A stretch of 64,000 bases of DNA from a virus. Taxonomy: Duplodnaviria > Heunggongvirae > Uroviricota > Caudoviricetes. Location of the stretch: positions 1 through 64,000 of IMG/VR virus record IMGVR_UViG_3300021963_000087; one strand, given 5' to 3'. The notes below the pieces were generated by a model. The model saw only the letters and a program-made list of their open reading frames with translations, was not told the DNA's origin and did no database searches. Position 1 is the stretch's first letter; every line of letters starts with the position of its first letter. Of the stretch, positions 1 through 64,000 are shown one piece after another. Made by a program: the position numbers and the translations under genes.

Positions 1-696
1 AACCAAGAAGAAGAATCTGAAGCAATCACTAATCAAATAGTTAGGCTTGTAGAATACTTAAAATGTCTTCCTGTTGATCTTATTGCTATTGATAAAATAG
101 AAGCAGATGATTCAATAGGGTATTTAGTTTCTAAGTTACCTGAAAAGGTAGTGATTCTTTCCACAGACCAGGATTATTTGCAACTAGTATCAAATAGAGT
201 GTCAGTATACTCACCTGTGAAGAAGAAAATCTACTATCCTGATGATGTTAGAGCTGAGTATGGTATTCCTCCACAAAACTTTTTAACACATAAAGTACTT
301 GTAGGAGATAAGGGAGACAACATTCCAGGAGTAAAAGGTATAGCGCTTAAGACTTTATTAAAGCTATATCCAGAATTAAAAGAAGAAAAAGTTGTATCTT
401 TAGATGAAGTAATTAACAAAGCAGAAAGTAAGACAGGTAAGAAGGATGCTAAGTATGTTGATATTTTTAATTATAGACATCAACTACGAATTAACGAACA
501 GTTAATGAACTTAATAACTCCCAACATACCTGATCCAGATAAAGAAGTATTAGATGCAATGATAGATACTTTTAGAGATACTTACGAACCTCAAGCATTC
601 ATAAAGTTGTACAACGAAGATAGTTTAGGAGGAAGTATTTTAAATGTACCGGTTTGGTTAAATGAAACATTTAGTAAGTTGACACAATACAAATAA
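1..696 (+). CDS. 5'-3' exonuclease / flap endonuclease (RNase H-like), 5'-partial (continues upstream of window)
   Basis: Frame 1 is open from nt 1. It contains an EADDSIGYL acidic motif and the H3TH motif GDKGDNIPGVKGIALKTLLKL typical of 5'-3' exonucleases. Confidence 0.75.
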   Translation, partial: NQEEESEAITNQIVRLVEYLKCLPVDLIAIDKIEADDSIGYLVSKLPEKVVILSTDQDYLQLVSNRVSVYSPVKKKIYYPDDVRAEYGIPPQNFLTHKVLVGDKGDNIPGVKGIALKTLLKLYPELKEEKVVSLDEVINKAESKTGKKDAKYVDIFNYRHQLRINEQLMNLITPNIPDPDKEVLDAMIDTFRDTYEPQAFIKLYNEDSLGGSILNVPVWLNETFSKLTQYK

Positions 697-704
697 TAAG
701 AGTT

Positions 705-2084
705 ATGGCGGTTTTAAATCAGTTGCAAAACTATGGAATAGGATTCCAGATTAAAGTTCTATCTAGCTTAATCAAGCATAAAGAATTTTTACAGAACATA
801 CACGATATACTAGACTCAGAGTACTTTGATAATCCTGCACACAAGTGGATTGTAGAAGAAATCTTAAAGTATTATTACAAGTACCATGCAGCTCCTACTA
901 TGGATGCTTTAAGTGTAGAAACTAAGAAACTTGAGAATGATGTATTAAGAGTATCGGTAGTAGATCAATTGAGAGAAGCCTACAAAGCTTCTAATGAAGA
1001 TAGAGAGTATGTTGAGCAAGAGTTTGCTAACTTCTGTCGTAATCAACAATTGAAAAAAGCAATCATGTCATTACCTGAATTATTAGATGCAGGTCAGTAC
1101 GATGACATCCGATATGTAATGGATTCAGCTTTGAAAGCAGGTCAAGAAAAGAACATTGGACACGAGTATGAGAAGGATATGGAAACTCGTTATCGAATTG
1201 AAGAAAGAGGAGCTATTCCAACTCCATGGGGTAACATTAACGAATTACTCATGGGTGGATTAGGTGGAGGTGATTTAGGAATTATCTTCGGTAATCCAGG
1301 TGGCGGTAAGAGTTGGATGCTAACTAATATGGGAGCACAAGCAATAGTACATGGCTATAATGTTTGCCACTACACATTGGAATTGTCAGAAGATTATATG
1401 GGTAAGAGGTATGATGCGATTCTAACAGGATTGGATGTACAAACTATACATAGTCACAGAGCAGAAGTTGATGCAGCTGTTGCAAAAGTGAAAGGTAAAC
1501 TTATCATCAAAGAGTTTGCAATGGGCAAAGCATCTATTTCCAGCATTGAAGCTCACATCCAAAAGTGTACAGATCTAGGTTACAGACCTAACCTAATTAT
1601 CATTGACTATGTAGACTTGTTGAAATCTAAGCGCAAATCAATTGATAGAAAGGATGAAATCGACGATATTTATGTTTCTACTAAAGGACTCGCAAGGGAA
1701 TTAAAAATCCCAATTTGGACGGTTTCTCAAGTAAATAGAGCGGGTGCTAAGGATGATGTAATTGAAGGCGATAAGGCAGCTGGATCTTACAATAAAATGA
1801 TGATTGCTGACTTTGCTATTTCTTTATCTAGAAAGCGTCAAGATAAGGTAAATGGAACTGGTAGGATTCATATAATGAAAAACAGGTATGGAACCGATGG
1901 TATGACCTATGCTGCGAAGATTAATACCTCGAATGGGCATATAGAAATTGAGGAGAAGGAATTAGATGAGGATATGATTGGGCTTGATAATCAACAAGGT
2001 CCAAGTAAGCCAACAACAGGAACTGATTTTAATAATCAAGAAAGGAAATATTTGAGCGAAAAATTCTTTGAATTATCGAAATAA
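705..2084 (+). CDS. DnaB-like replicative DNA helicase
   Basis: Walker A GNPGGGKSWMLTNMG, RecA-like C-terminal domain, and a DnaB-type helical N-terminal domain. Confidence 0.85.
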   Translation: MAVLNQLQNYGIGFQIKVLSSLIKHKEFLQNIHDILDSEYFDNPAHKWIVEEILKYYYKYHAAPTMDALSVETKKLENDVLRVSVVDQLREAYKASNEDREYVEQEFANFCRNQQLKKAIMSLPELLDAGQYDDIRYVMDSALKAGQEKNIGHEYEKDMETRYRIEERGAIPTPWGNINELLMGGLGGGDLGIIFGNPGGGKSWMLTNMGAQAIVHGYNVCHYTLELSEDYMGKRYDAILTGLDVQTIHSHRAEVDAAVAKVKGKLIIKEFAMGKASISSIEAHIQKCTDLGYRPNLIIIDYVDLLKSKRKSIDRKDEIDDIYVSTKGLARELKIPIWTVSQVNRAGAKDDVIEGDKAAGSYNKMMIADFAISLSRKRQDKVNGTGRIHIMKNRYGTDGMTYAAKINTSNGHIEIEEKELDEDMIGLDNQQGPSKPTTGTDFNNQERKYLSEKFFELSK

Positions 2085-2114
2085 CGCTATTTATTAGTAC
2101 AAAAATCAGTCGCT

Positions 2115-2330
2115 ATGAGTTTACTAGGCCTATTTAAGAAGAAAAACGCAAATCCATTGGCACCTCCGCCAAATCAGGAAACCTATACAGAGTTTGTGTT
2201 TAACATGGAAAAGAACCATACTAATGACCTAGTAGAGCGTAACAACGTTGATTTTACATTCCGTCCTCCTGCATCTACAACCAAGTATCAAGAGACAATC
2301 TTCCAGGAGCAAAGAAACAGAAACGCCTAG
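2115..2330 (+). CDS. hypothetical protein
   Basis: ORF in the gene-dense + strand array. Confidence 0.3.
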   Translation: MSLLGLFKKKNANPLAPPPNQETYTEFVFNMEKNHTNDLVERNNVDFTFRPPASTTKYQETIFQEQRNRNA

Positions 2331-2417
2331 ATTGAAATAAAAGTTATAAACAACTTCCGAAGGCAAAATCCATCGGATGCTAAACCTATCTTTAATATTT
2401 AAAAAACAAGTAACAAA

Positions 2418-4274
2418 ATGGACATTTCACAGAGCATTTTGAGTGATATTACCGTCTACATGAAGTATGCGAAGTATACACCAGAATTAGAAAGGAGAGA
2501 ATTATGGAACGAATTAGTGGATAGAAACAAAAACATGCACTTAAAAAAGTTCCCAGAACTAAGTGAGGAGATTGAAAATGCTTATAAATTTGTCTATGAT
2601 AAAAAGGCTTTACCTTCTATGCGTTCAATGCAATTTGCAGGTAAACCAATTGAAATAAGTCCTAATAGAATTTATAACTGTGCTTATTTACCAATAGATG
2701 ATTGGAGAGCATTTGGTGAAACAATGTTCCTATTATTAGGTGGAACAGGAGTAGGTTATTCAGTACAAAAGCATCACGTAGACTGCTTACCAGAAATTAG
2801 AAAACCAGATCCAAAAAAGAACAGACGTTTCTTAATTGGTGATTCTATTGAAGGATGGGCTGATGCAGTAAAAGTATTAGTTCGAGCATACTTTGAAGGT
2901 GGATCTACACCTAACTTTGATTTCTCGGACATCAGACCAAAAGGAGCTACATTAGTAACTTCAGGTGGTAAAGCACCTGGTCCTCAACCATTAAAAGAAT
3001 GCTTAATTAAAGTACAAGGTATTTTAGATAGCAAGCAAGATCGTGAGAAGTTATCTCCAATTGAAGTTCATGATATGGTTTGTCATATTGCAGATGCAGT
3101 ATTAGCAGGTGGTATTAGAAGAGCAGCTTTGATTAGTTTATTCAGTGCAGATGATGCAGATATGATTGGAGCTAAGTCTGGAGCATGGTGGGAAAATAAT
3201 CCACAAAGAGGTAGAGCAAATAACTCTGCAGTATTGTTAAGAAATAAAATTACAGAAGAATTCTTCTTTGAATTATGGGATAAGATTAAAGCAAGTGGTG
3301 CAGGTGAGCCTGGTATCTACTTTAACAACGATAAAGATTGGGGAACTAATCCATGTTGCGAAATTGCTTTAAGACCTTTCCAATTCTGTAACTTATGTGA
3401 AGTAAACGTTTCAGATGTTGTAGATCAAGATGATCTTAATGCAAGAGTAAAAGCAGCAGCTTTTATTGGTACTTTGCAAGCATCTTATACAAGCTTCCAC
3501 TACTTAAGACCAGTATGGCAAAGAACAACTGAGAAAGAAGCTTTAATTGGTGTTGGTATGACTGGTATTGGATCAGGTGCAGCACAAAAATTAGACTTAA
3601 AAGAAGCAGCCAGAATAGTTAAAGAAGAAAACGAAAGAGTAGCTAAGTTGTTAGGAATTAATTCTGCAGCTAGATGTACTACAATTAAACCTTCAGGTAC
3701 TTCATCTTTAACTTTAGGTACCTCCTCAGGTATCCATGCTTGGCATAACGATTACTACATTAGAAGAATTCGTGTTGGTAAGAATGAAGCAATGTACACA
3801 CATTTGTCAATTTACCATCCTGAATTAATTGAAGATGAATATTTCCGTCCACATGACACAGCAGTTATTTCTGTACCACAAAAAGCACCAGAAGGAGCTA
3901 TCTACAGAACAGAATCTGCAATGGATTTATTAGAAAGAGTTAAGTTCTTCTACCAAAACTGGATTAAACCAGGTCACAGATCAGGACAGAACACACATAA
4001 CATTTCTGCTACAGTCTCAATCAAAGAAGATGAGTGGGAAGCAGTAGGAAAGTGGATGTGGGATAATAGAAAGTTCTACAACGGGTTATCGGTTTTACCT
4101 TATGCAGATCACACATACAAGCAAGCTCCTTTTGAGGATTGTACCAAAGAGCAATACGAAGAAATGATGAGTCACTTACACAATATAGACTTATCTAAGA
4201 TCGTAGAATTGGTAGACAATACTGATTTGAAGGGTGAAGCTGCTTGTGCTGGTGGAGCATGCGAAATTGTGTAG
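2418..4274 (+). CDS. nrdJ: class II (adenosylcobalamin-dependent, RTPR-like monomeric) ribonucleotide reductase
   Basis: 618 aa. The N-terminal region resembles Lactobacillus RTPR (KYAKYTPELERRELWNELVDR). A C-terminal Cys cluster CAGGACEIV is typical of the RTPR redox tail. Confidence 0.75.
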   Translation: MDISQSILSDITVYMKYAKYTPELERRELWNELVDRNKNMHLKKFPELSEEIENAYKFVYDKKALPSMRSMQFAGKPIEISPNRIYNCAYLPIDDWRAFGETMFLLLGGTGVGYSVQKHHVDCLPEIRKPDPKKNRRFLIGDSIEGWADAVKVLVRAYFEGGSTPNFDFSDIRPKGATLVTSGGKAPGPQPLKECLIKVQGILDSKQDREKLSPIEVHDMVCHIADAVLAGGIRRAALISLFSADDADMIGAKSGAWWENNPQRGRANNSAVLLRNKITEEFFFELWDKIKASGAGEPGIYFNNDKDWGTNPCCEIALRPFQFCNLCEVNVSDVVDQDDLNARVKAAAFIGTLQASYTSFHYLRPVWQRTTEKEALIGVGMTGIGSGAAQKLDLKEAARIVKEENERVAKLLGINSAARCTTIKPSGTSSLTLGTSSGIHAWHNDYYIRRIRVGKNEAMYTHLSIYHPELIEDEYFRPHDTAVISVPQKAPEGAIYRTESAMDLLERVKFFYQNWIKPGHRSGQNTHNISATVSIKEDEWEAVGKWMWDNRKFYNGLSVLPYADHTYKQAPFEDCTKEQYEEMMSHLHNIDLSKIVELVDNTDLKGEAACAGGACEIV

Positions 4275-4310
4275 GTATGAACCATGATAATTTAGTACAG
4301 AATATAGTAA

Positions 4311-4532
<222 letters not shown>

Positions 4533-4550
4533 TTTTAACAAAAGAATCTT

Positions 4551-5024
4551 ATGAAGACTATTTTTAAATCTACCAAATTATTTGACGGCTATTCTACCTG
4601 CTTCCGTCAATGGAAAGCAGAAGGTACACATTGTAAATTTTTACACGGATATGCTGTATCTTTTAGAGTGTGGTTTGAAGGAGAGTTGGATGAAAGAAAC
4701 TGGGTATTTGACTTTGGTGGTATGAAGCGTGCAAAGTGTAATATCGAAGGTAAGTCACCTAAAGATTTCTTTACTTGGTTATTAGACCATACAACAGTAG
4801 TAGCAGAAGATGATCCATACTTAGAGCTTTTCAAGCAAATGGACAAAGATGGTATTATTCAATTGCGAGTACTACCTTCAGTAGGCTGTGAAAGATTTGC
4901 TCACTATTTGTATGACAAGATCAATACATTCTTATTAGAAGAAACACAAGGAAGAGTGAGAGCAGTTAAAGTAGAAGTATACGAGCATGAAAGAAACTCA
5001 GCTTCGTATGAACAACAAGATTAA
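4551..5024 (+). CDS. queD: QueD/PTPS-family 6-carboxytetrahydropterin synthase-like
   Basis: Aligns with E. coli QueD around the catalytic Cys and the HGH-like motif (THCKFLHGY; LLDHTTVV). It is divergent and may lack one Zn-binding His. Confidence 0.6.
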   Translation: MKTIFKSTKLFDGYSTCFRQWKAEGTHCKFLHGYAVSFRVWFEGELDERNWVFDFGGMKRAKCNIEGKSPKDFFTWLLDHTTVVAEDDPYLELFKQMDKDGIIQLRVLPSVGCERFAHYLYDKINTFLLEETQGRVRAVKVEVYEHERNSASYEQQD

Positions 5025-5051
5025 TAATAAAATAAAACATGGAGGAAAACT

Positions 5052-5255
5052 ATGAAGTGTTTAAAAAGTTCAAAGACAGGTGAAATCATTCGAGTAAGTG
5101 ATGAAAAAGCCTACAATGCATCAAGTGAATGGAAGTTTATTCCTAAATCAGAATGGAAAGCTCAGTTTAGAAAAGCAGCACCACAAGTAGAAGAAGTTGC
5201 AGTTGCGGAACCAACAATCGCAGAGAAGCAATTAAAAAAGAAAAAATCTAAATAA
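5052..5255 (+). CDS. hypothetical protein
   Basis: ORF with a Shine-Dalgarno-like ggaggaaaa upstream. Confidence 0.35.
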   Translation: MKCLKSSKTGEIIRVSDEKAYNASSEWKFIPKSEWKAQFRKAAPQVEEVAVAEPTIAEKQLKKKKSK

Positions 5256-5725
5256 TGTCTTACAGCAGATGGTCTAACAGTAGGTGGTATACTTTTTGGA
5301 GTGCTATGGGTGCAGAGCCAACTCAGTACAAATGGCCTACCCAAAAGTTAAAAGATAATCAAGTATTTGAAATATGTGACATGCCCTCTTACCACATCAC
5401 TTATGGTGACTTAAAAAGAAGATCCAGATCCGCAATACTACATGAAATAGAAGAACACTTTGCAGCTGACTTTGATTGGCATGATATAGAGATTGTTGAT
5501 GGAAAGCTAGAGCGAGGTAAACCGAAAGTCATAAAAGGTAGAAGACCTACCTGGGATGAATTAAATGAATTACAATTATATCTTGCCCGTTTTATAAAAG
5601 ATGTTGATGATCACTTTAGATTTTGGACCTTTATGAAATATGAATGGTATTTTCCATTTAGAAATAAAATAATATTTAAGTATAGAAAATTAAAACAACG
5701 TTATGTCAAAGATAGATCCAAGTAA
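5255..5725 (+). CDS. hypothetical protein
   Basis: ORF in array. Confidence 0.35.
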   Translation: MSYSRWSNSRWYTFWSAMGAEPTQYKWPTQKLKDNQVFEICDMPSYHITYGDLKRRSRSAILHEIEEHFAADFDWHDIEIVDGKLERGKPKVIKGRRPTWDELNELQLYLARFIKDVDDHFRFWTFMKYEWYFPFRNKIIFKYRKLKQRYVKDRSK

Positions 5726-6536
5726 GTTATTAATTAGTAGTGACTTTTACACAGTCCAGGGAGAAGGAATTTCATCAGGTATTCCATCCTACTTTGTACG
5801 TTTAGGTATTTGTAACCTAACATGCGGCATGTCTCGTAAATTTGCTAATCAATTAGAGAAGGAACAAAAGTTAGAAGATGGTGAAATCTTTGTAGGCGAC
5901 TTGCATGCAGAAGGTAAAGCTACTTGGACTTGTGACTCTACTTCTCAGTGGTTATGGAGAGGTGAAGATAAAGATTTCCAATATTTAATTGATAGATGGA
6001 AAGAACAAGACATTTATGATGATATCATAAACGGTAATATTCATATTATTTGGACTGGTGGTGAACCTACAATTAAAGGACACCAAGAAGCAATTATTAA
6101 TTTCCTTGCATATTGGAAAGATGATAGATTTAATGCTAATTGTAGACCGTTTAACGAAATTGAAACTAATGGTACTATTGTTATTGATGAATTATTTGAT
6201 CATTTACAACAAATCAACTGCTCACCTAAATTGTCAAATTCAGGTATGACTGAAAAACAACGTATTAATCCAGAAGCAATTAAGCGTATTATGGAGCATG
6301 ATAACTATCAATTTAAGTTTGTTATTAGTACTGAAGATGATGTTAAGGAACTATTCCGTGACTTCGTAGAACCGTTTAATATACCACTTAAGAATGTAGT
6401 GTGTATGCCAGGTTTAGATGACGCAGCTAACTTTGAAGAAAGAACTCGATTTGTAATGGAGATGGCTAAGAAGTACAGATTTAGAGGTTTAACTAGATTA
6501 CACATTGCGGCTTGGAATAAAACATTAAACGTATAA
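5703..6536 (+). CDS. queE: 7-carboxy-7-deazaguanine synthase (QueE-like radical SAM)
   Basis: TVQGEGISSGIPSYFVRLGICNLTC matches the QueE N-terminus, and WTGGEPT matches the GGEP motif. The cluster motif reads CNLTCGMS (Cx3Cx2S). Confidence 0.75.
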   Translation: MSKIDPSKLLISSDFYTVQGEGISSGIPSYFVRLGICNLTCGMSRKFANQLEKEQKLEDGEIFVGDLHAEGKATWTCDSTSQWLWRGEDKDFQYLIDRWKEQDIYDDIINGNIHIIWTGGEPTIKGHQEAIINFLAYWKDDRFNANCRPFNEIETNGTIVIDELFDHLQQINCSPKLSNSGMTEKQRINPEAIKRIMEHDNYQFKFVISTEDDVKELFRDFVEPFNIPLKNVVCMPGLDDAANFEERTRFVMEMAKKYRFRGLTRLHIAAWNKTLNV

Positions 6537-6537
6537 T

Positions 6538-7155
6538 ATGAAGAAGAAATTTACAATAGGAGCTTTACACGATCCTAAAACATTAAAACCTATAAAGTAT
6601 GTCGTTACTCCAATAACAGACGCATTATTTCCAGAAGCACCTCTCTTCACAGGCACTGAAGAAGAGTGTAAAGAGTTTGTTAAGAATTATAAAGGAGAAA
6701 AGTCTAAAAATAAGCTAAGCTTACTCCAAAAGATTAAATTTATCTTAGTTGTTAAGTATTATGAGCATATCCTTCCTATCTTTAGTAATGAATTAGAAAA
6801 AGAACGTATGCAAGTTGCAGCTTTTATAATTGAAGCAAAAAATACAAAGCATTGGAAAAAGTACCAAACAGCACTACAAACTTTGAAGTTTGGTCCTAGA
6901 ACAGCACCCGATGTAACAACTATTATAAAAAGTGAAAACGGTGTTGAACGTAAGATAACTGTAAAAGGAGATTCTGTAACAATTGAAAAAGGAGCTTGTC
7001 CACAAGGACCAGTAGAAGTGGTACCAGAAGTAAAAGCAACTATTGAAGCTTTAGAGGCGGAAGCTAAGAATCCTCAACCATGGACTGGTGAGAGTAATCC
7101 AGAAGCAGCGTTTCCCTTAGAACTGACAGATAAAATTTTAAACAATGGAAAATAG
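6538..7155 (+). CDS. hypothetical protein
   Basis: ORF in array. Confidence 0.4.
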   Translation: MKKKFTIGALHDPKTLKPIKYVVTPITDALFPEAPLFTGTEEECKEFVKNYKGEKSKNKLSLLQKIKFILVVKYYEHILPIFSNELEKERMQVAAFIIEAKNTKHWKKYQTALQTLKFGPRTAPDVTTIIKSENGVERKITVKGDSVTIEKGACPQGPVEVVPEVKATIEALEAEAKNPQPWTGESNPEAAFPLELTDKILNNGK

Positions 7156-7486
7156 AAGAAACTTTTTTAAAGCAGTAGGTTTATTTGCTGCAGGAGTAGT
7201 TGGTGCTAAGATAGCAACCTACACTCCTAAAAAGAAAGAAGAAGAGTTACAAGTTGCTGAATCGGTAACAGTAAAAGATGCTAATGGTAATGAGTATAAC
7301 ATGGTTGTAGTTCCTAAGAAAAAGGAAGAACCAAAACCAATACAAACTTCAGGATCAGGTAGCTTTCACTCAGATGTAAGCGCAAGACCTACTTCAGGCG
7401 GTAACTTCGTTCTAAGTGGCGCTCCACCACCTGAGACTATATTGATGATTAGTCAGAATAAAAAATTACGTAAATTAAATGCTTAA
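7145..7486 (+). CDS. small protein with twin-arginine (Tat)-like signal peptide
   Basis: N-terminus MENRRNFFKAVGLFAAGVVGA fits the S/T-RRxFxK pattern followed by an h-region. Confidence 0.45.
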   Translation: MENRRNFFKAVGLFAAGVVGAKIATYTPKKKEEELQVAESVTVKDANGNEYNMVVVPKKKEEPKPIQTSGSGSFHSDVSARPTSGGNFVLSGAPPPETILMISQNKKLRKLNA

Positions 7487-7707
7487 TGAATAATAGAAGA
7501 GATTTCTTGAAGATGTTTGTTATGGCTTCTATGGCAACAGCATTGCCTATATCTTCAACTCCTAAAAAATTAACTGTACCTCTTACAACAGGAGATGGTG
7601 ATATGAGGATCGGAGTAAATGGGGTAGAGCGAATGAGAATATACTCTAGTGGAAATGTTGGAATAGCTTGTATTAATCCTTCCTACGAATTAAAATTAAA
7701 AGTATAG
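7486..7707 (+). CDS. small protein with twin-arginine (Tat)-like signal peptide
   Basis: N-terminus MNNRRDFLKMFVMASMATALP (RRDFLK). Confidence 0.45.
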   Translation: MNNRRDFLKMFVMASMATALPISSTPKKLTVPLTTGDGDMRIGVNGVERMRIYSSGNVGIACINPSYELKLKV

Positions 7708-7710
7708 CAT

Positions 7711-7959
7711 ATGCCAAAGTACAAAATTATGGGTGAACGTACCCTTGTAGAAGCTTGGACTTATATAGTTGAAGCTGATGATTACGAAACAGCAATTGAA
7801 ATGGTTGAGGAATGTCCTGACGGAATGTGTGATGGCGTTACTCGTCTTCAGGACGATCAATGCTATGAGGATAATACTGAGTTTTCATTCTTAGAAGAGA
7901 TTGAAGAACCGAAGAAGAAAGTAGCTAAGAAGGCAGTACCTAAAAAGAAAAAAAAATAA
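7711..7959 (+). CDS. acidic Cys-containing small protein with Lys-rich tail
   Basis: Composition only. Confidence 0.4.
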   Translation: MPKYKIMGERTLVEAWTYIVEADDYETAIEMVEECPDGMCDGVTRLQDDQCYEDNTEFSFLEEIEEPKKKVAKKAVPKKKKK

Positions 7960-8058
7960 TATGCAAATGTTAATAATTTTAGGTTATGTTTTAATAGCTG
8001 TTCTAGCTGTATTTGGTACAGTAGATATGCTTAGACAATTAAGAAAAAAATAAAAGTT

Positions 8059-8256
8059 ATGAAAAAGTATTTTGAACGTTTCGAGCCACTCTTTGTGGCT
8101 TTAGGAGCTCTCGTATTCATTTACGTAGGGCTGTTTCCAGGATTAACCTCAGCAAACACTTTCGTTAATGTAATTTGTACAGCAGGCCTAATAGGATTGG
8201 CTATCTTTTTGTATGTATACTACGAAGATTATTTCACCACTAAAAAAGAAGATTAG
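8059..8256 (+). CDS. small membrane protein (possible NfeD-like partner of SPFH protein)
   Basis: Two predicted TM helices. It lies immediately upstream of the SPFH gene. Confidence 0.35.
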   Translation: MKKYFERFEPLFVALGALVFIYVGLFPGLTSANTFVNVICTAGLIGLAIFLYVYYEDYFTTKKED

Positions 8257-8257
8257 T

Positions 8258-9172
8258 ATGGCATACGAAAGTTGGGAAGAAAGGGAAGCTCGTTACAGAG
8301 AACAAGAAAAACAAAACAGATTAAAACAACAAATAAAAATTAAACAAATGATTAAGTTATCAAGTCTCGGTGTTATAGGATTAATCCTAATGGTTTTATT
8401 AGTTAAGTCTTGCGAAAGAATCGATGCAGGACATGTGGGTGTTAAAGTAAATCTCTATGGAGATAATAAAGGTGTAAGTGATGTTACTGAAGTAACAGGT
8501 ATGGTGTTTTTTAATCCAATCACACATCAGATCTATGAGTTTCCGACCTTTATTCAACATAAAGAGTATACAGGTGATAATGCATTTATTGTAAACTCTA
8601 AGGATGGTAGTGAGTTTCATATTTCTCCTATCATTAACTACTCTGTAAAACGTGAAAAAGTACCATCTATCTTTGCTAAGTATCGTAGAAGCTTGGGTGA
8701 GATTGAAGATGGCTTCTTAAAGACTAACATTTACGATGCATTTCGTATGACAGCTAACTTTTATACAGCTGAAGAGTTAATTAGCAATCGTCAGTTATTT
8801 GAAACAAAGGTGAGACAAACATTAGATGCCAGCTTATTACCAGAAGGATTCATTATTAATCAATTGACTTCTAACTTAGTTTATCCTGAAACATTTAAAA
8901 GAGCTATTGAAGCTAAGAATAACGCAGTTCAATCAGCATTAATGGCTGAGAATAAGGTAAAGCAAGCAGAAGCTGAAGCTAAGATTAAAGTAGCTACTGC
9001 TGAAGGTAACGCATCAGCAATGCTAACATCAGCTAAAGCAGAAGCAGAGGCGAATAGATTAAAGCAACAAACCATTACTCCGATGTTATTACAATTAGAG
9101 TGGATCAATAAATGGGATGGTAAGCTACCAGTGTATGGTCAAGCTCCAATGTTGTATAAACCAATTAACTAA
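8258..9172 (+). CDS. SPFH/band-7 (stomatin/prohibitin/HflC-like) membrane protein
   Basis: N-terminal TM helix followed by an SPFH-like core. The C-terminus is an Ala/Glu-rich coiled coil (AEAEAKIKVATAEGNASAMLTSAKAEAEANRLK). The start was chosen at the non-overlapping ATG 8258; the ORF track starts at 8213. Confidence 0.5.
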   Translation: MAYESWEEREARYREQEKQNRLKQQIKIKQMIKLSSLGVIGLILMVLLVKSCERIDAGHVGVKVNLYGDNKGVSDVTEVTGMVFFNPITHQIYEFPTFIQHKEYTGDNAFIVNSKDGSEFHISPIINYSVKREKVPSIFAKYRRSLGEIEDGFLKTNIYDAFRMTANFYTAEELISNRQLFETKVRQTLDASLLPEGFIINQLTSNLVYPETFKRAIEAKNNAVQSALMAENKVKQAEAEAKIKVATAEGNASAMLTSAKAEAEANRLKQQTITPMLLQLEWINKWDGKLPVYGQAPMLYKPIN

Positions 9173-9183
9173 AATCCTAATAT

Positions 9184-9564
9184 ATGGCAACACAATTAGC
9201 AATCTGGACTTGTCAATACTGTGGTAAAGACACTTCCGATGTAGATATGGACTACCTTTCAAACTATGATCATTTAGGTTGTGCATTGGATGCAGAAATG
9301 AAAGCACAAATGGAAGCAAGTCAAGAACCTAACCCAGTCGACAAATGCATACTGTGTGGAGAAGATACAGCATACCGCTATAACGATCACATTGATACAA
9401 GAGTTGGATATATTGAAGGAGCAGGTCAATTATGTATTAAGTGTTGGAATAAGGGAACAGATCGTAGACATATGGCAGTTCCGATGAGTATGGTTTATGA
9501 TACTCCAAACGATCAAGAATTAGGTGCTAAAGTAAGACAACTATATTATGAAAACAACAGCTGA
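9184..9564 (+). CDS. Cys-rich hypothetical protein (possible zinc-binding)
   Basis: CQYCG...CILCGE...CIKCWN motifs. Confidence 0.4.
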   Translation: MATQLAIWTCQYCGKDTSDVDMDYLSNYDHLGCALDAEMKAQMEASQEPNPVDKCILCGEDTAYRYNDHIDTRVGYIEGAGQLCIKCWNKGTDRRHMAVPMSMVYDTPNDQELGAKVRQLYYENNS

Positions 9565-9775
9565 GGACTTTTACGAAGCAATTAAACATGTAGGTGCCGG
9601 TAGTTTGTATTACCTTAAGAAAAAAAATGATACTGAGTTCATCTTTGAACCTCTTATTATTGATACAAAGAATAAGGATCTTACTATCAAAATACTAAAA
9701 CGTGCAATGCTTGAACCAGATTTTGTAGCTTTTCCAGGAACACCTGAAGCGTACGAATTTATGAATGAAAAGTAG
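9548..9775 (+). CDS. hypothetical protein
   Basis: ORF in array. Confidence 0.35.
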   Translation: MKTTAEDFYEAIKHVGAGSLYYLKKKNDTEFIFEPLIIDTKNKDLTIKILKRAMLEPDFVAFPGTPEAYEFMNEK

Positions 9776-9793
9776 TATCTTTAAACTAACCAA

Positions 9794-10018
9794 ATGACCA
9801 TAAACATAACCGAAACCAATCTTTATCTAGCCACTATTGTACTTTTAATAATCATTCAAATCTATCATCAAAAAAGAATAGCAAAACTTGAAAAAGAGAT
9901 AGATGATGTATGGCTTCAGCTTGGAGTTCTCACTCAAGGCCTTACTACTAAACTAATGGATCTACTTAAAGACTTAAATAACAAACAAGATAAAAATGAG
10001 AACAAGCGTAATAGTTAG
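9794..10018 (+). CDS. small membrane protein
   Basis: N-terminal hydrophobic helix. Confidence 0.35.
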   Translation: MTINITETNLYLATIVLLIIIQIYHQKRIAKLEKEIDDVWLQLGVLTQGLTTKLMDLLKDLNNKQDKNENKRNS

Positions 10019-10343
10019 ATTACAAGTTGATGGCATGCACAACTTTCCTAAAGCAGCAGAGTTGTTTCCAGAAGTAGCTTTTTTAGCAGAAAGACATAGA
10101 CATATATTTCACATCGAATTGAAAAAAGAAGTATTTCACGATGATAGAGATGTTGAGTTTATAATGTTTAAAAAAGACGTTACTGACTTTTTGAAGCAAA
10201 TGTACTATAAGCCTGAAACTCGCACACATGAGTTTGGTCCCATGAGCTGTGAAATGATAGCTAGGCAATTATTAAACCAATTCCACTGTATATCAGTGAC
10301 TGTCTGGGAGGACTTAGAAAATGGAGCAATCGTTGAAGCATAA
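9996..10343 (+). CDS. hypothetical protein
   Basis: ORF in array. Confidence 0.35.
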   Translation: MRTSVIVRLQVDGMHNFPKAAELFPEVAFLAERHRHIFHIELKKEVFHDDRDVEFIMFKKDVTDFLKQMYYKPETRTHEFGPMSCEMIARQLLNQFHCISVTVWEDLENGAIVEA

Positions 10344-11433
10344 AGTAACGCTAGTATTCGGGAGAATATGTAGTGGAAAAGGATCTTATATGAAGGATGC
10401 TGATAAGCGAATTGTGGTATCGGATATTGTAAAGAATATTATAAGCTCAAACAATAGAGATGCTTTGCAAAATTCCTTGCATTTGGATAATCAGATAGGT
10501 ACTACTTTGATTAATAGCATTTACATAGCTAGCATGGCTAATAGAGAACATGTTGTAGTAGATGGTATTAGACAAGTATCGATCGTAGACAGGGTTCTAA
10601 ACGCTTTTCCAGAGGCTGAATTGGTTTGGTTAGAAGTTCCAGTGGAGGAACGTAAACGAAGATATGAAGCTAGAAAGGATGTTAAGGACGTTGAATCATT
10701 CGAATTAGCAGATAATAAGGCTATAGAGTTGGAATGTCAGAAGATATTTCATACCTTTAAAGATAAATTAACAATTATAAACAATTACCAAATGGAATTA
10801 ATTAAAAAAGCTAACGGCAATATCGTTCGTACAGCTGAAGAAAAAGCTCAAATGATTGAGGAAGCTGCTAAATACTATGGACAGTTTTTAACAGCAATGG
10901 GTTTTGATTGGGAGGCTGATCCTCACTCGGCTGACACTCCAAAAAGAGTAGCAAAAGCTTGGGTGACTGATTTAATTAAAGGTTCAATAAATCCTGCTCC
11001 AGTAATAACAGCGTTTCCTAACGATGAAGGTTATACAGGATTAATATGTCAAACTCGTATTCCAGTGGTTAGTATGTGTGCTCACCACAATTTGCAATTT
11101 GTTGGTTTATGTCACGTAGCATATATTCCTGGCAAAGAAAAAACTGATATGGTTATTGGTTTAAGTAAACTAAATCGTATTGTGGATTTTTATAGTCGTA
11201 GACCTAATATACAAGAGTCTTTAACCAAGCAAATTCACGATGAAATTGATAAGTTATGCGTTGGTAATCGTGGAGTGGCTGTGATTGTTGAATCACAACA
11301 TAACTGTGTGCGATGCAGACAACTAAACCACGAAAGTGTGATGAAGACTTCACAGCTATCCGGCTACTTCCATACGAATGAGGTGGGTACTCGCGTAGAG
11401 CTATTTAGCTTAATTGAAAATTCTCGATTGTAA
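10321..11433 (+). CDS. folE: fusion: dNMP-kinase-like P-loop domain + GTP cyclohydrolase I (FolE)
   Basis: N-terminus has the P-loop VFGRICSGKGSY and a VVDGIRQ motif resembling T4 gp1 dNMP kinase. The C-terminal ~190 aa is clearly FolE (CAHHNLQF, GLSKLNRIVDFYSRRPNIQE). Confidence 0.8.
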   Translation: MEQSLKHKVTLVFGRICSGKGSYMKDADKRIVVSDIVKNIISSNNRDALQNSLHLDNQIGTTLINSIYIASMANREHVVVDGIRQVSIVDRVLNAFPEAELVWLEVPVEERKRRYEARKDVKDVESFELADNKAIELECQKIFHTFKDKLTIINNYQMELIKKANGNIVRTAEEKAQMIEEAAKYYGQFLTAMGFDWEADPHSADTPKRVAKAWVTDLIKGSINPAPVITAFPNDEGYTGLICQTRIPVVSMCAHHNLQFVGLCHVAYIPGKEKTDMVIGLSKLNRIVDFYSRRPNIQESLTKQIHDEIDKLCVGNRGVAVIVESQHNCVRCRQLNHESVMKTSQLSGYFHTNEVGTRVELFSLIENSRL

Positions 11434-11488
11434 TTAAAAGGTTTTATACCTCTACAACTATTTATTATAAACAAACTAAAGTAGAGGT

Positions 11489-12244
11489 ATGAAGCATTTT
11501 TTAAAACAAGGAGATATTTATCACAGTTGGACAGTTATTGAAGCACATAATCCAAATCCACAGAGCAGTTTAGTACAATGTTCGTGTGGAGAACAAAGAA
11601 CAATGCGAAATTGGAATTTAATAGATGGATCACCTAGCAAGTGTAAAGAATGTTATCAACTAGATAGAATTAAAGCTGCTCTCATTCCTGTAGGAACGCA
11701 GTATGGAGATTGGACTATTATAAGTGATAAATACGAAAAGAAAAACAGTAGAACTGGGGGGTTAAAACAGGAAGTAGTGTGTAAGTGTGGATATACTAAG
11801 TTTTTAGAGTTATACCAGCTAAAAGTAGGTAAGACTGTTAAGTGTTTAATATGTGCATCGAGAGATCGCTTGCAAGTATATAAAGACTTGATACCTATTC
11901 GCTATGTTAAACGAATAGAGTATGAAGCTATTAATAGAGGGCTTTTGTACGATCTAACCTTAGATTATCTATACAATCTGTATAACGAACAAAAAGGTAC
12001 TTGTGCTATATCAGGAATGATTCTTAGTATGCCATTAGTTAATATTTCTAGGTACGAAAAGGGAAAAAAATTCAATAATTCCAAAGACTTCACCGCTTCT
12101 TTAGATCGCATTGATTCAAAACAGGGTTATATTGAAGGTAATGTGCAGTGGGTACATAAACTTGTTAATAGGATGAAAATGGATTTAGATGAGGTTGAAT
12201 TTTTCAGTATTGTTAAGCAAATAAGTAAATACAAACAGCTATAA
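11489..12244 (+). CDS. HNH homing endonuclease-like
   Basis: CxxC pairs at the N-terminus. C-terminal motif DRIDSKQGYIEGNVQWVHKLVN is typical of HNH/AP2-type homing endonucleases. Confidence 0.55.
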   Translation: MKHFLKQGDIYHSWTVIEAHNPNPQSSLVQCSCGEQRTMRNWNLIDGSPSKCKECYQLDRIKAALIPVGTQYGDWTIISDKYEKKNSRTGGLKQEVVCKCGYTKFLELYQLKVGKTVKCLICASRDRLQVYKDLIPIRYVKRIEYEAINRGLLYDLTLDYLYNLYNEQKGTCAISGMILSMPLVNISRYEKGKKFNNSKDFTASLDRIDSKQGYIEGNVQWVHKLVNRMKMDLDEVEFFSIVKQISKYKQL

Positions 12245-12318
12245 TATCAAAAAATCAGTATAAATACCCTTGTTTAATTAGATTAGTTGGTGTAATTTTA
12301 TAGCATAAAACAAATAAT

Positions 12319-12852
12319 ATGAAAAAAACAACAACAAACCCCACGTACCCATCGTACAAAACTACTGATTTAGTTAATCATTTAAATGAATCAGGAACAG
12401 GCACTTTAAGTCAAACATTCAATCCTAACTTTACAACACAAAGTAAACCTCAAAGTCTATTTGCATATGTAAGTACCTCTCAACCAGGTACAATCGTTAA
12501 TATAAGCACAGAGTACCAAAATTTATCAGAGAAAGAAAAATCAGAATTACTTTCAAAATTATTTGAATGGATTGCTAATAAAAAAGCTGAGATTAAACCT
12601 GTAAAATTATATACAGAACAACAAGTAATAATGGCAATGCATTTAACTAATACATACAAAGAAAATTATAATCAGGTATTAGAACAATTAACACCCATAG
12701 AACTACCAACTGATGAGGAGGTAGAAGTAAAATCTAAAAAACTGCCATTTGAAGTTCGTGTTAATAACGATTTATATAACGAAGCTCTTAATGAAGGATT
12801 TTTTTTAGGAGTAGAATATATGCAACAACAAATACTCAACCAAAACAAATAA
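12319..12852 (+). CDS. hypothetical protein, paralog A (C-terminal ...YMQQQILNQNK)
   Basis: Shares a C-terminal motif with the next ORF. Confidence 0.45.
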   Translation: MKKTTTNPTYPSYKTTDLVNHLNESGTGTLSQTFNPNFTTQSKPQSLFAYVSTSQPGTIVNISTEYQNLSEKEKSELLSKLFEWIANKKAEIKPVKLYTEQQVIMAMHLTNTYKENYNQVLEQLTPIELPTDEEVEVKSKKLPFEVRVNNDLYNEALNEGFFLGVEYMQQQILNQNK

Positions 12853-12855
12853 CCT

Positions 12856-13119
12856 ATGAAAAACCATAATTATAACTTACCCACAGGTACAGATGAACAA
12901 GGACCTTATTGGTTAGATGAAAATAATAACAAATATAGATGGAATGGGCCAATGGTAGGACTCAGTATGAGCATGGAATTCTCTGTAATAGAACAAGAAG
13001 CTCAGAAACGACATCCCTATGAAAAACACATGGGTGCTACATGGGAAAATGGATTACACGAAGGTTTTATAATGGGTGCAGAATGGATGAAACAACAAAT
13101 ACTTAACCAAAACAAATAA
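12856..13119 (+). CDS. hypothetical protein, paralog B (C-terminal ...WMKQQILNQNK)
   Basis: C-terminal 20 aa nearly identical to the preceding ORF. Confidence 0.45.
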   Translation: MKNHNYNLPTGTDEQGPYWLDENNNKYRWNGPMVGLSMSMEFSVIEQEAQKRHPYEKHMGATWENGLHEGFIMGAEWMKQQILNQNK

Positions 13120-13125
13120 ACAGTT

Positions 13126-13365
13126 ATGAAAGTAAAAGAATTAATTGAAGCACTACAAAAAGTAGAAAACCAAGATGCAGAAGTATTCTACGGTAAAGAA
13201 AGTGAAGGAAGTATGTACATTTGCCATTATGATTTAGAAGAACATGATACTGATGGTAAATACGCTCACCCTGAATGGAATGCAGATTTTACTCCTAAAG
13301 AAAGAGTTGCTGACTATCCATATGATGAACCATCTAGATTGTCAATTTGGTTAGGATACCTATAA
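13126..13365 (+). CDS. hypothetical protein
   Basis: ORF in array. Confidence 0.35.
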   Translation: MKVKELIEALQKVENQDAEVFYGKESEGSMYICHYDLEEHDTDGKYAHPEWNADFTPKERVADYPYDEPSRLSIWLGYL

Positions 13366-13375
13366 ATTATAAATT

Positions 13376-13591
13376 ATGAGAACAGCAATGCAATTAATGC
13401 TTTGGTATTTAAAAAATGAAGGTCTTGAAGAAAGTGGAGCATATTATAAAGCTAAAATGCTACTTGAAAAAGAAAAAGAGGATTTAATGAAAGCATTTTC
13501 AGATGGTCAAGAAACACCAATAAACCATCCCACTCTACCTCATTATAGTAGAGAGGAGTATTATAACGATAACTATAATCAAGATAAATAA
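13376..13591 (+). CDS. hypothetical protein
   Basis: ORF in array. Confidence 0.35.
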   Translation: MRTAMQLMLWYLKNEGLEESGAYYKAKMLLEKEKEDLMKAFSDGQETPINHPTLPHYSREEYYNDNYNQDK

Positions 13592-13592
13592 T

Positions 13593-14402
13593 ATGAAAAA
13601 AGTAAAGTACGGATACATATCCCCAATTAAGTATCAGCACCTCATTCCAGAGAGTGCTGACTTTCATTTGATATTAGCTCACTTATTAGATAAGAAAGAG
13701 TACGTAGATTTCTACAAAGAGAAGATCAAGAGAGGCGATACAGTGATATTAGATAACTCAGCATTTGAGTTCAAGAGAGCGTTATCAGCTGAAGAGATCT
13801 TTGGCTTTATTGAACGTAGTGGCATTGAACCAACATATGTAGTAGCTCCAGATTACCCATTCCAAGAATGGCAAGTTACTATGGAATCTACTCTAGCTTT
13901 TATAGAAGAAGTTAAAGATAAACCTTACAAAGTAATGGCTGTTCCTCAAAGTAGAAGAGGTGATGTAGATGGATGGGTAACATGTTATGATTTAATGGTT
14001 ACGAATCCTAACATTAGTGTAATTGGTATGTCTATTTTAGGCATTCCTAACGCATTCCATGCGATGACTGGTACAGACGATATCGCTTTTAATAGAATAT
14101 TTGCAACCAAATATTTATTAGAGCGTAAGAATAACCATCCAACTAAGTGGCATCACTATTTGGGATTGGGTGGAGGACCGAGAGAAATCTTGATTCAAAG
14201 GCAGTTAGGATTAATGGATAGTAATGATTCATCTTCTCCTTTCTGGCATGGTTGTATGAATATTCATTTTGATAAAAGCATTTGGGGATTACAATATGGA
14301 AAAAGCAAGGAAGAAGTTAACTTCGATTTTGAATACTATCCAGGAAATGCTGAAGTTATTAAATATAACATCGATTACATGGAAAATGTTATTTTAAAAT
14401 AA
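13593..14402 (+). CDS. dpdA: DpdA-like / tRNA-guanine transglycosylase-fold protein (7-deazaguanine DNA transglycosylase candidate)
   Basis: ILDNSAFEF resembles the TGT DSGGFQ substrate-Asp motif. HHYLGLGGGPREIL...GLMDSNDSSSP resembles the TGT LMGVGxP...D motif. No C-terminal Zn site. Confidence 0.5.
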   Translation: MKKVKYGYISPIKYQHLIPESADFHLILAHLLDKKEYVDFYKEKIKRGDTVILDNSAFEFKRALSAEEIFGFIERSGIEPTYVVAPDYPFQEWQVTMESTLAFIEEVKDKPYKVMAVPQSRRGDVDGWVTCYDLMVTNPNISVIGMSILGIPNAFHAMTGTDDIAFNRIFATKYLLERKNNHPTKWHHYLGLGGGPREILIQRQLGLMDSNDSSSPFWHGCMNIHFDKSIWGLQYGKSKEEVNFDFEYYPGNAEVIKYNIDYMENVILK

Positions 14403-14599
14403 TGAAGGAATTTGACCCTAAACAAAAATCTCAAGGCTTAGGCGATACCATTGCTAAGTTTACAAACTTCTTTGGTATCGACAAGCTAGCGGATTGGGTA
14501 GCAAAGATGTTCGGAAAGAAGGATTGTGGATGTAATCGCCGTAGGAAACAATTAAATAAAATAGTATCTTATAAAGATGATAATAATAGACCTAAATAA
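14402..14599 (+). CDS. hypothetical protein
   Basis: ORF in array. Confidence 0.3.
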   Translation: MKEFDPKQKSQGLGDTIAKFTNFFGIDKLADWVAKMFGKKDCGCNRRRKQLNKIVSYKDDNNRPK

Positions 14600-14765
14600 A
14601 TACAAATCTATAGAGCATGCTCTTAAGGTTTATAAGCAAAAGCATAATAAGATCGGTACTGTAAAAGAACTACGTGATAGACAAACCTTTACAAAGCCTT
14701 CTGTTAAGCGCAGAGCTGAGTTATTAAATGCAAAATACAAACAACAAAAATACGGAAATCAATAA
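14577..14765 (+). CDS. basic small protein
   Basis: ORF in array; Lys/Arg-rich. Confidence 0.3.
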   Translation: MIIIDLNKYKSIEHALKVYKQKHNKIGTVKELRDRQTFTKPSVKRRAELLNAKYKQQKYGNQ

Positions 14766-14768
14766 GTT

Positions 14769-15293
14769 ATGTTAAACGCAGATCAAATTATAGAGAAAGG
14801 TCTACTTAAGTTAGAACACTCTAAAGGTAAAAAAGCTCAAATTGGTTACGACTTATCTTTGAAAGAAGTTAATAAGATTGGCAACAGCTCAGGTTTTGGG
14901 TTTGTTGTTGAAAGTAGAATTGGCAAAGTTTTAAAAGATAAAACTGAACTAACTACTTACAATAAAGTTGAAAAGCTTAATTTAGATGCAAAGCATGGAT
15001 GGTTACTACATCCAGGAGTTTACGACATTACCTTTTGGGAAGGATGCACAATTCCTTCTAACTATGTAGGATTAATTAGACAAAGATCCTCTATGTTAAG
15101 AAATGGTACAGTATTACATTCGTCTGTATTTGATCCAGGATTCGAGACAGAATTTATGGGAACTGTAATGGTAGTTAACGAACCTATCTTTATTGAGGAA
15201 GATGCTCGTGTAGCTCAAATTTATTTCCATGAGTGCGATCCTGTAGAAGAATTGTATGACGGCCAGTGGCAAAATGATAAACAAAGAAAGTAA
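14769..15293 (+). CDS. dCTP deaminase / dUTPase-superfamily protein
   Basis: IGYDLSL and SVFDPGFETEFMGTVMVVN resemble Dcd/dUTPase beta-barrel motifs. Confidence 0.5.
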   Translation: MLNADQIIEKGLLKLEHSKGKKAQIGYDLSLKEVNKIGNSSGFGFVVESRIGKVLKDKTELTTYNKVEKLNLDAKHGWLLHPGVYDITFWEGCTIPSNYVGLIRQRSSMLRNGTVLHSSVFDPGFETEFMGTVMVVNEPIFIEEDARVAQIYFHECDPVEELYDGQWQNDKQRK

Positions 15294-15458
15294 TGCAATC
15301 AAGAGAATCAAAAACAAAATGGCATTTTGTAAATAGTCTAACCAAATCAGCGTGTAGAATGTTGGGATGCATTTGGGGAATAGCGTATGCTGATTTATAT
15401 ACAATGAGCATAGCATTTTTTGCTGCCGAAGTGTTGGGTGTTATAGAAGAATTTTAAT

Positions 15459-16478
15459 ATGAAATTAGACAAATACAACAAGCTTAAACTAAAGCTAGAG
15501 GTTTTCAAATTAGAGAAGAATTATTTTACATTGGATCAAATCCTATATTATTTTTCTTTCTTAGGTAATATCTTTTTGATTTATTTTGGATACTTCTTTG
15601 TTAAGTCTATTACTAATAGTATACCCCCTTTATTTCCTTATCAAGATTTCTTCTTTACTGTATTTGTAGGTTTATTTTTAACAGGATATGAATTAACTAA
15701 GAGATTTGCCTTAGAGCAATTTTTTACAAACACACTTCAGATTAAAAGATTAACAACTGGAATCTTTATTGGAGGAATGATTTGTTCATTTTTAATAGCA
15801 GGTAGTTTTTACTTATCTGTCAAAGGTGCACATAGGTTAGTTGATAACACAGAAACAATAAGTACAGCAGTAGATGCAAGTATTGCTCAGAAGCAAGACT
15901 CAATAGCAAAGTATTATGATAAGGAAATACTATATTATAGAAATCAATCTGCTAGAACCAGATCCGAAAAAGTCTACCGTGATTCGATTGTTAACGTCTT
16001 ACAGATGGCGAAGGATACAAAAATCCAACAAATTGAATCTAAAGCGCAAACGAAAACGAGTACTACTTTGGAGAAGAATAGTGAAAACTCCACTGCGTTT
16101 CTTTTTATAACAATTTTCCTTGAGATGATTGTTTTAATTGGTGTTGGATTTGATGCATTCTATACGTTAGGCAGTTATGAAGAAACTAAAAAACTGTTAC
16201 AGACTCCTAAGTTTAAACAGTTGGAATTAAATTTAAAATTACTTAAGTTATATTATCAGAATGGTAAGAAGGTAGCAGGTGATCAAACACTATCTTTTAA
16301 CAAGTTTAAGTCTTTAGCACAAACACAAAAAGTAGATTGTTCACAAGCAGATCTAAAATCTTTTGTTACCTTATGTCAAGAGTTAGATATTGTAAAAGAG
16401 TTCAGAGGTAGGAAGAAAGAATTTATGATATCCTACGTAGAAGCTAAACACATCATAGAAAGCCAGGAAGTAATATAA
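15459..16478 (+). CDS. membrane protein, hypothetical
   Basis: About 4 N-terminal TM helices followed by a soluble C-terminal domain. Confidence 0.4.
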   Translation: MKLDKYNKLKLKLEVFKLEKNYFTLDQILYYFSFLGNIFLIYFGYFFVKSITNSIPPLFPYQDFFFTVFVGLFLTGYELTKRFALEQFFTNTLQIKRLTTGIFIGGMICSFLIAGSFYLSVKGAHRLVDNTETISTAVDASIAQKQDSIAKYYDKEILYYRNQSARTRSEKVYRDSIVNVLQMAKDTKIQQIESKAQTKTSTTLEKNSENSTAFLFITIFLEMIVLIGVGFDAFYTLGSYEETKKLLQTPKFKQLELNLKLLKLYYQNGKKVAGDQTLSFNKFKSLAQTQKVDCSQADLKSFVTLCQELDIVKEFRGRKKEFMISYVEAKHIIESQEVI

Positions 16479-16479
16479 A

Positions 16480-18789
16480 ATGCAAGAAAAAAGCTACGTT
16501 ACAGTCAATAGCAAAGAGACTTTAAAAGAATTACTAGAACATATTAAGAACAGCGAACTCGTTGCATACGATACTGAGACCGATAGTTTGAATCCTCGTA
16601 AAGGTTTGATTATTGGTTTTTCTGTATCTGGTGAAATTGGCAAGGGTTACTATATGCCAATCCGTGAATGGAAGAACGATCACTTAGAAGAAATTATAAT
16701 AGAAGGTACTAATGCTGATAAACTAGCTAAGTTTGCTATTAGTCAATTACTAAATAAAAAGCTAGTGATGCATAACGCATCATTCGATGTTCGATTTACA
16801 AAGAACTTTTACGGAATAGATTTACTCCCAGCCTTATATGCCGATACCGGATTACTTGTACATACAGTAAGAGAGGAAGGAGCATTTGGATTTGGTAATC
16901 CTTTTGGATTGAAGTCTATTGCTAAGATGGTTCAAGCAGATATCGGACTTAATGTAGAAGAAGAAGCTAACGAGGAACAACTAGAATTAAAAGCAAGTAT
17001 TAAAGCTAATGGAGGATCTACCTCAAAAGATAACTTTGAGATTTTCAAAGCAGATATGAAAATACTTTCTAAGTATGCAGCTGCCGATACAGATTTAACA
17101 TTAAGAATCTACCATCATTTTTTAGGATTACTTAAAGAAGAGGATCTTGAGAAGTTTTTCTTTGAGGATGAAGTAATGCCTTTATACAAAGAAGTTACAG
17201 TTCCTATGGAAGATTATGGTGTGAGAGTAGATGTACCTTTAATGCAAGAGATTAGAGCTAAGATAACCGAAGATCTAAAGTCTTATGGAGAGAAAGTAAC
17301 TGCTACTTTATTACAAGAGCCTAAAATTAGAACTTGGATTATAGAAAGAGCTTGGGAAGCTTATCCACCTAAGAATAAAGGAACCTTTGCTCAACGATTA
17401 TTAGAGCAAGCAGGTAGCAATTTGATAAAGTCTGAAAAGACTGGTAAGTACACTTTGAACAAATCATCTCTTACAGCGATGGAAGAAAGTCCTGTTAAGT
17501 ATTATTTACTAACTGGTGATGAAAGTCACTTAACCAAAGAGCAAATTGTTAGATGTAGTCTCTCTTTGTGGAAGGAAGATAATGGTGGTGAGTTCTTTAA
17601 TATCCAATCTAAGGACCAATTAGGTAAAATAGCCTTTGATGTATTAGGTTTAAAACCTCTATCATCAACAACTAAAGGCAAAGCTCAGTTTGATGAAGAT
17701 ATGATTCAATCTATTAGTGATCAATTTGAATGGGCTAAGTATTTAAGAATTTATAACAAACTAACTAAGATCAAATCAGCTTATATTGATCGCTTTTTGG
17801 ATTCATCCGAAGATGGAAGATTCTATCCTTACTTCAAACAGAACGGAACTGTATCTGGAAGATATGGATCTGACTTACAACAGCTACCTAAACCATTAGA
17901 ACCAGGACAGGACGAAGAGATTATTATGGAATACACTAACATTGTTAGAGCATTCTTTATTTGTGATGATGGATATAAGCTATTAGATACTGACTACGCT
18001 TCGTTAGAGCCTAGAGTGTTTGCAACTGTAGCTGGTGATCCAGGTTTGAAAGAGATCTTTAATAACGACTTAGACTTCTATTCTCACATTGCTATCAAAA
18101 CTGAAAAGCTAGAAGGTGTTAGTGCACATACAAAAGCACCCAACTTCCTTAAAAAGGTAGATCCAGTTAAAAGACAAACAGCTAAGTCATATTCATTAGG
18201 TGTGCCTTATGGTATGTCAGGCTATGCTTTAGCAATGTCTCTAAACGTAAGCAAGGAAGAAGGACAAAGACTTGTAGAAGGTTACTTAGAGGGATTTCCA
18301 CAACTAAGAGAATGGAGAGAAAACTCACGAGCATTTGTAAAAGAGAATGGATACATTAAAAATAAGGTAGGAAGGATTCGACATCTACCTATCGCCAAGA
18401 AAGTTTATGCCAAGTACAAAGATCAACTCATTGATGATTGGAGATTTAGAAAAGAATTAGAACGTGGATATGGAGTTGAGTTAGTAACTAAGATCTATAA
18501 GGATTATAAAAATGCATTGAATAACTGTTTAAACTTCCAAATTCAGAGTTATTCTGCTAGTATTGTAAATAGAGCTGCTTTACAAATAAACCGTAAATTT
18601 AAGCAGGAAAACATAGAAGGACAGGTGATTGCTCAGATACATGACCAATTAATTTGTCAAGTGAAAGAAGAGTTTGTTCCTAGAGCTTGTGAGATTGTAC
18701 AAGATTGTATGGAAAATACAACTAAACTAGATGGTGTAAACTTAATTGCTGAGCCTGAGGTTACAATAAATTTTAGGGATGGCCATTAA
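16480..18789 (+). CDS. DNA polymerase I-like (family A) with 3'-5' exonuclease domain
   Basis: Exo I motif AYDTETDSL. Pol motif A region DYASLEPRV, motif B RQTAKSYSLGVPYG, and motif C QIHDQLICQV. Confidence 0.9.
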   Translation: MQEKSYVTVNSKETLKELLEHIKNSELVAYDTETDSLNPRKGLIIGFSVSGEIGKGYYMPIREWKNDHLEEIIIEGTNADKLAKFAISQLLNKKLVMHNASFDVRFTKNFYGIDLLPALYADTGLLVHTVREEGAFGFGNPFGLKSIAKMVQADIGLNVEEEANEEQLELKASIKANGGSTSKDNFEIFKADMKILSKYAAADTDLTLRIYHHFLGLLKEEDLEKFFFEDEVMPLYKEVTVPMEDYGVRVDVPLMQEIRAKITEDLKSYGEKVTATLLQEPKIRTWIIERAWEAYPPKNKGTFAQRLLEQAGSNLIKSEKTGKYTLNKSSLTAMEESPVKYYLLTGDESHLTKEQIVRCSLSLWKEDNGGEFFNIQSKDQLGKIAFDVLGLKPLSSTTKGKAQFDEDMIQSISDQFEWAKYLRIYNKLTKIKSAYIDRFLDSSEDGRFYPYFKQNGTVSGRYGSDLQQLPKPLEPGQDEEIIMEYTNIVRAFFICDDGYKLLDTDYASLEPRVFATVAGDPGLKEIFNNDLDFYSHIAIKTEKLEGVSAHTKAPNFLKKVDPVKRQTAKSYSLGVPYGMSGYALAMSLNVSKEEGQRLVEGYLEGFPQLREWRENSRAFVKENGYIKNKVGRIRHLPIAKKVYAKYKDQLIDDWRFRKELERGYGVELVTKIYKDYKNALNNCLNFQIQSYSASIVNRAALQINRKFKQENIEGQVIAQIHDQLICQVKEEFVPRACEIVQDCMENTTKLDGVNLIAEPEVTINFRDGH

Positions 18790-18901
18790 TTTTAATAAAA
18801 AGCAGTATATTTATTAAGACAAAGAGGTACTTGGTAGGCCTCGGTTACGAACAATAAAATTTATAAACCGTTCACCGTAAGGGAACACAAACTTAAACAA
18901 C

Positions 18902-19336
18902 ATGGGAAACTTTAGACCCTTCGAGCTAGATCCATTTGACTTGCTTTGGAGAAATTTACTAGACACACAATCACACTTTACTGCACTCACGCAGAAAATC
19001 ACACATCCAGTAGACATTTTTGAAACAGAACAAGGCGTACTCTTTGAAGTAGCTGCTGTAGGACTTTGTCAAGAAGACATTGAAATTCTTGTCGACGGAG
19101 ATCAATTACGCATCAAACACGATGCAAAACCATTTAATCAAGAAAACGCTCTTTACAGAGGTATTAAAAGATCTGGTTTTGACCTTACTTTTAAGATCTC
19201 AACTAAGTTTGATCTATCACAGTTAGCAGCATCTTTAGACAAAGGATTACTAACTCTCAGTATTCCAGTTGCTGAAGGTAAAGCAGTGCGTAGAATTGAA
19301 ATCAATGTGCCAAAAGCACTTCCAGCTAAAAAATAA
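18902..19336 (+). CDS. small heat-shock protein (Hsp20/alpha-crystallin family)
   Basis: Alpha-crystallin core PVDIFETEQGVLFEVAAVGLCQEDIEILVDGDQLRI. Confidence 0.75.
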   Translation: MGNFRPFELDPFDLLWRNLLDTQSHFTALTQKITHPVDIFETEQGVLFEVAAVGLCQEDIEILVDGDQLRIKHDAKPFNQENALYRGIKRSGFDLTFKISTKFDLSQLAASLDKGLLTLSIPVAEGKAVRRIEINVPKALPAKK

Positions 19337-19367
19337 ATAAAGGTAAAAGGCCTACCAAATATCTGTT

Positions 19368-19550
19368 ATGTTTAAAAATGAGTTCCTCACCTTTCAAGAC
19401 AACCTCTACGTCATTAAAAAGATTATCCGCGAAGACACAAATCCTGTCATCGACGTTTGGAAAGAACATTTAAGGGCGGATATTGTATTAAGAAGGGATG
19501 GATGGCTCTATTTTTTAGAGTTAGTACCTGATTTAGAAATTATTAATTAA
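19368..19550 (+). CDS. hypothetical protein
   Basis: ORF in array. Confidence 0.3.
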   Translation: MFKNEFLTFQDNLYVIKKIIREDTNPVIDVWKEHLRADIVLRRDGWLYFLELVPDLEIIN

Positions 19551-19558
19551 TAAAGTAT

Positions 19559-19849
19559 ATGAGTAAATTACAACCAATGAATGGCTATCTAATACTGAAG
19601 CCAATTGAAGAAGAGGAGCAAACGTATGGCAACATCGTAATCCCAGATTTAGGTAAAGAGAAGCCTGAAATCGGAATAGTAGTAGCAACATCAGGAACCT
19701 ACAACTTTAATTCAGACAAGTTAGTACCATCAAGTCTACAAGAAGGAGACAAAGTCTTAATTCCAAAATTAGGATCTTTGAGAATTACTGTGGAAGGTGA
19801 GGAGTACTACATTACAAAAGAACAAGACGTTTATTCAAAATTTAATTAA
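19559..19849 (+). CDS. groES: co-chaperonin GroES
   Basis: 96 aa. LKPIEEEEQTYGNIVIPD mobile-loop region and GroES fold pattern. Immediately upstream of groEL. Confidence 0.8.
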   Translation: MSKLQPMNGYLILKPIEEEEQTYGNIVIPDLGKEKPEIGIVVATSGTYNFNSDKLVPSSLQEGDKVLIPKLGSLRITVEGEEYYITKEQDVYSKFN

Positions 19850-19851
19850 AA

Positions 19852-21516
19852 ATGGCAACACAAACAGTTTTTGGAATAGAGCTAAAAAATAAACTATTAG
19901 CAGGTATTAAGCAATTAAACCATTCTGTGTCTTCAACATTAGGACCAGGTGGTAGAACAGTTTTGATCAAGGATAGATCAGGCGAAGTGAAAGTAACTAA
20001 AGATGGTGTGACTGTTGCAAAGTCGTTTCATGAATTAGAAGACCAAGTTGAGGACTTAGGTGCTCAATTAGTAAAGCAAGTATCTATTAAGTCTGCTAAT
20101 GAAGCAGGTGATGGTACTACTACTTCAACTTTACTTACTACTGTTATGGTAGAGGAAGGATTGAAACTAATTAACCAAGGTTCTAATCCAGTAGAAGTTA
20201 AAAAAGCAATTGACAAATATGTAGCACAAGTAGTTGAAAACTTGAGAAACATATCTCAAGACATTTCAACAGAAGAACAGATTAAGCAAGTGGCTACTAT
20301 TTCTGCTAACAACGATACTGAAGTAGGAGAATTAATTGCTACAGCTATTGGTAAAGTTGGTAGAGAAGGTATTGTTACAATTGAAGAATCTAAAACTGGT
20401 GAAACTAGTTTAGAAGTTGTGGAAGGTATGCAGTTTGATAGAGGTTACAAATCTCCTTACTTCGTTACCAACAATAATACAATGACTGCTACATTGGATG
20501 AACCATATGTTTTAATCTACGATGGTAGAATTACTACTGCAGCAGAGTTGTTAAATGTTTTGAATAAGGTAAACTCAGAGAACAAATCTTTGTTGATTGT
20601 TGCTGAGGATATTGATGGTGAAGCATTGGCAACTTTGATTGTTAATAAGATGAGAGGTATTGTTAAAGTGGCTGCTGTTAAAGCACCTGACTTTGGTGAA
20701 AGAAAAACCTTGCTTTTGGAAGACTTAGCTATCTTGACAAAGGGTCAAGTTATAAGTAAAGACAAAGGACATAAGTTAGATAAATTAACACCAGTCCAAT
20801 TAGTAGAATTTTTAGGTAAAGCTAGATTGGTAACAGTTGGTAAAGAAGATACTACAGTTGTAGATGGTAAAGGTGAGACGGAAGCAATTAATGCAAGAGC
20901 TGAAGAAATTAAAGAGCAAATTGAAAAAGCTGGTTCATTCTACGAAAAAGAGAAACTACAAGAGAGATTAGGTAAACTAATTGGTGGTGTAGCTATCATT
21001 TCAGTAGGAGGTAACTCAGACATTGAAATTAAAGAAAAGAAAGATAGAGTAGAAGATGCTTTATTTGCTACCAAAGCAGCATTAGTTGAAGGAGTAGTTC
21101 CAGGTGGAGGTATTGCTTTGATTGAAGCTTTTGAGTCAGTAGGTTTACCACAAACTGCATCAAGCGATAATCAAAAGGGTTGGGATATTGTAAGAAAGGC
21201 TTGTAATAGTCCTTTTACTACAATCTTAACAAATTGCGGTATTGAAGATTATTATGGAATTTTACGTCTTATTAAAGATACACGCGGAGATTTCTTTGCT
21301 GCTTCACAACAAGATGAGTTATTTACCTATAATGCTAAAACCCATACTGTAGTACATGCTGTCGAAGCAGGATTGTTAGATCCCACCAAAGTAACACGCA
21401 CAGCTTTAGAGAATGCAGCATCAGTAGCTGGAACAATATTAACCACCGAATCAGTTATCTTCGAAAAGAAAGACGACAAGTCTAAAGAAGATGACATGAT
21501 GTCACAATACCAATAG
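19852..21516 (+). CDS. groEL: chaperonin GroEL
   Basis: [14 protein letters not shown]-binding motif, [27 protein letters not shown], and the C-terminal tail MMSQYQ. Confidence 0.93.
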
Positions 21517-21518
21517 TT

Positions 21519-21680
21519 ATGTTAGCAGGTATTATCCTATTTGCTTTTATTGCTAATGTTTTAATCATTAGTATGTTTATAGTAGAAGAAAGAATAGAAA
21601 AGCTTCCTCCCGAAAGTAAATTAAAAAAATGGTGGAGAAAGCATTTAATAGGCGAGGATATTTACGGAGACAATTTCTAA
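21519..21680 (+). CDS. small hydrophobic protein
   Basis: 53 aa ORF (below the track cutoff) with one TM helix, followed by a terminator. Confidence 0.25.
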   Translation: MLAGIILFAFIANVLIISMFIVEERIEKLPPESKLKKWWRKHLIGEDIYGDNF

Positions 21681-21686
21681 GATAAG

Positions 21687-21712
21687 CCCCTACTTTTGAG
21701 TAGGGGTTTTCT
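21687..21712 (+). terminator. rho-independent terminator
   Basis: cccctact-tttg-agtagggg stem followed by ttttct. Confidence 0.6.
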
Positions 21713-21743
21713 ATTTATAAGACAGCAATCTCCTAAACACTCT

Positions 21744-21992
21744 ATGGTAAGAATTAAGAAACATAATGGTGCTGAGTTTATTATCATAGATACAGACATT
21801 CTTATGTATGAAGATAGAGAGGTTTCTAAGATCGTTCCTGTCCAAGTCCAAGTAAGACTTAAAGACTTAACCGAACAGCAACAACGTGCTATATACAAGC
21901 ACGCTTCCATATACTTTGATCGTACATTATCCATCAATAAACCTCAGCCTGAGGTAAAGAAAGGATGGTTTTCTAGCTGGTTTAGTAAATAG
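21744..21992 (+). CDS. hypothetical protein
   Basis: Start set at the internal Met (MVRIKKHNG) downstream of the terminator; the ORF track starts at 21696. Confidence 0.35.
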   Translation: MVRIKKHNGAEFIIIDTDILMYEDREVSKIVPVQVQVRLKDLTEQQQRAIYKHASIYFDRTLSINKPQPEVKKGWFSSWFSK

Positions 21993-22056
21993 TATATACA
22001 AGCTTTTCTCTTGAATTTAGTGCAAGGTAGCTATTTATTAGTACCAAAATCAAGAC

Positions 22057-22572
22057 ATGAAGAACTACGTACTATTTTTCCTAGGGACCATCCTATGGTT
22101 CACTTTTCTTGCTAGCTTTTCACATAAAGAAGTTCCTGCATTCGTTCCACAAAAAGCCCACGTAAATTCGGTTATAAACAATATCAAGGTAGGTCCTCTT
22201 ACAGGAAACAAAAACCTTGCATTTGGCGTTAAAAACGTATTAGAGGAAGCTTTACAAGATAAAGGCTTTGATTTAGTAGATCGTTATAGTGCAGATCACA
22301 TAGTAGACGTAGAAATCATATTCTTTGATATTGAAAATACTCAGAAGGGAGTATCAGTGTTCCACAAAGATGAGAATGCTGTAGTAGTGCGAATGAGAGC
22401 AACTCTTTCAGATGGTGAAGGTAAAGTTATTAAAACTGTTATAGCTGAAGATCGTTCTTCAGAAATTAGTACATCAACCCTATTAATTAATCAGGGAGGT
22501 CAATTCAATTCAACAGTACAAAGGAACGCAGTTAAAAAAGCTTGTGTTTTAGTTGTGTCAAAACTTTTTTAG
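22057..22572 (+). CDS. exported/membrane-anchored protein
   Basis: N-terminal hydrophobic signal anchor. Confidence 0.4.
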   Translation: MKNYVLFFLGTILWFTFLASFSHKEVPAFVPQKAHVNSVINNIKVGPLTGNKNLAFGVKNVLEEALQDKGFDLVDRYSADHIVDVEIIFFDIENTQKGVSVFHKDENAVVVRMRATLSDGEGKVIKTVIAEDRSSEISTSTLLINQGGQFNSTVQRNAVKKACVLVVSKLF

Positions 22573-22575
22573 CAA

Positions 22576-24687
22576 ATGAGAAAACTATTAGTATTTATTC
22601 TACTTTTGGTAGGAGTGACTGGGTTTGGTCAAATTAAATTTAAGGCGAGTACATCTATTGGGGGAGCTACTCTTGATAGAGGTAGTGAGTTTGATTATAT
22701 AGTATATGGTAATGGTAATTCCGATGCAACAACTCGCCAATTACTTTTTGATTTGCAATATGATAAAGACAATTTTGAAATAGTATCCGTAAACCATACA
22801 GGTACAGGAGGTAATGGTGGTATCTTACCACAAAACAGTACTATCAATTTATCATACTACAACTATCCTGGCTACAGCTGGGCTGCAGTAACATCAGGCA
22901 ACAGTGCTAACAACACTACAAATGGTAGCACTAACTATCAATACGCTCAGTATGTTTATAGTGGTACTAGTGCAAACGCTATATTAAGAATTACACTTAC
23001 CTGGGCCACTACTTCAGCAATGCCTTATAACTCTTATAGTGATTTTATTAAGGTAAGATTTAGATTAAAAGCAGCATCTACTGCATATACTTTTAATCCA
23101 ATCAAGTTAAACTTTGTTGCAGGTTGGAATAATGCAGGAACTATAGTAGCTACTACAATGGAATCTCCACTATCTACGGCAGTTGTAATGAATCAAAACT
23201 ACGGCAAGTATGTAACTGCAAAAGTTGATCTAAACTCAAACCTATATAATTTAACAGGTTTGAAAGTATCTTTTAAGGATACTGCAACTAATACAGGACA
23301 ACTGTTTAATGTATTATCAGATGGTAGTGTTGATATCAATCAATCTTTATTAGCTGCTAACAAAGTTTACAGTGTTAGTTTAATGCATGAGATGGATAAG
23401 ATCTACACAATATATAATGGTGCAATAACAATATCAGATTTTACTACAGCCCAAAATGAATTCACTTCTATGGGATTAGATGGCACTAATGGTCAAATTT
23501 TAAAAACAGGTCAGTCATTATATGCTGCAGATATTAACAGAAACAATAAAATTGATGGTGGTGACTTGCCTAGATTGTTAGCTCAAATAGCTACTTTAGA
23601 TACTTTAAATACATTGCCAACTGGGTATACAGTAGGTAGTGGTGGTTATATGAGTCTACCAACTTGGAGATCAACTGATGTAACAACTGTAGCTGGTCAA
23701 ACAGAATGGGGATATGTTACACCTGGTACTAACTTTAGTACTTTGCGTATTGACATGAGAAAGTTTCCTAGTGGTGTAGCTGCCAATACCATCAAGAGTA
23801 TCCAGCTATTTGATGTATACACAGGTCCTATTGAGTATATAAGCGAAGATGCTTCTTGGGCACAATACAAAGTACCTTCTACTTTAACCAAAGCTACAGA
23901 TGGTACTTCTATATTCAATTCATACATTAGAAACATAAATGGTCAAAATGCTGACTATGCGTTTCAAGTAGAGTTCGCTTTCAATACCGATCCAGCAAAC
24001 TCTTGGGGAGCAATAACAACTTCAAACTGGAAGGACATATCATATCCTAAGACATACTTTAAGACTACTACATTAGGAGCTAATCAAATTTTAGATCTTA
24101 AGTATCTTTTATGGGGTGATGTAAATAGATCACACTCATCTCAAGTAGTAACTACAAGTGGTGGTAGCAGTACAGTACAAACAAATGCAGTTAATAGCTT
24201 AAGAACGAATGATGCATTTGCAAGTATGGCTACAGCTAATATGGCTTACATCAATACTCCTAACGATATTACTGCTATAGATGTTAATTTAACAAACATA
24301 ACAGTAACATCAAATACTATTGAGATTCCTGTAGATCTTGATACTAAAGGAGCAAGTGTAGGTGGTTTACAATTAGAGTTCCAATACGATCCAACTAAGA
24401 TTAAGTTTGAAGAGATAGTATCAAATATTCCAAGTACTTGGTATGTGTTTGCTACTTCTAAAGATGGCAAGGTTAAGTTTGGAGCTTTGGATCAAAACAA
24501 CAAAACTGGAATCAAAGGAGTTAATACTCCATTTAAATTAAAGTTCTCAACAATTGGTAGTGGAGTTGATATTCTAACATCTGTAAAAGTTTCACCAACT
24601 ATGGATGCTAGTAGTATTAACGGAACCCAATTAGGTATTAATTTAAACAGAACCCAAATCAAATTAACAGGATATAATAACTTCTAA
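22576..24687 (+). CDS. large secreted protein with dockerin/EF-hand-like Ca-binding loop
   Basis: Signal peptide MRKLLVFILLLVGVTGFGQ, motif DINRNNKIDGGDL, and Thr/Ser/Asn-rich beta-type composition. Confidence 0.5.
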   Translation: MRKLLVFILLLVGVTGFGQIKFKASTSIGGATLDRGSEFDYIVYGNGNSDATTRQLLFDLQYDKDNFEIVSVNHTGTGGNGGILPQNSTINLSYYNYPGYSWAAVTSGNSANNTTNGSTNYQYAQYVYSGTSANAILRITLTWATTSAMPYNSYSDFIKVRFRLKAASTAYTFNPIKLNFVAGWNNAGTIVATTMESPLSTAVVMNQNYGKYVTAKVDLNSNLYNLTGLKVSFKDTATNTGQLFNVLSDGSVDINQSLLAANKVYSVSLMHEMDKIYTIYNGAITISDFTTAQNEFTSMGLDGTNGQILKTGQSLYAADINRNNKIDGGDLPRLLAQIATLDTLNTLPTGYTVGSGGYMSLPTWRSTDVTTVAGQTEWGYVTPGTNFSTLRIDMRKFPSGVAANTIKSIQLFDVYTGPIEYISEDASWAQYKVPSTLTKATDGTSIFNSYIRNINGQNADYAFQVEFAFNTDPANSWGAITTSNWKDISYPKTYFKTTTLGANQILDLKYLLWGDVNRSHSSQVVTTSGGSSTVQTNAVNSLRTNDAFASMATANMAYINTPNDITAIDVNLTNITVTSNTIEIPVDLDTKGASVGGLQLEFQYDPTKIKFEEIVSNIPSTWYVFATSKDGKVKFGALDQNNKTGIKGVNTPFKLKFSTIGSGVDILTSVKVSPTMDASSINGTQLGINLNRTQIKLTGYNNF

Positions 24688-24688
24688 T

Positions 24689-25042
24689 ATGAAAAAAGCA
24701 TTATTAATAGTAGTTACGTTATTAGCATCGTGTACTAAGATAGTACAACCCGTACCACAGGTAATAGACTTAGGTACTAAATCAACTTCTACAGCTATCA
24801 AATCCATCAGCCAAGTTGGCAATGTAGTTACTGCTGAATTTGAAACAACGATAGGATCTAAATACTCAGTGCAAATTATACCTTTCGGTAGTGACGAACC
24901 CTCTAGGAAAGAAGGGTTTACAGCAAATGAGACTATAACTAGAAAAGTGTTTGATTTGTCAAACTTAGCCAAAAAGGATTATGATCTAATATTTATAGAC
25001 GTAAGTGGTAAAGAAGTTAAATATCCAATAATTATAAAATAA
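24689..25042 (+). CDS. lipoprotein
   Basis: Lipobox LLASCT. Confidence 0.45.
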   Translation: MKKALLIVVTLLASCTKIVQPVPQVIDLGTKSTSTAIKSISQVGNVVTAEFETTIGSKYSVQIIPFGSDEPSRKEGFTANETITRKVFDLSNLAKKDYDLIFIDVSGKEVKYPIIIK

Positions 25043-25048
25043 TTTAAT

Positions 25049-25354
25049 ATGGCAGAAGAACAAGAACAACAATCAGGTGGAACTTCGATTAAACAAATTT
25101 TAATCGGATTAGTATCAACTATTACATTAGGTGTAGGTGGTTGGTTTACAACTAAGTTAACAGGTGGTGATGATAAGGAAGCAGCTCCGGTACAACAAGC
25201 AGCTCCAGTAATTAACATTCAAAACAACCAAACTCAGCAACAAGCTGCAGGAGGTAAGACTGTGATTATCAAGGAGAAAGCAGCTGAACCTGCAAAACCA
25301 GCTAAGCCTAAGAAAGAAGGTGATGAATTTAAAGAGAAACCAGCTGCATGGTAG
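25049..25354 (+). CDS. membrane protein with Pro/Ala/Lys-rich tail
   Basis: Single TM helix. Confidence 0.4.
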   Translation: MAEEQEQQSGGTSIKQILIGLVSTITLGVGGWFTTKLTGGDDKEAAPVQQAAPVINIQNNQTQQQAAGGKTVIIKEKAAEPAKPAKPKKEGDEFKEKPAAW

Positions 25355-25438
25355 TATGGTATCAAATAGGAACAGTAGCTTTCTTTATAGGATTGCTATC
25401 GTTTTTAATTAAGTGGTCGTTTAAAATAAATAAAAAAG

Positions 25439-26053
25439 ATGAGTAATCAACCGCCAAGTGGCTTCAAAGATCTATTAAACGCAATGATGAAACGCAGATG
25501 GTATATCACTGCGTTAGTATTGGGAGGTTTTATGTTAATTATAGCTGGTATGTTTACCGCTATAGCAGTTAAAACTCCTATGGCAGCAGAATGGAAAGAA
25601 TTGCTGTTATTGTTGTTAGGTGCTTTTATTGGTAGCTACGGCAAGATTATTGATTACTGGTTTAGCGATACGGACAAAGACAAGATGTTAGTTCAGAAGA
25701 TGGATGAAGAAGATGGTACAACTCTATCTCATACTAACGATATGAAAGAAACTAACAAACCAGTTACTCCTTTAATTCCAGATGCATTCGTTCAAGGTGC
25801 AGCTGCAGCTAGAGAATTAGCTGTTACTGAAAACAAACAGAATTATGATCTAAAGAAAGACGAACAAGAACATCGTCAACTATTAGAAGTAGATCAACAA
25901 GAGCATGATCAAGAATTAGAAAAATTAAAACTAGAGCATGAAATAAAAGCACATAGATATTGCGAACATGAGTGGGGTGATGCAGATCACGACGGTCATT
26001 TAGAATGTCAGAAGTGTGGGTTGTTTAAACCAGAATGGGATGATACACACTAA
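25439..26053 (+). CDS. membrane protein with C-terminal zinc-ribbon-like motif
   Basis: Two TM helices, a coiled-coil segment, and CEHEWGDADHDGHLECQKCG. Confidence 0.4.
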   Translation: MSNQPPSGFKDLLNAMMKRRWYITALVLGGFMLIIAGMFTAIAVKTPMAAEWKELLLLLLGAFIGSYGKIIDYWFSDTDKDKMLVQKMDEEDGTTLSHTNDMKETNKPVTPLIPDAFVQGAAAARELAVTENKQNYDLKKDEQEHRQLLEVDQQEHDQELEKLKLEHEIKAHRYCEHEWGDADHDGHLECQKCGLFKPEWDDTH

Positions 26054-26064
26054 AATGTAAAACT

Positions 26065-26301
26065 ATGAAACAATTTTTCAAAAGCTTGTTTGATGATTCA
26101 AACAGCATTAACGAGAAAGCAGTAATAGGTTTCGGAGCTTTTGTTATGATGGTAGTTTTTGCAGTAGCAGACATTGTTACTGGTAGTATGGGTAAAGATT
26201 TAGTAGTAAATGAATTTATTTACGATTCATTTAAGGTACTAACAATAGCTTGCTTTGGCATTGCTTCGGTTGACAAATGGATTAATAAAAAGGGTGAATA
26301 A
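26065..26301 (+). CDS. small membrane protein (holin-like candidate)
   Basis: 78 aa with TM helices. Confidence 0.3.
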   Translation: MKQFFKSLFDDSNSINEKAVIGFGAFVMMVVFAVADIVTGSMGKDLVVNEFIYDSFKVLTIACFGIASVDKWINKKGE

Positions 26302-26307
26302 TTAAAA

Positions 26308-26330
26308 GGGGGTCACAAGCCCCCTTTTTT
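26308..26330 (+). terminator. rho-independent terminator
   Basis: ggggg-tcacaag-ccccc stem followed by tttttt. Confidence 0.65.
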
Positions 26331-26527
26331 CCAAAATCAAAAGGTATGAAGAATATAAAAGATAAATTATTTCTAGGGTTTGTAAAACTGGTTTTTGCAT
26401 GGACAGTATTTGCTTTAACTTTTCAAGTTACTATGATAACTTTGAGTTATACCAAACCTGAACTGGCTACAAGAATAGGTAATGAACTAACTTGGAGATT
26501 GGATGGTAGATTCAATAAATAAACTAT

Positions 26528-27160
26528 ATGAAAAGTATTTTAGTTACTATAGCAGTATTGTTCGCACTAAGTGCAACAGCTCAAGATGTAGTTGTATTAA
26601 AGCATACAAACTATACATCTCACTTTAGCAAGTCAAAGAAGTATCCAGTAATGGTAGAGTGGTGGGAAACAAAAGCAAAAGTTGCTTGTGAAAAACCTTT
26701 CCCAAGAGTAGATGCTTTCAGACCTGATCCTTTAGAGATGGAAGTAACTGATATAAAAGCAGACTATGTGAATAGTGGTTATGATAGAGGACATATGAGT
26801 CCCGCTGCATCTAACCAATGTCAAACAATGGATGTGCAGTTAGAATGTTTCTATATGAGTAACATGGCTGCACAAACACATAGATTAAATGCTGGAGATT
26901 GGAAATCATTAGAAGTGCTTACAAGAGAGTGGGCAACTAAAGAAGATTCGGTTCATGTATGGGCAGGTAATGTTGGAGAGATTAAGAGAATAGGAAGAGT
27001 GGCAGTTCCAAAGCAATGTTGGAAAGCAGTTCACGTTAAAAAAACAAACGAATGGTTTTTCTTCTTATTTGAGAATGACCTATCTAATCCAGACGGTATT
27101 AATAACAATAAAGTTTTAAAAGAAGATATAGAATTATTAACGGGATTAAAATTCAAGTAG
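26528..27160 (+). CDS. secreted DNA/RNA non-specific endonuclease (Serratia NUC family)
   Basis: Signal peptide MKSILVTIAVLFALSATAQ and the catalytic DRGHMSPAASN (DRGH) motif. Confidence 0.8.
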   Translation: MKSILVTIAVLFALSATAQDVVVLKHTNYTSHFSKSKKYPVMVEWWETKAKVACEKPFPRVDAFRPDPLEMEVTDIKADYVNSGYDRGHMSPAASNQCQTMDVQLECFYMSNMAAQTHRLNAGDWKSLEVLTREWATKEDSVHVWAGNVGEIKRIGRVAVPKQCWKAVHVKKTNEWFFFLFENDLSNPDGINNNKVLKEDIELLTGLKFK

Positions 27161-27161
27161 T

Positions 27162-27440
27162 ATGAAAAAGTTACTTATCGGATTATTATTTTTAGCAAGT
27201 TGTACACCAGTAAGATATGTGTACATAGATCCAAAGGATTCAGTAGTTAGAGAACAAAGAAGGATACACCAAGACTTCACTACACCCCTCTACTTTCAGT
27301 ATAACTGGTATAGACCTTACTACAGTCCAATTATTATTCAAAGGCAAAGACCTATTGTAGTTCCGCAGAAACCTATCATAGTTCCACAAAGACCACAATA
27401 TAAACCAATGCCTTCAAGACCATCAAAATGGAGAAACTAA
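27162..27440 (+). CDS. lipoprotein, Pro/Gln-rich
   Basis: Lipobox FLASCT. Confidence 0.4.
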   Translation: MKKLLIGLLFLASCTPVRYVYIDPKDSVVREQRRIHQDFTTPLYFQYNWYRPYYSPIIIQRQRPIVVPQKPIIVPQRPQYKPMPSRPSKWRN

Positions 27441-27443
27441 AAT

Positions 27444-28160
27444 ATGAAAAACTTATTAATGTTATTAGGTCTATTTTTGACCACAAATGTAGTTGCCCAA
27501 ACTGTAGGGTCGACAAAGACAGAACAGTACAAGGCTTCATTCGAAACAAAAATCGATATTAGTCAATTCTTAGATTATGATGGACCTACTATTCCGATAC
27601 AGATTCTCAAATGTGGTATTGGTGATGAGGTTTATGAGCAATATCCAGAACTCAAGGAGAAGAAAGTTGGTTTGGGTGTGGCTAACATCACGTTGGAATA
27701 TCTTGAAAATCTTAATCGCTTTACATTTACGGAAGATAAGACAGAGATCAAGAACAGGATGGTCAAGCAGTTCCAAGCATCACAAGCAGGAATCTCTCAA
27801 GATAAGTTGGATGGACGAGGCAAGATTAGACTAGCACACTACTTTGTAGAGATAGAAGTCTATGATTGGTCAGTAAGTGATGATGAAGAAATTAATTTAA
27901 AGGACGGAGTTAAAAATACAATGGTAACCCGTTTAGGTTTACAAGTTAGGTTTACAGATGCAGAGACAGGAGAAATCATTGCTGCATCAGGTTTAGGAGA
28001 AGCTAAGACAACTAGAGAATTAACTTTATTAAGTGACGCTACAGTTGATCCAGTTAAATTCAATCAATCAACAGTATCTATTGCAACTAAGAAAGCATTG
28101 GATATTGCATGCGCTCGTATCTTAGCTCGTATGGTTAAGAAGGACGTATTTAAAAAGTAA
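27444..28160 (+). CDS. secreted protein
   Basis: Signal peptide MKNLLMLLGLFLTTNVVAQ. Confidence 0.45.
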   Translation: MKNLLMLLGLFLTTNVVAQTVGSTKTEQYKASFETKIDISQFLDYDGPTIPIQILKCGIGDEVYEQYPELKEKKVGLGVANITLEYLENLNRFTFTEDKTEIKNRMVKQFQASQAGISQDKLDGRGKIRLAHYFVEIEVYDWSVSDDEEINLKDGVKNTMVTRLGLQVRFTDAETGEIIAASGLGEAKTTRELTLLSDATVDPVKFNQSTVSIATKKALDIACARILARMVKKDVFKK

Positions 28161-28284
28161 AACTATGGCAAACGCAGCACCAAAGAAAAGACCCATGAGA
28201 AGTAAACGCTCTGGGATTAAGAAAGCAGAATTAGTAAAAGCTAATCTAGAAGTTCTTAAGAAGATTAATAATTCCAAATTATAG

Positions 28285-29553
28285 ATGAAAAAATGGGTAA
28301 GATTTCTTTCAATATTCGTTTTGTTCCTAATAGCTTATCAAGCTAACGGACAAGTCATTACCCAAACCTATACAGATCCATGCGACGGTAAAGTTTACAC
28401 AATATCCGTCCCAATTCCAAACCAAGTAGTAGTCGTTGTTATTAGAGGTAAGACTAAAACGTTTACCTATGTAGAAGCACAATCAGGTGTTATGTCTACT
28501 TGGATCACTACAATCCTATCAGAGCCATGTCCAGTATCAATAGCCGTAACCGTAGCCCAACAGGCTGCGCAAGCGGCAAGCAGTGCAGCATCCTCGGCAG
28601 CGAGTTCAGCAGCTTCATCAGCAAGCTCAAGCGCATCTTCAGCAGCATCATCCGCAGCATCAAGTGCTTCGAGCTCAGCAGCATCCTCTACCCCTGCATC
28701 AACTTCATCGGGATCATCATCTTCCTCCCAATCATCTTCATCATCTACGGAGTCATCATCATCCAGTGGATCATCGGAAAGCAGCGGAGGAGGGGAAACA
28801 AAATCAGAAAGCAAGCAAGAAAGCAGTGAGTCTAAATCTGAATCAAAAGAGGAAAAGAAATCAGAAGAGAAGAAGAAAGAAGAGGAAAAGAAAAAGAAAC
28901 AAGAAGAGCGAAAAGCTAACCCTCCAGTAGTCAAAGCAGACCTGTCAGTTATACAAGCAGGATTTGTTGTAATACCTACTCTCAATCTTAACATGTCAAA
29001 GTCTTTAAACGACGGGATGTTAAACTGGGGACTCAGCACTTCTGTCAGAGCTGATCTAAAGCAAATAGTAATAGGTGGTAACACATCAAGTGTTATCATG
29101 AAAGAAGGAAAAGTAAAAGGTGTAACATCTACAAGTGTTACTTATGTAACCGATTGGAGTAATCAATTTATTTTTTATGGTTGGAGTTATATAAGGTTAT
29201 TGAATAAAGGTGCTGTAGCTGGATTAAGTTTGAGTGGTAACGAATTACTAATAAAGGGTAACCAATTAATGTTATCTCCTTCAGTAATTGTTTTCTATAC
29301 AAGACCTATCCAAGTAACTAAAAAGCAAACAGTATCTCCAGAGTTGTATCTTATATCCTCTCCACTTATGTATGGACAGAAAGATAAAGTTGCAACTTAT
29401 GATTACAATGTATCATTCTTTACTGGAGCTGGAACGGATATAGTATTTACCAAGAAGTTTAAAGCTAACTTTAACTTTAAGGTAAACATAAGCACTAATC
29501 CAAATGTACCTTTGATGAGTGTTTTTTCAATAGGCTCAAAAATAAATTTATAG
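28285..29553 (+). CDS. secreted protein with Ser/Ala-rich and Lys/Glu-rich low-complexity tracts
   Basis: Signal peptide, (SSAAS)n tract, KE-rich tract, and a beta-rich C-terminus. Confidence 0.5.
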   Translation: MKKWVRFLSIFVLFLIAYQANGQVITQTYTDPCDGKVYTISVPIPNQVVVVVIRGKTKTFTYVEAQSGVMSTWITTILSEPCPVSIAVTVAQQAAQAASSAASSAASSAASSASSSASSAASSAASSASSSAASSTPASTSSGSSSSSQSSSSSTESSSSSGSSESSGGGETKSESKQESSESKSESKEEKKSEEKKKEEEKKKKQEERKANPPVVKADLSVIQAGFVVIPTLNLNMSKSLNDGMLNWGLSTSVRADLKQIVIGGNTSSVIMKEGKVKGVTSTSVTYVTDWSNQFIFYGWSYIRLLNKGAVAGLSLSGNELLIKGNQLMLSPSVIVFYTRPIQVTKKQTVSPELYLISSPLMYGQKDKVATYDYNVSFFTGAGTDIVFTKKFKANFNFKVNISTNPNVPLMSVFSIGSKINL

Positions 29554-29605
29554 AAAAGTTGGAACTTTACTTCAATATGGTGCTATTTATTATAAACACA
29601 CTAAA

Positions 29606-30298
29606 GTGAAGTCAACAGAAGTTATTTTCTTGGATAAGTATTATGAGTATAGAGATTTTATAGAAGAATGTAAGAGAAAGGAGTATGGTGGTGAATTAGT
29701 ATTACACTTACATCACATACTCCCAAAACATTTAGAAACAGGGTTACCTGATAAAACCAATACAACTTACCTAAGTGTTGATGATCATATAAACGCTCAT
29801 TTACTCTTAGCTAAATGTTTTACTGAAGGTTCTTATGAAAGATTAGCAAATATAAGGTCTGCTAAATTATTATCAAAGAATTCTATAAAAGAGTTGCATT
29901 TATTAGAAGAGTTAAGTAAATTTAGTAAAGGAGTAAATAATCCATTCTTTGGTAAAAAACACACAGAGGATACTAAGGAACTACTTCGCAAAGCTACTAC
30001 GTTGAGTAGAAAGAATGTAAGCTATGAAGAGTTTTACGGAAATAGAGCTGAAGAGGAGAAACAAAAAAGAGCTGTGAAGCAGAAACAAGTTTGGAATAGT
30101 AGATCGAAAAAAGAAAAAGATACTATAAAAGAAAAAATAAAACTGGCTAAGATAAACATGGACGTTTCTGGAGGTAATAATCCAAATTCTAAGGAAGTTT
30201 ACATAGACAGTGTTAAATTTAGTTCAATCTCAGAAGCAAAAAAATATTATAATAAATCAAGATACAAACTTTTTAAAGAACATAAAATAACATACTAA
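29606..30298 (+). CDS. HNH homing endonuclease with NUMOD-like repeats
   Basis: LHLHHILPKH HNH motif and NPFFGKKHTEDTKELLRKA (NUMOD3-like). Confidence 0.65.
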   Translation: MKSTEVIFLDKYYEYRDFIEECKRKEYGGELVLHLHHILPKHLETGLPDKTNTTYLSVDDHINAHLLLAKCFTEGSYERLANIRSAKLLSKNSIKELHLLEELSKFSKGVNNPFFGKKHTEDTKELLRKATTLSRKNVSYEEFYGNRAEEEKQKRAVKQKQVWNSRSKKEKDTIKEKIKLAKINMDVSGGNNPNSKEVYIDSVKFSSISEAKKYYNKSRYKLFKEHKITY

Positions 30299-30555
30299 TG
30301 CCTAGAATACTATACTTCTCTACTCCAACTTGTGGTCCATGTAGAATGTTTAAACCACTTGTTCAACAAGTCTCTGCTGAAACAGGAGTAAGCATTACTT
30401 ACATAGATGCTACCCTAGATCCACACACTGCCCAGCAATTTAACGTGAGTGTGGTTCCTACAATAATTGTAGAGAATAATGGAACCGTGCTTTATAGAAG
30501 TTCCGGTGTAATGCCAAAGCCTCAATTAGCAAACGTGTTGTCACAATTTAAATAA
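30298..30555 (+). CDS. thioredoxin
   Basis: 85 aa with the TCGPC active site. Confidence 0.75.
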   Translation: MPRILYFSTPTCGPCRMFKPLVQQVSAETGVSITYIDATLDPHTAQQFNVSVVPTIIVENNGTVLYRSSGVMPKPQLANVLSQFK

Positions 30556-30585
30556 AGGATTAATTAACCAAAAAACAAACGAAGA

Positions 30586-30765
30586 ATGAAAAAAGCAATC
30601 GCAATTTTCGCTATCGCTGCTTTGACTGCTTGTGGTTCTAACAACGCAGTAGTAGTGAATGCAGATTCTACAGCAGTTGCAGCAGTAACAGACACTACTG
30701 TTAAAGCTGATTCTACAGTTGCTCCTGTTGAAGCAAAGAAGGATGCAGTAGAAGCTGTTAAGTAA
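30586..30765 (+). CDS. small lipoprotein
   Basis: 59 aa, lipobox LTACGS; below the ORF-track cutoff. Confidence 0.3.
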   Translation: MKKAIAIFAIAALTACGSNNAVVVNADSTAVAAVTDTTVKADSTVAPVEAKKDAVEAVK

Positions 30766-30794
30766 AGACAAAGGCGTCGGGGTGTCTGGCCTGC

Positions 30795-30822
30795 AAAGAC
30801 TACGCAGTAGAAAGGTCTTTTT
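30795..30822 (+). terminator. candidate terminator
   Basis: aaagac...gtcttt stem followed by a T-run; the loop is long. Confidence 0.3.
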
Positions 30823-30859
30823 AAATTTGTATATATTTATACTTAGTTCTTTAAAATAT

Positions 30860-31244
30860 GGGGATGCCTGGAATTGATCCAGATGAGATGGGTAGTATCG
30901 CATGCAAGAGCTGGTAGAGCTCAAACAATCTATCGAACAACAAACGACGAAATGTCAACTATGACCTTCGAAGACTTAATGTCTTTCGTAGGCGCGAATG
31001 AGTACGCAGTAGCGGCTTAATTAGCAACGGGTCGGTGCACATATAACCTAGGAACAGAAGTGTTTACAAAGTGATAACACCACCTTAAAAGTGTTAAATG
31101 TTTTCTTTGTTATGTCAAAACAAAGTGGTGGATCTTGGTACTTAATCGTACGGCCCTTTACTGATCAGGTAAAACAGATCTAAGCATGTAAGAATGGTAT
31201 TATTTATACTTCTGGAGACAGGGGTTCGATTCCCCTCATCTCCA
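30860..31244 (+). ncRNA. ssrA: tmRNA (SsrA), full length; tag ends ...GANEYAVAA-stop
   Basis: 5' GGGGAUG pairs with 3' CAUCUCC including the G3-U70 wobble. T-arm is agggg-ttcgatt-cccct. Internal tag ORF reads ggc gcg aat gag tac gca gta gcg gct taa. Confidence 0.75.
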
Positions 31245-31291
31245 CTGGGTGCCTTTTTGTATCTTTTAACTATTTATAGTAAAGGTATAAA

Positions 31292-31933
31292 ATGGCAAAG
31301 CAAACATATGGTACTAGAAAGAAGTATCACTACATCTACAAAACAACTAATTTACTTAGTGGTAGGTATTACGTAGGGATGCATTCTACGGATGATTTAA
31401 ACGATGGCTATATGGGATCGGGTAAACGTCTGAAAGCTTCTATTAAAAAGCATGGAATTGAGAATCATAAATTTGAAATTCTAGAATTTTTTAATTCAAG
31501 AAAAGAGCTCGCTTTAAGAGAAGGACAATTAGTGACGATGAAAGAAGTTGCTAGTAAAGAGTGCATGAATCTTAAAGTCGGTGGTATTGGTGGATTTCCT
31601 CCAAGCGCTAAAAAAATCTTTATGGAGAAGATGAAAGATTTTGACTTCAAGAAAGTATTTGGCGAAAAATGCTCAGAGCGCAATAAAAAACTTTACGAAA
31701 GTGGAGTTTATAAAAATTTTAAGTATGATTGGACGGGTAAAAAGCACAGACCTGAATCTATTCAGAAAATGAAAGATACTAAGAAAGGTCAAGGTAAAGG
31801 AGAGATAAATTCTCAATTCGGTACTTTTTGGATTACAGACGGTAAAACAAATAAAAAAACAACTTCTAAAATACCAGAAGGATGGTATAGAGGAAGAGTT
31901 CTTAAAAATACAAATAACTGTGTGACCGAATAA
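31292..31933 (+). CDS. GIY-YIG homing endonuclease
   Basis: YIYKTTNLLSGRYYVGMHS...DGYMGSG; the GIY-YIG motifs are intact. Confidence 0.85.
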   Translation: MAKQTYGTRKKYHYIYKTTNLLSGRYYVGMHSTDDLNDGYMGSGKRLKASIKKHGIENHKFEILEFFNSRKELALREGQLVTMKEVASKECMNLKVGGIGGFPPSAKKIFMEKMKDFDFKKVFGEKCSERNKKLYESGVYKNFKYDWTGKKHRPESIQKMKDTKKGQGKGEINSQFGTFWITDGKTNKKTTSKIPEGWYRGRVLKNTNNCVTE

Positions 31934-32237
31934 ACTCTTGAGAGGGGTTAAGGTACTGCTGAGTTAGCTGAAAAGCTAAGGAGGTGGGTTTCACAGACGG
32001 ATGAGTTAAAACCACCATCGTTCTGCGTCGGCTAACGTAATGAACGCTCTGGATACGCTTAAGATCAACATTAACTGATCTCTGCAAGCGTTGCTGGTAG
32101 CCAAACCAGCCTGTTATTAACAAATGAGGACGACCATCAGGGTTATCCAAGCGCAAACATTTGGACAGTGGGTGAAAAGGGGTCCGTCCTTGGATTGTGG
32201 GTAATCAGTACTCCCACTTCAGTTATTATTTTATTAC

Positions 32238-32309
32238 CGCAAGATAGAGCAGAGGTAGCTCACTAGGCTCATAACCTAGGGGTCGAAGGTTCGAATCCTT
32301 CTCTTGCAA
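32238..32309 (+). tRNA. tRNA-Met (CAT), initiator-like
   Basis: C1-A72 mismatch, D-arm gagc-agaggta-gctc identical to E. coli tRNA-fMet, anticodon loop ctCATaa, T-loop ttcgaat, 3' GCAAC. Confidence 0.75.
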
Positions 32310-32316
32310 CAAATAT

Positions 32317-32448
32317 GCCAGAGTGGCGGAATAAACAATGCATTGCTATACACGCGTTAAAGCACTAATGCATTGAGACGTGCCCTAATCCGGAGTGGTG
32401 CAGTGACCGAAAAGGACTGCGTGAAGGTAACCAACCCTTCCTCTGGCA
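32317..32448 (+). ncRNA. tRNA-like structured RNA (132 nt; paired termini, tRNA-Leu-like 5' end, no canonical cloverleaf)
   Basis: 5' gccagag pairs with 3' ctctggc, followed by a-cc. An internal 10-bp hairpin is built from the palindrome caatgcattg, and a second hairpin is gcagt-(11 nt)-actgc. Confidence 0.35.
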
Positions 32449-32462
32449 CCTTAATATAACGA

Positions 32463-32547
32463 AGCCTTGGTGTTGGAACTGGTAGACAAGTCAGACTTAA
32501 AATCTGGTTCGCTGAAAGCGAGTGCGGGTTCGATTCCCGCCTGAGGC
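32463..32547 (+). tRNA. tRNA-Leu (TAA)
   Basis: Class II tRNA. D-arm ttggaactggtagacaa, anticodon loop ctTAAaa, long variable arm, T-arm gcggg-ttcgatt-cccgc. Confidence 0.8.
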
Positions 32548-32571
32548 ACGGGCAGTATTATGTGTATTACT

Positions 32572-32656
32572 TGGAAAGATGGCAGAGTGGTTGAATGCAC
32601 CGGTCTTGAAAACCGGCAACTGTAAAAGGTTCTGGGGTTCGAATCCCTGTCTTTCC
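32572..32656 (+). tRNA. tRNA-Ser (TGA)
   Basis: Acceptor ggaaaga/tctttcc, anticodon stem ccggt/accgg with loop ctTGAaa, long variable arm, T-loop ttcgaat. Confidence 0.8.
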
Positions 32657-32767
32657 GCAAGATGTCTATCCCCCTTCCCAACGAACAGGGCGCTTAGGGT
32701 AGGCCTTTTACCAAAGTGGATAAAACGTGTAGTAACCACAGGGATGCTAGCTCCCACTACACTCTTC

Positions 32768-32838
32768 TGCCCTTTAGTATAACGGTAGTACGGCAGTTTT
32801 TGGTACTGCTTGTTGAGGTTCGAATCCTTGAGGGGCAA
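32768..32838 (+). tRNA. tRNA-Gln (TTG)
   Basis: U1-A72 as in E. coli tRNA-Gln, U8 A9, anticodon stem gcagt/actgc with loop ttTTGgt, T-arm tgagg-ttcgaat-ccttg. Confidence 0.7.
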
Positions 32839-32851
32839 CAAAATAAAAGTT

Positions 32852-33148
32852 ATGATGGTTTATTTTTTAGTTTTTATGTTTCAATTTTTCTTTAACATCT
32901 TCAAGACGTTAGAGATTAAGTATACCTACGAGCATAAAGTAAATGCACTATTAGTAAACTCAGTTTGGATTAATGTAGTCTCATTAGGATCAACTTACTT
33001 TGCATTGGATAGATTGTTGGCAGGTGAGTGGTCTGTAATAGTTTTCTACATAGCAGGTAGCGTGGTAGGTAAGTGGTTTGCGATGACAAAAGTTAGTACC
33101 TACAAAAGAAAAATAAGACGTTTGTATTTAAAATTAAAAAGAAAATAG
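32852..33148 (+). CDS. small membrane protein
   Basis: Start placed after tRNA-Gln (the track ORF 32810 overlaps the tRNA). Three hydrophobic helices. Confidence 0.4.
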   Translation: MMVYFLVFMFQFFFNIFKTLEIKYTYEHKVNALLVNSVWINVVSLGSTYFALDRLLAGEWSVIVFYIAGSVVGKWFAMTKVSTYKRKIRRLYLKLKRK

Positions 33149-33149
33149 T

Positions 33150-33389
33150 ATGTTTATAACTTATTACATTATTTGTATTATTTACTGCTTCTATCAACTA
33201 TTCAAGAAGTACAGCCAAAGGTATAGCAATAACGCAACAGGAAACTCTCCAGAGTTGGATAGCGTAATGGTGTTAGTTATGGCTTGGGTATTAGCTCCAG
33301 TTGATGTATGTTTAACTTGGATCCGTTGGTATAAAGAAGCTGAAGCAGCTAAGAATGCAAGAAAGCGACACACCGATAGATGGATTTAA
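33150..33389 (+). CDS. small membrane protein
   Basis: Hydrophobic N-terminus. Confidence 0.35.
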   Translation: MFITYYIICIIYCFYQLFKKYSQRYSNNATGNSPELDSVMVLVMAWVLAPVDVCLTWIRWYKEAEAAKNARKRHTDRWI

Positions 33390-33392
33390 TAA

Positions 33393-33544
33393 TGTAGGGT
33401 GGTGAAAACATTTGGCAGACATACCCTCTCGTCTCGAGGGTGCAGAGAACGAAATAGAAAAGTAGTATGGGGTTGACCACCAGCTTGCAAGCATTGTGCT
33501 ACTTCTCGAATCGCTGCGTGGAGGTTCGAATCCTTCCCCTACAG
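33393..33544 (+). ncRNA. tRNA-like structured RNA (152 nt; paired termini plus canonical T-arm)
   Basis: 5' tgtaggg pairs with 3' ccctaca followed by g. T-arm ggagg-ttcgaat-ccttc resembles tRNA-Tyr/Gln, but the ~65 extra internal nt preclude a standard tRNA. Confidence 0.3.
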
Positions 33545-33557
33545 CAAATTTTAATTT

Positions 33558-33794
33558 ATGCAACAACAACCAAGCATTCCGTTTGAAAAGACTTTACCGA
33601 TTGTCTGCGACAAGTGTGGTAATGATCGATTCACGTCTACTTTTCTTCTTCGAAGAGTAAGCAAGTTCTTAACAGCAGCCCCACAGGATTCTATTACACC
33701 TGCACTTCCAACATTTGCTTGTGCAAGCTGTGGACACATTAATGAAGAATTTGATATACAAATAAAAGGAGAAGGTAACGATGACGAAGAATAG
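33558..33794 (+). CDS. zinc-ribbon protein
   Basis: CDKCGN...CASCGH. Confidence 0.4.
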   Translation: MQQQPSIPFEKTLPIVCDKCGNDRFTSTFLLRRVSKFLTAAPQDSITPALPTFACASCGHINEEFDIQIKGEGNDDEE

Positions 33795-34041
33795 AGATTT
33801 AGGTACAAATATCATATACGATAGTACCAATACAAGACAAGTTTTGAAGACTGATTCAGTAGTAGATTCTATTATCGATCAGTTTATTGATAGAGCTCGA
33901 TTTGGAAAAGTGAAATACAATACTGATCTTGATAGAGATGACCTCTCAGTCCCACAATGGATTGAACACGCTCAACAGGAGTTGATGGATGGTATCTTAT
34001 ATTTAGAAAAGTTAAAGAAGATATTAGGTGGAAGAAAATAA
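33781..34041 (+). CDS. hypothetical protein
   Basis: ORF in array. Confidence 0.35.
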   Translation: MTKNRDLGTNIIYDSTNTRQVLKTDSVVDSIIDQFIDRARFGKVKYNTDLDRDDLSVPQWIEHAQQELMDGILYLEKLKKILGGRK

Positions 34042-34897
34042 AACCGTTTCGTATTCTCAGTATTCAGTTTACAAACAATGTCAGCACAGATGGTATTTAG
34101 ATTATGTTAAAAAGCTACAGCCTTTTAAGCCTTCTATCCATTTGATATTTGGTACAGCATTTCATGAAACTGTACAGAACTACTTACAAATAATGTATGA
34201 TAAGTCAGCAGAAGATGCTGACAAGATACATCTTCCCACCTACTTCAAGACTAAGCTCATAGAGTTATACCAACAAAACTCTACAGAAGGACACTTCTCT
34301 ACCCCAGCAGAGCTTAATGAATTCTTTGAAGATGCGTTAGCCATCTTAGATTTCTTTAAACGAAAAAGAAAGATTTACTTTAGTAAAAAGAATACCAAGT
34401 TAATTGGTATAGAGATTCCTATCTTACAACCTATTGTAGAAGGGCTAGAGAACGTCAAATTTAAAGGATTTATTGATTTGGTGATCTATGATAAGGCTTT
34501 AGACAAGTACATAATTTACGACTTTAAAACTTCAACTAGAGGGTGGTCAGATTATGAGAAGAAAGATGAGACAAAGCTTAGCCAGATACTTCTATACAAA
34601 AGGATGTTCTCACAACTGAAGAATGTTCCTGAAGATAAGATTGATGTAGAGTTTTTTATTGTACGTAGAAAGATTAATGAGAACTTAGAATATGCTCCTA
34701 AAAGGATACAGCAGTTTATTCCGGCTAACGGATCTAAGAAAGTAGAGAGTGCTGTGCAAGGAGTTAAGGATTTCATAGCAAACGTATTCACAGCAGAAGG
34801 TGCTTACCAAGATAAGTACTATCCAAAGGATAGCAACAAGTGTAGGTTCTGTCCATATGCAGACAGGCCAGATCTTTGTGATAAAAAAAATCCCTAA
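34028..34897 (+). CDS. PD-(D/E)XK nuclease with Cys cluster (Cas4/RecB-exonuclease-like)
   Basis: GFIDLVIYD...IYDFKTS (D...D-x-K). N-terminal CQHRWY plus C-terminal CRFCPYADRPDLC resemble a Cas4-type Fe-S cluster. Confidence 0.55.
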   Translation: MEENKTVSYSQYSVYKQCQHRWYLDYVKKLQPFKPSIHLIFGTAFHETVQNYLQIMYDKSAEDADKIHLPTYFKTKLIELYQQNSTEGHFSTPAELNEFFEDALAILDFFKRKRKIYFSKKNTKLIGIEIPILQPIVEGLENVKFKGFIDLVIYDKALDKYIIYDFKTSTRGWSDYEKKDETKLSQILLYKRMFSQLKNVPEDKIDVEFFIVRRKINENLEYAPKRIQQFIPANGSKKVESAVQGVKDFIANVFTAEGAYQDKYYPKDSNKCRFCPYADRPDLCDKKNP

Positions 34898-34947
34898 ACA
34901 TATATAGGTATATACAAATCTAGACTATTTATTAGAAATTATTAATT

Positions 34948-35151
34948 ATGAAAGTAGGTAAAAAAGACGACATACTTACCACTGTAAGATTAAAAGAGAA
35001 GTTATTTGAAGATTTCAAGCAAGTTAGTATCTTAAATAAGATCACTATGAGAAACCTCTTAGAAAGATCTATGTACTTGTACATGACAGATGCTGAGTTT
35101 AAGAGAAACATTAACAATCAACTTAACACTTATTACACAGGAAGTATTTAA
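34948..35151 (+). CDS. hypothetical protein
   Basis: ORF in array. Confidence 0.35.
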   Translation: MKVGKKDDILTTVRLKEKLFEDFKQVSILNKITMRNLLERSMYLYMTDAEFKRNINNQLNTYYTGSI

Positions 35152-35165
35152 ATTAAATTAGTTAC

Positions 35166-36596
35166 ATGAAAGAAGGTTACATTCCACAGGCAGATAGAAA
35201 GAAGATTCTATTACTCTGCGATGATATTAGATTTACATCTGGTATCTCAACAATGGCTAAAGAGATTGTCATTGGTACATCACATCGTTTTAATTGGGTA
35301 AACTTAGGAGCAGCTATCACTCATCCTGATCAAGGTAAGAGATTTGATGTTTGCCAAGATACAAACCAAATAGCAGGTATTACCGATTCATCGGTATTCA
35401 TTATACCTACCTCAGGTTATGGTAATCCAGACTTGCTACGTCAAGTAATTGAAATGGAGAAGCCTGATGCATTAATGTTCTTTACCGATCCGAGATATTG
35501 GATTTGGTTATTCCAAATGGAGAACGAGATTAGAAAGAAGATCCCAATGATTTATTTAAACATTTGGGATGACTTACCAGCACCTTTATACAATGAACCA
35601 TACTACGAGTCTTGTGACACATTGTTAGCTATTTCAAAGCAAACTGCTAACATTAATAGATTGGTACTTGGAGATAAGGCTAAGGATAAGATTATTAAGT
35701 ATGTACCTCATGGTATTAACGAGAAAGTATTCTTCCCATTACCTAAAGACACACCTGAGATACAAGCAATGAGAAAGTTATACTTCGGAGATGATCAACC
35801 TGAGTTTGTTTTATTCTACAATGCTAGAAACATTAGACGTAAGTGTACTTCAGATCTTATCTTAGCGTATGCTCAGTTCTGTGATAAGATTGGTAAAGAG
35901 AAAGCTAAAAAATGTGCTTTGCTTTTACATACTCAAAGAGCAGATGAGAATGGTACTGACTTACCAGCTGTTATAGATTTATTCTGTGACCCTGAGTATC
36001 AAAGAGTTGTATTCTCTGAGTACAGATATTCTCCACATCAAATGAATCATTTATACAACTGTGCAGATGCTGTTACTTTAGTTTCTTCTAATGAAGGCTG
36101 GGGCTTATCTTTGACAGAAGGTATGATGACTGGTAAGATGATTATTGGAAACGTAACAGGAGGTATGCAGGATCAAATGAGATTTGAAGATGAGAATGGT
36201 AAGTGGATTGATTTTGATGAGAAGTTCTGTAGCAATCACTTTGGTACTTACAAAAAGCATGGAGAGTGGGCAGTACCTGTGTATCCTTCTAATTTGTCAA
36301 TTGTTGGTTCTATTCCTACTCCATACATTTTTGATGACAGAGCAGACTTTAGAGATATTGCAAAAGCAATTGAGGAAGTTTATAACTTAGGTCCTGAAGA
36401 AAGAGAAAGAAGAGGTTTGAAAGGAAGAGAGTGGGCTACTTCAGAAGAGTCAATGCAAAGTGCTAGTTCAATGTCTAAGAATATTATTGATGGTGTTGAA
36501 GAAACATTTGCTAAGTGGAAGCCGAGAAAGAAACATCAACTTATCAAAGTGAAGAAGCTACCACGTAAAAAGGCAGCACACTCGTTGGTATATTAA
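35166..36596 (+). CDS. glycosyltransferase, GT4-like (GT-B fold)
   Basis: SSNEGWGLSLTEGMMTGKMIIG (E-x7-E motif). Confidence 0.65.
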   Translation: MKEGYIPQADRKKILLLCDDIRFTSGISTMAKEIVIGTSHRFNWVNLGAAITHPDQGKRFDVCQDTNQIAGITDSSVFIIPTSGYGNPDLLRQVIEMEKPDALMFFTDPRYWIWLFQMENEIRKKIPMIYLNIWDDLPAPLYNEPYYESCDTLLAISKQTANINRLVLGDKAKDKIIKYVPHGINEKVFFPLPKDTPEIQAMRKLYFGDDQPEFVLFYNARNIRRKCTSDLILAYAQFCDKIGKEKAKKCALLLHTQRADENGTDLPAVIDLFCDPEYQRVVFSEYRYSPHQMNHLYNCADAVTLVSSNEGWGLSLTEGMMTGKMIIGNVTGGMQDQMRFEDENGKWIDFDEKFCSNHFGTYKKHGEWAVPVYPSNLSIVGSIPTPYIFDDRADFRDIAKAIEEVYNLGPEERERRGLKGREWATSEESMQSASSMSKNIIDGVEETFAKWKPRKKHQLIKVKKLPRKKAAHSLVY

Positions 36597-36620
36597 TAAA
36601 TAAAGTTTATATTTTAAAAC

Positions 36621-37895
36621 ATGAAACAATACTGCGTTATATCAGCACCTCCAGACACATATAGTGGTTATGGTGCAAGATCAAGAGATTTTATAAAAGC
36701 TATCTATGAGCTTAAAAAGGATGAGTGGGATATTCAAATCATACCGCAGAGATGGGGTAACACTTCTTGGGGTTTCTTAGAAGATAATAAAGAGGAGTGG
36801 GGTTGGATGATTCCATTATTGTTGAAGAGTCCTATGACAAGACAACCTGATGTATGGTTTCAAATCACAGTACCTAGTGAGTTCCAACCAGTGGGTAAGA
36901 TTAATATAGGAGTTACAGCAGGTATTGAAACTACAGTATGTGATTCTAGTTGGATCGAAGGTTGTAATAGAATGAATGCAATATTTGTATCATCCGTACA
37001 TGCTAGAACAGTATTACAAACTACAGCCTTTACTAAGAAGGATGATCCTAACTTTCAAATCAAATTAACTAAGCCTGTTGAAGTTCTATTCGAAGGAGTA
37101 GATCTAAACAAGTACTTCCATATTCCAGATGATGAGTTACCTGAAACAGATCTAGTATTAGACTTAGATGAGATTGAAGAAGACTTTTGTTTTCTATATG
37201 TAGGACACTGGTTGCAAGGAGACTTAGGAGAGGATAGAAAGAACACAGGTAAGCTAGTTCAGGTTTTCTTAGAAACCTTTAAAGGAAAGAAAAAGAAACC
37301 TGCTTTAATTATGAAGACTTCTAGTGCAACATCTTGTATTATGGATAGAGATGAAATGCTTAGAAAGATTAACATTCTTAAAGAAGCTGTGGGTGGTGAT
37401 ATACCAAACATTTACTTACTACATGGTGATATGGATGATGAAGATATGAACTGTCTCTATAACCATCCTAAAGTAAAAGCCTTTGTATCATTTACAAAAG
37501 GTGAAGGATATGGAAGACCTTTAGCAGAGTTCTGCTTATCCAAGAAGCCAATGATAACTACAGCATGGTCAGGTCATATAGATTTCTTAAGTAAAGAGTT
37601 CAGTGTACTATTACCAGGAAAGCTTACAGAGACTCATCCATCAGCTCATTCTAATACTTTAATACTTCCAGGTGCATCTTGGTTTACAGTAGACTACGGA
37701 GCAGCAACAAAAGCATTGGAAGATGTTTATAGTAACTATAAGAAGTATGAAGAGATGGGTAAGCGTCAAGGACATAAGATCAAGACTGAGTTTAGCTACG
37801 ACAACATGGTATTATTCTTATCAGCTTATTTAGCTAAGTATGTTCCTAAGCAAGTAGAATTAAAATTACCTCAACTAAAGAAAATATCTATATAA
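36621..37895 (+). CDS. glycosyltransferase (GT-B fold, GT4-like)
   Basis: SFTKGEGYGRPLAEFCLSKKPMITT. Confidence 0.5.
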   Translation: MKQYCVISAPPDTYSGYGARSRDFIKAIYELKKDEWDIQIIPQRWGNTSWGFLEDNKEEWGWMIPLLLKSPMTRQPDVWFQITVPSEFQPVGKINIGVTAGIETTVCDSSWIEGCNRMNAIFVSSVHARTVLQTTAFTKKDDPNFQIKLTKPVEVLFEGVDLNKYFHIPDDELPETDLVLDLDEIEEDFCFLYVGHWLQGDLGEDRKNTGKLVQVFLETFKGKKKKPALIMKTSSATSCIMDRDEMLRKINILKEAVGGDIPNIYLLHGDMDDEDMNCLYNHPKVKAFVSFTKGEGYGRPLAEFCLSKKPMITTAWSGHIDFLSKEFSVLLPGKLTETHPSAHSNTLILPGASWFTVDYGAATKALEDVYSNYKKYEEMGKRQGHKIKTEFSYDNMVLFLSAYLAKYVPKQVELKLPQLKKISI

Positions 37896-38320
37896 TGACT
37901 AGTCAAGAATTTGTAATATGGTTAAAAGGATTCACTGAAGGTGTGCATGATTTTAACGTTACACCTAAGCAGTGGGATATAATGAAAGATAGATTAGCAG
38001 AAGTATCAGACGATAAGTTTGCAGAAACACCAGGTATGTTTCAAGATCACACTGTACAATCTTATCCTCCGTATTGGAGTCCACATAGTCCCTTTTACAC
38101 AACAAGTGGTACTAGTGGCTCAATAGATACAAGGAGTATAGTTTCTCAATGGACAACAACTCCAAACAACATTACCTACACAGTAACCTCAGGCTCTTCC
38201 TATATTGGAGCAGGCAGCACTTATACTCATACTTATCCTAACGGAACTACTGTGAGCTATACAGCAGGTGGAACAGATGATAATTGGAATATAAAAAATA
38301 AAGACTTACTACATGATTAA
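37895..38320 (+). CDS. hypothetical protein (Thr/Ser/Tyr-rich C-terminus)
   Basis: ORF in array. Confidence 0.35.
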   Translation: MTSQEFVIWLKGFTEGVHDFNVTPKQWDIMKDRLAEVSDDKFAETPGMFQDHTVQSYPPYWSPHSPFYTTSGTSGSIDTRSIVSQWTTTPNNITYTVTSGSSYIGAGSTYTHTYPNGTTVSYTAGGTDDNWNIKNKDLLHD

Positions 38321-38750
38321 AGATGAAATGATAATATGCCCTAAGTGTGGCTGTGATGGATGTTATAAGACTCCAATCAACGAAACCTTATCAAACTACT
38401 TCTGTTGGGGATGTGGTTATCAAACTAATGACTTAATGAAAGAAGGAGAGTTTGACTTTGAAAAGTTTGAAGAAGTATTGCCTGAACTATATAAAGATGT
38501 TAGATATACTGATGCTGAGAATAGAGTTTGGTATCCTGCTGTAGTTAATATAGAAGATAAAGGAACTGTGTTCTTGAATGGGAAGAGTGTTGACGAAGTT
38601 CAATGGGCAGGTATTAAAGTAATTAAATTAACAGACGAAGAAAAAGAACAACCTAAGTTTAAAGGTAAAGAGTATAAGTCAGATGCTAAATCTCTAAAAG
38701 AGTTTGGTAATGACTTTATTGAAGCCTGTGACTATATTGGAGTATTTTAA
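38313..38750 (+). CDS. zinc-ribbon protein
   Basis: CPKCGCDGC...CWGCG. Confidence 0.4.
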   Translation: MIKDEMIICPKCGCDGCYKTPINETLSNYFCWGCGYQTNDLMKEGEFDFEKFEEVLPELYKDVRYTDAENRVWYPAVVNIEDKGTVFLNGKSVDEVQWAGIKVIKLTDEEKEQPKFKGKEYKSDAKSLKEFGNDFIEACDYIGVF

Positions 38751-38753
38751 ACT

Positions 38754-39602
38754 ATGAATGCATTAGTAACAGGTGGTTGTGGCTTTATAGGTTATGCCTT
38801 ATCTAAAGAATTACTTCTGAGAGGTTGTAGTGTTGATGTTATAGATAACTTGTTTATAGGTAATGAAGCTAAGTTAGCAGAAGGAATAAATTTTTTAGGT
38901 GGTGATGTTAGAGCAATGGATAACATACCAAATAAACCATATGATTACATATTTCATTTAGCAGCATTAAGTAGAATACAACCATCGTTCAAAAACCCAG
39001 AGCTAACATTCAATCACAATGTAGATGGTACAAAGCAAGTTACAAAGTATGCATACCAAACCAAGTCTAAATTAATATACGCAGGCTCATCATCTCGACA
39101 TCACAATCCAGAAATATCACCTTACGCTGTGAGTAAGCATATGGGAGAAGAGTGGATAAAGATGTATAAAAATGTGTATGGATTAAATGCAGAGATAGTT
39201 AGATTCTATAATGTATACGGACCAGGTGAGTTAGTAGATTCTCATATGGCAGCTGTTATTGGTAAATGGAGAGCTCAAGCTAAAAAGAATTATCCAATTA
39301 CAATTATAGGTGACGGAAAGCAAAGAAGAGATTTTACTCACATAGACGACATTGTAGATGGTTTGATAAGAGTTGCCGAAAGTGATAAAGGACATGAGGA
39401 TGCATGGGAATTGGGTACAGGTAAAAACTATTCTATAAATGAGGTAGCCGATATGTTTAGAAAAAGGCTTGGTTGTGTGAAAGTTTATATGACTGACCAG
39501 AAAGGAAATTATAGAGAGACGTTGAGAATTAACAGTGATGCTGTTAATATATTAGGATGGCAACCAAAAGATAGATTAGAAGATTATATAAAAAGCTTAT
39601 GA
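38754..39602 (+). CDS. NAD-dependent sugar epimerase/dehydratase (SDR family)
   Basis: VTGGCGFIGYAL Rossmann motif and Y-x3-K (YAVSK). Confidence 0.75.
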   Translation: MNALVTGGCGFIGYALSKELLLRGCSVDVIDNLFIGNEAKLAEGINFLGGDVRAMDNIPNKPYDYIFHLAALSRIQPSFKNPELTFNHNVDGTKQVTKYAYQTKSKLIYAGSSSRHHNPEISPYAVSKHMGEEWIKMYKNVYGLNAEIVRFYNVYGPGELVDSHMAAVIGKWRAQAKKNYPITIIGDGKQRRDFTHIDDIVDGLIRVAESDKGHEDAWELGTGKNYSINEVADMFRKRLGCVKVYMTDQKGNYRETLRINSDAVNILGWQPKDRLEDYIKSL

Positions 39603-40216
39603 AAATTAGTTACGCAATTCCTGTCTGTAATGAAGACGAAGAGTTAGATAGATTACTAACTCAACTTATAGAACATAAACGTCACCAAGACGAAATCGTA
39701 GTACAGTGTGATGAAGGTAATACAACTTCTAAAGTTTATGCAGTATTAGATAAACACGATAAGTATATTAAAGTTGTACAATTTCCTCTCAAAGGGGACT
39801 TTGCATCTTTTAAGAACAACTTAAAGAAGAACTGTACTGGAGAATGGATCTTTCAAATAGATGCTGATGAGTATCTCGATGTAAGATTTTTAAAGCAAGT
39901 ACATGAAATTCTACAACAAAACCCTACAGTAGATCTATTCTTAGTTCCTAGAATCAATAAAGTAGAAGGTCTTACTGATGAACATGTTAAGAGATGGGGA
40001 TGGAGAGTAGATGATCATGGCTATGTAAACTTCCCAGACTACCAAACTAGAATACTACAAAACTCTCCTAAGATTAATTGGGTAAGCAAAGTACATGAAG
40101 TATTAACAGGACACAGCAACTACACAATGTTACCAGCTCAGGAAGAATATTGTTTAGTACATATTAAAAATATCGCACGTCAAGAAAGACAAAATAACTT
40201 TTATAATACATTATAA
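39599..40216 (+). CDS. glycosyltransferase family 2-like (small)
   Basis: SYAIPVCNEDEELDRLL and a DAD motif region. Confidence 0.45.
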   Translation: MKISYAIPVCNEDEELDRLLTQLIEHKRHQDEIVVQCDEGNTTSKVYAVLDKHDKYIKVVQFPLKGDFASFKNNLKKNCTGEWIFQIDADEYLDVRFLKQVHEILQQNPTVDLFLVPRINKVEGLTDEHVKRWGWRVDDHGYVNFPDYQTRILQNSPKINWVSKVHEVLTGHSNYTMLPAQEEYCLVHIKNIARQERQNNFYNTL

Positions 40217-41196
40217 TGAATAAGGTTGCATTAATAACAGGAATCAATGGACAAGATGGATCTTACTTAGCAGAATATTTGCTAGAGTTAGGATACCATG
40301 TTCACGGCATACTAAAACGTAATTCAGTAGCAGAGAATCAAACAGCTAGACTAGACAAAGTGTTTGGTCTTATTCACTTCCACTATGCTGATATGACAGA
40401 TCTTTCATCCTTGTACAGAGTAATAAACAAAGTACAGCCTGATGAGATCTATAACTTAGCTGCACAATCACACGTACGTATTTCTTTCGATCAACCAATC
40501 TATACAGCCAACACTACAGGGTTAGGAGTACTTAACTTATTAGAAGCTGTAAGAGAAATCAATCCTAGGATCAAAATATATCAAGCATCTTCTTCAGAGA
40601 TGTTTGGTAACTCTGTTGATCCAGATGGCTTCCAAAGAGAAACTACCCCAATGCATCCAGTATCTCCTTACGGATGTGCAAAAGTGTTTGGGTATAACAT
40701 TGCTAGGAACTATAGAAACTCCTATGGAATGTTTATCTCAAATGGTATCTTATTCAATCATGAATCAATTAGAAGAGGTACAAACTTCGTAACTAATAAA
40801 GTTGCTAAGGAAGTAGCTAAGATTAAACATGGTTACTCTGAGGAATTGTTGTTAGGTAACTTAGATGCTTCAAGAGATTGGGGTCATGCTAAAGACTTTG
40901 TTAAAGCAATGCACTTAATTCTACAACTAGATCAGCCAGATGACTTTGTTTGTGCTACAGGAATATCTCATACGGTAAGAGATTTATGTGATTATGCTTT
41001 CACCGAACTAGATTTAGATTATAAAAAGTATGTACATTTACACGAAAAATTTTTAAGACCAGAAGAACTCAACTTTCTAAAAGGAGATCCATCTAAGCTA
41101 ATGGCTATGACAGGATGGAAGCCTGAGTATACTTTTGAAAGTATGATAACAGAAATGGTTGAGTATTGGGATCGTTTATATAGAAAAGTATATTAA
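40216..41196 (+). CDS. gmd: GDP-mannose 4,6-dehydratase
   Basis: KVALITGINGQDGSYLAEYLLELGYHVHGI...YNLAAQSHV...YQASSSEMFG, near-colinear with E. coli Gmd. Confidence 0.93.
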   Translation: MNKVALITGINGQDGSYLAEYLLELGYHVHGILKRNSVAENQTARLDKVFGLIHFHYADMTDLSSLYRVINKVQPDEIYNLAAQSHVRISFDQPIYTANTTGLGVLNLLEAVREINPRIKIYQASSSEMFGNSVDPDGFQRETTPMHPVSPYGCAKVFGYNIARNYRNSYGMFISNGILFNHESIRRGTNFVTNKVAKEVAKIKHGYSEELLLGNLDASRDWGHAKDFVKAMHLILQLDQPDDFVCATGISHTVRDLCDYAFTELDLDYKKYVHLHEKFLRPEELNFLKGDPSKLMAMTGWKPEYTFESMITEMVEYWDRLYRKVY

Positions 41197-41197
41197 T

Positions 41198-42094
41198 ATG
41201 AAAGTAGTAGTAACAGGCGGAACAGGATTAGTAGGAACTTACCTACAAGAATACCTCGATGGAGTTTATGTAAACTCTTCACACTACGACCTAACTTTTG
41301 AAGGTGATGTAGCAGATCTATACAATGATCATAAGCCGGATGTAGTTATTCACTTAGCTGCTAAGGTAGGAGGTATTGTGGATAACATCGAACATCCCTT
41401 TGAGTACTATGAACAAAACCTCTTAATGAATACTTACATGGTTAAGTATGCAAGAGAGTTCAAAGTTGAGAAATTCATAGGTGTATTATCTTCTTGCATC
41501 TTCCCAGACGTAGTTGATCACTATCCTATGGTAGAAGAAGATATGCATAAGGATTTACCCAATGCAAATAACTTTGGATATGGATATGCTAAAAGAGTTA
41601 TGGGTTGCCATATTGACATAGCTAGAAAGCAAGGTTTAAACTTCTCCTACATTACTCCTTCCAACTTGTATGGTGAATATGAACATGGAGATGTAAGCAG
41701 AAAGCATTTTGTTGGAGCATTACTTGAGAAGATCCATACTGCAAAGGTAAATGGAGATGATCATATAACTTTATTTGGTGATGGAACTCCTCTAAGACAG
41801 TTTACATTTGCAAGAGATGTAGCAGAGATTCTTAAAAGGATTGTTAAATGTGATATAAAAGAGAACTTAAACATAAGTACTCCCAGCAACATGACCATAG
41901 ATTTTATGGCTAGAGAAGCTTTAGAAGCTTTAGGTATGCAAGATATTAGAATTCTTTACGATATGTCTAAACCTAATGGTCAATATAGAAAAGATATAGA
42001 TACAACTAAATTTAAAAACATATTTCCTAACTACGAATTTACTTCGTATGTTGAGGGTATAAAACAAACCTACAATACACTATATGGAAAGTAA
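41198..42094 (+). CDS. GDP-L-fucose synthase-like (Fcl/ColC family 3,5-epimerase-4-reductase)
   Basis: Start set at MKVVVTGGTGLVG after the gmd stop. HLAAKVGGIV, SSCIFPD and YGYAK match Fcl. Confidence 0.8.
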   Translation: MKVVVTGGTGLVGTYLQEYLDGVYVNSSHYDLTFEGDVADLYNDHKPDVVIHLAAKVGGIVDNIEHPFEYYEQNLLMNTYMVKYAREFKVEKFIGVLSSCIFPDVVDHYPMVEEDMHKDLPNANNFGYGYAKRVMGCHIDIARKQGLNFSYITPSNLYGEYEHGDVSRKHFVGALLEKIHTAKVNGDDHITLFGDGTPLRQFTFARDVAEILKRIVKCDIKENLNISTPSNMTIDFMAREALEALGMQDIRILYDMSKPNGQYRKDIDTTKFKNIFPNYEFTSYVEGIKQTYNTLYGK

Positions 42095-43424
42095 GAAGCA
42101 AGCCATCTTAGACTTGGTGGCAGAGTACATTAAAGAAAAGAAAGCAAACAAGACATGGACAGCAGGTAAAGATTGGGTTCAATACTCAGGTCCTTGGTTT
42201 AATCAAGATGAATTTACAGCAGGCGTCAGTACTTTGCTCGACGAGTGGTTTATCTTAGGACAGAAAGGTAGAGACTTTGAACATAAGTTCGCTCCATTGA
42301 TCGGAAAGAAAGATGGTATTGTAGTTAACTCAGGTAGTTCTGCAAACCTATTAATGGTTTCTTTATTGAGAACTAAGAGAGGTGGGAACCTACCAATAGG
42401 TTCTAAGTTCATTACTCCAGTAGTTTGTTTCCCAACTACAATCAATCCTTTGATTCAGAATGGATTCAAGCCAGTTTTTGTAGATGTAACATTACCTAAC
42501 TTGAATTTAGACTTGGATCAAGTAGAAGCTGTTTTAGAAGCTGATACAGCGAAGGAGATTAAAGGATTAATATTTGCTCACGTATTAGGTAATCCTCCTG
42601 ATATGGACAGAATAATGGCTATTGTGAAGAAGTATGACTTGATCTTCTTGGAAGATACTTGTGATGCTTTAGGTTCAACTTGGGATGGTAAGCCATTAGG
42701 ATCTTTCGGAGACATTTCAACTTGTTCATTCTTCCCAGCTCACCACATGACAATGGGTGAAGGTGGATTCGTAGCAGTTAATTCAGCTAAGAAGAGAATG
42801 GCTTTAGCTTCATTGAGAGATTGGGGTCGTGCTTGTTATTGTAATTCTACTAAGCCAGGTAACGTAACAGAAGGTACAGCTTGTGGATGTAGATTTGGAG
42901 ATTGGTTTAAAGGTCAACCAGATATTATCTTTGATCACAGATATGTGTTTGAAGAGATTGGTTATAACTTAAAGCCAACAGAAATGCAAGCAGCTATGGG
43001 ATTAGCTCAATTAGATAAGTTAGATGAGATGCATGCTAGAAGAAAGCACAACTTCAAAAGATTGTACGACATCTTTAGTCAGTATCCTGATTTCTTCTAT
43101 TTACCTGAAATGCATGAGAAAGCTGATGCATCTTGGTTTGGTTACTTAGTAACATTGAAAGATGGTTTACATTTCACTAAGAGTCAAATGGTAGATGCTA
43201 TGGAAGAAGCTAAGATCCAAACTAGATCTTACTTCACAGGTAATGCTTTATTCCACCCAGCTTATGAAGAGTTAGCTGCAGAGTATGAAAACCCAAGAGA
43301 GCAATTCCCTATAGCAACTAAGACTACTTTAGATACATTCTTCCTAGGAGTATACCCTGGAATCACAGATGCACAGTTGGATTATATTGAGCAAGTAGTT
43401 CATGACTTTTTAAAGAATATCTAA
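42084..43424 (+). CDS. DegT/ColD-like PLP enzyme; probable GDP-4-keto-6-deoxy-D-mannose 3-dehydratase
   Basis: DegT fold. Active-site motif SFFPAHHMTMGEGG has His where aminotransferases have Lys, which is the ColD hallmark. Confidence 0.6.
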   Translation: MESKKQAILDLVAEYIKEKKANKTWTAGKDWVQYSGPWFNQDEFTAGVSTLLDEWFILGQKGRDFEHKFAPLIGKKDGIVVNSGSSANLLMVSLLRTKRGGNLPIGSKFITPVVCFPTTINPLIQNGFKPVFVDVTLPNLNLDLDQVEAVLEADTAKEIKGLIFAHVLGNPPDMDRIMAIVKKYDLIFLEDTCDALGSTWDGKPLGSFGDISTCSFFPAHHMTMGEGGFVAVNSAKKRMALASLRDWGRACYCNSTKPGNVTEGTACGCRFGDWFKGQPDIIFDHRYVFEEIGYNLKPTEMQAAMGLAQLDKLDEMHARRKHNFKRLYDIFSQYPDFFYLPEMHEKADASWFGYLVTLKDGLHFTKSQMVDAMEEAKIQTRSYFTGNALFHPAYEELAAEYENPREQFPIATKTTLDTFFLGVYPGITDAQLDYIEQVVHDFLKNI

Positions 43425-44260
43425 TGCAAACTTATATAACATACGGAAGAATAACAGAAGCAGCTGATTTAGGATCTCAAGTACAGCAGTATGCATCTTT
43501 GTATGCTATTGCTAAGTACACTGGAAAACAAATAGTATTTCCTGAATCATGTTTACATAAAGGTTGGGGAATGAAGTTTAGTAAACTATTAGACATTCCT
43601 GTTAGGATAGAACCAGATGAGTTCTTTAAAGACTTTCAGTGGGTACGTCCTGAGGATGGCTTACTACCTGACTCCAAAGTATTTCAATTAGAAGGTGATA
43701 AGAGTTACGATATTGTAAACCTTATGCATACACATCACTATTGGAATCCTGAGGATAAAGAGGATGTCTATGGATGGAAATGGAATCCAGAATACTTTCA
43801 GCAAGCATTAGAGAAGTATCAAGCATTAGCAGAACCTGGAAAAGAACTTGTATCTATTCACGTACGTCGTGGAGATTACTTAGCTCATGATCACTTCTGC
43901 AAACTAGACAATAGATACTATGAAGCAGCAATACAGAAGTTCCTTCCAGAGAAAGAAAAGTACCGCTTTATAGTATTCTCAAATGACATTCAGTGGTGTA
44001 AAGATAATTTGATTGAAGGAGAGAATGTAACTTTCTTAGATCAAGGAGTAGATTACGTTGATATGATGTTAATGAGTTTATGTCATCACAATATTATAGC
44101 AAATAGTTCATTTAGTTGGTGGGCTGCTTTTAGAAATAGGAACCCCAACAAGATAGTAATTTGTCCAAATAACTACATAAGAGAGACTAGCTCTTTTAAA
44201 TTCCTTAACGGAGCTTATTGTTTACCTGAGTGGGAAAGTATAGACAACGATCCATCATAA
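43424..44260 (+). CDS. GT11-family alpha-1,2-fucosyltransferase-like glycosyltransferase
   Basis: HVRRGDY motif. Confidence 0.7.
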   Translation: MQTYITYGRITEAADLGSQVQQYASLYAIAKYTGKQIVFPESCLHKGWGMKFSKLLDIPVRIEPDEFFKDFQWVRPEDGLLPDSKVFQLEGDKSYDIVNLMHTHHYWNPEDKEDVYGWKWNPEYFQQALEKYQALAEPGKELVSIHVRRGDYLAHDHFCKLDNRYYEAAIQKFLPEKEKYRFIVFSNDIQWCKDNLIEGENVTFLDQGVDYVDMMLMSLCHHNIIANSSFSWWAAFRNRNPNKIVICPNNYIRETSSFKFLNGAYCLPEWESIDNDPS

Positions 44261-44261
44261 T

Positions 44262-45251
44262 ATGAGAATAGCATTTTTAACTGAAATGGGTTTTACAGGA
44301 AAGGTTCCTGCTGATCATCCCAATATGCGAACAGAGTTTGCTTGGATGCATGCACTAGATGCAGACCATCATTCTATTACAAGTCATAAATGGGTAGAAG
44401 GCTACGATCACGTATTCATTATCTTTCCTAAAGGTCAGATCAACTATAGTACAATAGGAGTTAAGCTAGGTACCACACCTAATCCATACTCTCAATTACT
44501 TGCTAGTGACTGGTTAGATAGGATAAAAGCAAACAATAAGAAAGTATATTATGTACAGGAAGGTCCACATTGGATGTATACTGAACTAGAAGTAGCAGAT
44601 CAAATTCGCTTCTACAACATGCTTACAACTGTGGATGGCATATTCGCACATAATAACAACGACATGGTTTATTATGCAGGATTAGTGCCTAATACACCAA
44701 TCCATTTAATGCAGACCTTAATGATTGAAGATCTGATTAAAGATGTGGAATGGAAACCAGAAGAAAAAACTATTGTAGGAGGAAACTTTGCTAGGTGGTA
44801 TGGAGGCTTTGAAAGTTTTATCATAGCTCAAGAATTTGAAACTCCCATCTGGGGACAAACATCTCATGCTATGAGAGAACACGAAGGTTCCTTTGTGAAT
44901 CATTTACCTAGAGTACAATGGGTTGATTGGATGAAACAACTAAGTACTTTTAAGTATGCAGTTCATTTAATGCCTACAGTAGCTGCAGGTACCTTTGCTC
45001 TAAACTGTGCTTACTTTGGAATACCTTGTATAGGTAATCAAAGAGTTGATACACAAATTAATTGTCATTTACATTTATCAGTTGAAGTAGGTGATCTTAT
45101 GACAGCTAGAGAATATGCAAAGAGATTAAAGCACGACGAAGAATTTTATCAAAAATGTAGTACAGAAGCTAAAGAAGCTTACCATACTTATTTTGGAGTA
45201 GATAAGTGGAAAGAGAAAATGTTTGTAAAACTAGAAGCACTTGGAAAATAA
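44262..45251 (+). CDS. hypothetical protein (possible glycosyltransferase)
   Basis: Lies within the glycan locus; no clear motif. Confidence 0.4.
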   Translation: MRIAFLTEMGFTGKVPADHPNMRTEFAWMHALDADHHSITSHKWVEGYDHVFIIFPKGQINYSTIGVKLGTTPNPYSQLLASDWLDRIKANNKKVYYVQEGPHWMYTELEVADQIRFYNMLTTVDGIFAHNNNDMVYYAGLVPNTPIHLMQTLMIEDLIKDVEWKPEEKTIVGGNFARWYGGFESFIIAQEFETPIWGQTSHAMREHEGSFVNHLPRVQWVDWMKQLSTFKYAVHLMPTVAAGTFALNCAYFGIPCIGNQRVDTQINCHLHLSVEVGDLMTAREYAKRLKHDEEFYQKCSTEAKEAYHTYFGVDKWKEKMFVKLEALGK

Positions 45252-46857
45252 ATTTTTAATAATAGTTCCATCTTTTAATAATGAAGAGTGGGTAGAAACT
45301 AATATAGCAAGTATACTAAATCAAACCTATACAAACTATAGAGTTGTTTATATAGATGATGCTTCAACTGACCAGACTCATAGCAAAGTCTTCGATATTG
45401 TAAATTCTCTACCAAACTGGGTAGTGTGGAAAAATAAAACCAACAAAGGAGCTGCTTTTAATTACATAGATTCTCTTAAATGGCTTTATCCTAAAGATAA
45501 TGAAATTATAGTTCACTTGGATGGAGATGATTGGTTTTACGATGAGAATGTTTTAGATAAATTAAACTACTACTATAGAAGAAATGATTGCTGGATGACT
45601 TATGGTCAGTTTGTTTGTTATGACGGAACTGGCTATCCCAGACCATCCTACCCTCAAGGAACAGCTTACTCAGACTACGTACACAAGTATAAGTTATACC
45701 GAAGAGATGATTGGAGAGCTAGCCATTTAAGAACTTATAGATATTTTTTATGGAAGGCTATAGATGTAGAAGATTTAAAATCACAGAAGGATGGAGAATA
45801 CTTTTGGCATGCAAGTGATCTAGCTTGGGCTTACCCAGCTTTAGAGATATGTCCTAAAGAAAAGATTGGTGTAGTAGATTTCTTTACTCACGTTTACAAT
45901 GCAACTCCTAAGAATCAAACAAGAACCAAAGAAAGAGAGTCAAGTAACAACTCTGAATTTGAACATGAAATAAGAAATAAGAAAGTGTATAGAGAAGGAT
46001 TAAACCAAGGTAAGTTACTTCAAGTTAATGTATATGGAGATTATTTAGAAAGACATACACATCCAACTTTGTTTAGCTATTGCTACAATAGAAGTTATGG
46101 AGAGTATGATATCTTCTATGTACAGGATGAGAGGATAATTGAGTTCATCTACGGAGTTATAGAAGCTCCTAAAGGAGTTAAGATTGTGGCTAGAGTTTGT
46201 GAGAATAGAAACTTTTTCAATCAACAAACAGTTGTGGATGCTGTATTAGCTTTTCCAAATAGATTCGATTTGATCTTAACTTGGGATGAGGAAATATTAA
46301 AGTTACCCAATGCAGTTTTCTGTCCACTAACAGAGACAACTCAATTCAATACCTTACCTAATGAATTACCTGAAGACGCTTTTCAGATCTACGATAAGAG
46401 TAAATTAGTTTCTGCTATATCTTCTACGAAGTCCATGGTACCTGGACATACAACTAGACTACAGTTTATAGATTCTATTAAAGAAAAAGTAGAGTTATTT
46501 GGTAGAGGTATTAAAGAGATACCTTCCAAGCTAGATGGATTGAAAGACTACATGTTTAGTGTAGCTATTGAGAATGCAACGGATACAAATTACTTTACAG
46601 AAAAACTTACAGATTGTTTGGTAACAGGAACAATTCCAGTATATTATGGATGCCCTAATGTTGGAGACTTCTTTGATATGAATGGTATTATTACCTTCAG
46701 TAGCATAGAAGAGCTTCACCAAATATTAGATTCACTAACACCAGAATTATATCAATCTAAGTTGGAGAGTGTAAGAAAGAACTTTGAGTTAGCTTTTAAC
46801 TACCCAACAGATAACAATAGTATGTACAAATTATATTATAAGCAATATGAGCACTAA
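45241..46857 (+). CDS. bifunctional glycosyltransferase: N-terminal GT2, C-terminal GT10 (alpha-1,3-fucosyltransferase)-like
   Basis: N-terminus IIVPSFNNEEWV...YIDDASTD (GT2). C-terminus FSVAIENA...NYFTEKL resembles the FucT ENS...YxTEK motifs. Confidence 0.6.
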   Translation: MENKFLIIVPSFNNEEWVETNIASILNQTYTNYRVVYIDDASTDQTHSKVFDIVNSLPNWVVWKNKTNKGAAFNYIDSLKWLYPKDNEIIVHLDGDDWFYDENVLDKLNYYYRRNDCWMTYGQFVCYDGTGYPRPSYPQGTAYSDYVHKYKLYRRDDWRASHLRTYRYFLWKAIDVEDLKSQKDGEYFWHASDLAWAYPALEICPKEKIGVVDFFTHVYNATPKNQTRTKERESSNNSEFEHEIRNKKVYREGLNQGKLLQVNVYGDYLERHTHPTLFSYCYNRSYGEYDIFYVQDERIIEFIYGVIEAPKGVKIVARVCENRNFFNQQTVVDAVLAFPNRFDLILTWDEEILKLPNAVFCPLTETTQFNTLPNELPEDAFQIYDKSKLVSAISSTKSMVPGHTTRLQFIDSIKEKVELFGRGIKEIPSKLDGLKDYMFSVAIENATDTNYFTEKLTDCLVTGTIPVYYGCPNVGDFFDMNGIITFSSIEELHQILDSLTPELYQSKLESVRKNFELAFNYPTDNNSMYKLYYKQYEH

Positions 46858-47812
46858 GGTAGTTTACATAACAGGTTGTTTAGGTTTCATAGGTTCCTAT
46901 GTTACTAGAGCTTGTTTACACAAAGGATGGTATGTAAAAGGGGTAGATAAGATAACATACGCATCCAATAAGAACTTGTTAGAGGATTTCAATTCCTATG
47001 AGAAGTTTTCTTTTATTAAGTCAGACATAAATGATTTAAAGTTTTTGTATGAATGTGATTATGTAATTAACACAGCAGCAGAAACTCACGTAGGTAACTC
47101 AATAGCTAACAGTGATGAGTTTGTACATTCCAATATTGATGGAGTACATAACCTATTAGAGTTAATAAAGAACTACAGACAAGAGTCTTCCAAGAAACCA
47201 ATCTTCCTACACTTCAGTACAGATGAAGTATACGGAGATATTAACGAAGGAGCTCATACAGAAACAGATTTACTCAAGCCTTCTAATCCATATTCAGCTA
47301 CTAAAGCAGCAGCGGATATGTTAGTACTTGCTTGGGCTAGAACTTATAACCTACCCTATGTAATAGTTAGACCTACTAACAATTATGGTATTGGTCAGTA
47401 TGTAGAGAAGTTAATTCCAAAAGCTTGTAAGTACTTAAGTTTGGGAAAAAGGATTCCTTTACACAATAATGGTACCCCTATTAGAAACTGGTTACATGCT
47501 GATGACACAGCTAGAGCTGTTGTTCAGATTATTGAGTCAGGAGTAGAGAATGAGATCTATAACATAGCAGGTGGATTTGAGCAATCAAACTACGACACTG
47601 TTAAAAAGGTAATTGAAACGTATAGAGGGATTGAAATTCTAGACTTTAATATGAAGAACTATCTTGACTTAACATATTCTAGAGCAGGTCAAGATGTTAG
47701 ATATGCTTTAGATGATTCTAAGTTAAGAGGATTAGGTTGGGAACCAAAAGTAGTATTTGACGAACAATTGGAAGAAATTATAAATTATTACAAACATAAA
47801 TTTATCTGGTAA
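46847..47812 (+). CDS. NDP-sugar 4,6-dehydratase (RmlB-like)
   Basis: ITGCLGFIGS, GVDKITYASNKNLL and HFSTDEVYGD match RmlB. Confidence 0.85.
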   Translation: MSTKVVYITGCLGFIGSYVTRACLHKGWYVKGVDKITYASNKNLLEDFNSYEKFSFIKSDINDLKFLYECDYVINTAAETHVGNSIANSDEFVHSNIDGVHNLLELIKNYRQESSKKPIFLHFSTDEVYGDINEGAHTETDLLKPSNPYSATKAAADMLVLAWARTYNLPYVIVRPTNNYGIGQYVEKLIPKACKYLSLGKRIPLHNNGTPIRNWLHADDTARAVVQIIESGVENEIYNIAGGFEQSNYDTVKKVIETYRGIEILDFNMKNYLDLTYSRAGQDVRYALDDSKLRGLGWEPKVVFDEQLEEIINYYKHKFIW

Positions 47813-48507
47813 TGGGATTATTTAGAATACAACATTGTGATTTTGAAGAGAAGTTCACTTCTAAGGATTTTGATACAGCTCATACCAATGAGTGGGAAGA
47901 TGCTGGAAGACTTCAAGAAGAAGCTTGGCAGAAGAGATATGAGTATGAAGCTAATATTGTTAGTGTAGTTATTCAAGAAAATCCTCACATTAAAAACGTA
48001 TTAGAGATTGGTAGTGGTCCAGGAGTATTATCTCAAAAGATATTAGAGATGCACCCAGACTTAAACTATCATTTAGTAGATAAGCCATTTGCTAAGAAGT
48101 ACTTTGATGAGAATAAGTTTAAAGGAACTTTCTTTGTTAAGGATCTTTCTAGTAGTTTTGATACCCACGAACTCTTACCTAAGTATGATTTAGTAATAGC
48201 TAATGACTTTATTGAGCACGTATTTAATCCTCATATTATTGTTAGCACTATACACAGATTAACAAATCCAGATTCAGTATTCTTTATTAGTAATCCTAAT
48301 TGGAGAATGGCTCATCAATATGTCTACAGAGGTTTGTTTGACTTTGATAATTTTGTATATTTCTTATACACACACGCATTTCAATTAGAAGGCTTTTATG
48401 GATCACAATTAAAGACTCCTGCCTATCCAAGAATTAGTAGCGAGACTTTACTACCAGATGAGAACTTAACGGATTGGAATCACTATATGATATTTAAACA
48501 CAGATAA
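47812..48507 (+). CDS. class I SAM-dependent methyltransferase
   Basis: VLEIGSGPGVLS motif I. Confidence 0.6.
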   Translation: MGLFRIQHCDFEEKFTSKDFDTAHTNEWEDAGRLQEEAWQKRYEYEANIVSVVIQENPHIKNVLEIGSGPGVLSQKILEMHPDLNYHLVDKPFAKKYFDENKFKGTFFVKDLSSSFDTHELLPKYDLVIANDFIEHVFNPHIIVSTIHRLTNPDSVFFISNPNWRMAHQYVYRGLFDFDNFVYFLYTHAFQLEGFYGSQLKTPAYPRISSETLLPDENLTDWNHYMIFKHR

Positions 48508-49130
48508 TGAAAGAATTAAGAAAACGACTAGTCGAAATAGCTTATAAGAATAAGCTAGGACACTTGGGAAGTTATTTCTCAAGCTTAGAAATTATAGATG
48601 AAATCTATTCCAGAATGGAAAAAGATGACATCTTCATTCTATCTTCAGGACATGCTGCATTAGCTTTGTACGTATGCTTAGAAAAGTATAAAGGAGTAAA
48701 TGCTGATATGCTATTTGAAAAGCATGGTGGACATCCTCACAGAGATGAGGAGAACTTTATACATTGCTCTACAGGTTCATTAGGTTTAGGTATATGTGTA
48801 GCTTTAGGTAGAGCTGTAGCTAATCCTAAGAGGGAAGTTTACGTACTAATTAGTGATGGTGAGTGTGCAGAAGGAAGTATATGGGAAGCTCTCAAAACTA
48901 TTTACGAGGAAGGTATTAGTAACATAACAGTTTATGTTAATGTGAATGGATACGCAGCTTATAAAGAAGTTGAGAAACAATACTTAGTAGATAGATTAGA
49001 ATCATTCCTACCTTCTATCAACATCAGATACACAAGCGTAGAACAGTTTCCTTTCTTAAAAGGATTGAATGCTCACTACCACGTAATGAATGAAGAAAAT
49101 TATCAAGAAGCTTTAAATATATTATCATGA
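48507..49130 (+). CDS. transketolase N-terminal (ThDP-binding) subunit
   Basis: GHLGSYFSSLEI...SSGHAALALY. Confidence 0.75.
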   Translation: MKELRKRLVEIAYKNKLGHLGSYFSSLEIIDEIYSRMEKDDIFILSSGHAALALYVCLEKYKGVNADMLFEKHGGHPHRDEENFIHCSTGSLGLGICVALGRAVANPKREVYVLISDGECAEGSIWEALKTIYEEGISNITVYVNVNGYAAYKEVEKQYLVDRLESFLPSINIRYTSVEQFPFLKGLNAHYHVMNEENYQEALNILS

Positions 49131-49603
49131 GAAGAGACTTTGCGGAATTACTTTTCCAAGAGATGGCTGTTAACGAAGACATCTTTCTTGTCACAGGAGA
49201 CCTAGGATACGGTTTGTGGGATAAGATTAGAGACACCTACCCAGATAGATTCTACAATGTAGGATCTTCTGAGATGGCTATGATGGGAATGGGTATAGGA
49301 TTAGCTATGGAAGGAAAGATTCCATATGTATATTCTATTACACCTTTTGCTATCTATAGACCTTTCGAGATGATTCGTAACTATTTGGATCATGAAAAGA
49401 TTCCAGTAAACATTATTGGTGGGGGTAGAAATAAAGACTACGGCTACTTAGGCTTTTCACATTGGTCAGAAGATGATGGTGAAATTATGTTAGCATTCGA
49501 TGATGTTGTATGCCATTGGCCAGACAGTGAAGATGATTTAAAAAAAGCATTTGAGTACAGCTTAATAAAAGAAAAAGCAACTTACATAAACTTAAAGCGA
49601 TGA
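49127..49603 (+). CDS. transketolase C-terminal (pyrimidine-binding) subunit
   Basis: Translationally coupled to the N-terminal subunit; GDLGYGLWD...GMGIGLAMEG. Confidence 0.65.
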   Translation: MRRDFAELLFQEMAVNEDIFLVTGDLGYGLWDKIRDTYPDRFYNVGSSEMAMMGMGIGLAMEGKIPYVYSITPFAIYRPFEMIRNYLDHEKIPVNIIGGGRNKDYGYLGFSHWSEDDGEIMLAFDDVVCHWPDSEDDLKKAFEYSLIKEKATYINLKR

Positions 49604-50385
49604 GAATATTAATCACAGGAGCTAACGGATACATAGGTAAAACTTTACACAATGCTCTAAGAGATATACACTACGTAACAGCTATTACTAGAAAAGAAGT
49701 AGAGTTGGCTGATGCTGCTGCTGTAGATAAGTTTTTTAAAAATTCACATTTTTTTGATGTGGTTATACACTGTGCTACAGCAGGTGCTGTTAGTCCGAGG
49801 AGTGAAGATTGGAACATAATGGATAACAATCTTAAAATGTATTATAATTTACTACAGAACAAGAGACGTTACGATAGGCTAATTCATTTTGGATCAGGTG
49901 CTGAAACTTATTTGCCAAGTACACCTTATGGTTATAGTAAGAAAGTTATTGCTAAGTCTATCTTAAACCAAGATAACTTCTACAATCTTAAGATCTTTGG
50001 AGTGTTTGATGAGAATGAATTAGATACTAGATTTATAAAAGCTAACATCCTACGTTATATTAAGAAAGAGCCAATACAAATTCACGAAAATAAGTATATG
50101 GACTTCTTCTACATGCAAGATTTAATCTCAGTAGTAAAGTATTACATTGGAGAAAAGGAACCACCTAAAGAGTTTGACTGTGTTTATGAAGAAGGGTCTC
50201 CTACTCTTACACAGTTATCTACTATGATAAACGACTTAGACGGTCATAAGGTTAAAATATTTGTTGGAAATCCAGACGGTGATTCATACACATCTAAGTA
50301 TCGTAGTCAATTACCCTATGGGTTTATAGGATTAGAGCAAGGAATCAAAAACGTATACAACAAACTTAAGAATGAAACAAATTAG
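49600..50385 (+). CDS. NAD(P)-dependent sugar reductase/epimerase (SDR)
   Basis: ILITGANGYIGKTL Rossmann motif and YGYSK. Confidence 0.6.
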   Translation: MRILITGANGYIGKTLHNALRDIHYVTAITRKEVELADAAAVDKFFKNSHFFDVVIHCATAGAVSPRSEDWNIMDNNLKMYYNLLQNKRRYDRLIHFGSGAETYLPSTPYGYSKKVIAKSILNQDNFYNLKIFGVFDENELDTRFIKANILRYIKKEPIQIHENKYMDFFYMQDLISVVKYYIGEKEPPKEFDCVYEEGSPTLTQLSTMINDLDGHKVKIFVGNPDGDSYTSKYRSQLPYGFIGLEQGIKNVYNKLKNETN

Positions 50386-51661
50386 CTTTTTAATTAACAC
50401 ATCCAATAATACTTTAGATTACGTTAAGTTATTACTCAAGTCTCTAAAAGAGAACCTAGCAGGTAAAGAGCATGAGATATTAATCTTTGTGGATTCAGAT
50501 AACGAGGGTACAGTTAATTATTTAAAAGAACAGAAGAAAGACTTCTTTGATCTTAAAATAATAACTCACAACTTAACTCCTTGTGTAGGATATTCTAGAA
50601 ACAACAACCTACTTGTTGAATTGGCTAAGCATCCTATTGTAAGCTATTTACAAAGTGATATGGTTATTAGTCCTAATTACGACTTGGATGTTCTTAGTGA
50701 ACTAGAAGAGAATTGTATATTAAGTGCAACTAGAATAGAACCTCCTTTACATGGAATGTCAGATAGAACTATTACAAAAGACTTTGGAACAGATCCAAAT
50801 GATTTTAAATGGGATGAGTTTCAAAAGTTCTCAATAGAAGCTAAGACTGACAGACAAATAGATTACTTCTTTGCACCATTTACTTTCTATAAGAATGTTT
50901 GGTTAGAAGTAGGTGGGTACGATACTTTGTTTAGAAGATCAAGAGAAGACTCAGACTTGCTTCAAAGATTTATCCAGAAAGGAGTGAAGATCAAACAAAC
51001 CTTTAAAGCAAACGTATACCATTTTAGTTGTGTAAGCTCGAGAGGAAAGAATTGGTTTGATCCTAACAGCAAAGAAGCTCAGACTAGAGTACAGATTCAA
51101 CAATATGCAGACAAAGTTGAGTTAGTTAGATTTACTAGAAAGTGGGGAAGGTTTAATCACGGAGAGCAAAAGCTAATTAGATATGATATGGATTTGCTAT
51201 GGAGAGGTGGAACTATTCAAGAACTTACTTCAATAGAACCTTACTTCACTAAGACCTGGTTACCTGGAAACCAAATCAAAGAACAACTTGAAATGTACTA
51301 TAGAACTGAACATGCATTTGCAAACCAACTTCTAAAGTTTTCAGATCTAGATTGGCAAGTAGCTAAAAAGTTCTATAACCAAGTCGACTACAGTTCTATA
51401 CACCAAATCGGTGATCCAACAGATTATAATATTTTAGTAACTGTTAGTATTCCTAGAGATGAGAAAGGAGCACTTACAGAAGAAGCATCCTTGTTCTTAC
51501 AGAATTTGGCATTTTTAAGCGATATAATCGAACAAAACGAGCCAGGGACGTATCAATTAGGGACTGCTACGATCCACATAAAAAACAAGGTTAATTTAGC
51601 AAATAACCACATTGTAGTAGAAAACCCTCCTTTTGACTACTCCCTGTTAACAATCGAATAG
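50372..51661 (+). CDS. glycosyltransferase family 2-like
   Basis: N-terminal ISFLINTSNN...VDSDNEG. Weak. Confidence 0.4.
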   Translation: MKQISFLINTSNNTLDYVKLLLKSLKENLAGKEHEILIFVDSDNEGTVNYLKEQKKDFFDLKIITHNLTPCVGYSRNNNLLVELAKHPIVSYLQSDMVISPNYDLDVLSELEENCILSATRIEPPLHGMSDRTITKDFGTDPNDFKWDEFQKFSIEAKTDRQIDYFFAPFTFYKNVWLEVGGYDTLFRRSREDSDLLQRFIQKGVKIKQTFKANVYHFSCVSSRGKNWFDPNSKEAQTRVQIQQYADKVELVRFTRKWGRFNHGEQKLIRYDMDLLWRGGTIQELTSIEPYFTKTWLPGNQIKEQLEMYYRTEHAFANQLLKFSDLDWQVAKKFYNQVDYSSIHQIGDPTDYNILVTVSIPRDEKGALTEEASLFLQNLAFLSDIIEQNEPGTYQLGTATIHIKNKVNLANNHIVVENPPFDYSLLTIE

Positions 51662-51673
51662 ATATTTATATAC

Positions 51674-52438
51674 ATGCGTAGTATAATAGAATTATTAGAA
51701 GCTGATGGTGTGGTTCCTGACACAAAGTTCAAGAAGCAGATTGAGAAAGCTACAAAGTATTTAGACACCAAGAAGAAAGTATTATTTCTAACTACTTCAA
51801 ACAGAAGCGCTTATCACGTAAATGAGCTTGGGGAAGAACCTAAATCAACTAGGATTGCTCGCAAGATGCAAGAAGCTTTAGGTGCTCACAAGTGTACTTT
51901 GGTTGAGATTCCCAAGCTTAAGATCTATAACTGTGAAGGAAATGTTTCTGCTAAGGATGGTAATAACTGTGGAGTTAGAGCTGCGAAGTTAAAAGATCCA
52001 GAAAAGAATCCCACAGGTCAACTTAGATGTTGGGCTTCATATAACAATGAGGATGATGAGCTTTGGAAAGTAGTTACACCTTTATTGGAATCAGATGCAG
52101 TAGTATTCTTTGGTTCAGTTAGATGGGGACAAGCTAATGCTTACTACCAAAAGTTGATTGAGAGATTAGATTGGATTGAGAATAGATGGACTACTTTGGG
52201 TGAGAGAAATATTATAGAAGGGATTGAGTCTGGATTTATATTCATTGGACAGAACTGGAATGGAAGTAATGTGGTTAAGTTACAGAAGCAAGTGCATGAG
52301 TTCTATGGATTTAAACCAGCAGATGAACTATACTTCAATTGGCAATATACAGAAGATGTTGAAGATGAATCTAAAGACAGTTACAAAGACGCAGCTACAG
52401 CGTTAGATAACATTTTTGACATTAGAGACTTATTATGA
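51674..52438 (+). CDS. hypothetical protein
   Basis: ORF in array. Confidence 0.4.
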   Translation: MRSIIELLEADGVVPDTKFKKQIEKATKYLDTKKKVLFLTTSNRSAYHVNELGEEPKSTRIARKMQEALGAHKCTLVEIPKLKIYNCEGNVSAKDGNNCGVRAAKLKDPEKNPTGQLRCWASYNNEDDELWKVVTPLLESDAVVFFGSVRWGQANAYYQKLIERLDWIENRWTTLGERNIIEGIESGFIFIGQNWNGSNVVKLQKQVHEFYGFKPADELYFNWQYTEDVEDESKDSYKDAATALDNIFDIRDLL

Positions 52439-53073
52439 TTACATTAACAGCTAATCAATTTTACAATAACAAAACTTGGCATATTCCTTTAGAGTACGAT
52501 GTACCAGTTCCTATCCAACATCCAGAATGGATTAACATATTTGATCAAAATGGATATAGACTTACAAAGCTAGAATCCTACTATGCAGGAGCTAACAACC
52601 ATGCATTTGTAAGACATGGACATGAAATGTGTCTAAGACAAGATTGGTTTACAGAAGAAAAAATATTAACAGGTCCGCATCTAAACCATGCTTTCTTATT
52701 TGAGAGAAAAGGATATAGTGAAGAAGCTTTACACCAACTAAAAGATTTTGCAAAGCAGAATAACTTAGTAAATAAGCTCGTAAACTATAAAGGTAAATGG
52801 GGAGTTGACTTTAGTATGGACTATGTGGATGACAAGGGAAACTCAATGGAACTCCTTCATTTTGAATATGATAGCTATAGCCTAAGTGAGATTAAAGAGA
52901 TTAAAGAGATAGTAGAAGAGAAGGTAAGTATTGTAGATTGGGATTGGGCAGCACAAATTATAATGGAGAAGAAGTATGAATGGATTGAGCTAGACTTTTT
53001 TGAACAGTCTAAATGGAAAACAGATTACTTTGGCCTTCCAGCAGAGAGATTTAAAATGCTGGCTTGGGATTAA
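52435..53073 (+). CDS. hypothetical protein
   Basis: ORF in array. Confidence 0.4.
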   Translation: MITLTANQFYNNKTWHIPLEYDVPVPIQHPEWINIFDQNGYRLTKLESYYAGANNHAFVRHGHEMCLRQDWFTEEKILTGPHLNHAFLFERKGYSEEALHQLKDFAKQNNLVNKLVNYKGKWGVDFSMDYVDDKGNSMELLHFEYDSYSLSEIKEIKEIVEEKVSIVDWDWAAQIIMEKKYEWIELDFFEQSKWKTDYFGLPAERFKMLAWD

Positions 53074-53117
53074 GAGATTAATTTGAAATGAATGATATTT
53101 ATTACAAATAAGTATCA

Positions 53118-53678
53118 ATGAATTATAGAAAGGTTTGGACAGATGTATGGGGTCCTATTCCGAAAGATGAGAAAGGTAGAAGCTATGAAATTCATCACAT
53201 AGATGGAAACAGAGAAAACAATAACTTAGAAAACTTAATGTGTTTAAGTATCAAGGAACACTTTGAAAAACATTTAGAACAGGGAGATATTGCAGCAGCT
53301 CATAGGATAGGTCAGAGGTTAGAACTTGATCCTGAATATTTGAGAAAATTAAATAAAGAGAAGAGTTTAGGTAAAAAAAGACCTAAAGAGGTTTGTGAAA
53401 AGATATCAAGAGGACTTACTGGAAGAAAGAGATCAAAAGCAGAAAAGCTTTCTATTTCTAAAGGTAAAAAGGGAAAATCAAATGGACACGAAGGTCTTAA
53501 GTATTCAGATGAAACTAGAAAAAAGCAAAGTGAAGCAAGTAAGCATAAATGCCTACACGTAGAGTCTGGTCAGGTTTTTGATTCGGTTTCTGCTGCATCA
53601 AAAGCTTTTGAATACTGCTACAGTACTTTCTACTTGAGATTTAGAAAAGGAGAGTTTCAGAAGTTACGCCACATTTAA
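53118..53678 (+). CDS. HNH homing endonuclease
   Basis: YEIHHIDGNRENNNLENLMCLSIKEHFEKH. Confidence 0.65.
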   Translation: MNYRKVWTDVWGPIPKDEKGRSYEIHHIDGNRENNNLENLMCLSIKEHFEKHLEQGDIAAAHRIGQRLELDPEYLRKLNKEKSLGKKRPKEVCEKISRGLTGRKRSKAEKLSISKGKKGKSNGHEGLKYSDETRKKQSEASKHKCLHVESGQVFDSVSAASKAFEYCYSTFYLRFRKGEFQKLRHI

Positions 53679-53691
53679 ACTATTTATTAGT

Positions 53692-54162
53692 ATGATAAAC
53701 TTAGAAAACCTATTAAACGAAGCCTTACCAGCCCTTATTCCAGAATATCCTGTGAACATTGCTGGCCATTCCTTAAAGCTTAGATTTGACGTAAATGTAA
53801 ACAAAACTAAGAAAGGCATTAAGTTGCAGTTTGTATTGGATCAAGTACCAACAGATCCAAGAGAGCTACAGAACTTAGCTAATGAGATTGGTGCTGACTT
53901 ACAAGAGAAGTTTGGAGCTGCAAACCTACAAGTTATATATGATGTAGAAAATCCATATAAGAATGTTGTAGGATTCTTACTTCCACTTCCTTCAGTAGCA
54001 AACTTTATCATGACTACAGTATTACAAGGTGAAGATACTAAACCAGAAGTACCTGGACCAGAAGGAGAAGAAGCTCCTGAAACAGAACAGCTACCTGCAC
54101 AAGAGGAGCCACCAGCAGAAGAGCCTATCAGAGAGAGAATGAAACGTATTGCTGGAATTTAA
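53692..54162 (+). CDS. hypothetical protein (acidic Pro/Glu-rich C-terminus)
   Basis: ORF in array. Confidence 0.4.
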   Translation: MINLENLLNEALPALIPEYPVNIAGHSLKLRFDVNVNKTKKGIKLQFVLDQVPTDPRELQNLANEIGADLQEKFGAANLQVIYDVENPYKNVVGFLLPLPSVANFIMTTVLQGEDTKPEVPGPEGEEAPETEQLPAQEEPPAEEPIRERMKRIAGI

Positions 54163-54176
54163 AAACAAAAACGGTT

Positions 54177-54557
54177 ATGCCATCCAAAAGAATAATACCA
54201 CGAGCTTTATTCGAACCCTTTTCGGGGTTGCAGACGTCTGATCTTTTGAAGAATGAGACGTTGCTTTCTTTAATAAGAGACGAAACTCCTAATGCCATTG
54301 AAGAGGCATTTAGATCTAGAAAAACTTTCGCAACTATTTTTGAAGTAAATACAACAGGATACTATTTAGATATTCCTAAGATGTATTGGGTTGATGCATT
54401 ACAAGAATGTATAAAGCTAAACATATCAGAAGATCGCTTTGAAGAATGTATGAAGCTTACAAAGTTAATTGAGGACATTAAGAAAGCACCCAAGAAACCT
54501 ATAAAAGTAAATCAGAATGGAGAGAGAGTTAACGGAGATACAACAAGCCATAAATAA
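54177..54557 (+). CDS. hypothetical protein
   Basis: ORF in array. Confidence 0.35.
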   Translation: MPSKRIIPRALFEPFSGLQTSDLLKNETLLSLIRDETPNAIEEAFRSRKTFATIFEVNTTGYYLDIPKMYWVDALQECIKLNISEDRFEECMKLTKLIEDIKKAPKKPIKVNQNGERVNGDTTSHK

Positions 54558-54924
54558 TATACTTAATGTAAAAAGCTACGTGAGGAGGAAAAAGAAATCC
54601 CAATCAGAAAAACGAAGAGAGCTTTTTATTTCAATTGTTAATTCAATAGAACAAATTGTTACTAGGCAGAACATGATGTATCTGGATCTACAGCTAGACT
54701 TTACGAAGTACGACGAACCTTTCTTAGATACCATCGATGCTCTTATAATATTCTACTTTGGTAAAGAAGGAGCAGAGCTTATTAGTTGGTATCTATGGGA
54801 AAGACTAAATCCAGATGGTACTATGAACCCACTCATGGATGAAGAAGGTAGAGAAGTTCCTATAAACAATGCTGCAGAATTATGGTCAGTCTTAGTAGCC
54901 ATAAATCCTAAATACGATGAGTAA
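54517..54924 (+). CDS. hypothetical protein
   Basis: ORF in array. Confidence 0.35.
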   Translation: MERELTEIQQAINNILNVKSYVRRKKKSQSEKRRELFISIVNSIEQIVTRQNMMYLDLQLDFTKYDEPFLDTIDALIIFYFGKEGAELISWYLWERLNPDGTMNPLMDEEGREVPINNAAELWSVLVAINPKYDE

Positions 54925-55579
54925 GAATAAAGGAGGAAGACCACCTAGAACATTTTCCGAAGCAGTAATTAGAAATGCCATGAAGGCAACACAGTCTAAC
55001 TTTCAAGCTGCTAGATATCTCAATACTACAATAGAGACTTACAGAAAGTATGCTATGCTATACATAGACCAGGAGACTGGTAAGAATTTGTATGAGCTCC
55101 ATAAGAATATTTTTGGAAAAGGAATCAAGAAGATAAGTTGGAAGAATGAAATATCTCTACAGAAGATAGATGAGATTCTTAGTAGAGATGCTTACAGAGC
55201 TGTTGATGCTCAGAAGCTAAAGGATAGATTAATTTACGAAGGTAAGCTTAGATCAGAATGTTATAGATGTGGACATCATGAGAAGAGGGTAGTTGATTAT
55301 AAACAACCCATCCTTTTAAATTTTAAAGATGGAAATAGAAACAATTGGAAGTTTGAGAATTTAGAAATGCTTTGTTACAATTGCTACTTCCTACTTGTTG
55401 GTAATTTATTTTCAGACAAACAGATTAAGAGATTAGAAGATATGGCTGCACCTCCTCTTAAAGTATCCGAAGTTGATTGGGAGATAGATGATACTTTCTT
55501 AGCTCACTTTAAAGAGATAGGATTAGAGGATACAGATGACTACGAAGAGGGAGATGAATTTATTTCTAAATTAAAATAA
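54917..55579 (+). CDS. HNH-like endonuclease candidate
   Basis: CYRCGHHEKR...DGNRNNWKFENLEMLCYNC. Confidence 0.45.
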   Translation: MSKNKGGRPPRTFSEAVIRNAMKATQSNFQAARYLNTTIETYRKYAMLYIDQETGKNLYELHKNIFGKGIKKISWKNEISLQKIDEILSRDAYRAVDAQKLKDRLIYEGKLRSECYRCGHHEKRVVDYKQPILLNFKDGNRNNWKFENLEMLCYNCYFLLVGNLFSDKQIKRLEDMAAPPLKVSEVDWEIDDTFLAHFKEIGLEDTDDYEEGDEFISKLK

Positions 55580-55598
55580 AAAATATTAACTTTATTAT

Positions 55599-55775
55599 AT
55601 GCTAAAGGAAATGGATAAAACTGAGCTTGAAGCCATAGATCAAATACTTGATGTGGTGATGGAAGAGGGTTTAGAAGTGGAATGTATATACTGGGCATTG
55701 AAGACAATGCAGCAGGATCCAAAATTAACTCCCGCTCAAGCTTTTGCTTTAGGCATGGCTGAATGGGTCAAGTAG
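55599..55775 (+). CDS. small hypothetical protein
   Basis: 58 aa ORF, below the track cutoff. Confidence 0.25.
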   Translation: MLKEMDKTELEAIDQILDVVMEEGLEVECIYWALKTMQQDPKLTPAQAFALGMAEWVK

Positions 55776-55788
55776 ATATTTATTACCA

Positions 55789-56010
55789 ATGACAAGAAAC
55801 ACTGTATACGAGTTTATAGACACGCTAGCTGAGCAACATATTCCAGAAGGAAGGCATAAGTTACTGCATGTTGATTCAAGAAAGGCTTGGATAGAGTTGA
55901 TGAATGCATTAGTTGAAAGAGGTTTAGTAGCTAAGAAACTAGCTGTACTAAAGAAGTGTGCTCTTAATTGGGAACTTCTACTTATTCAAAAAATCAGTAT
56001 TCAAAATTAA
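55789..56010 (+). CDS. hypothetical protein
   Basis: ORF in array. Confidence 0.35.
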   Translation: MTRNTVYEFIDTLAEQHIPEGRHKLLHVDSRKAWIELMNALVERGLVAKKLAVLKKCALNWELLLIQKISIQN

Positions 56011-56016
56011 TTCAAG

Positions 56017-56337
56017 ATGTTCCTAGAGATAGACATAGTATCAACTCAATCAGTTTTCATGCAGTATGGGGTCCTGGGTGTAGTATCCTTTGTACTTGGA
56101 TACTTTGCATGGCATTCGTATAAAAGATTGTTAGAAGAAAATGATGCTCTTGAAGCAAAAGTAGATCACTTACAAAGTGAGATGACAAGATTACTTATAG
56201 AAGAAAGAAATAGAATGTCAGACATCATAGCAGAGAACACAAAAGCTATTCATGATTTGAGAACTATTATTATTAATACTCTAATAGAAAAAGAACGTGG
56301 CACTAAAACAACTAGGACTAGGAAAAGCAGCCAATAA
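56017..56337 (+). CDS. membrane-anchored coiled-coil protein
   Basis: N-terminal TM helix. Confidence 0.35.
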   Translation: MFLEIDIVSTQSVFMQYGVLGVVSFVLGYFAWHSYKRLLEENDALEAKVDHLQSEMTRLLIEERNRMSDIIAENTKAIHDLRTIIINTLIEKERGTKTTRTRKSSQ

Positions 56338-56584
56338 GATAGTAGATCGTTTAGAAAGTTTTGATAAACTTAAACAGGTTGCTAATAAAAATAACTATCC
56401 ACAAAAGATTAAAAAATTATTTGAAAGACTAACCGAAGAAAGAAATTTCTGGTCACGAAAAGGGAGCAGTCCTCGGTTGTTAGATCTTGAAAAAGATCTT
56501 AATTTTATTTTAAGTCAGGTAGGAGAAGAAAGAATTGATAAAGCTAGAGTAGATCTTCTCATACAAAAGTATCCGATCAACTAG
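56297..56584 (+). CDS. hypothetical protein
   Basis: ORF in array. Confidence 0.35.
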   Translation: MALKQLGLGKAANKIVDRLESFDKLKQVANKNNYPQKIKKLFERLTEERNFWSRKGSSPRLLDLEKDLNFILSQVGEERIDKARVDLLIQKYPIN

Positions 56585-56587
56585 TTT

Positions 56588-56776
56588 ATGGCTTTAGTAA
56601 AGCAAGAAACTCCAAGAAAGTTTATTCAAGAATTTAAAGACGAGAAAGGTAAGGTAGTAGCAAGATGGCACTACGATAAGGATAAGTTTCCCTACGGTCC
56701 TATCTTATGTGAAAATTTTGACTTACCTCAAAAAGAAAAAAAGAAAAAGAAAAAAGGTTATGAGCAAGTATTGTAA
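56588..56776 (+). CDS. hypothetical protein with Lys-rich tail
   Basis: ORF in array. Confidence 0.35.
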   Translation: MALVKQETPRKFIQEFKDEKGKVVARWHYDKDKFPYGPILCENFDLPQKEKKKKKKGYEQVL

Positions 56777-56972
56777 AATCTGTCAGACAGAAATCCCAAA
56801 GAGGAGAGTGGAATTAGGATACACGGAAACTTGTGTAGAGCATTCAAACGTATATAGGTATACTGGATTTGTAGCTGCAGCAGGTAAAACTGATTACGAA
56901 GTATCAATTATCCGAGATGAAGAAACAGCCCAGCATATGGAATTATTAGCAATGACAAGAGGAGTATTCTAA
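56760..56972 (+). CDS. zinc-finger protein (CxxC...C..H)
   Basis: Start at the internal Met (MSKYCKIC); the track ORF begins at 56709 inside the A-rich tract. Confidence 0.4.
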   Translation: MSKYCKICQTEIPKRRVELGYTETCVEHSNVYRYTGFVAAAGKTDYEVSIIRDEETAQHMELLAMTRGVF

Positions 56973-57493
56973 TGTATAAGATAAAAAGATTTTTCAAACG
57001 TTTCTATAATTTATATAGATGGCTACCAATCATTTGGAATGACCAAGATTGGGATACTAGCTACATTTGGGAAATCTGGATGACTAAGTTAAAGCACCAA
57101 GCAGACTACATGGCTAAGAGAGGTCACCATGTTAACAATGACCGTGATGCACAAAGAATGATGACTTGTGTTAGATTGATGGAGAGGATTCAAAATGAGT
57201 ATTACTTAAGTGAACCACACACCTACCACGAAACTAAATGGAACTGGGATGACTACGAAAAGAGTGATAGTGAGTTCTTCGAATTAAAATCGGAGACTAT
57301 ATCGGAACACTTTAAGGATTACTTTAAGAAGTATCCTTTGGTACACAAGAAAGTAAAAGAAGGTGGAAGATGTGGCTTTATCAGAAGCAAGAAAGAAGGA
57401 ATGGCTTTTGCAATAGCACATGAAAACCACAAGAGAGCTTTAAAACTTCTATTCAAATTACTAGAAAACCATATTCAAGAGTGGTGGGATTAG
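56972..57493 (+). CDS. hypothetical protein
   Basis: ORF in array. Confidence 0.4.
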   Translation: MYKIKRFFKRFYNLYRWLPIIWNDQDWDTSYIWEIWMTKLKHQADYMAKRGHHVNNDRDAQRMMTCVRLMERIQNEYYLSEPHTYHETKWNWDDYEKSDSEFFELKSETISEHFKDYFKKYPLVHKKVKEGGRCGFIRSKKEGMAFAIAHENHKRALKLLFKLLENHIQEWWD

Positions 57494-57522
57494 TACAATT
57501 TACAACTATTTATAAGAAATAA

Positions 57523-59250
57523 ATGAGCATGGAATATATATCTCACGAAGATTATAAGAAAATGATGGAGAGTTTTTCTAAAGGAACTCCAAAACAATCT
57601 TTAAACGAAGCTTTGGATCCTGTTGGAAAAGAAGACAGTGACATCGATAATGATGGTGATACTGATAAAACCGATAAGTATTTAGCAAACCGCCGTAAAG
57701 CTGTTGGTAAAGCTATGACTAACGAAGGTGATGATGTAGTTGATACAAAGTTAACTAAAATTGCTGACTTGTATAAGGATAAGGCTATTAAGCACGAAGA
57801 AATTGAAAAGATAGTTAAGGCATTGACTGGACAAGGTCATGAGATTAATGCAAGATACGTTCAAGAGTTTTTAAAAAACCACGACGTTCAATTAGATGAA
57901 TACCAATTTGATCAAATGTATCCAGACGATCCAGGACCATTCGAAGGTAAGAACTTTATGGATCCGGATGAGTCTTATTTCACAATGGCTGTTGCTGAGG
58001 ATTTAGATGGTGGTGATTGGGGATTAAGTCCAGAACAATTAGAAGCTGCACACGAATACTTAGAAGCTAACTACTACGATTTACAAGGAGATTTTGCAAA
58101 CAATCACGAAGTTGGTGGTGGTTCAGGTAGAGCTGCTAGATACATTGTAGATTTAATTAAAAAGCAGAGTCAGGATACGGATTTCACAATTAGAGAGTTC
58201 TTAATGAAAGAAGATGATGTGAATTGGGATAAGGTAGATGATGAAGAAGCTGAAGAGAATCAAACAGATAATGGTATTGAAGAAGGTGTAAACGAAATTG
58301 GAGGTCACGGTGATGCACCTGATGATCCTAAATTACAGGCAGCTGTTAAGTACCTTGTACAAAATAGAGATAAATTTATTACTCAAGATTATTTTTTTCC
58401 ACACGCAATAAGTATTTTAAGCTTAAAATCTGATAAGGACTTATATGATTACGTAGTTAATAACTGGCATTCTGATGGGGTGTATGATACTGTAGCTCAT
58501 ATGAAATCTCAAATAGAAAAAGATATGTATGCTAATACAGATCCTAACATAGCAGATCCTATAAACGAAGGAGTTAACTACGAAGATCCTTATACATTAG
58601 CTAAAGCAGTTGCTGAAGCACATCCTGAATTACAGAGATTTGCATTAGAAGATAGAAAGATGTTCCAAAGAGCTGCATTTAAGTATGCTTCAGAATTAAT
58701 GAAAACAGGCGGTGTTTCTAGTACTGCACAGATTAATTTAATTAACGGTTACGCTGATGAAGATTGGCCTTCTGATTACATTTCTGCTTTAGGAAAAGAA
58801 CTAGAGGGAATGGAAGAAGGCTTACATATGCCTCCATTCCAAGCTACAGGACCTACTATTCAAACAGTAGAGGCAAAGCATGACGTTGCTAAATTAAAAT
58901 CAGAAGAAAGAGATCAACTTAAACAATACATCGAAACTATTAGAACTGTTAAGGAAGAAATTAGTAAGATGTTGAATAAGACTAAAATGAAAGAGGGTGG
59001 TGACAATACCAACTTAATCATGAAGCCTAGCACAGTTAGTGAAGATGAAACAGAGGAAGGTGGAGATAAGCATGAAGCAATTGAAAAAGCTTTAGGACCT
59101 AAGCACCAAGTTATTCATAGCGCAATCGATAAGATTATCCAAACAGTAAAAGATTCTGGATTCTCGGAAGGTGATGCTGCTTTATTCTTGCAGCATGAGA
59201 TTGAAGAGAAGGCTAAAGAGTACACAATGAGTCAGTACGATCCACACTAA
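57523..59250 (+). CDS. large acidic protein (Asp/Glu-rich)
   Basis: 575 aa with a [15 protein letters not shown] segment. Confidence 0.5.
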
Positions 59251-59271
59251 CAATTAAAATAAAACGCAAAG

Positions 59272-59307
59272 ATAGCAGGTCTCAAACAAGAGCCTGCTAT
59301 TTTTTTG
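59272..59307 (+). terminator. rho-independent terminator
   Basis: atagcagg...cctgctat stem followed by ttttttt. Confidence 0.6.
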
Positions 59308-59415
59308 TACCTTATTAATATTAGCTAAAAATCTAATTTGTAAGCGGTTATACTTAAAAAGTTGTCTAGTAAATTAATAGTATGTAATTTTGTAGCAAAT
59401 CTTTAAATAGTAGTT

Positions 59416-59619
59416 ATGTTAAACGAAACAATCAATCAGTCTCAAGTTGAGACACCAGTAACAGTAGGAGTTACTTACAAGGCAAAAAAAGTAGTTAACT
59501 TAAAGGAGTTACCAAAGTTTCAGACTGAGGATACACCTAAAACAAAAAGACGTTACATGTATGAGAAGACAGGTAATTATGTATGCTATGCACGTGCAAA
59601 GCAATTAGGAATTATCTAA
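59416..59619 (+). CDS. hypothetical protein
   Basis: ORF followed by a terminator. Confidence 0.35.
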   Translation: MLNETINQSQVETPVTVGVTYKAKKVVNLKELPKFQTEDTPKTKRRYMYEKTGNYVCYARAKQLGII

Positions 59620-59671
59620 ACATTTCTCAGCTACCCCAACCCACCCCAACCCACCTATTTACTATCTTATT

Positions 59672-59700
59672 GGTCGGGTCTTTCAGACCCGGCCTTTTTT
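59672..59700 (+). terminator. rho-independent terminator
   Basis: ggtcgggtct-ttc-agacccggcc stem followed by tttttt. Preceded by tandem ccccaaccca x2. Confidence 0.65.
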
Positions 59701-59722
59701 CCACTTTTAAATTTATAGACAG

Positions 59723-60061
59723 ATGAGACACGAAGTACTGTTTTTAAACAGCAGAAGAACCTATGTACGTGTAGAGGATACATGGTATGATGTAAACAAA
59801 GAACATAACCCAAAGGTAGGTCAAGGATTCTTACTTGGACAAATAAAAGAAGTTTTGAGTTTCGAAAAATATAAGGAACTTTATCCTGAATCAAAGACTG
59901 AAATGTATTACGACTTTGTAGATAAGACTCACTCAGGTGGCTTCATTAGAAAGGTATCAGACAAGAAATTCCTGCATGGAGAGTATAGTAGAGTAGTTCA
60001 ATACGCAGTTAATCCATTACAGCCTTCCTTGATTTCTAAGAAAGATATTAATTTAAATTAG
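59723..60061 (+). CDS. hypothetical protein
   Basis: ORF in array. Confidence 0.4.
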   Translation: MRHEVLFLNSRRTYVRVEDTWYDVNKEHNPKVGQGFLLGQIKEVLSFEKYKELYPESKTEMYYDFVDKTHSGGFIRKVSDKKFLHGEYSRVVQYAVNPLQPSLISKKDINLN

Positions 60062-60116
60062 TATGTGAGGATCGCTCAAAGAGGGAAACACAACTATTTA
60101 TATCTAAAATAGATAT

Positions 60117-60785
60117 ATGAAAAAGGTAATACTTGTCGTTGGTTTAGCTTTTATTGGCTATATTTTGTTTGATCTAGGTTCAATGAGAGCCTCTTCTAAC
60201 TTCCAGGCTAAGCTTGATAGTTTAGATAAACAGAATGATTCTTTGTATGCTGAAAATGCTAAGGATGATTCTACAATAGCTAAGTTAGCAGCTTTGGATC
60301 AAGAGTTAGAATATAAGTTAGATCACCAAAAGGCTAAGGTAATTAAGATTAAGGAAGTTGTAGAGATAGAAAGAAATAAGATAGACAATCTTAATGAGCA
60401 AGAGCTAGTAAGTTATTTGAATAAACGTTATCCAAAAGATACAGTAACCAATCCACTACCTGTAGCACAACCAGTTCTAGTAGAAGCTTCTAAAGACTTA
60501 GCAGCTTATGATGGAGCAAAGCAAGAGCTTGTAGTTAAAGATAGTGTGATTGCTATACAAGATAGTAGAATCTTTTTTAAGGATAGTACTATTAATCTAT
60601 ATGTAACTAAGGAAGGAAGATTCAAATCAATTATAACTAATCAAGATCTTAAGATTACTGAATGGTCAAAGCAATACAATAATCTTTATCTTGAACACAA
60701 TAAATTAAAACTAAAAAATAAGTTTACTAAGATCGGAGCTGGTGTGATAATTGGCGGTTTAATTTACATGACCATCGCCAAGTAA
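60117..60785 (+). CDS. membrane-anchored coiled-coil protein
   Basis: N-terminal and C-terminal TM helices. Confidence 0.4.
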   Translation: MKKVILVVGLAFIGYILFDLGSMRASSNFQAKLDSLDKQNDSLYAENAKDDSTIAKLAALDQELEYKLDHQKAKVIKIKEVVEIERNKIDNLNEQELVSYLNKRYPKDTVTNPLPVAQPVLVEASKDLAAYDGAKQELVVKDSVIAIQDSRIFFKDSTINLYVTKEGRFKSIITNQDLKITEWSKQYNNLYLEHNKLKLKNKFTKIGAGVIIGGLIYMTIAK

Positions 60786-60832
60786 CAGTTGATTTAACTA
60801 GAAAAATATGGTAAGTTTTATAAAAAGAACTT

Positions 60833-61075
60833 ATGAAGATTACCATCAAATCAACTCTAGCAGACATTGCTCCAGAGGTATACCAAGCTGTTAACTATGA
60901 AACAGCTAAAGCCATTATCCAAGAACATTTAAAGGACTCAACTATAAAAGATGAGGATAGAAAAAAAATGTTGGATGGTGTTAGTAAAATAAATAATTTG
61001 AGACAGGTTCAAACATACTTTTCAAATGCTTTGCTTAAGTATGAAGGAATGTCTTTAAACAACAAAAAAGAATAA
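60833..61075 (+). CDS. hypothetical protein
   Basis: ORF in array. Confidence 0.35.
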   Translation: MKITIKSTLADIAPEVYQAVNYETAKAIIQEHLKDSTIKDEDRKKMLDGVSKINNLRQVQTYFSNALLKYEGMSLNNKKE

Positions 61076-61080
61076 AAGTT

Positions 61081-61506
61081 ATGGCACTACAACCTTACGC
61101 TCCAAAAGCGAGCATAAAGCAAGATCCTACTTTAATGTACAAACTAGGGTACACATCACACAATGATGCAAACAACAGACAGGACATGGACTTCAAAGAT
61201 GGTCGAGTTCCTCTAGGCAGGGATTACGAAGTCACAACCCTCTACTCAAGTTGGGTTACTCCAGAACAAAGATTTCAGTTAGAAGAGTGGTTCAAACAAA
61301 CTTATCATAAGGATGTATGGACTAAGGTGTTTTACAATGGTATAACCGAATGTAGAGCTTTTGGTTACAAAACATCTAAGGAAGTTACAGAATATCTATA
61401 CGAGAAGTTTCCTCCTTACGCACACATAAAAGCAGATGGATTGGATCACGTATACTTTCAAATGCTTAAGTTAAAAACATCTACTACAGCGTTAGCAGCA
61501 AAATAA
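61081..61506 (+). CDS. hypothetical protein
   Basis: ORF in array. Confidence 0.4.
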   Translation: MALQPYAPKASIKQDPTLMYKLGYTSHNDANNRQDMDFKDGRVPLGRDYEVTTLYSSWVTPEQRFQLEEWFKQTYHKDVWTKVFYNGITECRAFGYKTSKEVTEYLYEKFPPYAHIKADGLDHVYFQMLKLKTSTTALAAK

Positions 61507-61513
61507 TAAAACT

Positions 61514-61765
61514 ATGACTAGAGAAGAATTACTAGAAGTATATGAAGGTCTTATTGATGAGAACACAGAGATCTTAATGGCAGATGGTTTTGATGATGCC
61601 ATCATAGGTTTATGTTCTAAGTCAATGAGAGTAATTTATGACTATGATCTTATGATAGAAGTTTTAGAAGATGAAGGAATGACAGAGATAGAAGCAATTG
61701 AGCATTTAGAGTTTAATGTGCTTAATGCTTGGGTTGGAGATCAAACTCCAATCTATATGATATAA
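61514..61765 (+). CDS. hypothetical protein
   Basis: ORF in array. Confidence 0.35.
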   Translation: MTREELLEVYEGLIDENTEILMADGFDDAIIGLCSKSMRVIYDYDLMIEVLEDEGMTEIEAIEHLEFNVLNAWVGDQTPIYMI

Positions 61766-61776
61766 AATAATAAGTT

Positions 61777-62247
61777 ATGCCATACAAAGAAATCGTAAAG
61801 GAGCTAAAAAAGCTCGACCAAGATCAACAAGTAGAGGTAGTCCTTGATGCAGGTAAGAAAGGTTTAGTAGAGGAATGCCAAACCAGAGCAGAGTACGAAG
61901 GCTACTCGGTTAGCTTTCTAGCTTCTACCAATTGGAGATCCTCAGAAGTAAAGACTACAGAGATGTATCTTGAAGATGTAGTGAAGCTCCTAAAGAAAAA
62001 GAAGTTAGCCAAAATGACAGACAGAGACTTCTATGGAATCTACAACGAAGAGTCTTCGGATGGTGGAATGGAGTTTAGTGAAGTTGAGTGGGATGATGAT
62101 ACGCCGGAAGAGATTAAAGAAGAAGCAGACCTATTTGATCTATACTTCAAAGGTGATATAGATTGTGATTGTAGGTTTGAAGGTTTAGTAGGATTAGAAA
62201 TTTATGTAGGCGATGACAGTTACGTAATAACAGAAGAAGATGAATAG
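61777..62247 (+). CDS. acidic hypothetical protein
   Basis: ORF in array. Confidence 0.4.
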   Translation: MPYKEIVKELKKLDQDQQVEVVLDAGKKGLVEECQTRAEYEGYSVSFLASTNWRSSEVKTTEMYLEDVVKLLKKKKLAKMTDRDFYGIYNEESSDGGMEFSEVEWDDDTPEEIKEEADLFDLYFKGDIDCDCRFEGLVGLEIYVGDDSYVITEEDE

Positions 62248-62339
62248 CATTCCTTGGTTAATTGATGGCAGGCTAGGGAAAAAAGTTCCTAGAAAGAAAA
62301 AGAATATTGATATTAATAGTATAACAAAAACAAATACAA

Positions 62340-62501
62340 ATGGCAGAGTTCAAGCAGTACGCAGTAATTGCGTTCCCGGATTTAGATTCTTTAGTAAAGG
62401 AAGTTAACATGCTTTTAACTAGAGGATGGACACCATTGGGTGGATTAACTTTGAAGACAATCGCTTCGGAGACAATCTACTTTCAATCAATGGCGAAGTA
62501 A
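62340..62501 (+). CDS. small hypothetical protein
   Basis: 53 aa ORF, below the track cutoff. Confidence 0.25.
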   Translation: MAEFKQYAVIAFPDLDSLVKEVNMLLTRGWTPLGGLTLKTIASETIYFQSMAK

Positions 62502-62740
62502 GATAATTGAGATCCAAACTTGAGTAACAGAGATCGGTGCGTGGCGATTAAGTATATATATATTTATATTTAATCCTCCCTTCCTTAGGAAGCAGCTGGA
62601 TTAGTGTCTTGGGTTTGGATCTTTTCCTATGGACTATGTACAGTAAACAGTAAAGAGTATGGATAGTGTAGAGATGGAAGCCTTAATAAAGGTATTAACC
62701 CGTATAGAACGTAAATTAGACACAGTAATACGAGCAATAT

Positions 62741-63139
62741 ATGAACACGACGAAGACATCTACGATGAGTATGGAAGATCTCAACGCTGCATTGAAACAG
62801 GACGCAGACGTGAAGCAGATGATCAAGCAGGAGATCTACTGGGAGAATGTGATGATGAATCCAGCCCCTCAAGAGAACAGCCAGGAGCACCAATCGCCAA
62901 CCGAAGTCCCATCGGAGAAGCCAACCCTGCTAGAGGTAATGGAGAGGTTCAGAGGCAAGAATCTATTCCCAGAGGCAACGGAAAGAACAAGAACGTACCT
63001 AGAGAGAATGGGGTTCAACAACATGCCTCATCCAAACCCAATGCCTCCCGCCAACATCACTCAAGAGGAGGTGGACAGAGAGGCTTTAATGGCAATACTC
63101 AAGGGTCAAATCGATGACATAAAAGAAAAAGGAGTTTAA
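62741..63139 (+). CDS. hypothetical protein in GC-rich island (overlaps alternative frame ORF 62659..63117)
   Basis: Non-repetitive protein-like composition. The overlapping frame turns low-complexity after ~40 aa. Confidence 0.4.
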   Translation: MNTTKTSTMSMEDLNAALKQDADVKQMIKQEIYWENVMMNPAPQENSQEHQSPTEVPSEKPTLLEVMERFRGKNLFPEATERTRTYLERMGFNNMPHPNPMPPANITQEEVDREALMAILKGQIDDIKEKGV

Positions 63140-63196
63140 AATAAAAAAAGTTGCCAGCGATGGTGACTTTTCCTATCTTTAGGCAAAATAAATGTT

Positions 63197-63475
63197 ATGA
63201 GAGTTATTTGTATTGAAAGTTCAACGTGGGCATATAGTAAGAGGCCCGAAGAGATTGGTACATTATCAGTTCAAAAAGGATCCATTTACCATGTAACAGG
63301 TTCTGTAGATGCAGAAGAAGTAAGAAAGGATGAGAGGTTTCGCAATGCTGGAGATGGTACTTGGTATGAATTATTAGAACTAACTGGATGGCATCACTCT
63401 ATGAGGTTTCTCGAGATACCTGATGATAGAGTAGAGGAAGCAGTAGATGAATTGGAATTAGTTAAAAGTAATTAG
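63197..63475 (+). CDS. hypothetical protein
   Basis: ORF in array. Confidence 0.4.
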   Translation: MRVICIESSTWAYSKRPEEIGTLSVQKGSIYHVTGSVDAEEVRKDERFRNAGDGTWYELLELTGWHHSMRFLEIPDDRVEEAVDELELVKSN

Positions 63476-63478
63476 AAT

Positions 63479-63742
63479 ATGGTAAAAGTATATCAATATT
63501 CTATAAAGGATGATCCAACCTCTGAGTCTGATTGGGTAGATTGTAATGAGAATGTGTATAAGGAACTTGTAGGATACGGACCAACTAGAATAATTGAGAG
63601 AGAAGCTGTAGTGAATGATTGGGATGATGTGTGGGATGAGTTTAAAACGACTCCTGAATATAGACAATCGATCGCGGCTTTGCAAGTTAGAGCTTACATG
63701 GATTGGTTAAGAAATAATTTTAAAGCACCAGTTAAAAAATAA
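63479..63742 (+). CDS. hypothetical protein
   Basis: ORF in array. Confidence 0.4.
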   Translation: MVKVYQYSIKDDPTSESDWVDCNENVYKELVGYGPTRIIEREAVVNDWDDVWDEFKTTPEYRQSIAALQVRAYMDWLRNNFKAPVKK

Positions 63743-63743
63743 T

Positions 63744-63968
63744 ATGTTAAAGCAAATTAAAAAGTATGTAGTAATAGATCAGGCAGATGACGATACTATT
63801 ATATGCTGTGGTACATTAGATGGTATACATGTTCATTTAGAGAATGAGTATATTGATAAGATGGATCATGATTGGGATACAGATAAGTGGTTAAACACTT
63901 TAACTGTTTATGAGTTAACTAAACCAACTAAACTCAAATACACAAGATCTAAACTAGAAATTAAATAA
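63744..63968 (+). CDS. hypothetical protein
   Basis: ORF in array. Confidence 0.35.
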   Translation: MLKQIKKYVVIDQADDDTIICCGTLDGIHVHLENEYIDKMDHDWDTDKWLNTLTVYELTKPTKLKYTRSKLEIK

Positions 63969-63969
63969 T

Positions 63970-64000
63970 ATGGCAAACGCTAAAGAAGAATTACTATACC
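63970..64000 (+). CDS. hypothetical protein, 3'-partial (runs off window)
   Basis: ATG 63970 (MANAKEELLY...) with no stop before the window end. Confidence 0.25.
   Translation, partial: MANAKEELLY

Follow-up and report, generated by a model that had tools for sequence, protein, structure and literature searches.

A phage-borne glycan biosynthesis and transfer locus with a conserved core and a swappable rare-sugar cassette

Virus-encoded multi-enzyme glycan clusters that have been experimentally resolved, namely those of Megavirinae and chloroviruses, serve virion glycosylation (PMC10117803, PMC9614988), and mycobacteriophages provide a further precedent, given in summary form in PMC12619734. 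Polymorphic clusters with multiple glycosyltransferases (GTs) have also been published for cyanomyoviruses and jumbo phages, a record overlooked by the initial annotation of the present locus, which set it well apart from the single glucosyltransferases usual in phages; comparable polymorphic clusters are already known in cyanophages and giant viruses. The new result here is that the locus consists of a conserved core followed by a freely swapped rare-sugar cassette.

Locus organization and phage origin

The locus lies in the window, the whole 64,000-nt stretch of Caudoviricetes DNA analysed (IMGVR_UViG_3300021963_000087). ORF calls reproduce the boundaries first proposed: 20 + strand ORFs span 35166-53073, mostly overlapping their neighbours by 1-14 nt, with gaps of at most 24 nt inside the array and a 44-nt gap 3' of it. 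Significant Pfam matches place nucleotide-sugar or GT-family domains in 13 of the 20 ORFs in a single block, which is far beyond chance, and the Pfam and NCBIfam assignments establish a genuine phage-borne glycan biosynthesis and transfer locus with rare deoxy-sugar chemistry. The families first assigned mostly hold, while the small ORFs at 37895-38320 and 38313-38750 had been missed. In all, eight GT domains are encoded.

Host DNA or an assembly junction, the refuting condition named at the outset, is ruled out: GC content is uniform (0.33-0.37), phage genes continue on both sides, synteny with Flavobacterium phage immuto extends over both flanks, and the framework recurs in at least 597 viral contigs and in 45 independent long ones (relatives; individual loci carry L numbers below). 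The source phage is an aquatic relative of immuto, and an identical GT-A gene occurs in 4 ENA/other contigs. Two flanking regions lie outside the pathway:

34028..34897, + strand: PD-(D/E)XK exonuclease, left flank (phrog_69 exonuclease, 2e-22)
53118..55579, + strand: HNH endonuclease, three conserved small phage ORFs and a second HNH endonuclease, right flank (PHROG HNH matches)

The exonuclease is conserved beside GT-A in 37/45 relatives and also adjoins it in Microcystis phage Mel-JY01 and a 484-kb uncultured phage. On the right, p53692, p54177, p54517 and HNH2 come after the island in immuto and in all relatives whose right end is visible.

The conserved core

The core comprises GT-A, GT-B, the zinc-ribbon protein s145 and the small GT2 (sGT2), with the terminal GT2 (tGT2) as a looser member. 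These genes, and the interposed s141, are as follows:

35166..36596, + strand: GT-A, GT4-type retaining glycosyltransferase, 476 aa, basic C-terminal tail (Pfam Glycos_transf_1 34.3 bits, above cut-off; phrog_2170)
36621..37895, + strand: GT-B, second core GT4-like transferase, 424 aa (phrog_2170 5e-13; EX7E at E295-E303)
37895..38320, + strand: s141, optional small protein (phrog_28500, N-terminus only)
38313..38750, + strand: s145, core zinc-ribbon protein (4 invariant Cys) with an alpha/beta domain
39599..40216, + strand: sGT2, small soluble core GT2, 205 aa (Pfam Glycos_transf_2 1.6e-10)
50372..51661, + strand: tGT2, terminal GT2, 429 aa, semi-conserved right-hand transferase (Pfam Glycos_transf_2 2.3e-8; EpsD-like 1.2e-11)

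GT-A carries the EX7E motif E310-E318, shares 61% amino acid identity with its immuto counterpart, and occurs in 45/45 relatives and at least 597 viral contigs, as well as in Mel-JY01, Rhodothermus phage RM378 and the 484-kb phage. Its best PDB match is chlorovirus NY-2A B736L (3.9e-8). The initial call of two GT4-like ORFs is borne out by Pfam for GT-A; GT-B has no Pfam match and owes its assignment to phrog_2170, its EX7E motif and a weak profile match to B736L (1.6e-3). GT-B, likewise present in 45/45 relatives and 44% identical to a neighbouring gene in Mel-JY01, has an invariant GEGxGRPxxE and a C-terminal tail of LPxLKK repeats.

Both s145 and sGT2 occur in 44/45 relatives. The alpha/beta domain of s145 matched no known fold, and its fold gave no clue to role. 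The characterised proteins closest to sGT2, all by weak similarity, are GmaR, the O-GlcNAc transferase of Listeria flagellin (GT domain, 6.3e-8), SunS/ThuS-type peptide S-glycosyltransferases and TarP/TarS. tGT2 is 30% identical to immuto gp102, 64% to its L089 homologue and 26% to that of Mel-JY01, and this Microcystis phage repeats the core set of nuclease, GT-A, GT-B, sGT2 and tGT2. Resemblance to B736L, GmaR and SunS is weak and mostly confined to regions that bind the donor.

In s141, the first 40 aa are conserved and the tail, rich in Ser/Thr/Asn/Gly/Tyr, is hypervariable. The protein was considered as a general acceptor and rejected because the gene is optional: it occurs in 22/45 relatives (71-163 aa) and is missing from immuto.

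The swappable cassette

Cassette architecture differs almost from locus to locus (43 distinct among 46), and its content is uncoupled from GT-A identity, with a mean Jaccard index of 0.17 at 85-95% identity; the nearest relative, L012, has no cassette gene in common with the window. All sampled cassette families are glycan-related. The window's cassette and right edge contain:

38754..39602, + strand: SDR epimerase/dehydratase-family enzyme, 282 aa (Pfam Epimerase 1.2e-43; under all NCBIfam equivalog cut-offs)
40216..41196, + strand: GDP-mannose 4,6-dehydratase, GMD (Pfam GDP_Man_Dehyd 2e-117; TIGR01472 395.8 bits, cut-off 415)
41159..42094, + strand: Fcl-like SDR, GDP-4-keto-6-deoxymannose epimerase/reductase type, fucose or colitose synthase (NF047922 GDP-L-fucose synthase 1.1e-45)
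42084..43424, + strand: E1/RfbH-type PMP- and [2Fe-2S]-dependent NDP-4-keto-6-deoxyhexose 3-dehydrase, DegT-family (NF011936 RfbH 446.3 bits, cut-off 423)
43424..44260, + strand: GT11, alpha-1,2-fucosyl/colitosyl-transferase family (Pfam Glyco_transf_11 1.7e-27, 96.9 bits)
44262..45251, + strand: u329, GT-B-fold glycosyltransferase candidate, 329 aa (weak GT4 profile match)
45241..46857, + strand: fusion of GT2 (N-terminal) and fucosyltransferase-type GT10 (C-terminal), 538 aa (Glycos_transf_2 3.2e-17 at 7-146; Glyco_transf_10 4.8e-10 at 386-500)
46847..47812, + strand: RmlB-like NDP-glucose 4,6-dehydratase (TIGR01181 1.5e-91, 306.8 bits, cut-off 365)
47812..48507, + strand: class I SAM-dependent methyltransferase (Pfam Methyltransf_23/12/31)
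48507..49130, + strand: mini split transketolase-like ThDP enzyme, PP-domain subunit, 207 aa (Pfam DXP_synthase_N, Transketolase_N, TPP_enzyme_C)
49127..49603, + strand: the same enzyme, Pyr-domain subunit, 158 aa (Pfam Transket_pyr 1.6e-13)
49600..50385, + strand: SDR reductase, RmlD-like N-terminus (Pfam Epimerase 2.7e-19, RmlD_sub_bind 2.3e-10)
51674..52438, + strand: flavodoxin-like (WrbA/NQO/SsuE-fold) protein, 254 aa, right-edge, subclade-conserved (Foldseek prob 1.0 to FMN reductases; AF2 pLDDT 70.7)
52435..53073, + strand: u212, right-edge, subclade-conserved

Pfam agrees with the families first given for the SDR epimerase, small GT2, GMD, GT11 and GT2-GT10 fusion, and Pfam/NCBIfam with those of the RmlB-like dehydratase, methyltransferase, further SDR and GT2-like ORF. 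The 282-aa SDR, 41% identical to the immuto WcaG-like gp101, is probably of the NDP-sugar 4-epimerase type. GMD lies within 10 kb in 17/45 relatives, and the trio of GMD, Fcl-like SDR and E1 recurs in L003, L008, L024, L031 and L033; the Fcl-like SDR scores 156 bits with NF047922, far under the equivalog cut-off of 500.

The dehydratase previously labelled ColD-like is instead an E1/RfbH-type enzyme, since it passes the curated RfbH cut-off, matches E1 (3bcx) at 3e-100 vs 2.6e-49 for ColD, and retains the active-site His H220 and the [2Fe-2S] cysteines C193/C251/C253/C267, all four of which are kept in 22/24 family members. Nor does u329 stay an unknown ORF: it matched nothing in Pfam, PHROG or NCBIfam, and a 16-sequence profile weakly matches the C-terminal domain of the GT4 enzyme BshA (3.3e-3), suggesting that it is probably a GT-B-fold transferase; it also weakly matches an immuto 'mannosyltransferase' and occurs in 17/45 relatives. 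The GT2-GT10 fusion is shared with L033, L035 and L070.

The RmlB-like enzyme (just 77 bits with the CDP-type model) has 75-79% identity in L089 and L095, and the methyltransferase, which may act in sugar O- or C-methylation, 75% at the same position in L089. Pfam domains uphold the split transketolase. Its PP subunit has an invariant GDG...N.N ThDP motif and 3620 homologues, ~207 aa in all 120 among the matches listed; the Pyr subunit, which has no transketolase C-terminal domain, always follows it in L078, L089, L095 and L097. The RmlD-like SDR, a probable ketoreductase of a branched or keto sugar, is linked to this pair in L078, L089 and L095, and in L095 the E1, RmlB-like, both transketolase and SDR genes are contiguous. 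ThDP enzymes that branch keto-sugars, proposed split transketolases among them, are documented (PMC12247030).

One of the two terminal ORFs first listed as unknown is flavodoxin-like: its Pfam search was empty, and its 2332 homologues include proteins named 'multimeric flavodoxin WrbA' by JGI. It has invariant cysteines C74, C87, C99 and C119 and occurs also in relatives without E1; it is a candidate, unproven component of the glycan pathway. The other, u212, indeed has no match in Pfam, PHROG, NCBIfam or PDB, and is 60-68% identical in L087, L088, L090, L091 and L093, immediately 3' of the flavodoxin-like gene.

Glycan assembly and the acceptor

The resemblance to an O-antigen or capsule cluster noted initially is superficial. 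No initiating phosphoglycosyltransferase, flippase (Wzx), polymerase (Wzy), ABC transporter or ligase is encoded either in the window locus or among the 544 island ORFs of the 45 relatives; TM-like segments are absent from all 20 proteins of the window locus, and none of the relatives' ORFs is polytopic. A self-sufficient O-antigen or capsule cluster is therefore rejected. Glycan hypermodification of DNA bases, also suggested earlier, is disfavoured by LC-UV-MS of immuto, a cultured relative with the same conserved core, whose nucleosides were only dA, dC, dT and fdPreQ1 (PMC10516641).

Remodelling of host envelope glycans is the main rival and, though doubtful, a serious one. GT2, GT4, GT10 and GT11 enzymes acting on undecaprenyl-linked acceptors are likewise soluble or peripheral, so the missing TM segments are compatible with a lipid-linked acceptor; GT-A and GT-B could be anchored to the membrane by their basic C-terminal tails, and core conservation across host phyla could also stem from a lipid-linked primer that is itself widely conserved. 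Moreover, the island belongs to the arm devoted to replication and nucleotide metabolism; in immuto, the first structural genes begin ~22 kb downstream of it. This position, unlike that of mycobacteriophage GTs, counts against a virion acceptor.

The tentatively preferred reading, at somewhat short of even probability, is that the phage autonomously glycosylates, in the cytoplasm, an acceptor that it specifies itself, probably a virion protein; the tight co-directional packing favours this reading. Enzyme families, catalytic motifs, the modular build, the lack of membrane or export components and the phage origin are observed, and from them the exact sugars, the transfer order and the acceptor are inferred. 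The island would be phage-autonomous, wholly cytoplasmic and made up of two modules. The core module would build an invariant inner glycan on a lineage-conserved acceptor, most likely at least one virion protein, and the cassette would make and attach strain-specific outer sugars. Because the locus has no nucleotidyltransferase, the window's cassette would be fed by host GDP-mannose and NDP-glucose. GMD and the Fcl-like SDR may yield GDP-L-fucose; if the E1-type Fe-S 3-dehydrase joins this route, the product would be a 3,6-dideoxyhexose resembling colitose. The RmlB-like enzyme, possibly E1 again, the split mini-transketolase, the SDR ketoreductase and the methyltransferase may yield a C-branched and/or methylated (di)deoxyhexose, by a branching logic like that of yersiniose or miharamycin-type sugars. 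GT11, the GT2-GT10 fusion, u329 and tGT2 would attach the cassette sugars, and the eight GT domains suggest a glycan of ~7-8 or more residues.

The likeness of GT-A to a chlorovirus GT, and of sGT2 to the protein and peptide glycosyltransferases GmaR and SunS/ThuS, offers weak hints in favour of a virion-protein acceptor, and the viral precedents cited above also speak for it, as does the pathway linkage in L095 for the proposed sugar route. Since the core recurs in a Microcystis phage, and GT-A in the Rhodothermus and 484-kb phages, a phage-specified acceptor is a simpler explanation of core conservation across host phyla than host-specific glycans.

Gene content of the island and its place in a phage genome

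The glycan island is a compact array of 20 open reading frames (ORFs), all on the + strand, which fill window positions 35166-53073 (ORF boundaries). Gaps within the array do not exceed 24 nt, most neighbours overlap by 1-14 nt, and a 44-nt gap follows the array. The island ORFs discussed individually are the following.

35166-36596, + strand: GT-A, a GT4-like glycosyltransferase (GT)
36621-37895, + strand: GT-B, a second GT4-like protein
37895-38320, + strand: s141, a small protein with a Ser/Thr-rich tail
38313-38750, + strand: s145, a zinc-ribbon protein
39599-40216, + strand: sGT2, a small GT2
41159-42094, + strand: Fcl-like SDR
42084-43424, + strand: E1, an RfbH-type Fe-S 3-dehydrase
44262-45251, + strand: u329, a 329-aa protein
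46847-47812, + strand: RmlB-like 4,6-dehydratase
50372-51661, + strand: tGT2, the terminal GT2
51674-52438, + strand: flavodoxin-like protein
52435-53073, + strand: u212, the last ORF of the array

Pfam and NCBIfam searches bore out almost the whole gene list of the initial annotation, with matches to GT4, an SDR epimerase, a small GT2, GMD (Pfam 2e-117), an Fcl-like SDR, a DegT-family protein, GT11, a GT2-GT10 fusion, an RmlB-like 4,6-dehydratase, a class I SAM methyltransferase, a transketolase (TK)-like pair, a further SDR and a 429-aa GT2. Altogether, the island contains eight GT domains of at least four families. The TK-like pair constitutes a two-gene ThDP enzyme with a 207-aa PP domain and a 158-aa Pyr domain, without the TK C-terminal domain. 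That list had left out two small ORFs, 37895-38320 and 38313-38750. Its assignment of GT-B as GT4-like is supported by a phrog_2170 match, a weak match to chlorovirus B736L and an EX7E motif, although a Pfam match is lacking. Two of its unknowns can now be described further: u329 gives a weak GT4 C-terminal profile signal, and the 254-aa ORF near the end of the array is a flavodoxin-like protein. Searches of PDB, PHROG and NCBIfam returned no match at all for u212 and no useful match for tGT2, and the fold of s145 is not recognisable.

The upstream genes encode a 5'-3' exonuclease, DnaB, RNR, QueD, FolE, a DpdA-like protein, DNA polymerase A, GroES/EL, a tmRNA, four tRNAs and a PD-(D/E)XK exonuclease, and the island is followed downstream by HNH endonucleases and small phage ORFs. 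Features of these flanks are listed by window position.

4551-5024: QueD (7-deazaguanine gene)
8213-9172: SPFH/Band 7 family protein
10321-11433: GTP cyclohydrolase I (7-deazaguanine gene)
13593-14402: DpdA-like ORF (7-deazaguanine gene)
19559-21516: GroES/GroEL pair (GroEL phrog_5725, 4e-149)
22576-24687: 703-aa ORF with a cohesin domain (Pfam 1.5e-6)
29606-30298: homing-endonuclease-like ORF, NUMOD3
30860-31247, + strand: tmRNA
32238-32839, + strand: tRNA-Met, tRNA-Leu, tRNA-Ser and tRNA-Gln
53118-53678: homing-endonuclease-like ORF, HNH
54917-55579: homing-endonuclease-like ORF, HNH

The tmRNA scores 75.3 bits against Rfam RF00023 (gathering score 47) and has the ARAGORN tag peptide ANEYAVAA*; a local GC bump at 32-34 kb is due to the tmRNA and tRNA genes. 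The early region of a cultured relative, described below, also contains an annotated cohesin-domain protein as well as a C-type-lectin-domain protein, and such proteins may be carbohydrate- or protein-binding accessory proteins. The homing-endonuclease-like ORFs stand on both sides of the island and could promote cassette exchange.

Among 50,697 phage records, the sole nucleotide-level relative of the window is Flavobacterium phage vB_FspM_immuto (Immutovirus, 160 kb; hereafter immuto), whose glycan island occupies the same position between the same flanking genes. A relative of GT-A is encoded by at least 597 IMG/VR contigs. These relationships bear on the concern that the island might be host (Flavobacterium) O-antigen DNA fused to phage DNA through misassembly or at a prophage junction. 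Its gene content resembles that of bacterial polysaccharide loci, and a GC content of about 0.35 would suit Flavobacterium too. However, GC (0.33-0.37) and skew are flat over the window, all genes lie on the single coding strand of the phage, and genes syntenic with immuto are present on both sides of the island. Moreover, the island stands at the same position in the cultured, complete immuto genome, its framework is common to 45 long viral contigs, and independent ENA assemblies hold an identical GT-A with identical neighbours. An origin as host DNA or misassembly, to which only a negligible probability can be assigned, is therefore already refuted and is rejected here: as the initial annotation had remarked, phage neighbours continue on both sides, and synteny and recurrence identify the island as phage DNA.

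A conserved core and an exchangeable cassette

Comparison was made with 45 related loci, each with at least 8 kb downstream of GT-A and followed to 10 kb downstream, in which ORFs were called naively and proteins were clustered at ≥30% identity and ≥60% coverage. These loci share a framework consisting of a nuclease, a small ORF, GT-A, GT-B, an optional s141, s145, sGT2, a variable cassette, usually a terminal GT2, and conserved phage ORFs. GT-A and GT-B are present in 45/45 loci, and s145 and sGT2 in 44/45. By contrast with this stable core, 43 distinct cassette architectures are found among 46 loci (the window counted), figures that are approximate because of the 10-kb limit, the naive ORF calls and the cluster thresholds. 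Cassette content is uncoupled from GT-A divergence, with a mean Jaccard index of 0.17 where GT-A is 85-95% identical. The nearest locus by GT-A (L012, 82%) has no cassette gene in common with the window within 10 kb, whereas a locus with 75% GT-A identity (L003) shares most of the cassette genes. The sampled cassette families are all glycan-related and include GT2, GT10, DUF3431, DUF6492, GT2-DUF5672, FkbM and sugar C-methyltransferases, UDP-glucose dehydrogenase, DegT aminotransferases and SDRs.

Sub-modules of the cassette travel as units. The RmlB-like dehydratase, the methyltransferase, both TK-like proteins, the SDR and tGT2 recur in L089 at 50-77% identity, the TK-like pair and its SDR recur in L078, and E1, the RmlB-like dehydratase, the TK-like pair and the SDR are contiguous in L095. 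Within the window's subclade, the flavodoxin-like gene and u212 lie between the terminal GT2 and the right flank regardless of cassette content.

The core of the island is old. Microcystis phage Mel-JY01 carries the nuclease, GT-A, GT-B, sGT2 and a terminal GT2, and GT-A also occurs in Rhodothermus phage RM378 and in a 484-kb uncultured phage. In four very distant phages, GT-A is linked to a PD-(D/E)XK nuclease within replication modules.

A basic motif, KLP(R/K)KKIxHKLxY, is conserved at the C-terminus of GT-A homologues (window 36540-36596), and GT-B homologues terminate in one to three copies of a basic LPxLKK(I/V)E repeat (window 37830-37895); these may be docking or membrane-binding tails. 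The s141 protein (37895-38320) combines a conserved 40-aa N-terminus with a tail of varying length that is enriched in Ser, Thr, Asn, Gly and Tyr and has NxS/T sequons. Its gene lies within the conserved GT core, occurs in 22/45 relatives and is missing from immuto. The protein could be a candidate glycan carrier or acceptor. As a dedicated acceptor, however, it was set aside: Ser/Thr-rich and located inside the core, it is yet missing from about half of the relatives, including immuto. Its conserved terminal ND/HD results from the 8-nt overlap with the s145 start codon.

The island of immuto likewise begins directly after the PD-(D/E)XK nuclease and has the same right flank. It shares the core at amino acid identities of 61% (GT-A), 51.5% (GT-B), 42% (s145) and 48% (sGT2), and also an SDR (41%) and the terminal GT2 (30%). 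Its cassette of about 11 kb differs, with WecE-type aminotransferases, a PglB-like acetyltransferase, a methyltransferase and a mannosyltransferase, and without GMD, the Fcl-like SDR, E1, GT11, the GT2-GT10 fusion, the RmlB-like dehydratase or the split TK. Beyond GenBank gene-product annotation, nothing was found in the literature on the immuto island.

Polymorphic multi-GT clusters are already known in large lytic phages, as are clade-specific glycosylation clusters in giant viruses. The phage clusters include the 'LPS / cell-wall synthesis and modification' clusters of the cyanomyoviruses P-SSM2, S-SCSM1 and S-SCSM2R with 13 GTs (PMC12801897), and those of jumbo phages that Iyer et al. 2021 (PMC7824862) named 'capsular polysaccharide modification systems'; their role is usually guessed to be host-surface modification (PMC12801897, PMC7824862). 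The island resembles them in its many GT families (including GT2, GT10 and GT11), in its NDP-sugar epimerases and dehydratases, in its occurrence in large lytic myoviruses and in its polymorphism among related phages (PMC12801897, PMC7824862). Several GT families are clustered with NDP-sugar enzymes and vary between close relatives, as in the class delineated for jumbo phages (PMC7824862). It differs in host phylum, in its core of GT-A, GT-B, the zinc-ribbon s145 and sGT2, in its E1-type Fe-S 3-dehydrase and split mini-transketolase, and in a core-plus-cassette organisation quantified over 46 loci. Mel-JY01, the one cyanophage tested directly, shares the island core, while other cyanophage clusters were compared by description.

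We found no earlier description that combines this conserved core of two GT4-like enzymes, a zinc-ribbon protein and a minimal GT2, spanning at least 597 contigs, with a quantified serotype-like cassette turnover and a phage-encoded pairing of an E3-less E1 and a split transketolase-like enzyme of 365 aa. Large glycan clusters have been on record for big lytic phages ever since cyanomyovirus genomes were first described, and their target has never been established in the literature searched. The unusually clean architecture of an invariant core and a hypervariable cassette, in a large family (at least 597 contigs), makes the question testable. Immuto, whose DNA chemistry is already known, is cultured on Flavobacterium sp. 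LMO8, and because this relative and its host exist, the island makes a question that has long been open unusually tractable.

Predicted sugar chemistry of the cassette

The cassette enzyme initially described as ColD-like is of the E1/RfbH type, a class of PMP/[2Fe-2S] 3-dehydrases. It scores 446 bits on NF011936 (curated cut-off 423), matches Yersinia E1 structures (3bcx) at 3e-100 and ColD at 2.6e-49 (339 vs 171 bits), and retains, over 446 aa, the active-site H220 and the [2Fe-2S] ligands C193, C251, C253 and C267, a Cys set of the C-X57-C-X-C-X7-C type. A ColD-type 3-dehydrase (about 390 aa, without an Fe-S cluster) is ruled out by the E1-type scores and the four Cys ligands. Two short homologues in other loci, in L070 (RfbH-like, 382 aa) and L080 (384 aa), keep the active-site His and lack the four Fe-S cysteines; they are thus ColD-like forms in the same protein cluster, so that both mechanistic types circulate in these islands.

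No Fer2, FAD_binding_6 or NAD_binding_1 match, and hence no dedicated E3 reductase with plant-type ferredoxin and FNR-like domains, was detected in the island. The flavodoxin-like protein (51674-52438) has a fold and four invariant Cys that fit an electron carrier, and it could in principle donate electrons to E1. A dedicated partnership with E1 is not supported, however, since the gene is kept at the right edge in the E1-less loci L087, L088, L090, L091 and L093. The protein has 2332 close homologues, all of about 254 aa, and is conserved independently of E1. Its cysteines (C74, C87, C99 and C119) lie in an insertion poorly predicted by AlphaFold, and it may be an iron-sulfur flavoprotein. 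Although equal in length to E3, u329 was dismissed for the E3 role, as it has no ferredoxin or FNR domains, shows the weak GT4 signal and is found without E1.

Two sugar-nucleotide routes can be proposed. In the first, GMD would convert GDP-mannose to GDP-4-keto-6-deoxymannose, from which the Fcl-like SDR would form GDP-L-fucose; after 3-deoxygenation by E1, the same SDR would yield a colitose-like 3,6-dideoxyhexose. GT11 and GT10 are the matching transferase families. GMD scores 395.8 bits on TIGR01472, slightly below the equivalog cut-off of 415. The Fcl-like SDR reaches 156 bits against a GDP-fucose synthase cut-off of 500, with models that do not separate ColC from Fcl. The GMD, Fcl-like and E1 trio recurs in several relatives.

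In the second route, the RmlB-like dehydratase would convert NDP-glucose to NDP-4-keto-6-deoxyglucose, the split TK-like enzyme and the SDR would then perform ThDP-dependent branching at C-4 of the keto-sugar followed by ketoreduction, and an O- or C-methyl group would come from the SAM methyltransferase. The ThDP motif of the split enzyme is intact, and the RmlB-like dehydratase, the methyltransferase, TK-PP, TK-Pyr and the SDR are contiguous in the window, which places the ThDP enzyme beside a 4,6-dehydratase and a ketoreductase. Because E1 directly adjoins the RmlB-like dehydratase in L036, L048, L049 and L095, it may serve this second route or both. The island has no nucleotidyltransferase, so host GDP-mannose and NDP-glucose must be drawn on; a ManC-type enzyme is encoded in one relative.

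The overall scheme resembles the E1/E3, ColD/ColC and YerE/YerF pathways, in which 4,6-dehydration is followed by 3-deoxygenation, ThDP-dependent C-4 branching and ketoreduction. Unlike the E1/E3 pathway, the island has no E3 reductase, and its dehydratase is nearer the dTDP than the CDP type (306.8 bits on the dTDP-type model, 77 on the CDP-type). The glucose-1-phosphate cytidylyltransferase and CDP-glucose 4,6-dehydratase that belong to a CDP-3,6-dideoxyhexose pathway (RfbF-RfbG-RfbH-RfbI) are absent from the island. It differs from the colitose pathway in that its 3-dehydrase is E1-type rather than ColD-type, and from YerE in that its ThDP enzyme is a split (207 + 158 aa) transketolase-like protein rather than one of the acetolactate-synthase type. 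YerE of yersiniose biosynthesis is an established case of such ThDP-dependent branching at C-4 (PMC12247030). For the split TKs of miharamycin and amipurimycin biosynthesis, branching has been proposed and never assayed in vitro (PMC12247030).

The mini-TK has 3620 homologues, of which the closest 120 are 75-99% identical, measure about 207 aa and lie on contigs the longest of which are phage genome-sized. A scan of 185,579 species genomes by peptide patterns, which does not prove rarity, gave one match (46-48% identity). This match (L097) lies at 8001-9208 of CAYMUB010000023.1, a 45.6-kb contig (GC 0.33) from a MAG labelled 'uncultured Gammaproteobacteria', which may be bacterial or a binned phage; the gene adjoins DegT-like and SDR genes.

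Given the eight GT domains, the assembled glycan would comprise some 7-8 or more residues. Whichever acceptor receives it, the cassettes represent a reservoir of compact rare-sugar enzymes, including the E3-less E1 dehydrase, the 365-aa two-piece transketolase-like putative carboligase and the GT2-GT10 fusion.

The acceptor of the glycan

The island resembles an O-antigen or capsule cluster only in part. Nucleotide-sugar genes and several GTs do stand in one operon, and the presence of GMD, the Fcl-like SDR, E1, a 4,6-dehydratase, GT11 and GT10 recalls bacterial O-antigen, capsule and dideoxyhexose loci. Unlike those loci, however, the island has no initiating phosphoglycosyltransferase, Wzx, Wzy, Wzz or ABC transporter. 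Within the island, no Bac_transf or Glycos_transf_4 match points to a WbaP/WecA-type initiating enzyme, and no Pfam match corresponds to Wzx/Wzy, Wzm/Wzt, chain-length or export families. None of its 20 proteins has a transmembrane-like segment, and among 544 island ORFs from the 45 relatives none is polytopic, with a single hydrophobic stretch in five. The lack of any polytopic protein in the window's island and its relatives therefore implies that an initiating phosphoglycosyltransferase, Wzx, Wzy, ligase, Gtr component and ABC permease are all absent.

The virus-encoded GTs and sugar-nucleotide enzymes are soluble and, as in virus-autonomous virion glycosylation, would need no host export machinery. 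Glycosylation of a virion or other phage protein is the explanation we tentatively prefer, at somewhat less than even confidence. A phage-specified, probably virion, acceptor is favoured because phages of three bacterial phyla share one core and because export genes were never co-acquired despite rampant cassette exchange. Faint similarities point the same way: GT-A resembles a chlorovirus GT, and sGT2 resembles the protein/peptide glycosyltransferases GmaR and SunS/ThuS.

Alternatively, the soluble phage GTs may modify undecaprenyl-linked intermediates of the host at the inner membrane face, the targets being O-antigen, capsule or the general O-glycan of Bacteroidota, and host flippase, ligase or oligosaccharyltransferase may export the altered glycan. 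The receptor would thereby be masked or changed, superinfection blocked and progeny kept from adsorbing to infected cells or debris, and cassette diversity would follow that of host surface glycans. This alternative deserves serious weight, though we consider it doubtful. The GT2, GT4, GT10 and GT11 families and deoxy-sugar pathways of the island are those of O-antigen loci, and host remodelling is the published hypothesis for the polymorphic multi-GT clusters of cyanophages and jumbo phages (PMC7824862, PMC12801897). Two annotated tail spike proteins of immuto suggest a polysaccharide receptor, the basic tails of GT-A and GT-B could bind anionic membranes, and the island lies among early/middle-type genes; it belongs to the replication arm, and in immuto some 22 kb separate it from the structural genes. 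Against host remodelling stands the missing membrane machinery. Seroconverting phages normally carry such components, and we know of no experimental case in which a lytic phage rebuilds host O-antigen with about eight GTs. In addition, core GTs are common to phages that infect Flavobacterium, Microcystis and Rhodothermus, hosts with differing surface glycans. The cassettes also seem to be passed around among phages, as judged from the closest 120 of 3620 mini-TK homologues and from the single match in the pattern-limited scan of species genomes. If the glycan were nonetheless placed on the host, a lytic phage would be masking receptors in a novel way.

A product other than the virion or the host surface is improbable. 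It could be a free oligosaccharide, a glycolipid, a glycosylated small molecule or peptide, or a non-structural phage or host protein, for example one whose glycosylation inactivates a defence or redirects metabolism. Such a product would agree with the solubility of every island enzyme, with the peptide S-glycosyltransferases and the regulatory glycosyltransferase GmaR among the nearest characterised relatives of sGT2, and with the Ser/Thr-rich s141 inside the core of roughly half the relatives. Keto-sugar branching by split TKs has so far been tied to secondary metabolites (PMC12247030), and GT-A gives a faint, below-cut-off match (E 0.004) to the Pfam family 'GT4 in conflict systems'. Nevertheless, the island contains no NRPS, PKS, or RiPP precursor with a maturation enzyme, s141 is optional, and strong diversification of outer glycans is more typical of exposed surface structures.

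Precedents also lend support to a virion acceptor. The mycobacteriophages of Freeman et al. 2023 reportedly have few GTs, located beside structural genes, and use host sugar nucleotides; the present island differs in its 20 genes, its own sugar-nucleotide chemistry and its location in the replication arm. In mycobacteriophages, as summarised in PMC12619734, phage GTs glycosylate capsid and tail-tube subunits in the bacterial cytoplasm. Chloroviruses and Megavirinae share with the island GMD and Fcl-type enzymes, rare bacterial-like sugars, methyltransferases and soluble GTs, and the content of giant-virus glycosylation clusters is clade-specific (PMC10117803, PMC9614988). The nearest solved relative of GT-A is B736L of chlorovirus NY-2A, a remote match (3.9e-8 over about 145 residues). 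These viruses differ from the phage in their eukaryotic hosts and in having chemically demonstrated capsid or fibril glycans, the island being known from its genes alone. In these sources, all experimentally resolved virus-encoded multi-enzyme glycan clusters decorate virions (PMC10117803, PMC9614988, PMC12619734), a further reason for favouring a phage-specified acceptor.

A more specific form of virion glycosylation, in which the island would be a phage counterpart of an O-antigen locus, can be proposed, although as a whole it is on balance unlikely. The fixed four-gene inner-core module and the recombining cassette would together specify a strain-specific virion 'serotype' of rare sugars (E1-derived 3,6-dideoxyhexoses and split-transketolase C-branched sugars), made in the cytoplasm without a lipid carrier or export, in globally abundant aquatic Bacteroidota myoviruses (at least 597 viral contigs). 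If true, it would give phages of Gram-negative bacteria their first serotype-like virion glycan system, and a split-TK sugar-branching enzyme its first physiological role outside antibiotic pathways. With the glycan on the virion, phage particles in natural waters would bear strain-specific sugar coats, with consequences for adsorption, grazing, aggregation, immune or lectin recognition and phage typing.

Hypermodification of DNA, in which the GTs would put an oligosaccharide on modified bases of phage DNA and so evade restriction, had also been suggested initially and is now disfavoured. GT-A is persistently linked to a PD-(D/E)XK nuclease in the replication modules of the four very distant phages, diversification would be in keeping with an arms race against type IV restriction, and phage clusters of GTs and epimerases that add 1-3 sugars to 5hmC are documented (bioRxiv 10.1101/2023.12.21.572611). 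However, Cui et al. found by LC-UV-MS/MS that digested DNA of immuto, a relative of the window's phage with the same conserved core, yields dA, dC, dT and one extra peak, fdPreQ1, which replaces all dG, and they reported no glycosylated nucleoside (PMC10516641). The proposal is thus largely refuted for immuto. No dCMP/dUMP hydroxymethylase, TET/JBP dioxygenase or C5-methyltransferase, and thus no hydroxylated-base enzyme of the kind expected near the GTs of T-even-type or 5mYOX/ThyS-linked systems, was seen among the window ORFs scanned, and the best matches of immuto ThyA are true thymidylate synthases. Eight GT domains, together with GT10 and GT11, which act on glycan acceptors, far exceed the 1-3 sugars of documented DNA glycans (bioRxiv 10.1101/2023.12.21.572611), and a DNA acceptor is accordingly regarded as very improbable.

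With respect to the 7-deazaguanine genes of the window itself, QueC, QueE, QueF and DpdN were not seen within the window. The DpdA-like ORF is 24% identical to immuto DpdA3, and the GTP cyclohydrolase I carries a fused N-terminal AAA_18 (kinase-like) domain.

Follow-up and report, generated by a model that had tools for sequence, protein, structure and literature searches.

E1 (RfbH/DdhC/AscC) of Yersinia pseudotuberculosis and Salmonella is a CDP-6-deoxy-L-threo-D-glycero-4-hexulose 3-dehydrase. Its Schiff-base Lys is replaced by a His, as it also is in ColD (GDP-4-keto-6-deoxy-D-mannose 3-dehydratase of E. coli O55; PDB 2gms, 3gr9), a DegT-fold enzyme that performs the same first half-reaction, and in SpnQ (dTDP-4-keto-2,6-dideoxy-D-glucose 3-dehydrase of the spinosyn forosamine pathway) (PMC8987622). 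E1 and SpnQ contain a [2Fe-2S] cluster and require a reductase, whereas ColD lacks the cluster and regenerates PMP via glutamate with no reductase (PMC8987622). The dTDP-sugar pathway of SpnQ has no dedicated E3 reductase, and SpnQ is reduced by general ferredoxin or flavodoxin reductases (PMC8987622). In the yersiniose A and erwiniose pathways, E1/E3 are followed by a ThDP carboligase (YerE or ErwE), which uses keto-acid donors to branch CDP-4-keto-3,6-dideoxyglucose, and then by a reductase (YerF or ErwF) (PMC9306805, PMC12247030). Virus-encoded E1-type genes occur in the T4-like cyanophages S-H68, S-B05, S-B43, RN05-S and RB11-B (Kyanoviridae), that of S-H68 being already annotated as 'CDP-4-dehydro-6-deoxy-D-glucose 3-dehydratase'.

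The window analysed here, a 64-kb stretch of DNA (64,000 nucleotides), comes from a large uncultured phage of another family, related to Flavobacterium phage "immuto", whose whole genome is about 170-185 kb. The three open reading frames preliminarily described as a GMD, an Fcl/ColC-like synthase and a ColD-like dehydratase are all present (Table 1) and tightly packed, with the Fcl-like ATG two bases past the GMD stop (TAA at 41194-41196) and overlaps of 11 bp and 1 bp around the third gene; a TTG at 41159 was dropped as the Fcl-like start. Profile and structure-sequence matches agree with the first two identities. GMD scored 329 bits against Arabidopsis GMD (1n7g) and 395.8 against TIGR01472, slightly below the cutoff of 415, while the Fcl-like protein retains the S-x-C, YxxxK and His catalytic residues when aligned to human GDP-L-fucose synthase, Fcl and ColC being indistinguishable for it by sequence. 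The upstream part of the cluster is largely conserved among relatives, its core (GT1, GT, small protein and GT2) being found also in immuto and L001-L012, and its SDR is missing from L001.

Table 1. Coordinates of the glycan cluster and of predicted functional residues within the window.
Feature	Coordinates	Strand	Length	Basis or remark
Upstream part of glycan cluster	35166-40216	+		Pfam
GT1	35166-36596	+		Pfam
GT-like	36621-37895	+		Pfam
Two small proteins	inside 35166-40216	+		Part of upstream cluster
SDR	38754-39602	+		Pfam
GT2	39599-40216	+		Pfam
GDP-mannose 4,6-dehydratase (GMD)	40216-41196	+	326 aa	Pfam GDP_Man_Dehyd 392.8 bits, E 2e-117
GDP-L-fucose synthase-like (Fcl-like) epimerase/reductase	41198-42094	+	298 aa	Human GDP-L-fucose synthase 158.6 bits
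E1/RfbH-type PMP-dependent NDP-4-keto-6-deoxyhexose 3-dehydrase (predicted)	42084-43424	+	446 aa	Pfam, NCBIfam and PDB matches
Putative [2Fe-2S] ligand Cys193	42660-42662	+		Alignment to E1
Catalytic His220 codon	42741-42743	+		Alignment to E1
Putative [2Fe-2S] ligand Cys251	42834-42836	+		Alignment to E1
Putative [2Fe-2S] ligand Cys253	42840-42842	+		Alignment to E1
Putative [2Fe-2S] ligand Cys267	42882-42884	+		Alignment to E1
GT11-family glycosyltransferase	43424-44260	+	278 aa	Pfam Glyco_transf_11 96.9 bits
GT2 domain fused to GT10 (fucosyltransferase C-terminal) domain	45241-46857	+	538 aa	Pfam Glycos_transf_2 63.4 bits, Glyco_transf_10 39.8 bits
RmlB-like NDP-glucose 4,6-dehydratase	46847-47812	+	321 aa	STDEVYG and YSATK motifs
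SAM-dependent methyltransferase	47812-48507	+	231 aa	Pfam Methyltransf_23, _12, _31
Split transketolase/DXS-like ThDP enzyme, N-terminal (PP-domain) half	48507-49130	+	207 aa	Pfam DXP_synthase_N, Transketolase_N, TPP_enzyme_C; 52.5 bits vs split transketolase 6yak
Split ThDP enzyme, C-terminal (Pyr-domain) half	49127-49603	+	158 aa	Pfam Transket_pyr 51.1 bits; 50.2 bits vs 6yaj
Short-chain dehydrogenase/reductase (SDR)	49600-50385	+	261 aa	Pfam Epimerase 70 bits, RmlD_sub_bind
GT2-family glycosyltransferase, last of cassette	50372-51661	+	429 aa	Pfam Glycos_transf_2 34.6 bits; kept in L008, L011, L013

Judged by its sequence, the third protein is an E1/RfbH-type 3-dehydrase and not ColD, as had been proposed. 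It scored 260.6 bits (E 3e-77) against Pfam DegT_DnrJ_EryC1 and 446.3 bits against the NCBIfam RfbH equivalog (cutoff 423), and it matched Yersinia E1 (PDB 3bcx) over its full length (339 bits, residues 2-442), whereas alignment with characterised ColD gave 171 bits over residues 41-390 only. As originally noticed, the motif SFFPAHHMTMGEGG has a His where aminotransferases have the PLP-Lys: HMMER aligned its first His, residue 220, with His220 of Yersinia E1 and, in the H220K mutant structure of E1 (3bb8, reading 'sfypakhitmgegg'), with the substituted Lys. Both H220 and H221 were invariant across 10 aligned relatives, none of which had an alternative Lys at the His220 position. Within a DegT fold this replacement points to a PMP-dependent NDP-4-keto-6-deoxyhexose 3-dehydratase and not an aminotransferase, as the preliminary description had concluded; it is not, as also held there, a signature of ColD, since E1 and SpnQ carry the same His (PMC8987622). 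Four cysteines, invariant in 10 viral relatives, aligned to C193, C251, C253 and C261 of E1 (C-X57-C-X1-C-X7-C), and the predicted [2Fe-2S] site of the phage enzyme, C-X57-C-X1-C-X13-C, differs by six extra residues between the third and fourth Cys. Three of the four cysteines are missing from ColD. Given these cysteines an electron donor is expected, unlike for ColD. Identity to any clearly cellular homologue found was at most 50%.

In about 180 related viral loci, the constant partners of the E1-type gene were an RmlB-like gene and genes for a ThDP enzyme and for a reductase, which in the window all lie 3.4 kb downstream of it; GMD was not constant. Some of the contigs counted overlap or are related to one another, and the co-occurrence counts lack phylogenetic independence. 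When loci were anchored on the E1-like gene (n = 24), 19 had an RmlB-like gene (45-82% identity), two more, L023 and L024, held a canonical RmlB (366 bits) with RmlA (420 bits), and only 11 had a close GMD. L106 and L117 have contiguous operons (E1-like, RmlB-like, N- and C-terminal transketolase halves, SDR) without GMD, Fcl or GT11, and the same module recurs in L014-L018 and L022. Among fully flanked RmlB-like-anchored loci (8 kb or more to each side; n = 44), 42 had a His-type 3-dehydratase: 36 were E1-type and six, in the same slot, were Fe-S-less His-type DegT genes. Among 80 viral loci anchored on GMD, only five held an E1-like gene; every adequately flanked viral locus holding both genes also had an RmlB-like gene, and none had the pair without it. 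Of the fully flanked viral loci with an E1-like gene (n = 42), 26 had a ThDP enzyme no more than 8 kb away. In relatives, the ThDP slot is taken either by a split transketolase-like pair or by a 585-595 aa acetolactate-synthase/YerE-like enzyme, and it sometimes adjoins genes whose products form hydroxy-keto acids (DmpG/DmpF in L001, PanB in L014). The SDR follows the ThDP enzyme in L106, L117, L171, L008 and L015-L018, and the methyltransferase gene between the RmlB-like and ThDP genes is kept in L008, L109 and L010.

Cellular and cyanophage neighbourhoods were also compared. Of 68 cellular E1-like loci, 41 had RfbF/RfbG, eight RmlA/RmlB and 28 a ThDP enzyme, GMD being the sole nearby dehydratase in only one. 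A spirochaete locus (L067) has the order GMD, Fcl, two other genes, E1-like, RfbF, RfbG, SDR and split transketolase, so GMD and Fcl beside an E1 gene need not mean colitose. The cyanophage proteins are 40% identical to the phage enzyme and retain the His and all four Cys; their genes neighbour RmlB-like dehydratase, SDR and GT11-family genes, but with an RmlC-like epimerase and a small cytidylyltransferase, and no ThDP enzyme nearby.

We lean slightly towards a yersiniose-like branched 3,6-dideoxyhexose pathway from activated glucose, with a separate GDP-L-fucose module alongside. Building on family membership, conserved residues and co-occurrence, which are established here, we infer a substrate, nucleotide, electron donor, branch and acceptor as follows. 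The RmlB-like protein, which we propose provides the 3-dehydrase with its substrate, would convert host NDP-D-glucose, probably dTDP- or UDP-glucose because no nucleotidyltransferase is encoded, to NDP-4-keto-6-deoxy-D-glucose. The E1-type enzyme would form a PMP-sugar Schiff base and expel the 3-OH with His220 as general base, and, with electrons passed to its Fe-S cluster from a host ferredoxin/flavodoxin reductase system as for SpnQ, would yield NDP-4-keto-3,6-dideoxy-D-glucose. We propose that the miniature split ThDP enzyme then puts a short acyl or hydroxyalkyl branch on C-4, and that the SDR acts as a YerF-like reductase of the branch or as a 4-ketoreductase; the methyltransferase may methylate the resulting yersiniose-like branched dideoxy sugar. 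The soluble glycosyltransferases of the cluster would build the glycan on an acceptor in the cytoplasm, for which virion proteins are the most plausible candidates.

Co-encoding of 3-dehydrase, ThDP enzyme and reductase fits the published yersiniose A/erwiniose scheme (PMC9306805, PMC12247030), and the slot of relatives can hold a true YerE-like enzyme. However, the window has a two-piece transketolase/DXS-like enzyme in place of YerE, and an RmlB-type instead of a CDP-glucose dehydratase, with no RfbF, RfbG or E3 (RfbI/AscD) nearby. SpnQ, likened here by description, offers a precedent for the proposed mode of reduction, although its substrate is 2-deoxygenated and its context is actinomycete secondary metabolism. 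Several observations count against the branched sugar. The RmlB-like protein scored 306.8 bits against TIGR01181, under the cutoff of 365 (255 bits against 2hun); a search of the 64-kb window revealed no ORF resembling E3 or ferredoxin, so electron supply is assumed; and the E1-like gene is wedged between the Fcl-like and GT11 genes, 3.4 kb from the RmlB-like gene. The E1-like gene also adjoins GMD in L162 and L191-L193. In L108 and L126, the RmlB-like/ThDP/SDR trio occurs without any 3-dehydratase, so that branching is not strictly dependent on 3-deoxygenation.

GT11 is the alpha-1,2-fucosyl/colitosyl-transferase family, and the preliminary description had predicted a colitose-like pathway from the His replacement together with GMD and the Fcl-like gene. 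GMD would then give GDP-4-keto-6-deoxy-D-mannose, which the E1-type Fe-S dehydrase would deoxygenate and the Fcl-like protein, as a ColC-like 5-epimerase/4-reductase, would turn into GDP-L-colitose or a similar GDP-3,6-dideoxyhexose for transfer by GT11. We consider this minority reading less likely, indeed improbable. The genes run GMD, Fcl-like, E1-like and GT11 with codons that abut or overlap, an arrangement resembling colitose clusters. No member of the closest clade (at least 68% identity) lacks the Fcl-like gene, and in 12 of 13 the E1-like gene is directly followed by GT11, which speaks against the branched sugar. The Fcl-like score (155.9) is far under the NCBIfam Fcl equivalog cutoff of 500, so the protein could be a diverged ColC-like enzyme, and cyanophage E1-type genes likewise adjoin GT11-family genes. 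GT-11 enzymes work with GDP-L-Fuc or GDP-L-Col and not with other nucleotides, again contrary to the branched sugar, and WbgN and FUT2 can each use GDP-Col as donor of L-Col (PMC11987014). However, no characterised E1-type enzyme has a GDP-manno substrate, E1 acting on CDP-gluco and SpnQ on dTDP-gluco sugars (PMC8987622), and the viral counts tie the gene to the RmlB-like, ThDP and SDR genes rather than to GMD, which is the sole nearby dehydratase in only one of the 68 cellular loci. L006 and L013 retain Fcl, E1-like and GT11 genes yet lack GMD, and in L014-L018, L106 and L117 no GMD, Fcl or GT11 lies next to the E1-like gene. GMD, Fcl, GT11 and GT10 make a complete GDP-fucose module even without the E1-like gene, and these genes (GT10 as the GT2-GT10 fusion) most likely constitute an independent GDP-L-fucose module lying by chance on both sides of it.

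It is more doubtful still that an SDR completes an unbranched 3,6-dideoxyhexose (abequose, paratose, tyvelose or ascarylose type) begun by the E1-type and RmlB-like enzymes, with the ThDP enzyme acting on a different intermediate or sugar. The trio lacking a 3-dehydratase in L108 and L126 is consistent with this, as are L020, L023 and L024, with E1-like and SDR genes and no ThDP enzyme, the similar S-H68 gene set (E1-type, RmlB-like, RmlC-like, SDR) and three extra SDRs in the window (at 38754, 41198 and 49600). Nevertheless, the ThDP enzyme frequents viral and cellular E1-like loci alike at the counts given above and lies immediately alongside in L106, L117 and L015-L018, and for surface-glycan pathways no acceptor of YerE-type branching enzymes other than the E1 product is known biochemically (PMC9306805, PMC12247030). 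Finally, that the protein, for want of a dedicated E3, acts in vivo as a 4-aminotransferase or is inactive seems very improbable: the window has no E3 or ferredoxin gene and SpnQ transaminates in vitro without reductase, but E1 and ColD lack this activity and general host reductases are a known solution (PMC8987622), most cellular loci examined also have no recognisable E3 beside the gene, the E3 search covered 64 kb of the genome, and strict conservation of His220 and the four cluster cysteines in relatives of 52-94% identity argues for selection on dehydrase chemistry.

The pathway had been called unusual for a virus, which the E1-type gene is not: hundreds of viral contigs carry close homologues, and cultured cyanophages already have annotated E1-type genes, so such genes are not rare in viruses. 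The phage enzyme is a further member of the already known E1/RfbH kind, now in an immuto-related phage.

The three open reading frames that the preliminary description had read as a GDP-colitose-type pathway are real genes, each matching its family far beyond chance in comparisons with Pfam and with solved structures. GMD scored 392.8 bits against Pfam and 329 bits against a solved GMD. The Fcl-like protein, whose ATG directly follows the GMD stop codon, scored 158.6 bits against human GDP-L-fucose synthase, with which its catalytic Ser/Cys (S-x-C), Tyr/Lys (YxxxK) and His residues all aligned. The third protein has the DegT/aspartate-aminotransferase fold (Pfam DegT, 260.6 bits), and alignment confirmed that His220, within SFFPAHHMTMGEGG, lies at the exact position of the aminotransferase Schiff-base Lys; this segment aligned with 'sfypahhitmgegg' (His220) of E1, the Yersinia RfbH-type 3-dehydrase (PDB 3bcx), and with 'sfypakhitmgegg' of the H220K mutant.

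The replacement of Lys by His had been taken as the signature of ColD, but it is common to three known kinds of nucleotide-sugar 3-dehydratase, namely E1, ColD and SpnQ (PMC8987622). E1 and SpnQ hold a [2Fe-2S] cluster on four cysteines and require an external reductase; ColD is without a cluster and has its PMP recycled with glutamate (PMC8987622). The DegT protein scored 446.3 bits against the RfbH equivalog (NCBIfam NF011936, cutoff 423), and 339 bits against E1 (residues 2-442) versus 171 bits against ColD. Its Cys193, Cys251, Cys253 and Cys267 align with C193, C251, C253 and C261 of E1, a six-residue insertion giving the pattern C-X57-C-X1-C-X13-C (last spacing X13 versus X7 in E1), whereas ColD lacks three of the four E1-type cysteines and is shorter (~390 aa for the type, versus 446 aa). 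His220 and the four cysteines were invariant in 10 of 10 viral relatives, down to 52% identity. Because the RfbH cutoff was passed, the E1 score was high and all four cysteines were present, we assign the protein to the E1/RfbH type, with a putative [2Fe-2S] site, and not to the ColD-like enzymes as initially described. We regard this family assignment as decisive on sequence grounds: every sequence criterion tested agreed, and only the gene context of the classical CDP pathway was wanting.

The E1-type gene lies in a glycan cluster that encodes GT1, GT2, GT11 and a GT2+GT10 fusion together with two sugar-nucleotide gene sets. One set, GMD and the Fcl-like gene, is upstream of the E1-type gene, and the other (an RmlB-like gene, a methyltransferase, a two-piece ThDP enzyme and an SDR) starts 3.4 kb downstream. 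GMD, a synthase with the S-x-C/YxxxK/His residues and GT11/GT10 transferases are the components of a GDP-L-fucose module, and we read GMD, the Fcl-like protein, GT11 and the GT10 domain as such a module, sufficient in itself, in which the Fcl-like protein would act as GDP-fucose synthase. That protein falls well under the NCBIfam Fcl cutoff. Fcl and ColC depend on the same Ser/Cys/Tyr/Lys/His set, so an attempt to tell them apart by catalytic residues was abandoned as something that sequence cannot decide.

Positions of features in the window and in related loci
Feature	Locus	Position	Remarks
AAA_18 kinase-like domain (N-terminal) fused to GTP cyclohydrolase I (C-terminal)	window	10321-11433	139.9 bits for the cyclohydrolase part
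GroEL/Cpn60-type chaperonin	window	19852-21516	Pfam 212.7 bits; shared with related loci L004, L010 and L201
703-aa ORF	window	22576-24687	weak cohesin-domain match (28.9 bits); between chaperonin and tRNA region
Full-length tmRNA followed by four tRNAs	window	30860-31247 and 32238-32839	tmRNA 75.3 bits (Rfam RF00023), with ANEYAVAA as tag peptide
Glycan cluster	window	~35166-51661	+ strand
Cluster head	window	35166-40216	GT1, second GT, small zinc-ribbon-like protein, GT2
Region of phage immuto compared with the cluster head	L025 (NC_055915.1)	49172-59988	has the conserved head in common with window
GMD	window	40216-41196	
Fcl-like	window	41198-42094	
E1-type 3-dehydratase	window	42084-43424	446 aa
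RmlB-like dehydratase	window	46847-47812	
ThDP enzyme, first half (TKn)	window	48507-49130	207 aa
ThDP enzyme, second half (TKc)	window	49127-49603	158 aa
SDR (reductase)	window	49600-50385	
Fe-S-less His-type relative	L171	6305-7465	
Fe-S-less His-type relative	L149	8865-9992	
Region of the YerE-like gene with DmpF/DmpG-like acetaldehyde dehydrogenase/4-hydroxy-2-oxovalerate aldolase	L001	18492-21341	neighbour of YerE-like gene
Region of the YerE-like gene with ketopantoate hydroxymethyltransferase	L014	6447-9169	neighbour of YerE-like gene
Region of the YerE-like gene with NeuB-cupin fusion	L013	14034-17323	neighbour of YerE-like gene

We chose between the GMD set and the RmlB-like set as partners of the E1-type enzyme by comparing related loci. 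With the E1-type gene as anchor (24 viral loci, 19 of them from IMG/VR; 52-94% identity), an RmlB-like gene was present in 19 and a close GMD in only 11, counts that take in overlapping contigs and related phages and ignore kinship, as do those that follow. Two further loci (L023 and L024) had canonical RmlB and RmlA instead, both over their NCBIfam cutoffs, and the three without RmlB comprised a contig ending 1.6 kb downstream plus L020 and L021. GMD was absent from two loci that kept the Fcl-like, E1-like and GT11 genes (L006 and L013), and in five others (L014-L018) compact blocks of ThDP, SDR, E1-like and RmlB-like genes had no adjacent GMD, Fcl or GT11. Anchoring on the RmlB-like gene, a set that leans to RmlB by design and is a less fair comparison than the E1- and GMD-anchored sets, recovered an E1-type gene in 57 of 80 viral loci. 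The arrangement was cleanest in L106 and L117, where the five genes E1-like, RmlB-like, TKn, TKc and SDR follow one another directly and no GDP-related gene lies close by. Only 5 of 80 GMD-anchored viral loci had an E1-like gene, and no adequately flanked viral locus combined E1-like and GMD without RmlB-like. In the window the E1-type gene is adjacent to both GMD and the Fcl-like gene; across relatives its association with GMD is weak.

In 10 of the 80 RmlB-like-anchored loci, a ~385-aa His-type relative stood directly upstream of the RmlB-like gene, in the slot otherwise taken by the E1-type enzyme (in L171, L149, L113, L119, L124, L146, L154, L157, L158 and L180), keeping the His motif TSFYASHVITAGG and none of the four cluster cysteines. 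Of the 44 RmlB-like-anchored loci flanked by 8 kb or more on each side, 42 had one or the other dehydratase type. Since the Fe-S-less protein resembles E1 (213 bits) more than ColD (150 bits), it may represent an undescribed 3-dehydratase lineage.

Clearly cellular homologues of the DegT protein were at most 50% identical. RfbF/RfbG lay near 41 of the 68 cellular E1-like loci, RmlA/RmlB near 8 and a ThDP enzyme near 28, and GMD was the sole nearby dehydratase in only one. A spirochaete contig (L067) has the order GMD, Fcl, two other genes, E1-like, RfbF (438 bits), RfbG (501 bits), SDR and split transketolase; this order shows that fucose and E1 modules come to lie side by side repeatedly, as a mosaic and not as a colitose pathway. 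The top matches outside recognised viruses (L026-L031, 54-73% identity) were rejected as cellular context: they are short MAG contigs, labelled Bacteroidetes, Thaumarchaeota, Maricaulis, Pirellula and Terrimicrobiaceae, whose gene order (TKn, TKc, GT, SDR, E1-like, RmlB-like) is that of the viral loci, and they probably derive from phages and were assigned to MAGs by faulty binning.

The window holds a yersiniose-type gene set of 3-dehydrase, ThDP enzyme and reductase. CDP-4-keto-3,6-dideoxyglucose is the acceptor for both YerE/YerF (yersiniose A) and ErwE/ErwF (erwiniose), two pairs of branching enzyme and reductase (PMC9306805, PMC12247030). YerE is acetolactate-synthase-like (TPP_enzyme N/M/C), whereas the window ThDP enzyme is a split transketolase/DXS-like pair and not a YerE homologue. 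Relatives have one of two enzymes in the ThDP slot: the window-type split pair or, as in L001, L006, L013 and L014, a 585-595-aa acetolactate-synthase/YerE-like enzyme. The window pair is very small next to the solved split transketolase 6yak/6yaj (309 + 341 aa); it appears to be without the transketolase C-terminal domain and has a candidate SDG...N ThDP-binding-like motif. Three YerE-like genes have metabolic neighbours (see table). DmpG/DmpF-type aldolase/dehydrogenase and ketopantoate hydroxymethyltransferase form hydroxy-2-keto acids, the kind of donor favoured by ErwE (PMC12247030). The DmpF/DmpG-like, ketopantoate hydroxymethyltransferase and NeuB-cupin genes could supply unusual keto-acid donors for longer branches.

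We tentatively propose that a widespread group of aquatic phages shares a portable module of four to five genes, in which a 3-dehydratase and an RmlB-like dehydratase work with a ThDP carboligase and a reductase to make C-4-branched 3,6-dideoxyhexoses (yersiniose/erwiniose-like) on a nucleotide other than CDP. Its dehydratase slot would accept the Fe-S E1-type or the Fe-S-less His-type enzyme, its branching slot a YerE-like or a 207+158-aa split transketolase-like enzyme, and soluble phage glycosyltransferases would place the sugar on virion proteins. The RmlB-like protein, which has the TDE and YxxxK dehydratase motifs (255 bits against 2hun), would convert host NDP-glucose to NDP-4-keto-6-deoxyglucose, from which the E1-type enzyme would remove the 3-OH via a PMP-glucoseen intermediate, with general host reductases supplying electrons through the Fe-S cluster as for SpnQ (PMC8987622). 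At the C-4 ketone, the ThDP enzyme would then attach a carbon branch, which the SDR would reduce, a parallel to YerE/YerF and ErwE/ErwF. The two alternative enzymes in the ThDP slot of relatives, and the genes for hydroxy-2-keto-acid formation beside some YerE-like genes, support this scheme. We infer the nucleotide used, the source of electrons, the structure of the branch and the acceptor of the glycan.

The classical E1 partner, the E3 reductase (RfbI/AscD), is a Fer2 plus FNR-like protein. Motif patterns found no E3, ferredoxin or FNR partner among plus-strand ORFs of at least 50 aa in the 64-kb window, and the Pfam-scanned window proteins included no ferredoxin or FNR domain. Candidates for E3 directly downstream of the E1-like gene in three related loci (L019, L020 and L023; 348, 222 and 372 aa) were set aside, having no Pfam match. 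A dedicated E3 is dispensable, as SpnQ runs on general reductases (PMC8987622). The window cluster contained no nucleotidyltransferase and neither RfbF nor RfbG of the classical CDP-glucose pathway, and its sole glucose-type dehydratase, the RmlB-like protein, scored 306.8 bits against TIGR01181 (dTDP type) and 77 bits against TIGR02622 (CDP type).

GDP-colitose could still be the product if the E1-type enzyme acted on a GDP-manno substrate. The E1-type gene sits tightly between the Fcl-like and GT11 genes in the window and its closest clade, an E1-like gene also lies beside GMD in L162 and L191-L193, and the Fcl-like protein, well under the Fcl equivalog cutoff, could be ColC-like. Moreover, GT-11 enzymes such as WbgN and FUT2 take GDP-L-colitose and GDP-L-fucose and refuse other nucleotides (PMC11987014). 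However, there is no precedent for E1-type catalysis on a GDP-manno substrate (PMC8987622) and the comparative data lend this route no unique support, and we therefore consider it unlikely. A plain, unbranched 3,6-dideoxyhexose made by the RmlB-like route, which would suit the lack of a ThDP enzyme in some relatives and in the cyanophages, and the two RmlB-like/ThDP loci without any dehydratase, seems more improbable still.

A lipid-linked, O-antigen-type route (Wzx, Wzy, priming transferase) was considered and rejected, as no 19-residue stretch in any of the 20 cluster proteins exceeded a Kyte-Doolittle hydropathy of 1.6. With no predicted membrane segment in these 20 proteins, the glycan is probably assembled in the cytoplasm on a soluble acceptor, for which virion proteins are the most plausible candidates.

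All sizeable window ORFs are on the plus strand (GC ~35%), and replication and metabolism genes include a DnaB-like helicase, class II ribonucleotide reductase, GTP cyclohydrolase I, family A DNA polymerase and a GroEL-type chaperonin. The sole close cultured relative is Flavobacterium phage vB_FspM_immuto (Immutovirus, 160 kb), whose polymerase (PolA) shares 58% identity with the one in the window. Proteins 80-94% identical to the DegT protein are encoded on numerous metagenomic contigs that reach 170-187 kb; the window is therefore a piece of a large uncultured phage. Its host is probably a member of the Bacteroidota. No cultured phage genome matched 40216-43424 by Megablast; the window belongs to none of the deposited phages. 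The cluster head is shared with immuto and is followed by a hypervariable sugar-synthesis cassette, of WecE-type aminotransferases in immuto and of dehydratase and ThDP genes at the equivalent genome position in the window. Four tRNAs (tRNA-Met, -Leu, -Ser and -Gln) follow the tmRNA, and the GTP cyclohydrolase I fusion may be tied to phage 7-deazaguanine or folate-type metabolism.

Synthesis of a GDP-3,6-dideoxyhexose had been expected to be unusual for a virus; GenBank already contains viral E1-type genes. S-H68 and related cultured cyanophages of the Kyanoviridae carry a 40%-identical copy that keeps the His and all four Cys and adjoins an RmlB-like dehydratase, SDRs and GT11-family transferases. 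It is annotated as CDP-4-dehydro-6-deoxy-D-glucose 3-dehydratase, a label that JGI also gives to close metagenomic homologues. Our literature search found no experimental study of phage colitose, 3,6-dideoxyhexose or branched-sugar pathways. More novel are aspects outside 40216-43424: the portable dehydratase/RmlB-like/ThDP/SDR module, the swapping of its parts and the very small size of the split ThDP enzyme. For annotation, Fe-S cysteines should be checked before a GMD-adjacent His-for-Lys DegT protein is named ColD, and in mosaic phage glycan cassettes adjacency is a weak guide to pathway membership. The cassettes offer natural swap experiments between Fe-S and Fe-S-less 3-dehydratases, and between YerE-like and very small split transketolase-like carboligases, which could be of interest to enzymologists and to those in biocatalysis who study tertiary-alcohol-forming ThDP enzymes. 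To our knowledge, earlier records of branched dideoxy sugars all come from bacterial O-antigens and antibiotics. If our main reading is true, freshwater and marine phages of Bacteroidota-type hosts would encode complete tailoring for these rare sugars, drawing on host nucleotide-glucose and host reductases, within hypervariable glycan cassettes whose products probably decorate virions.
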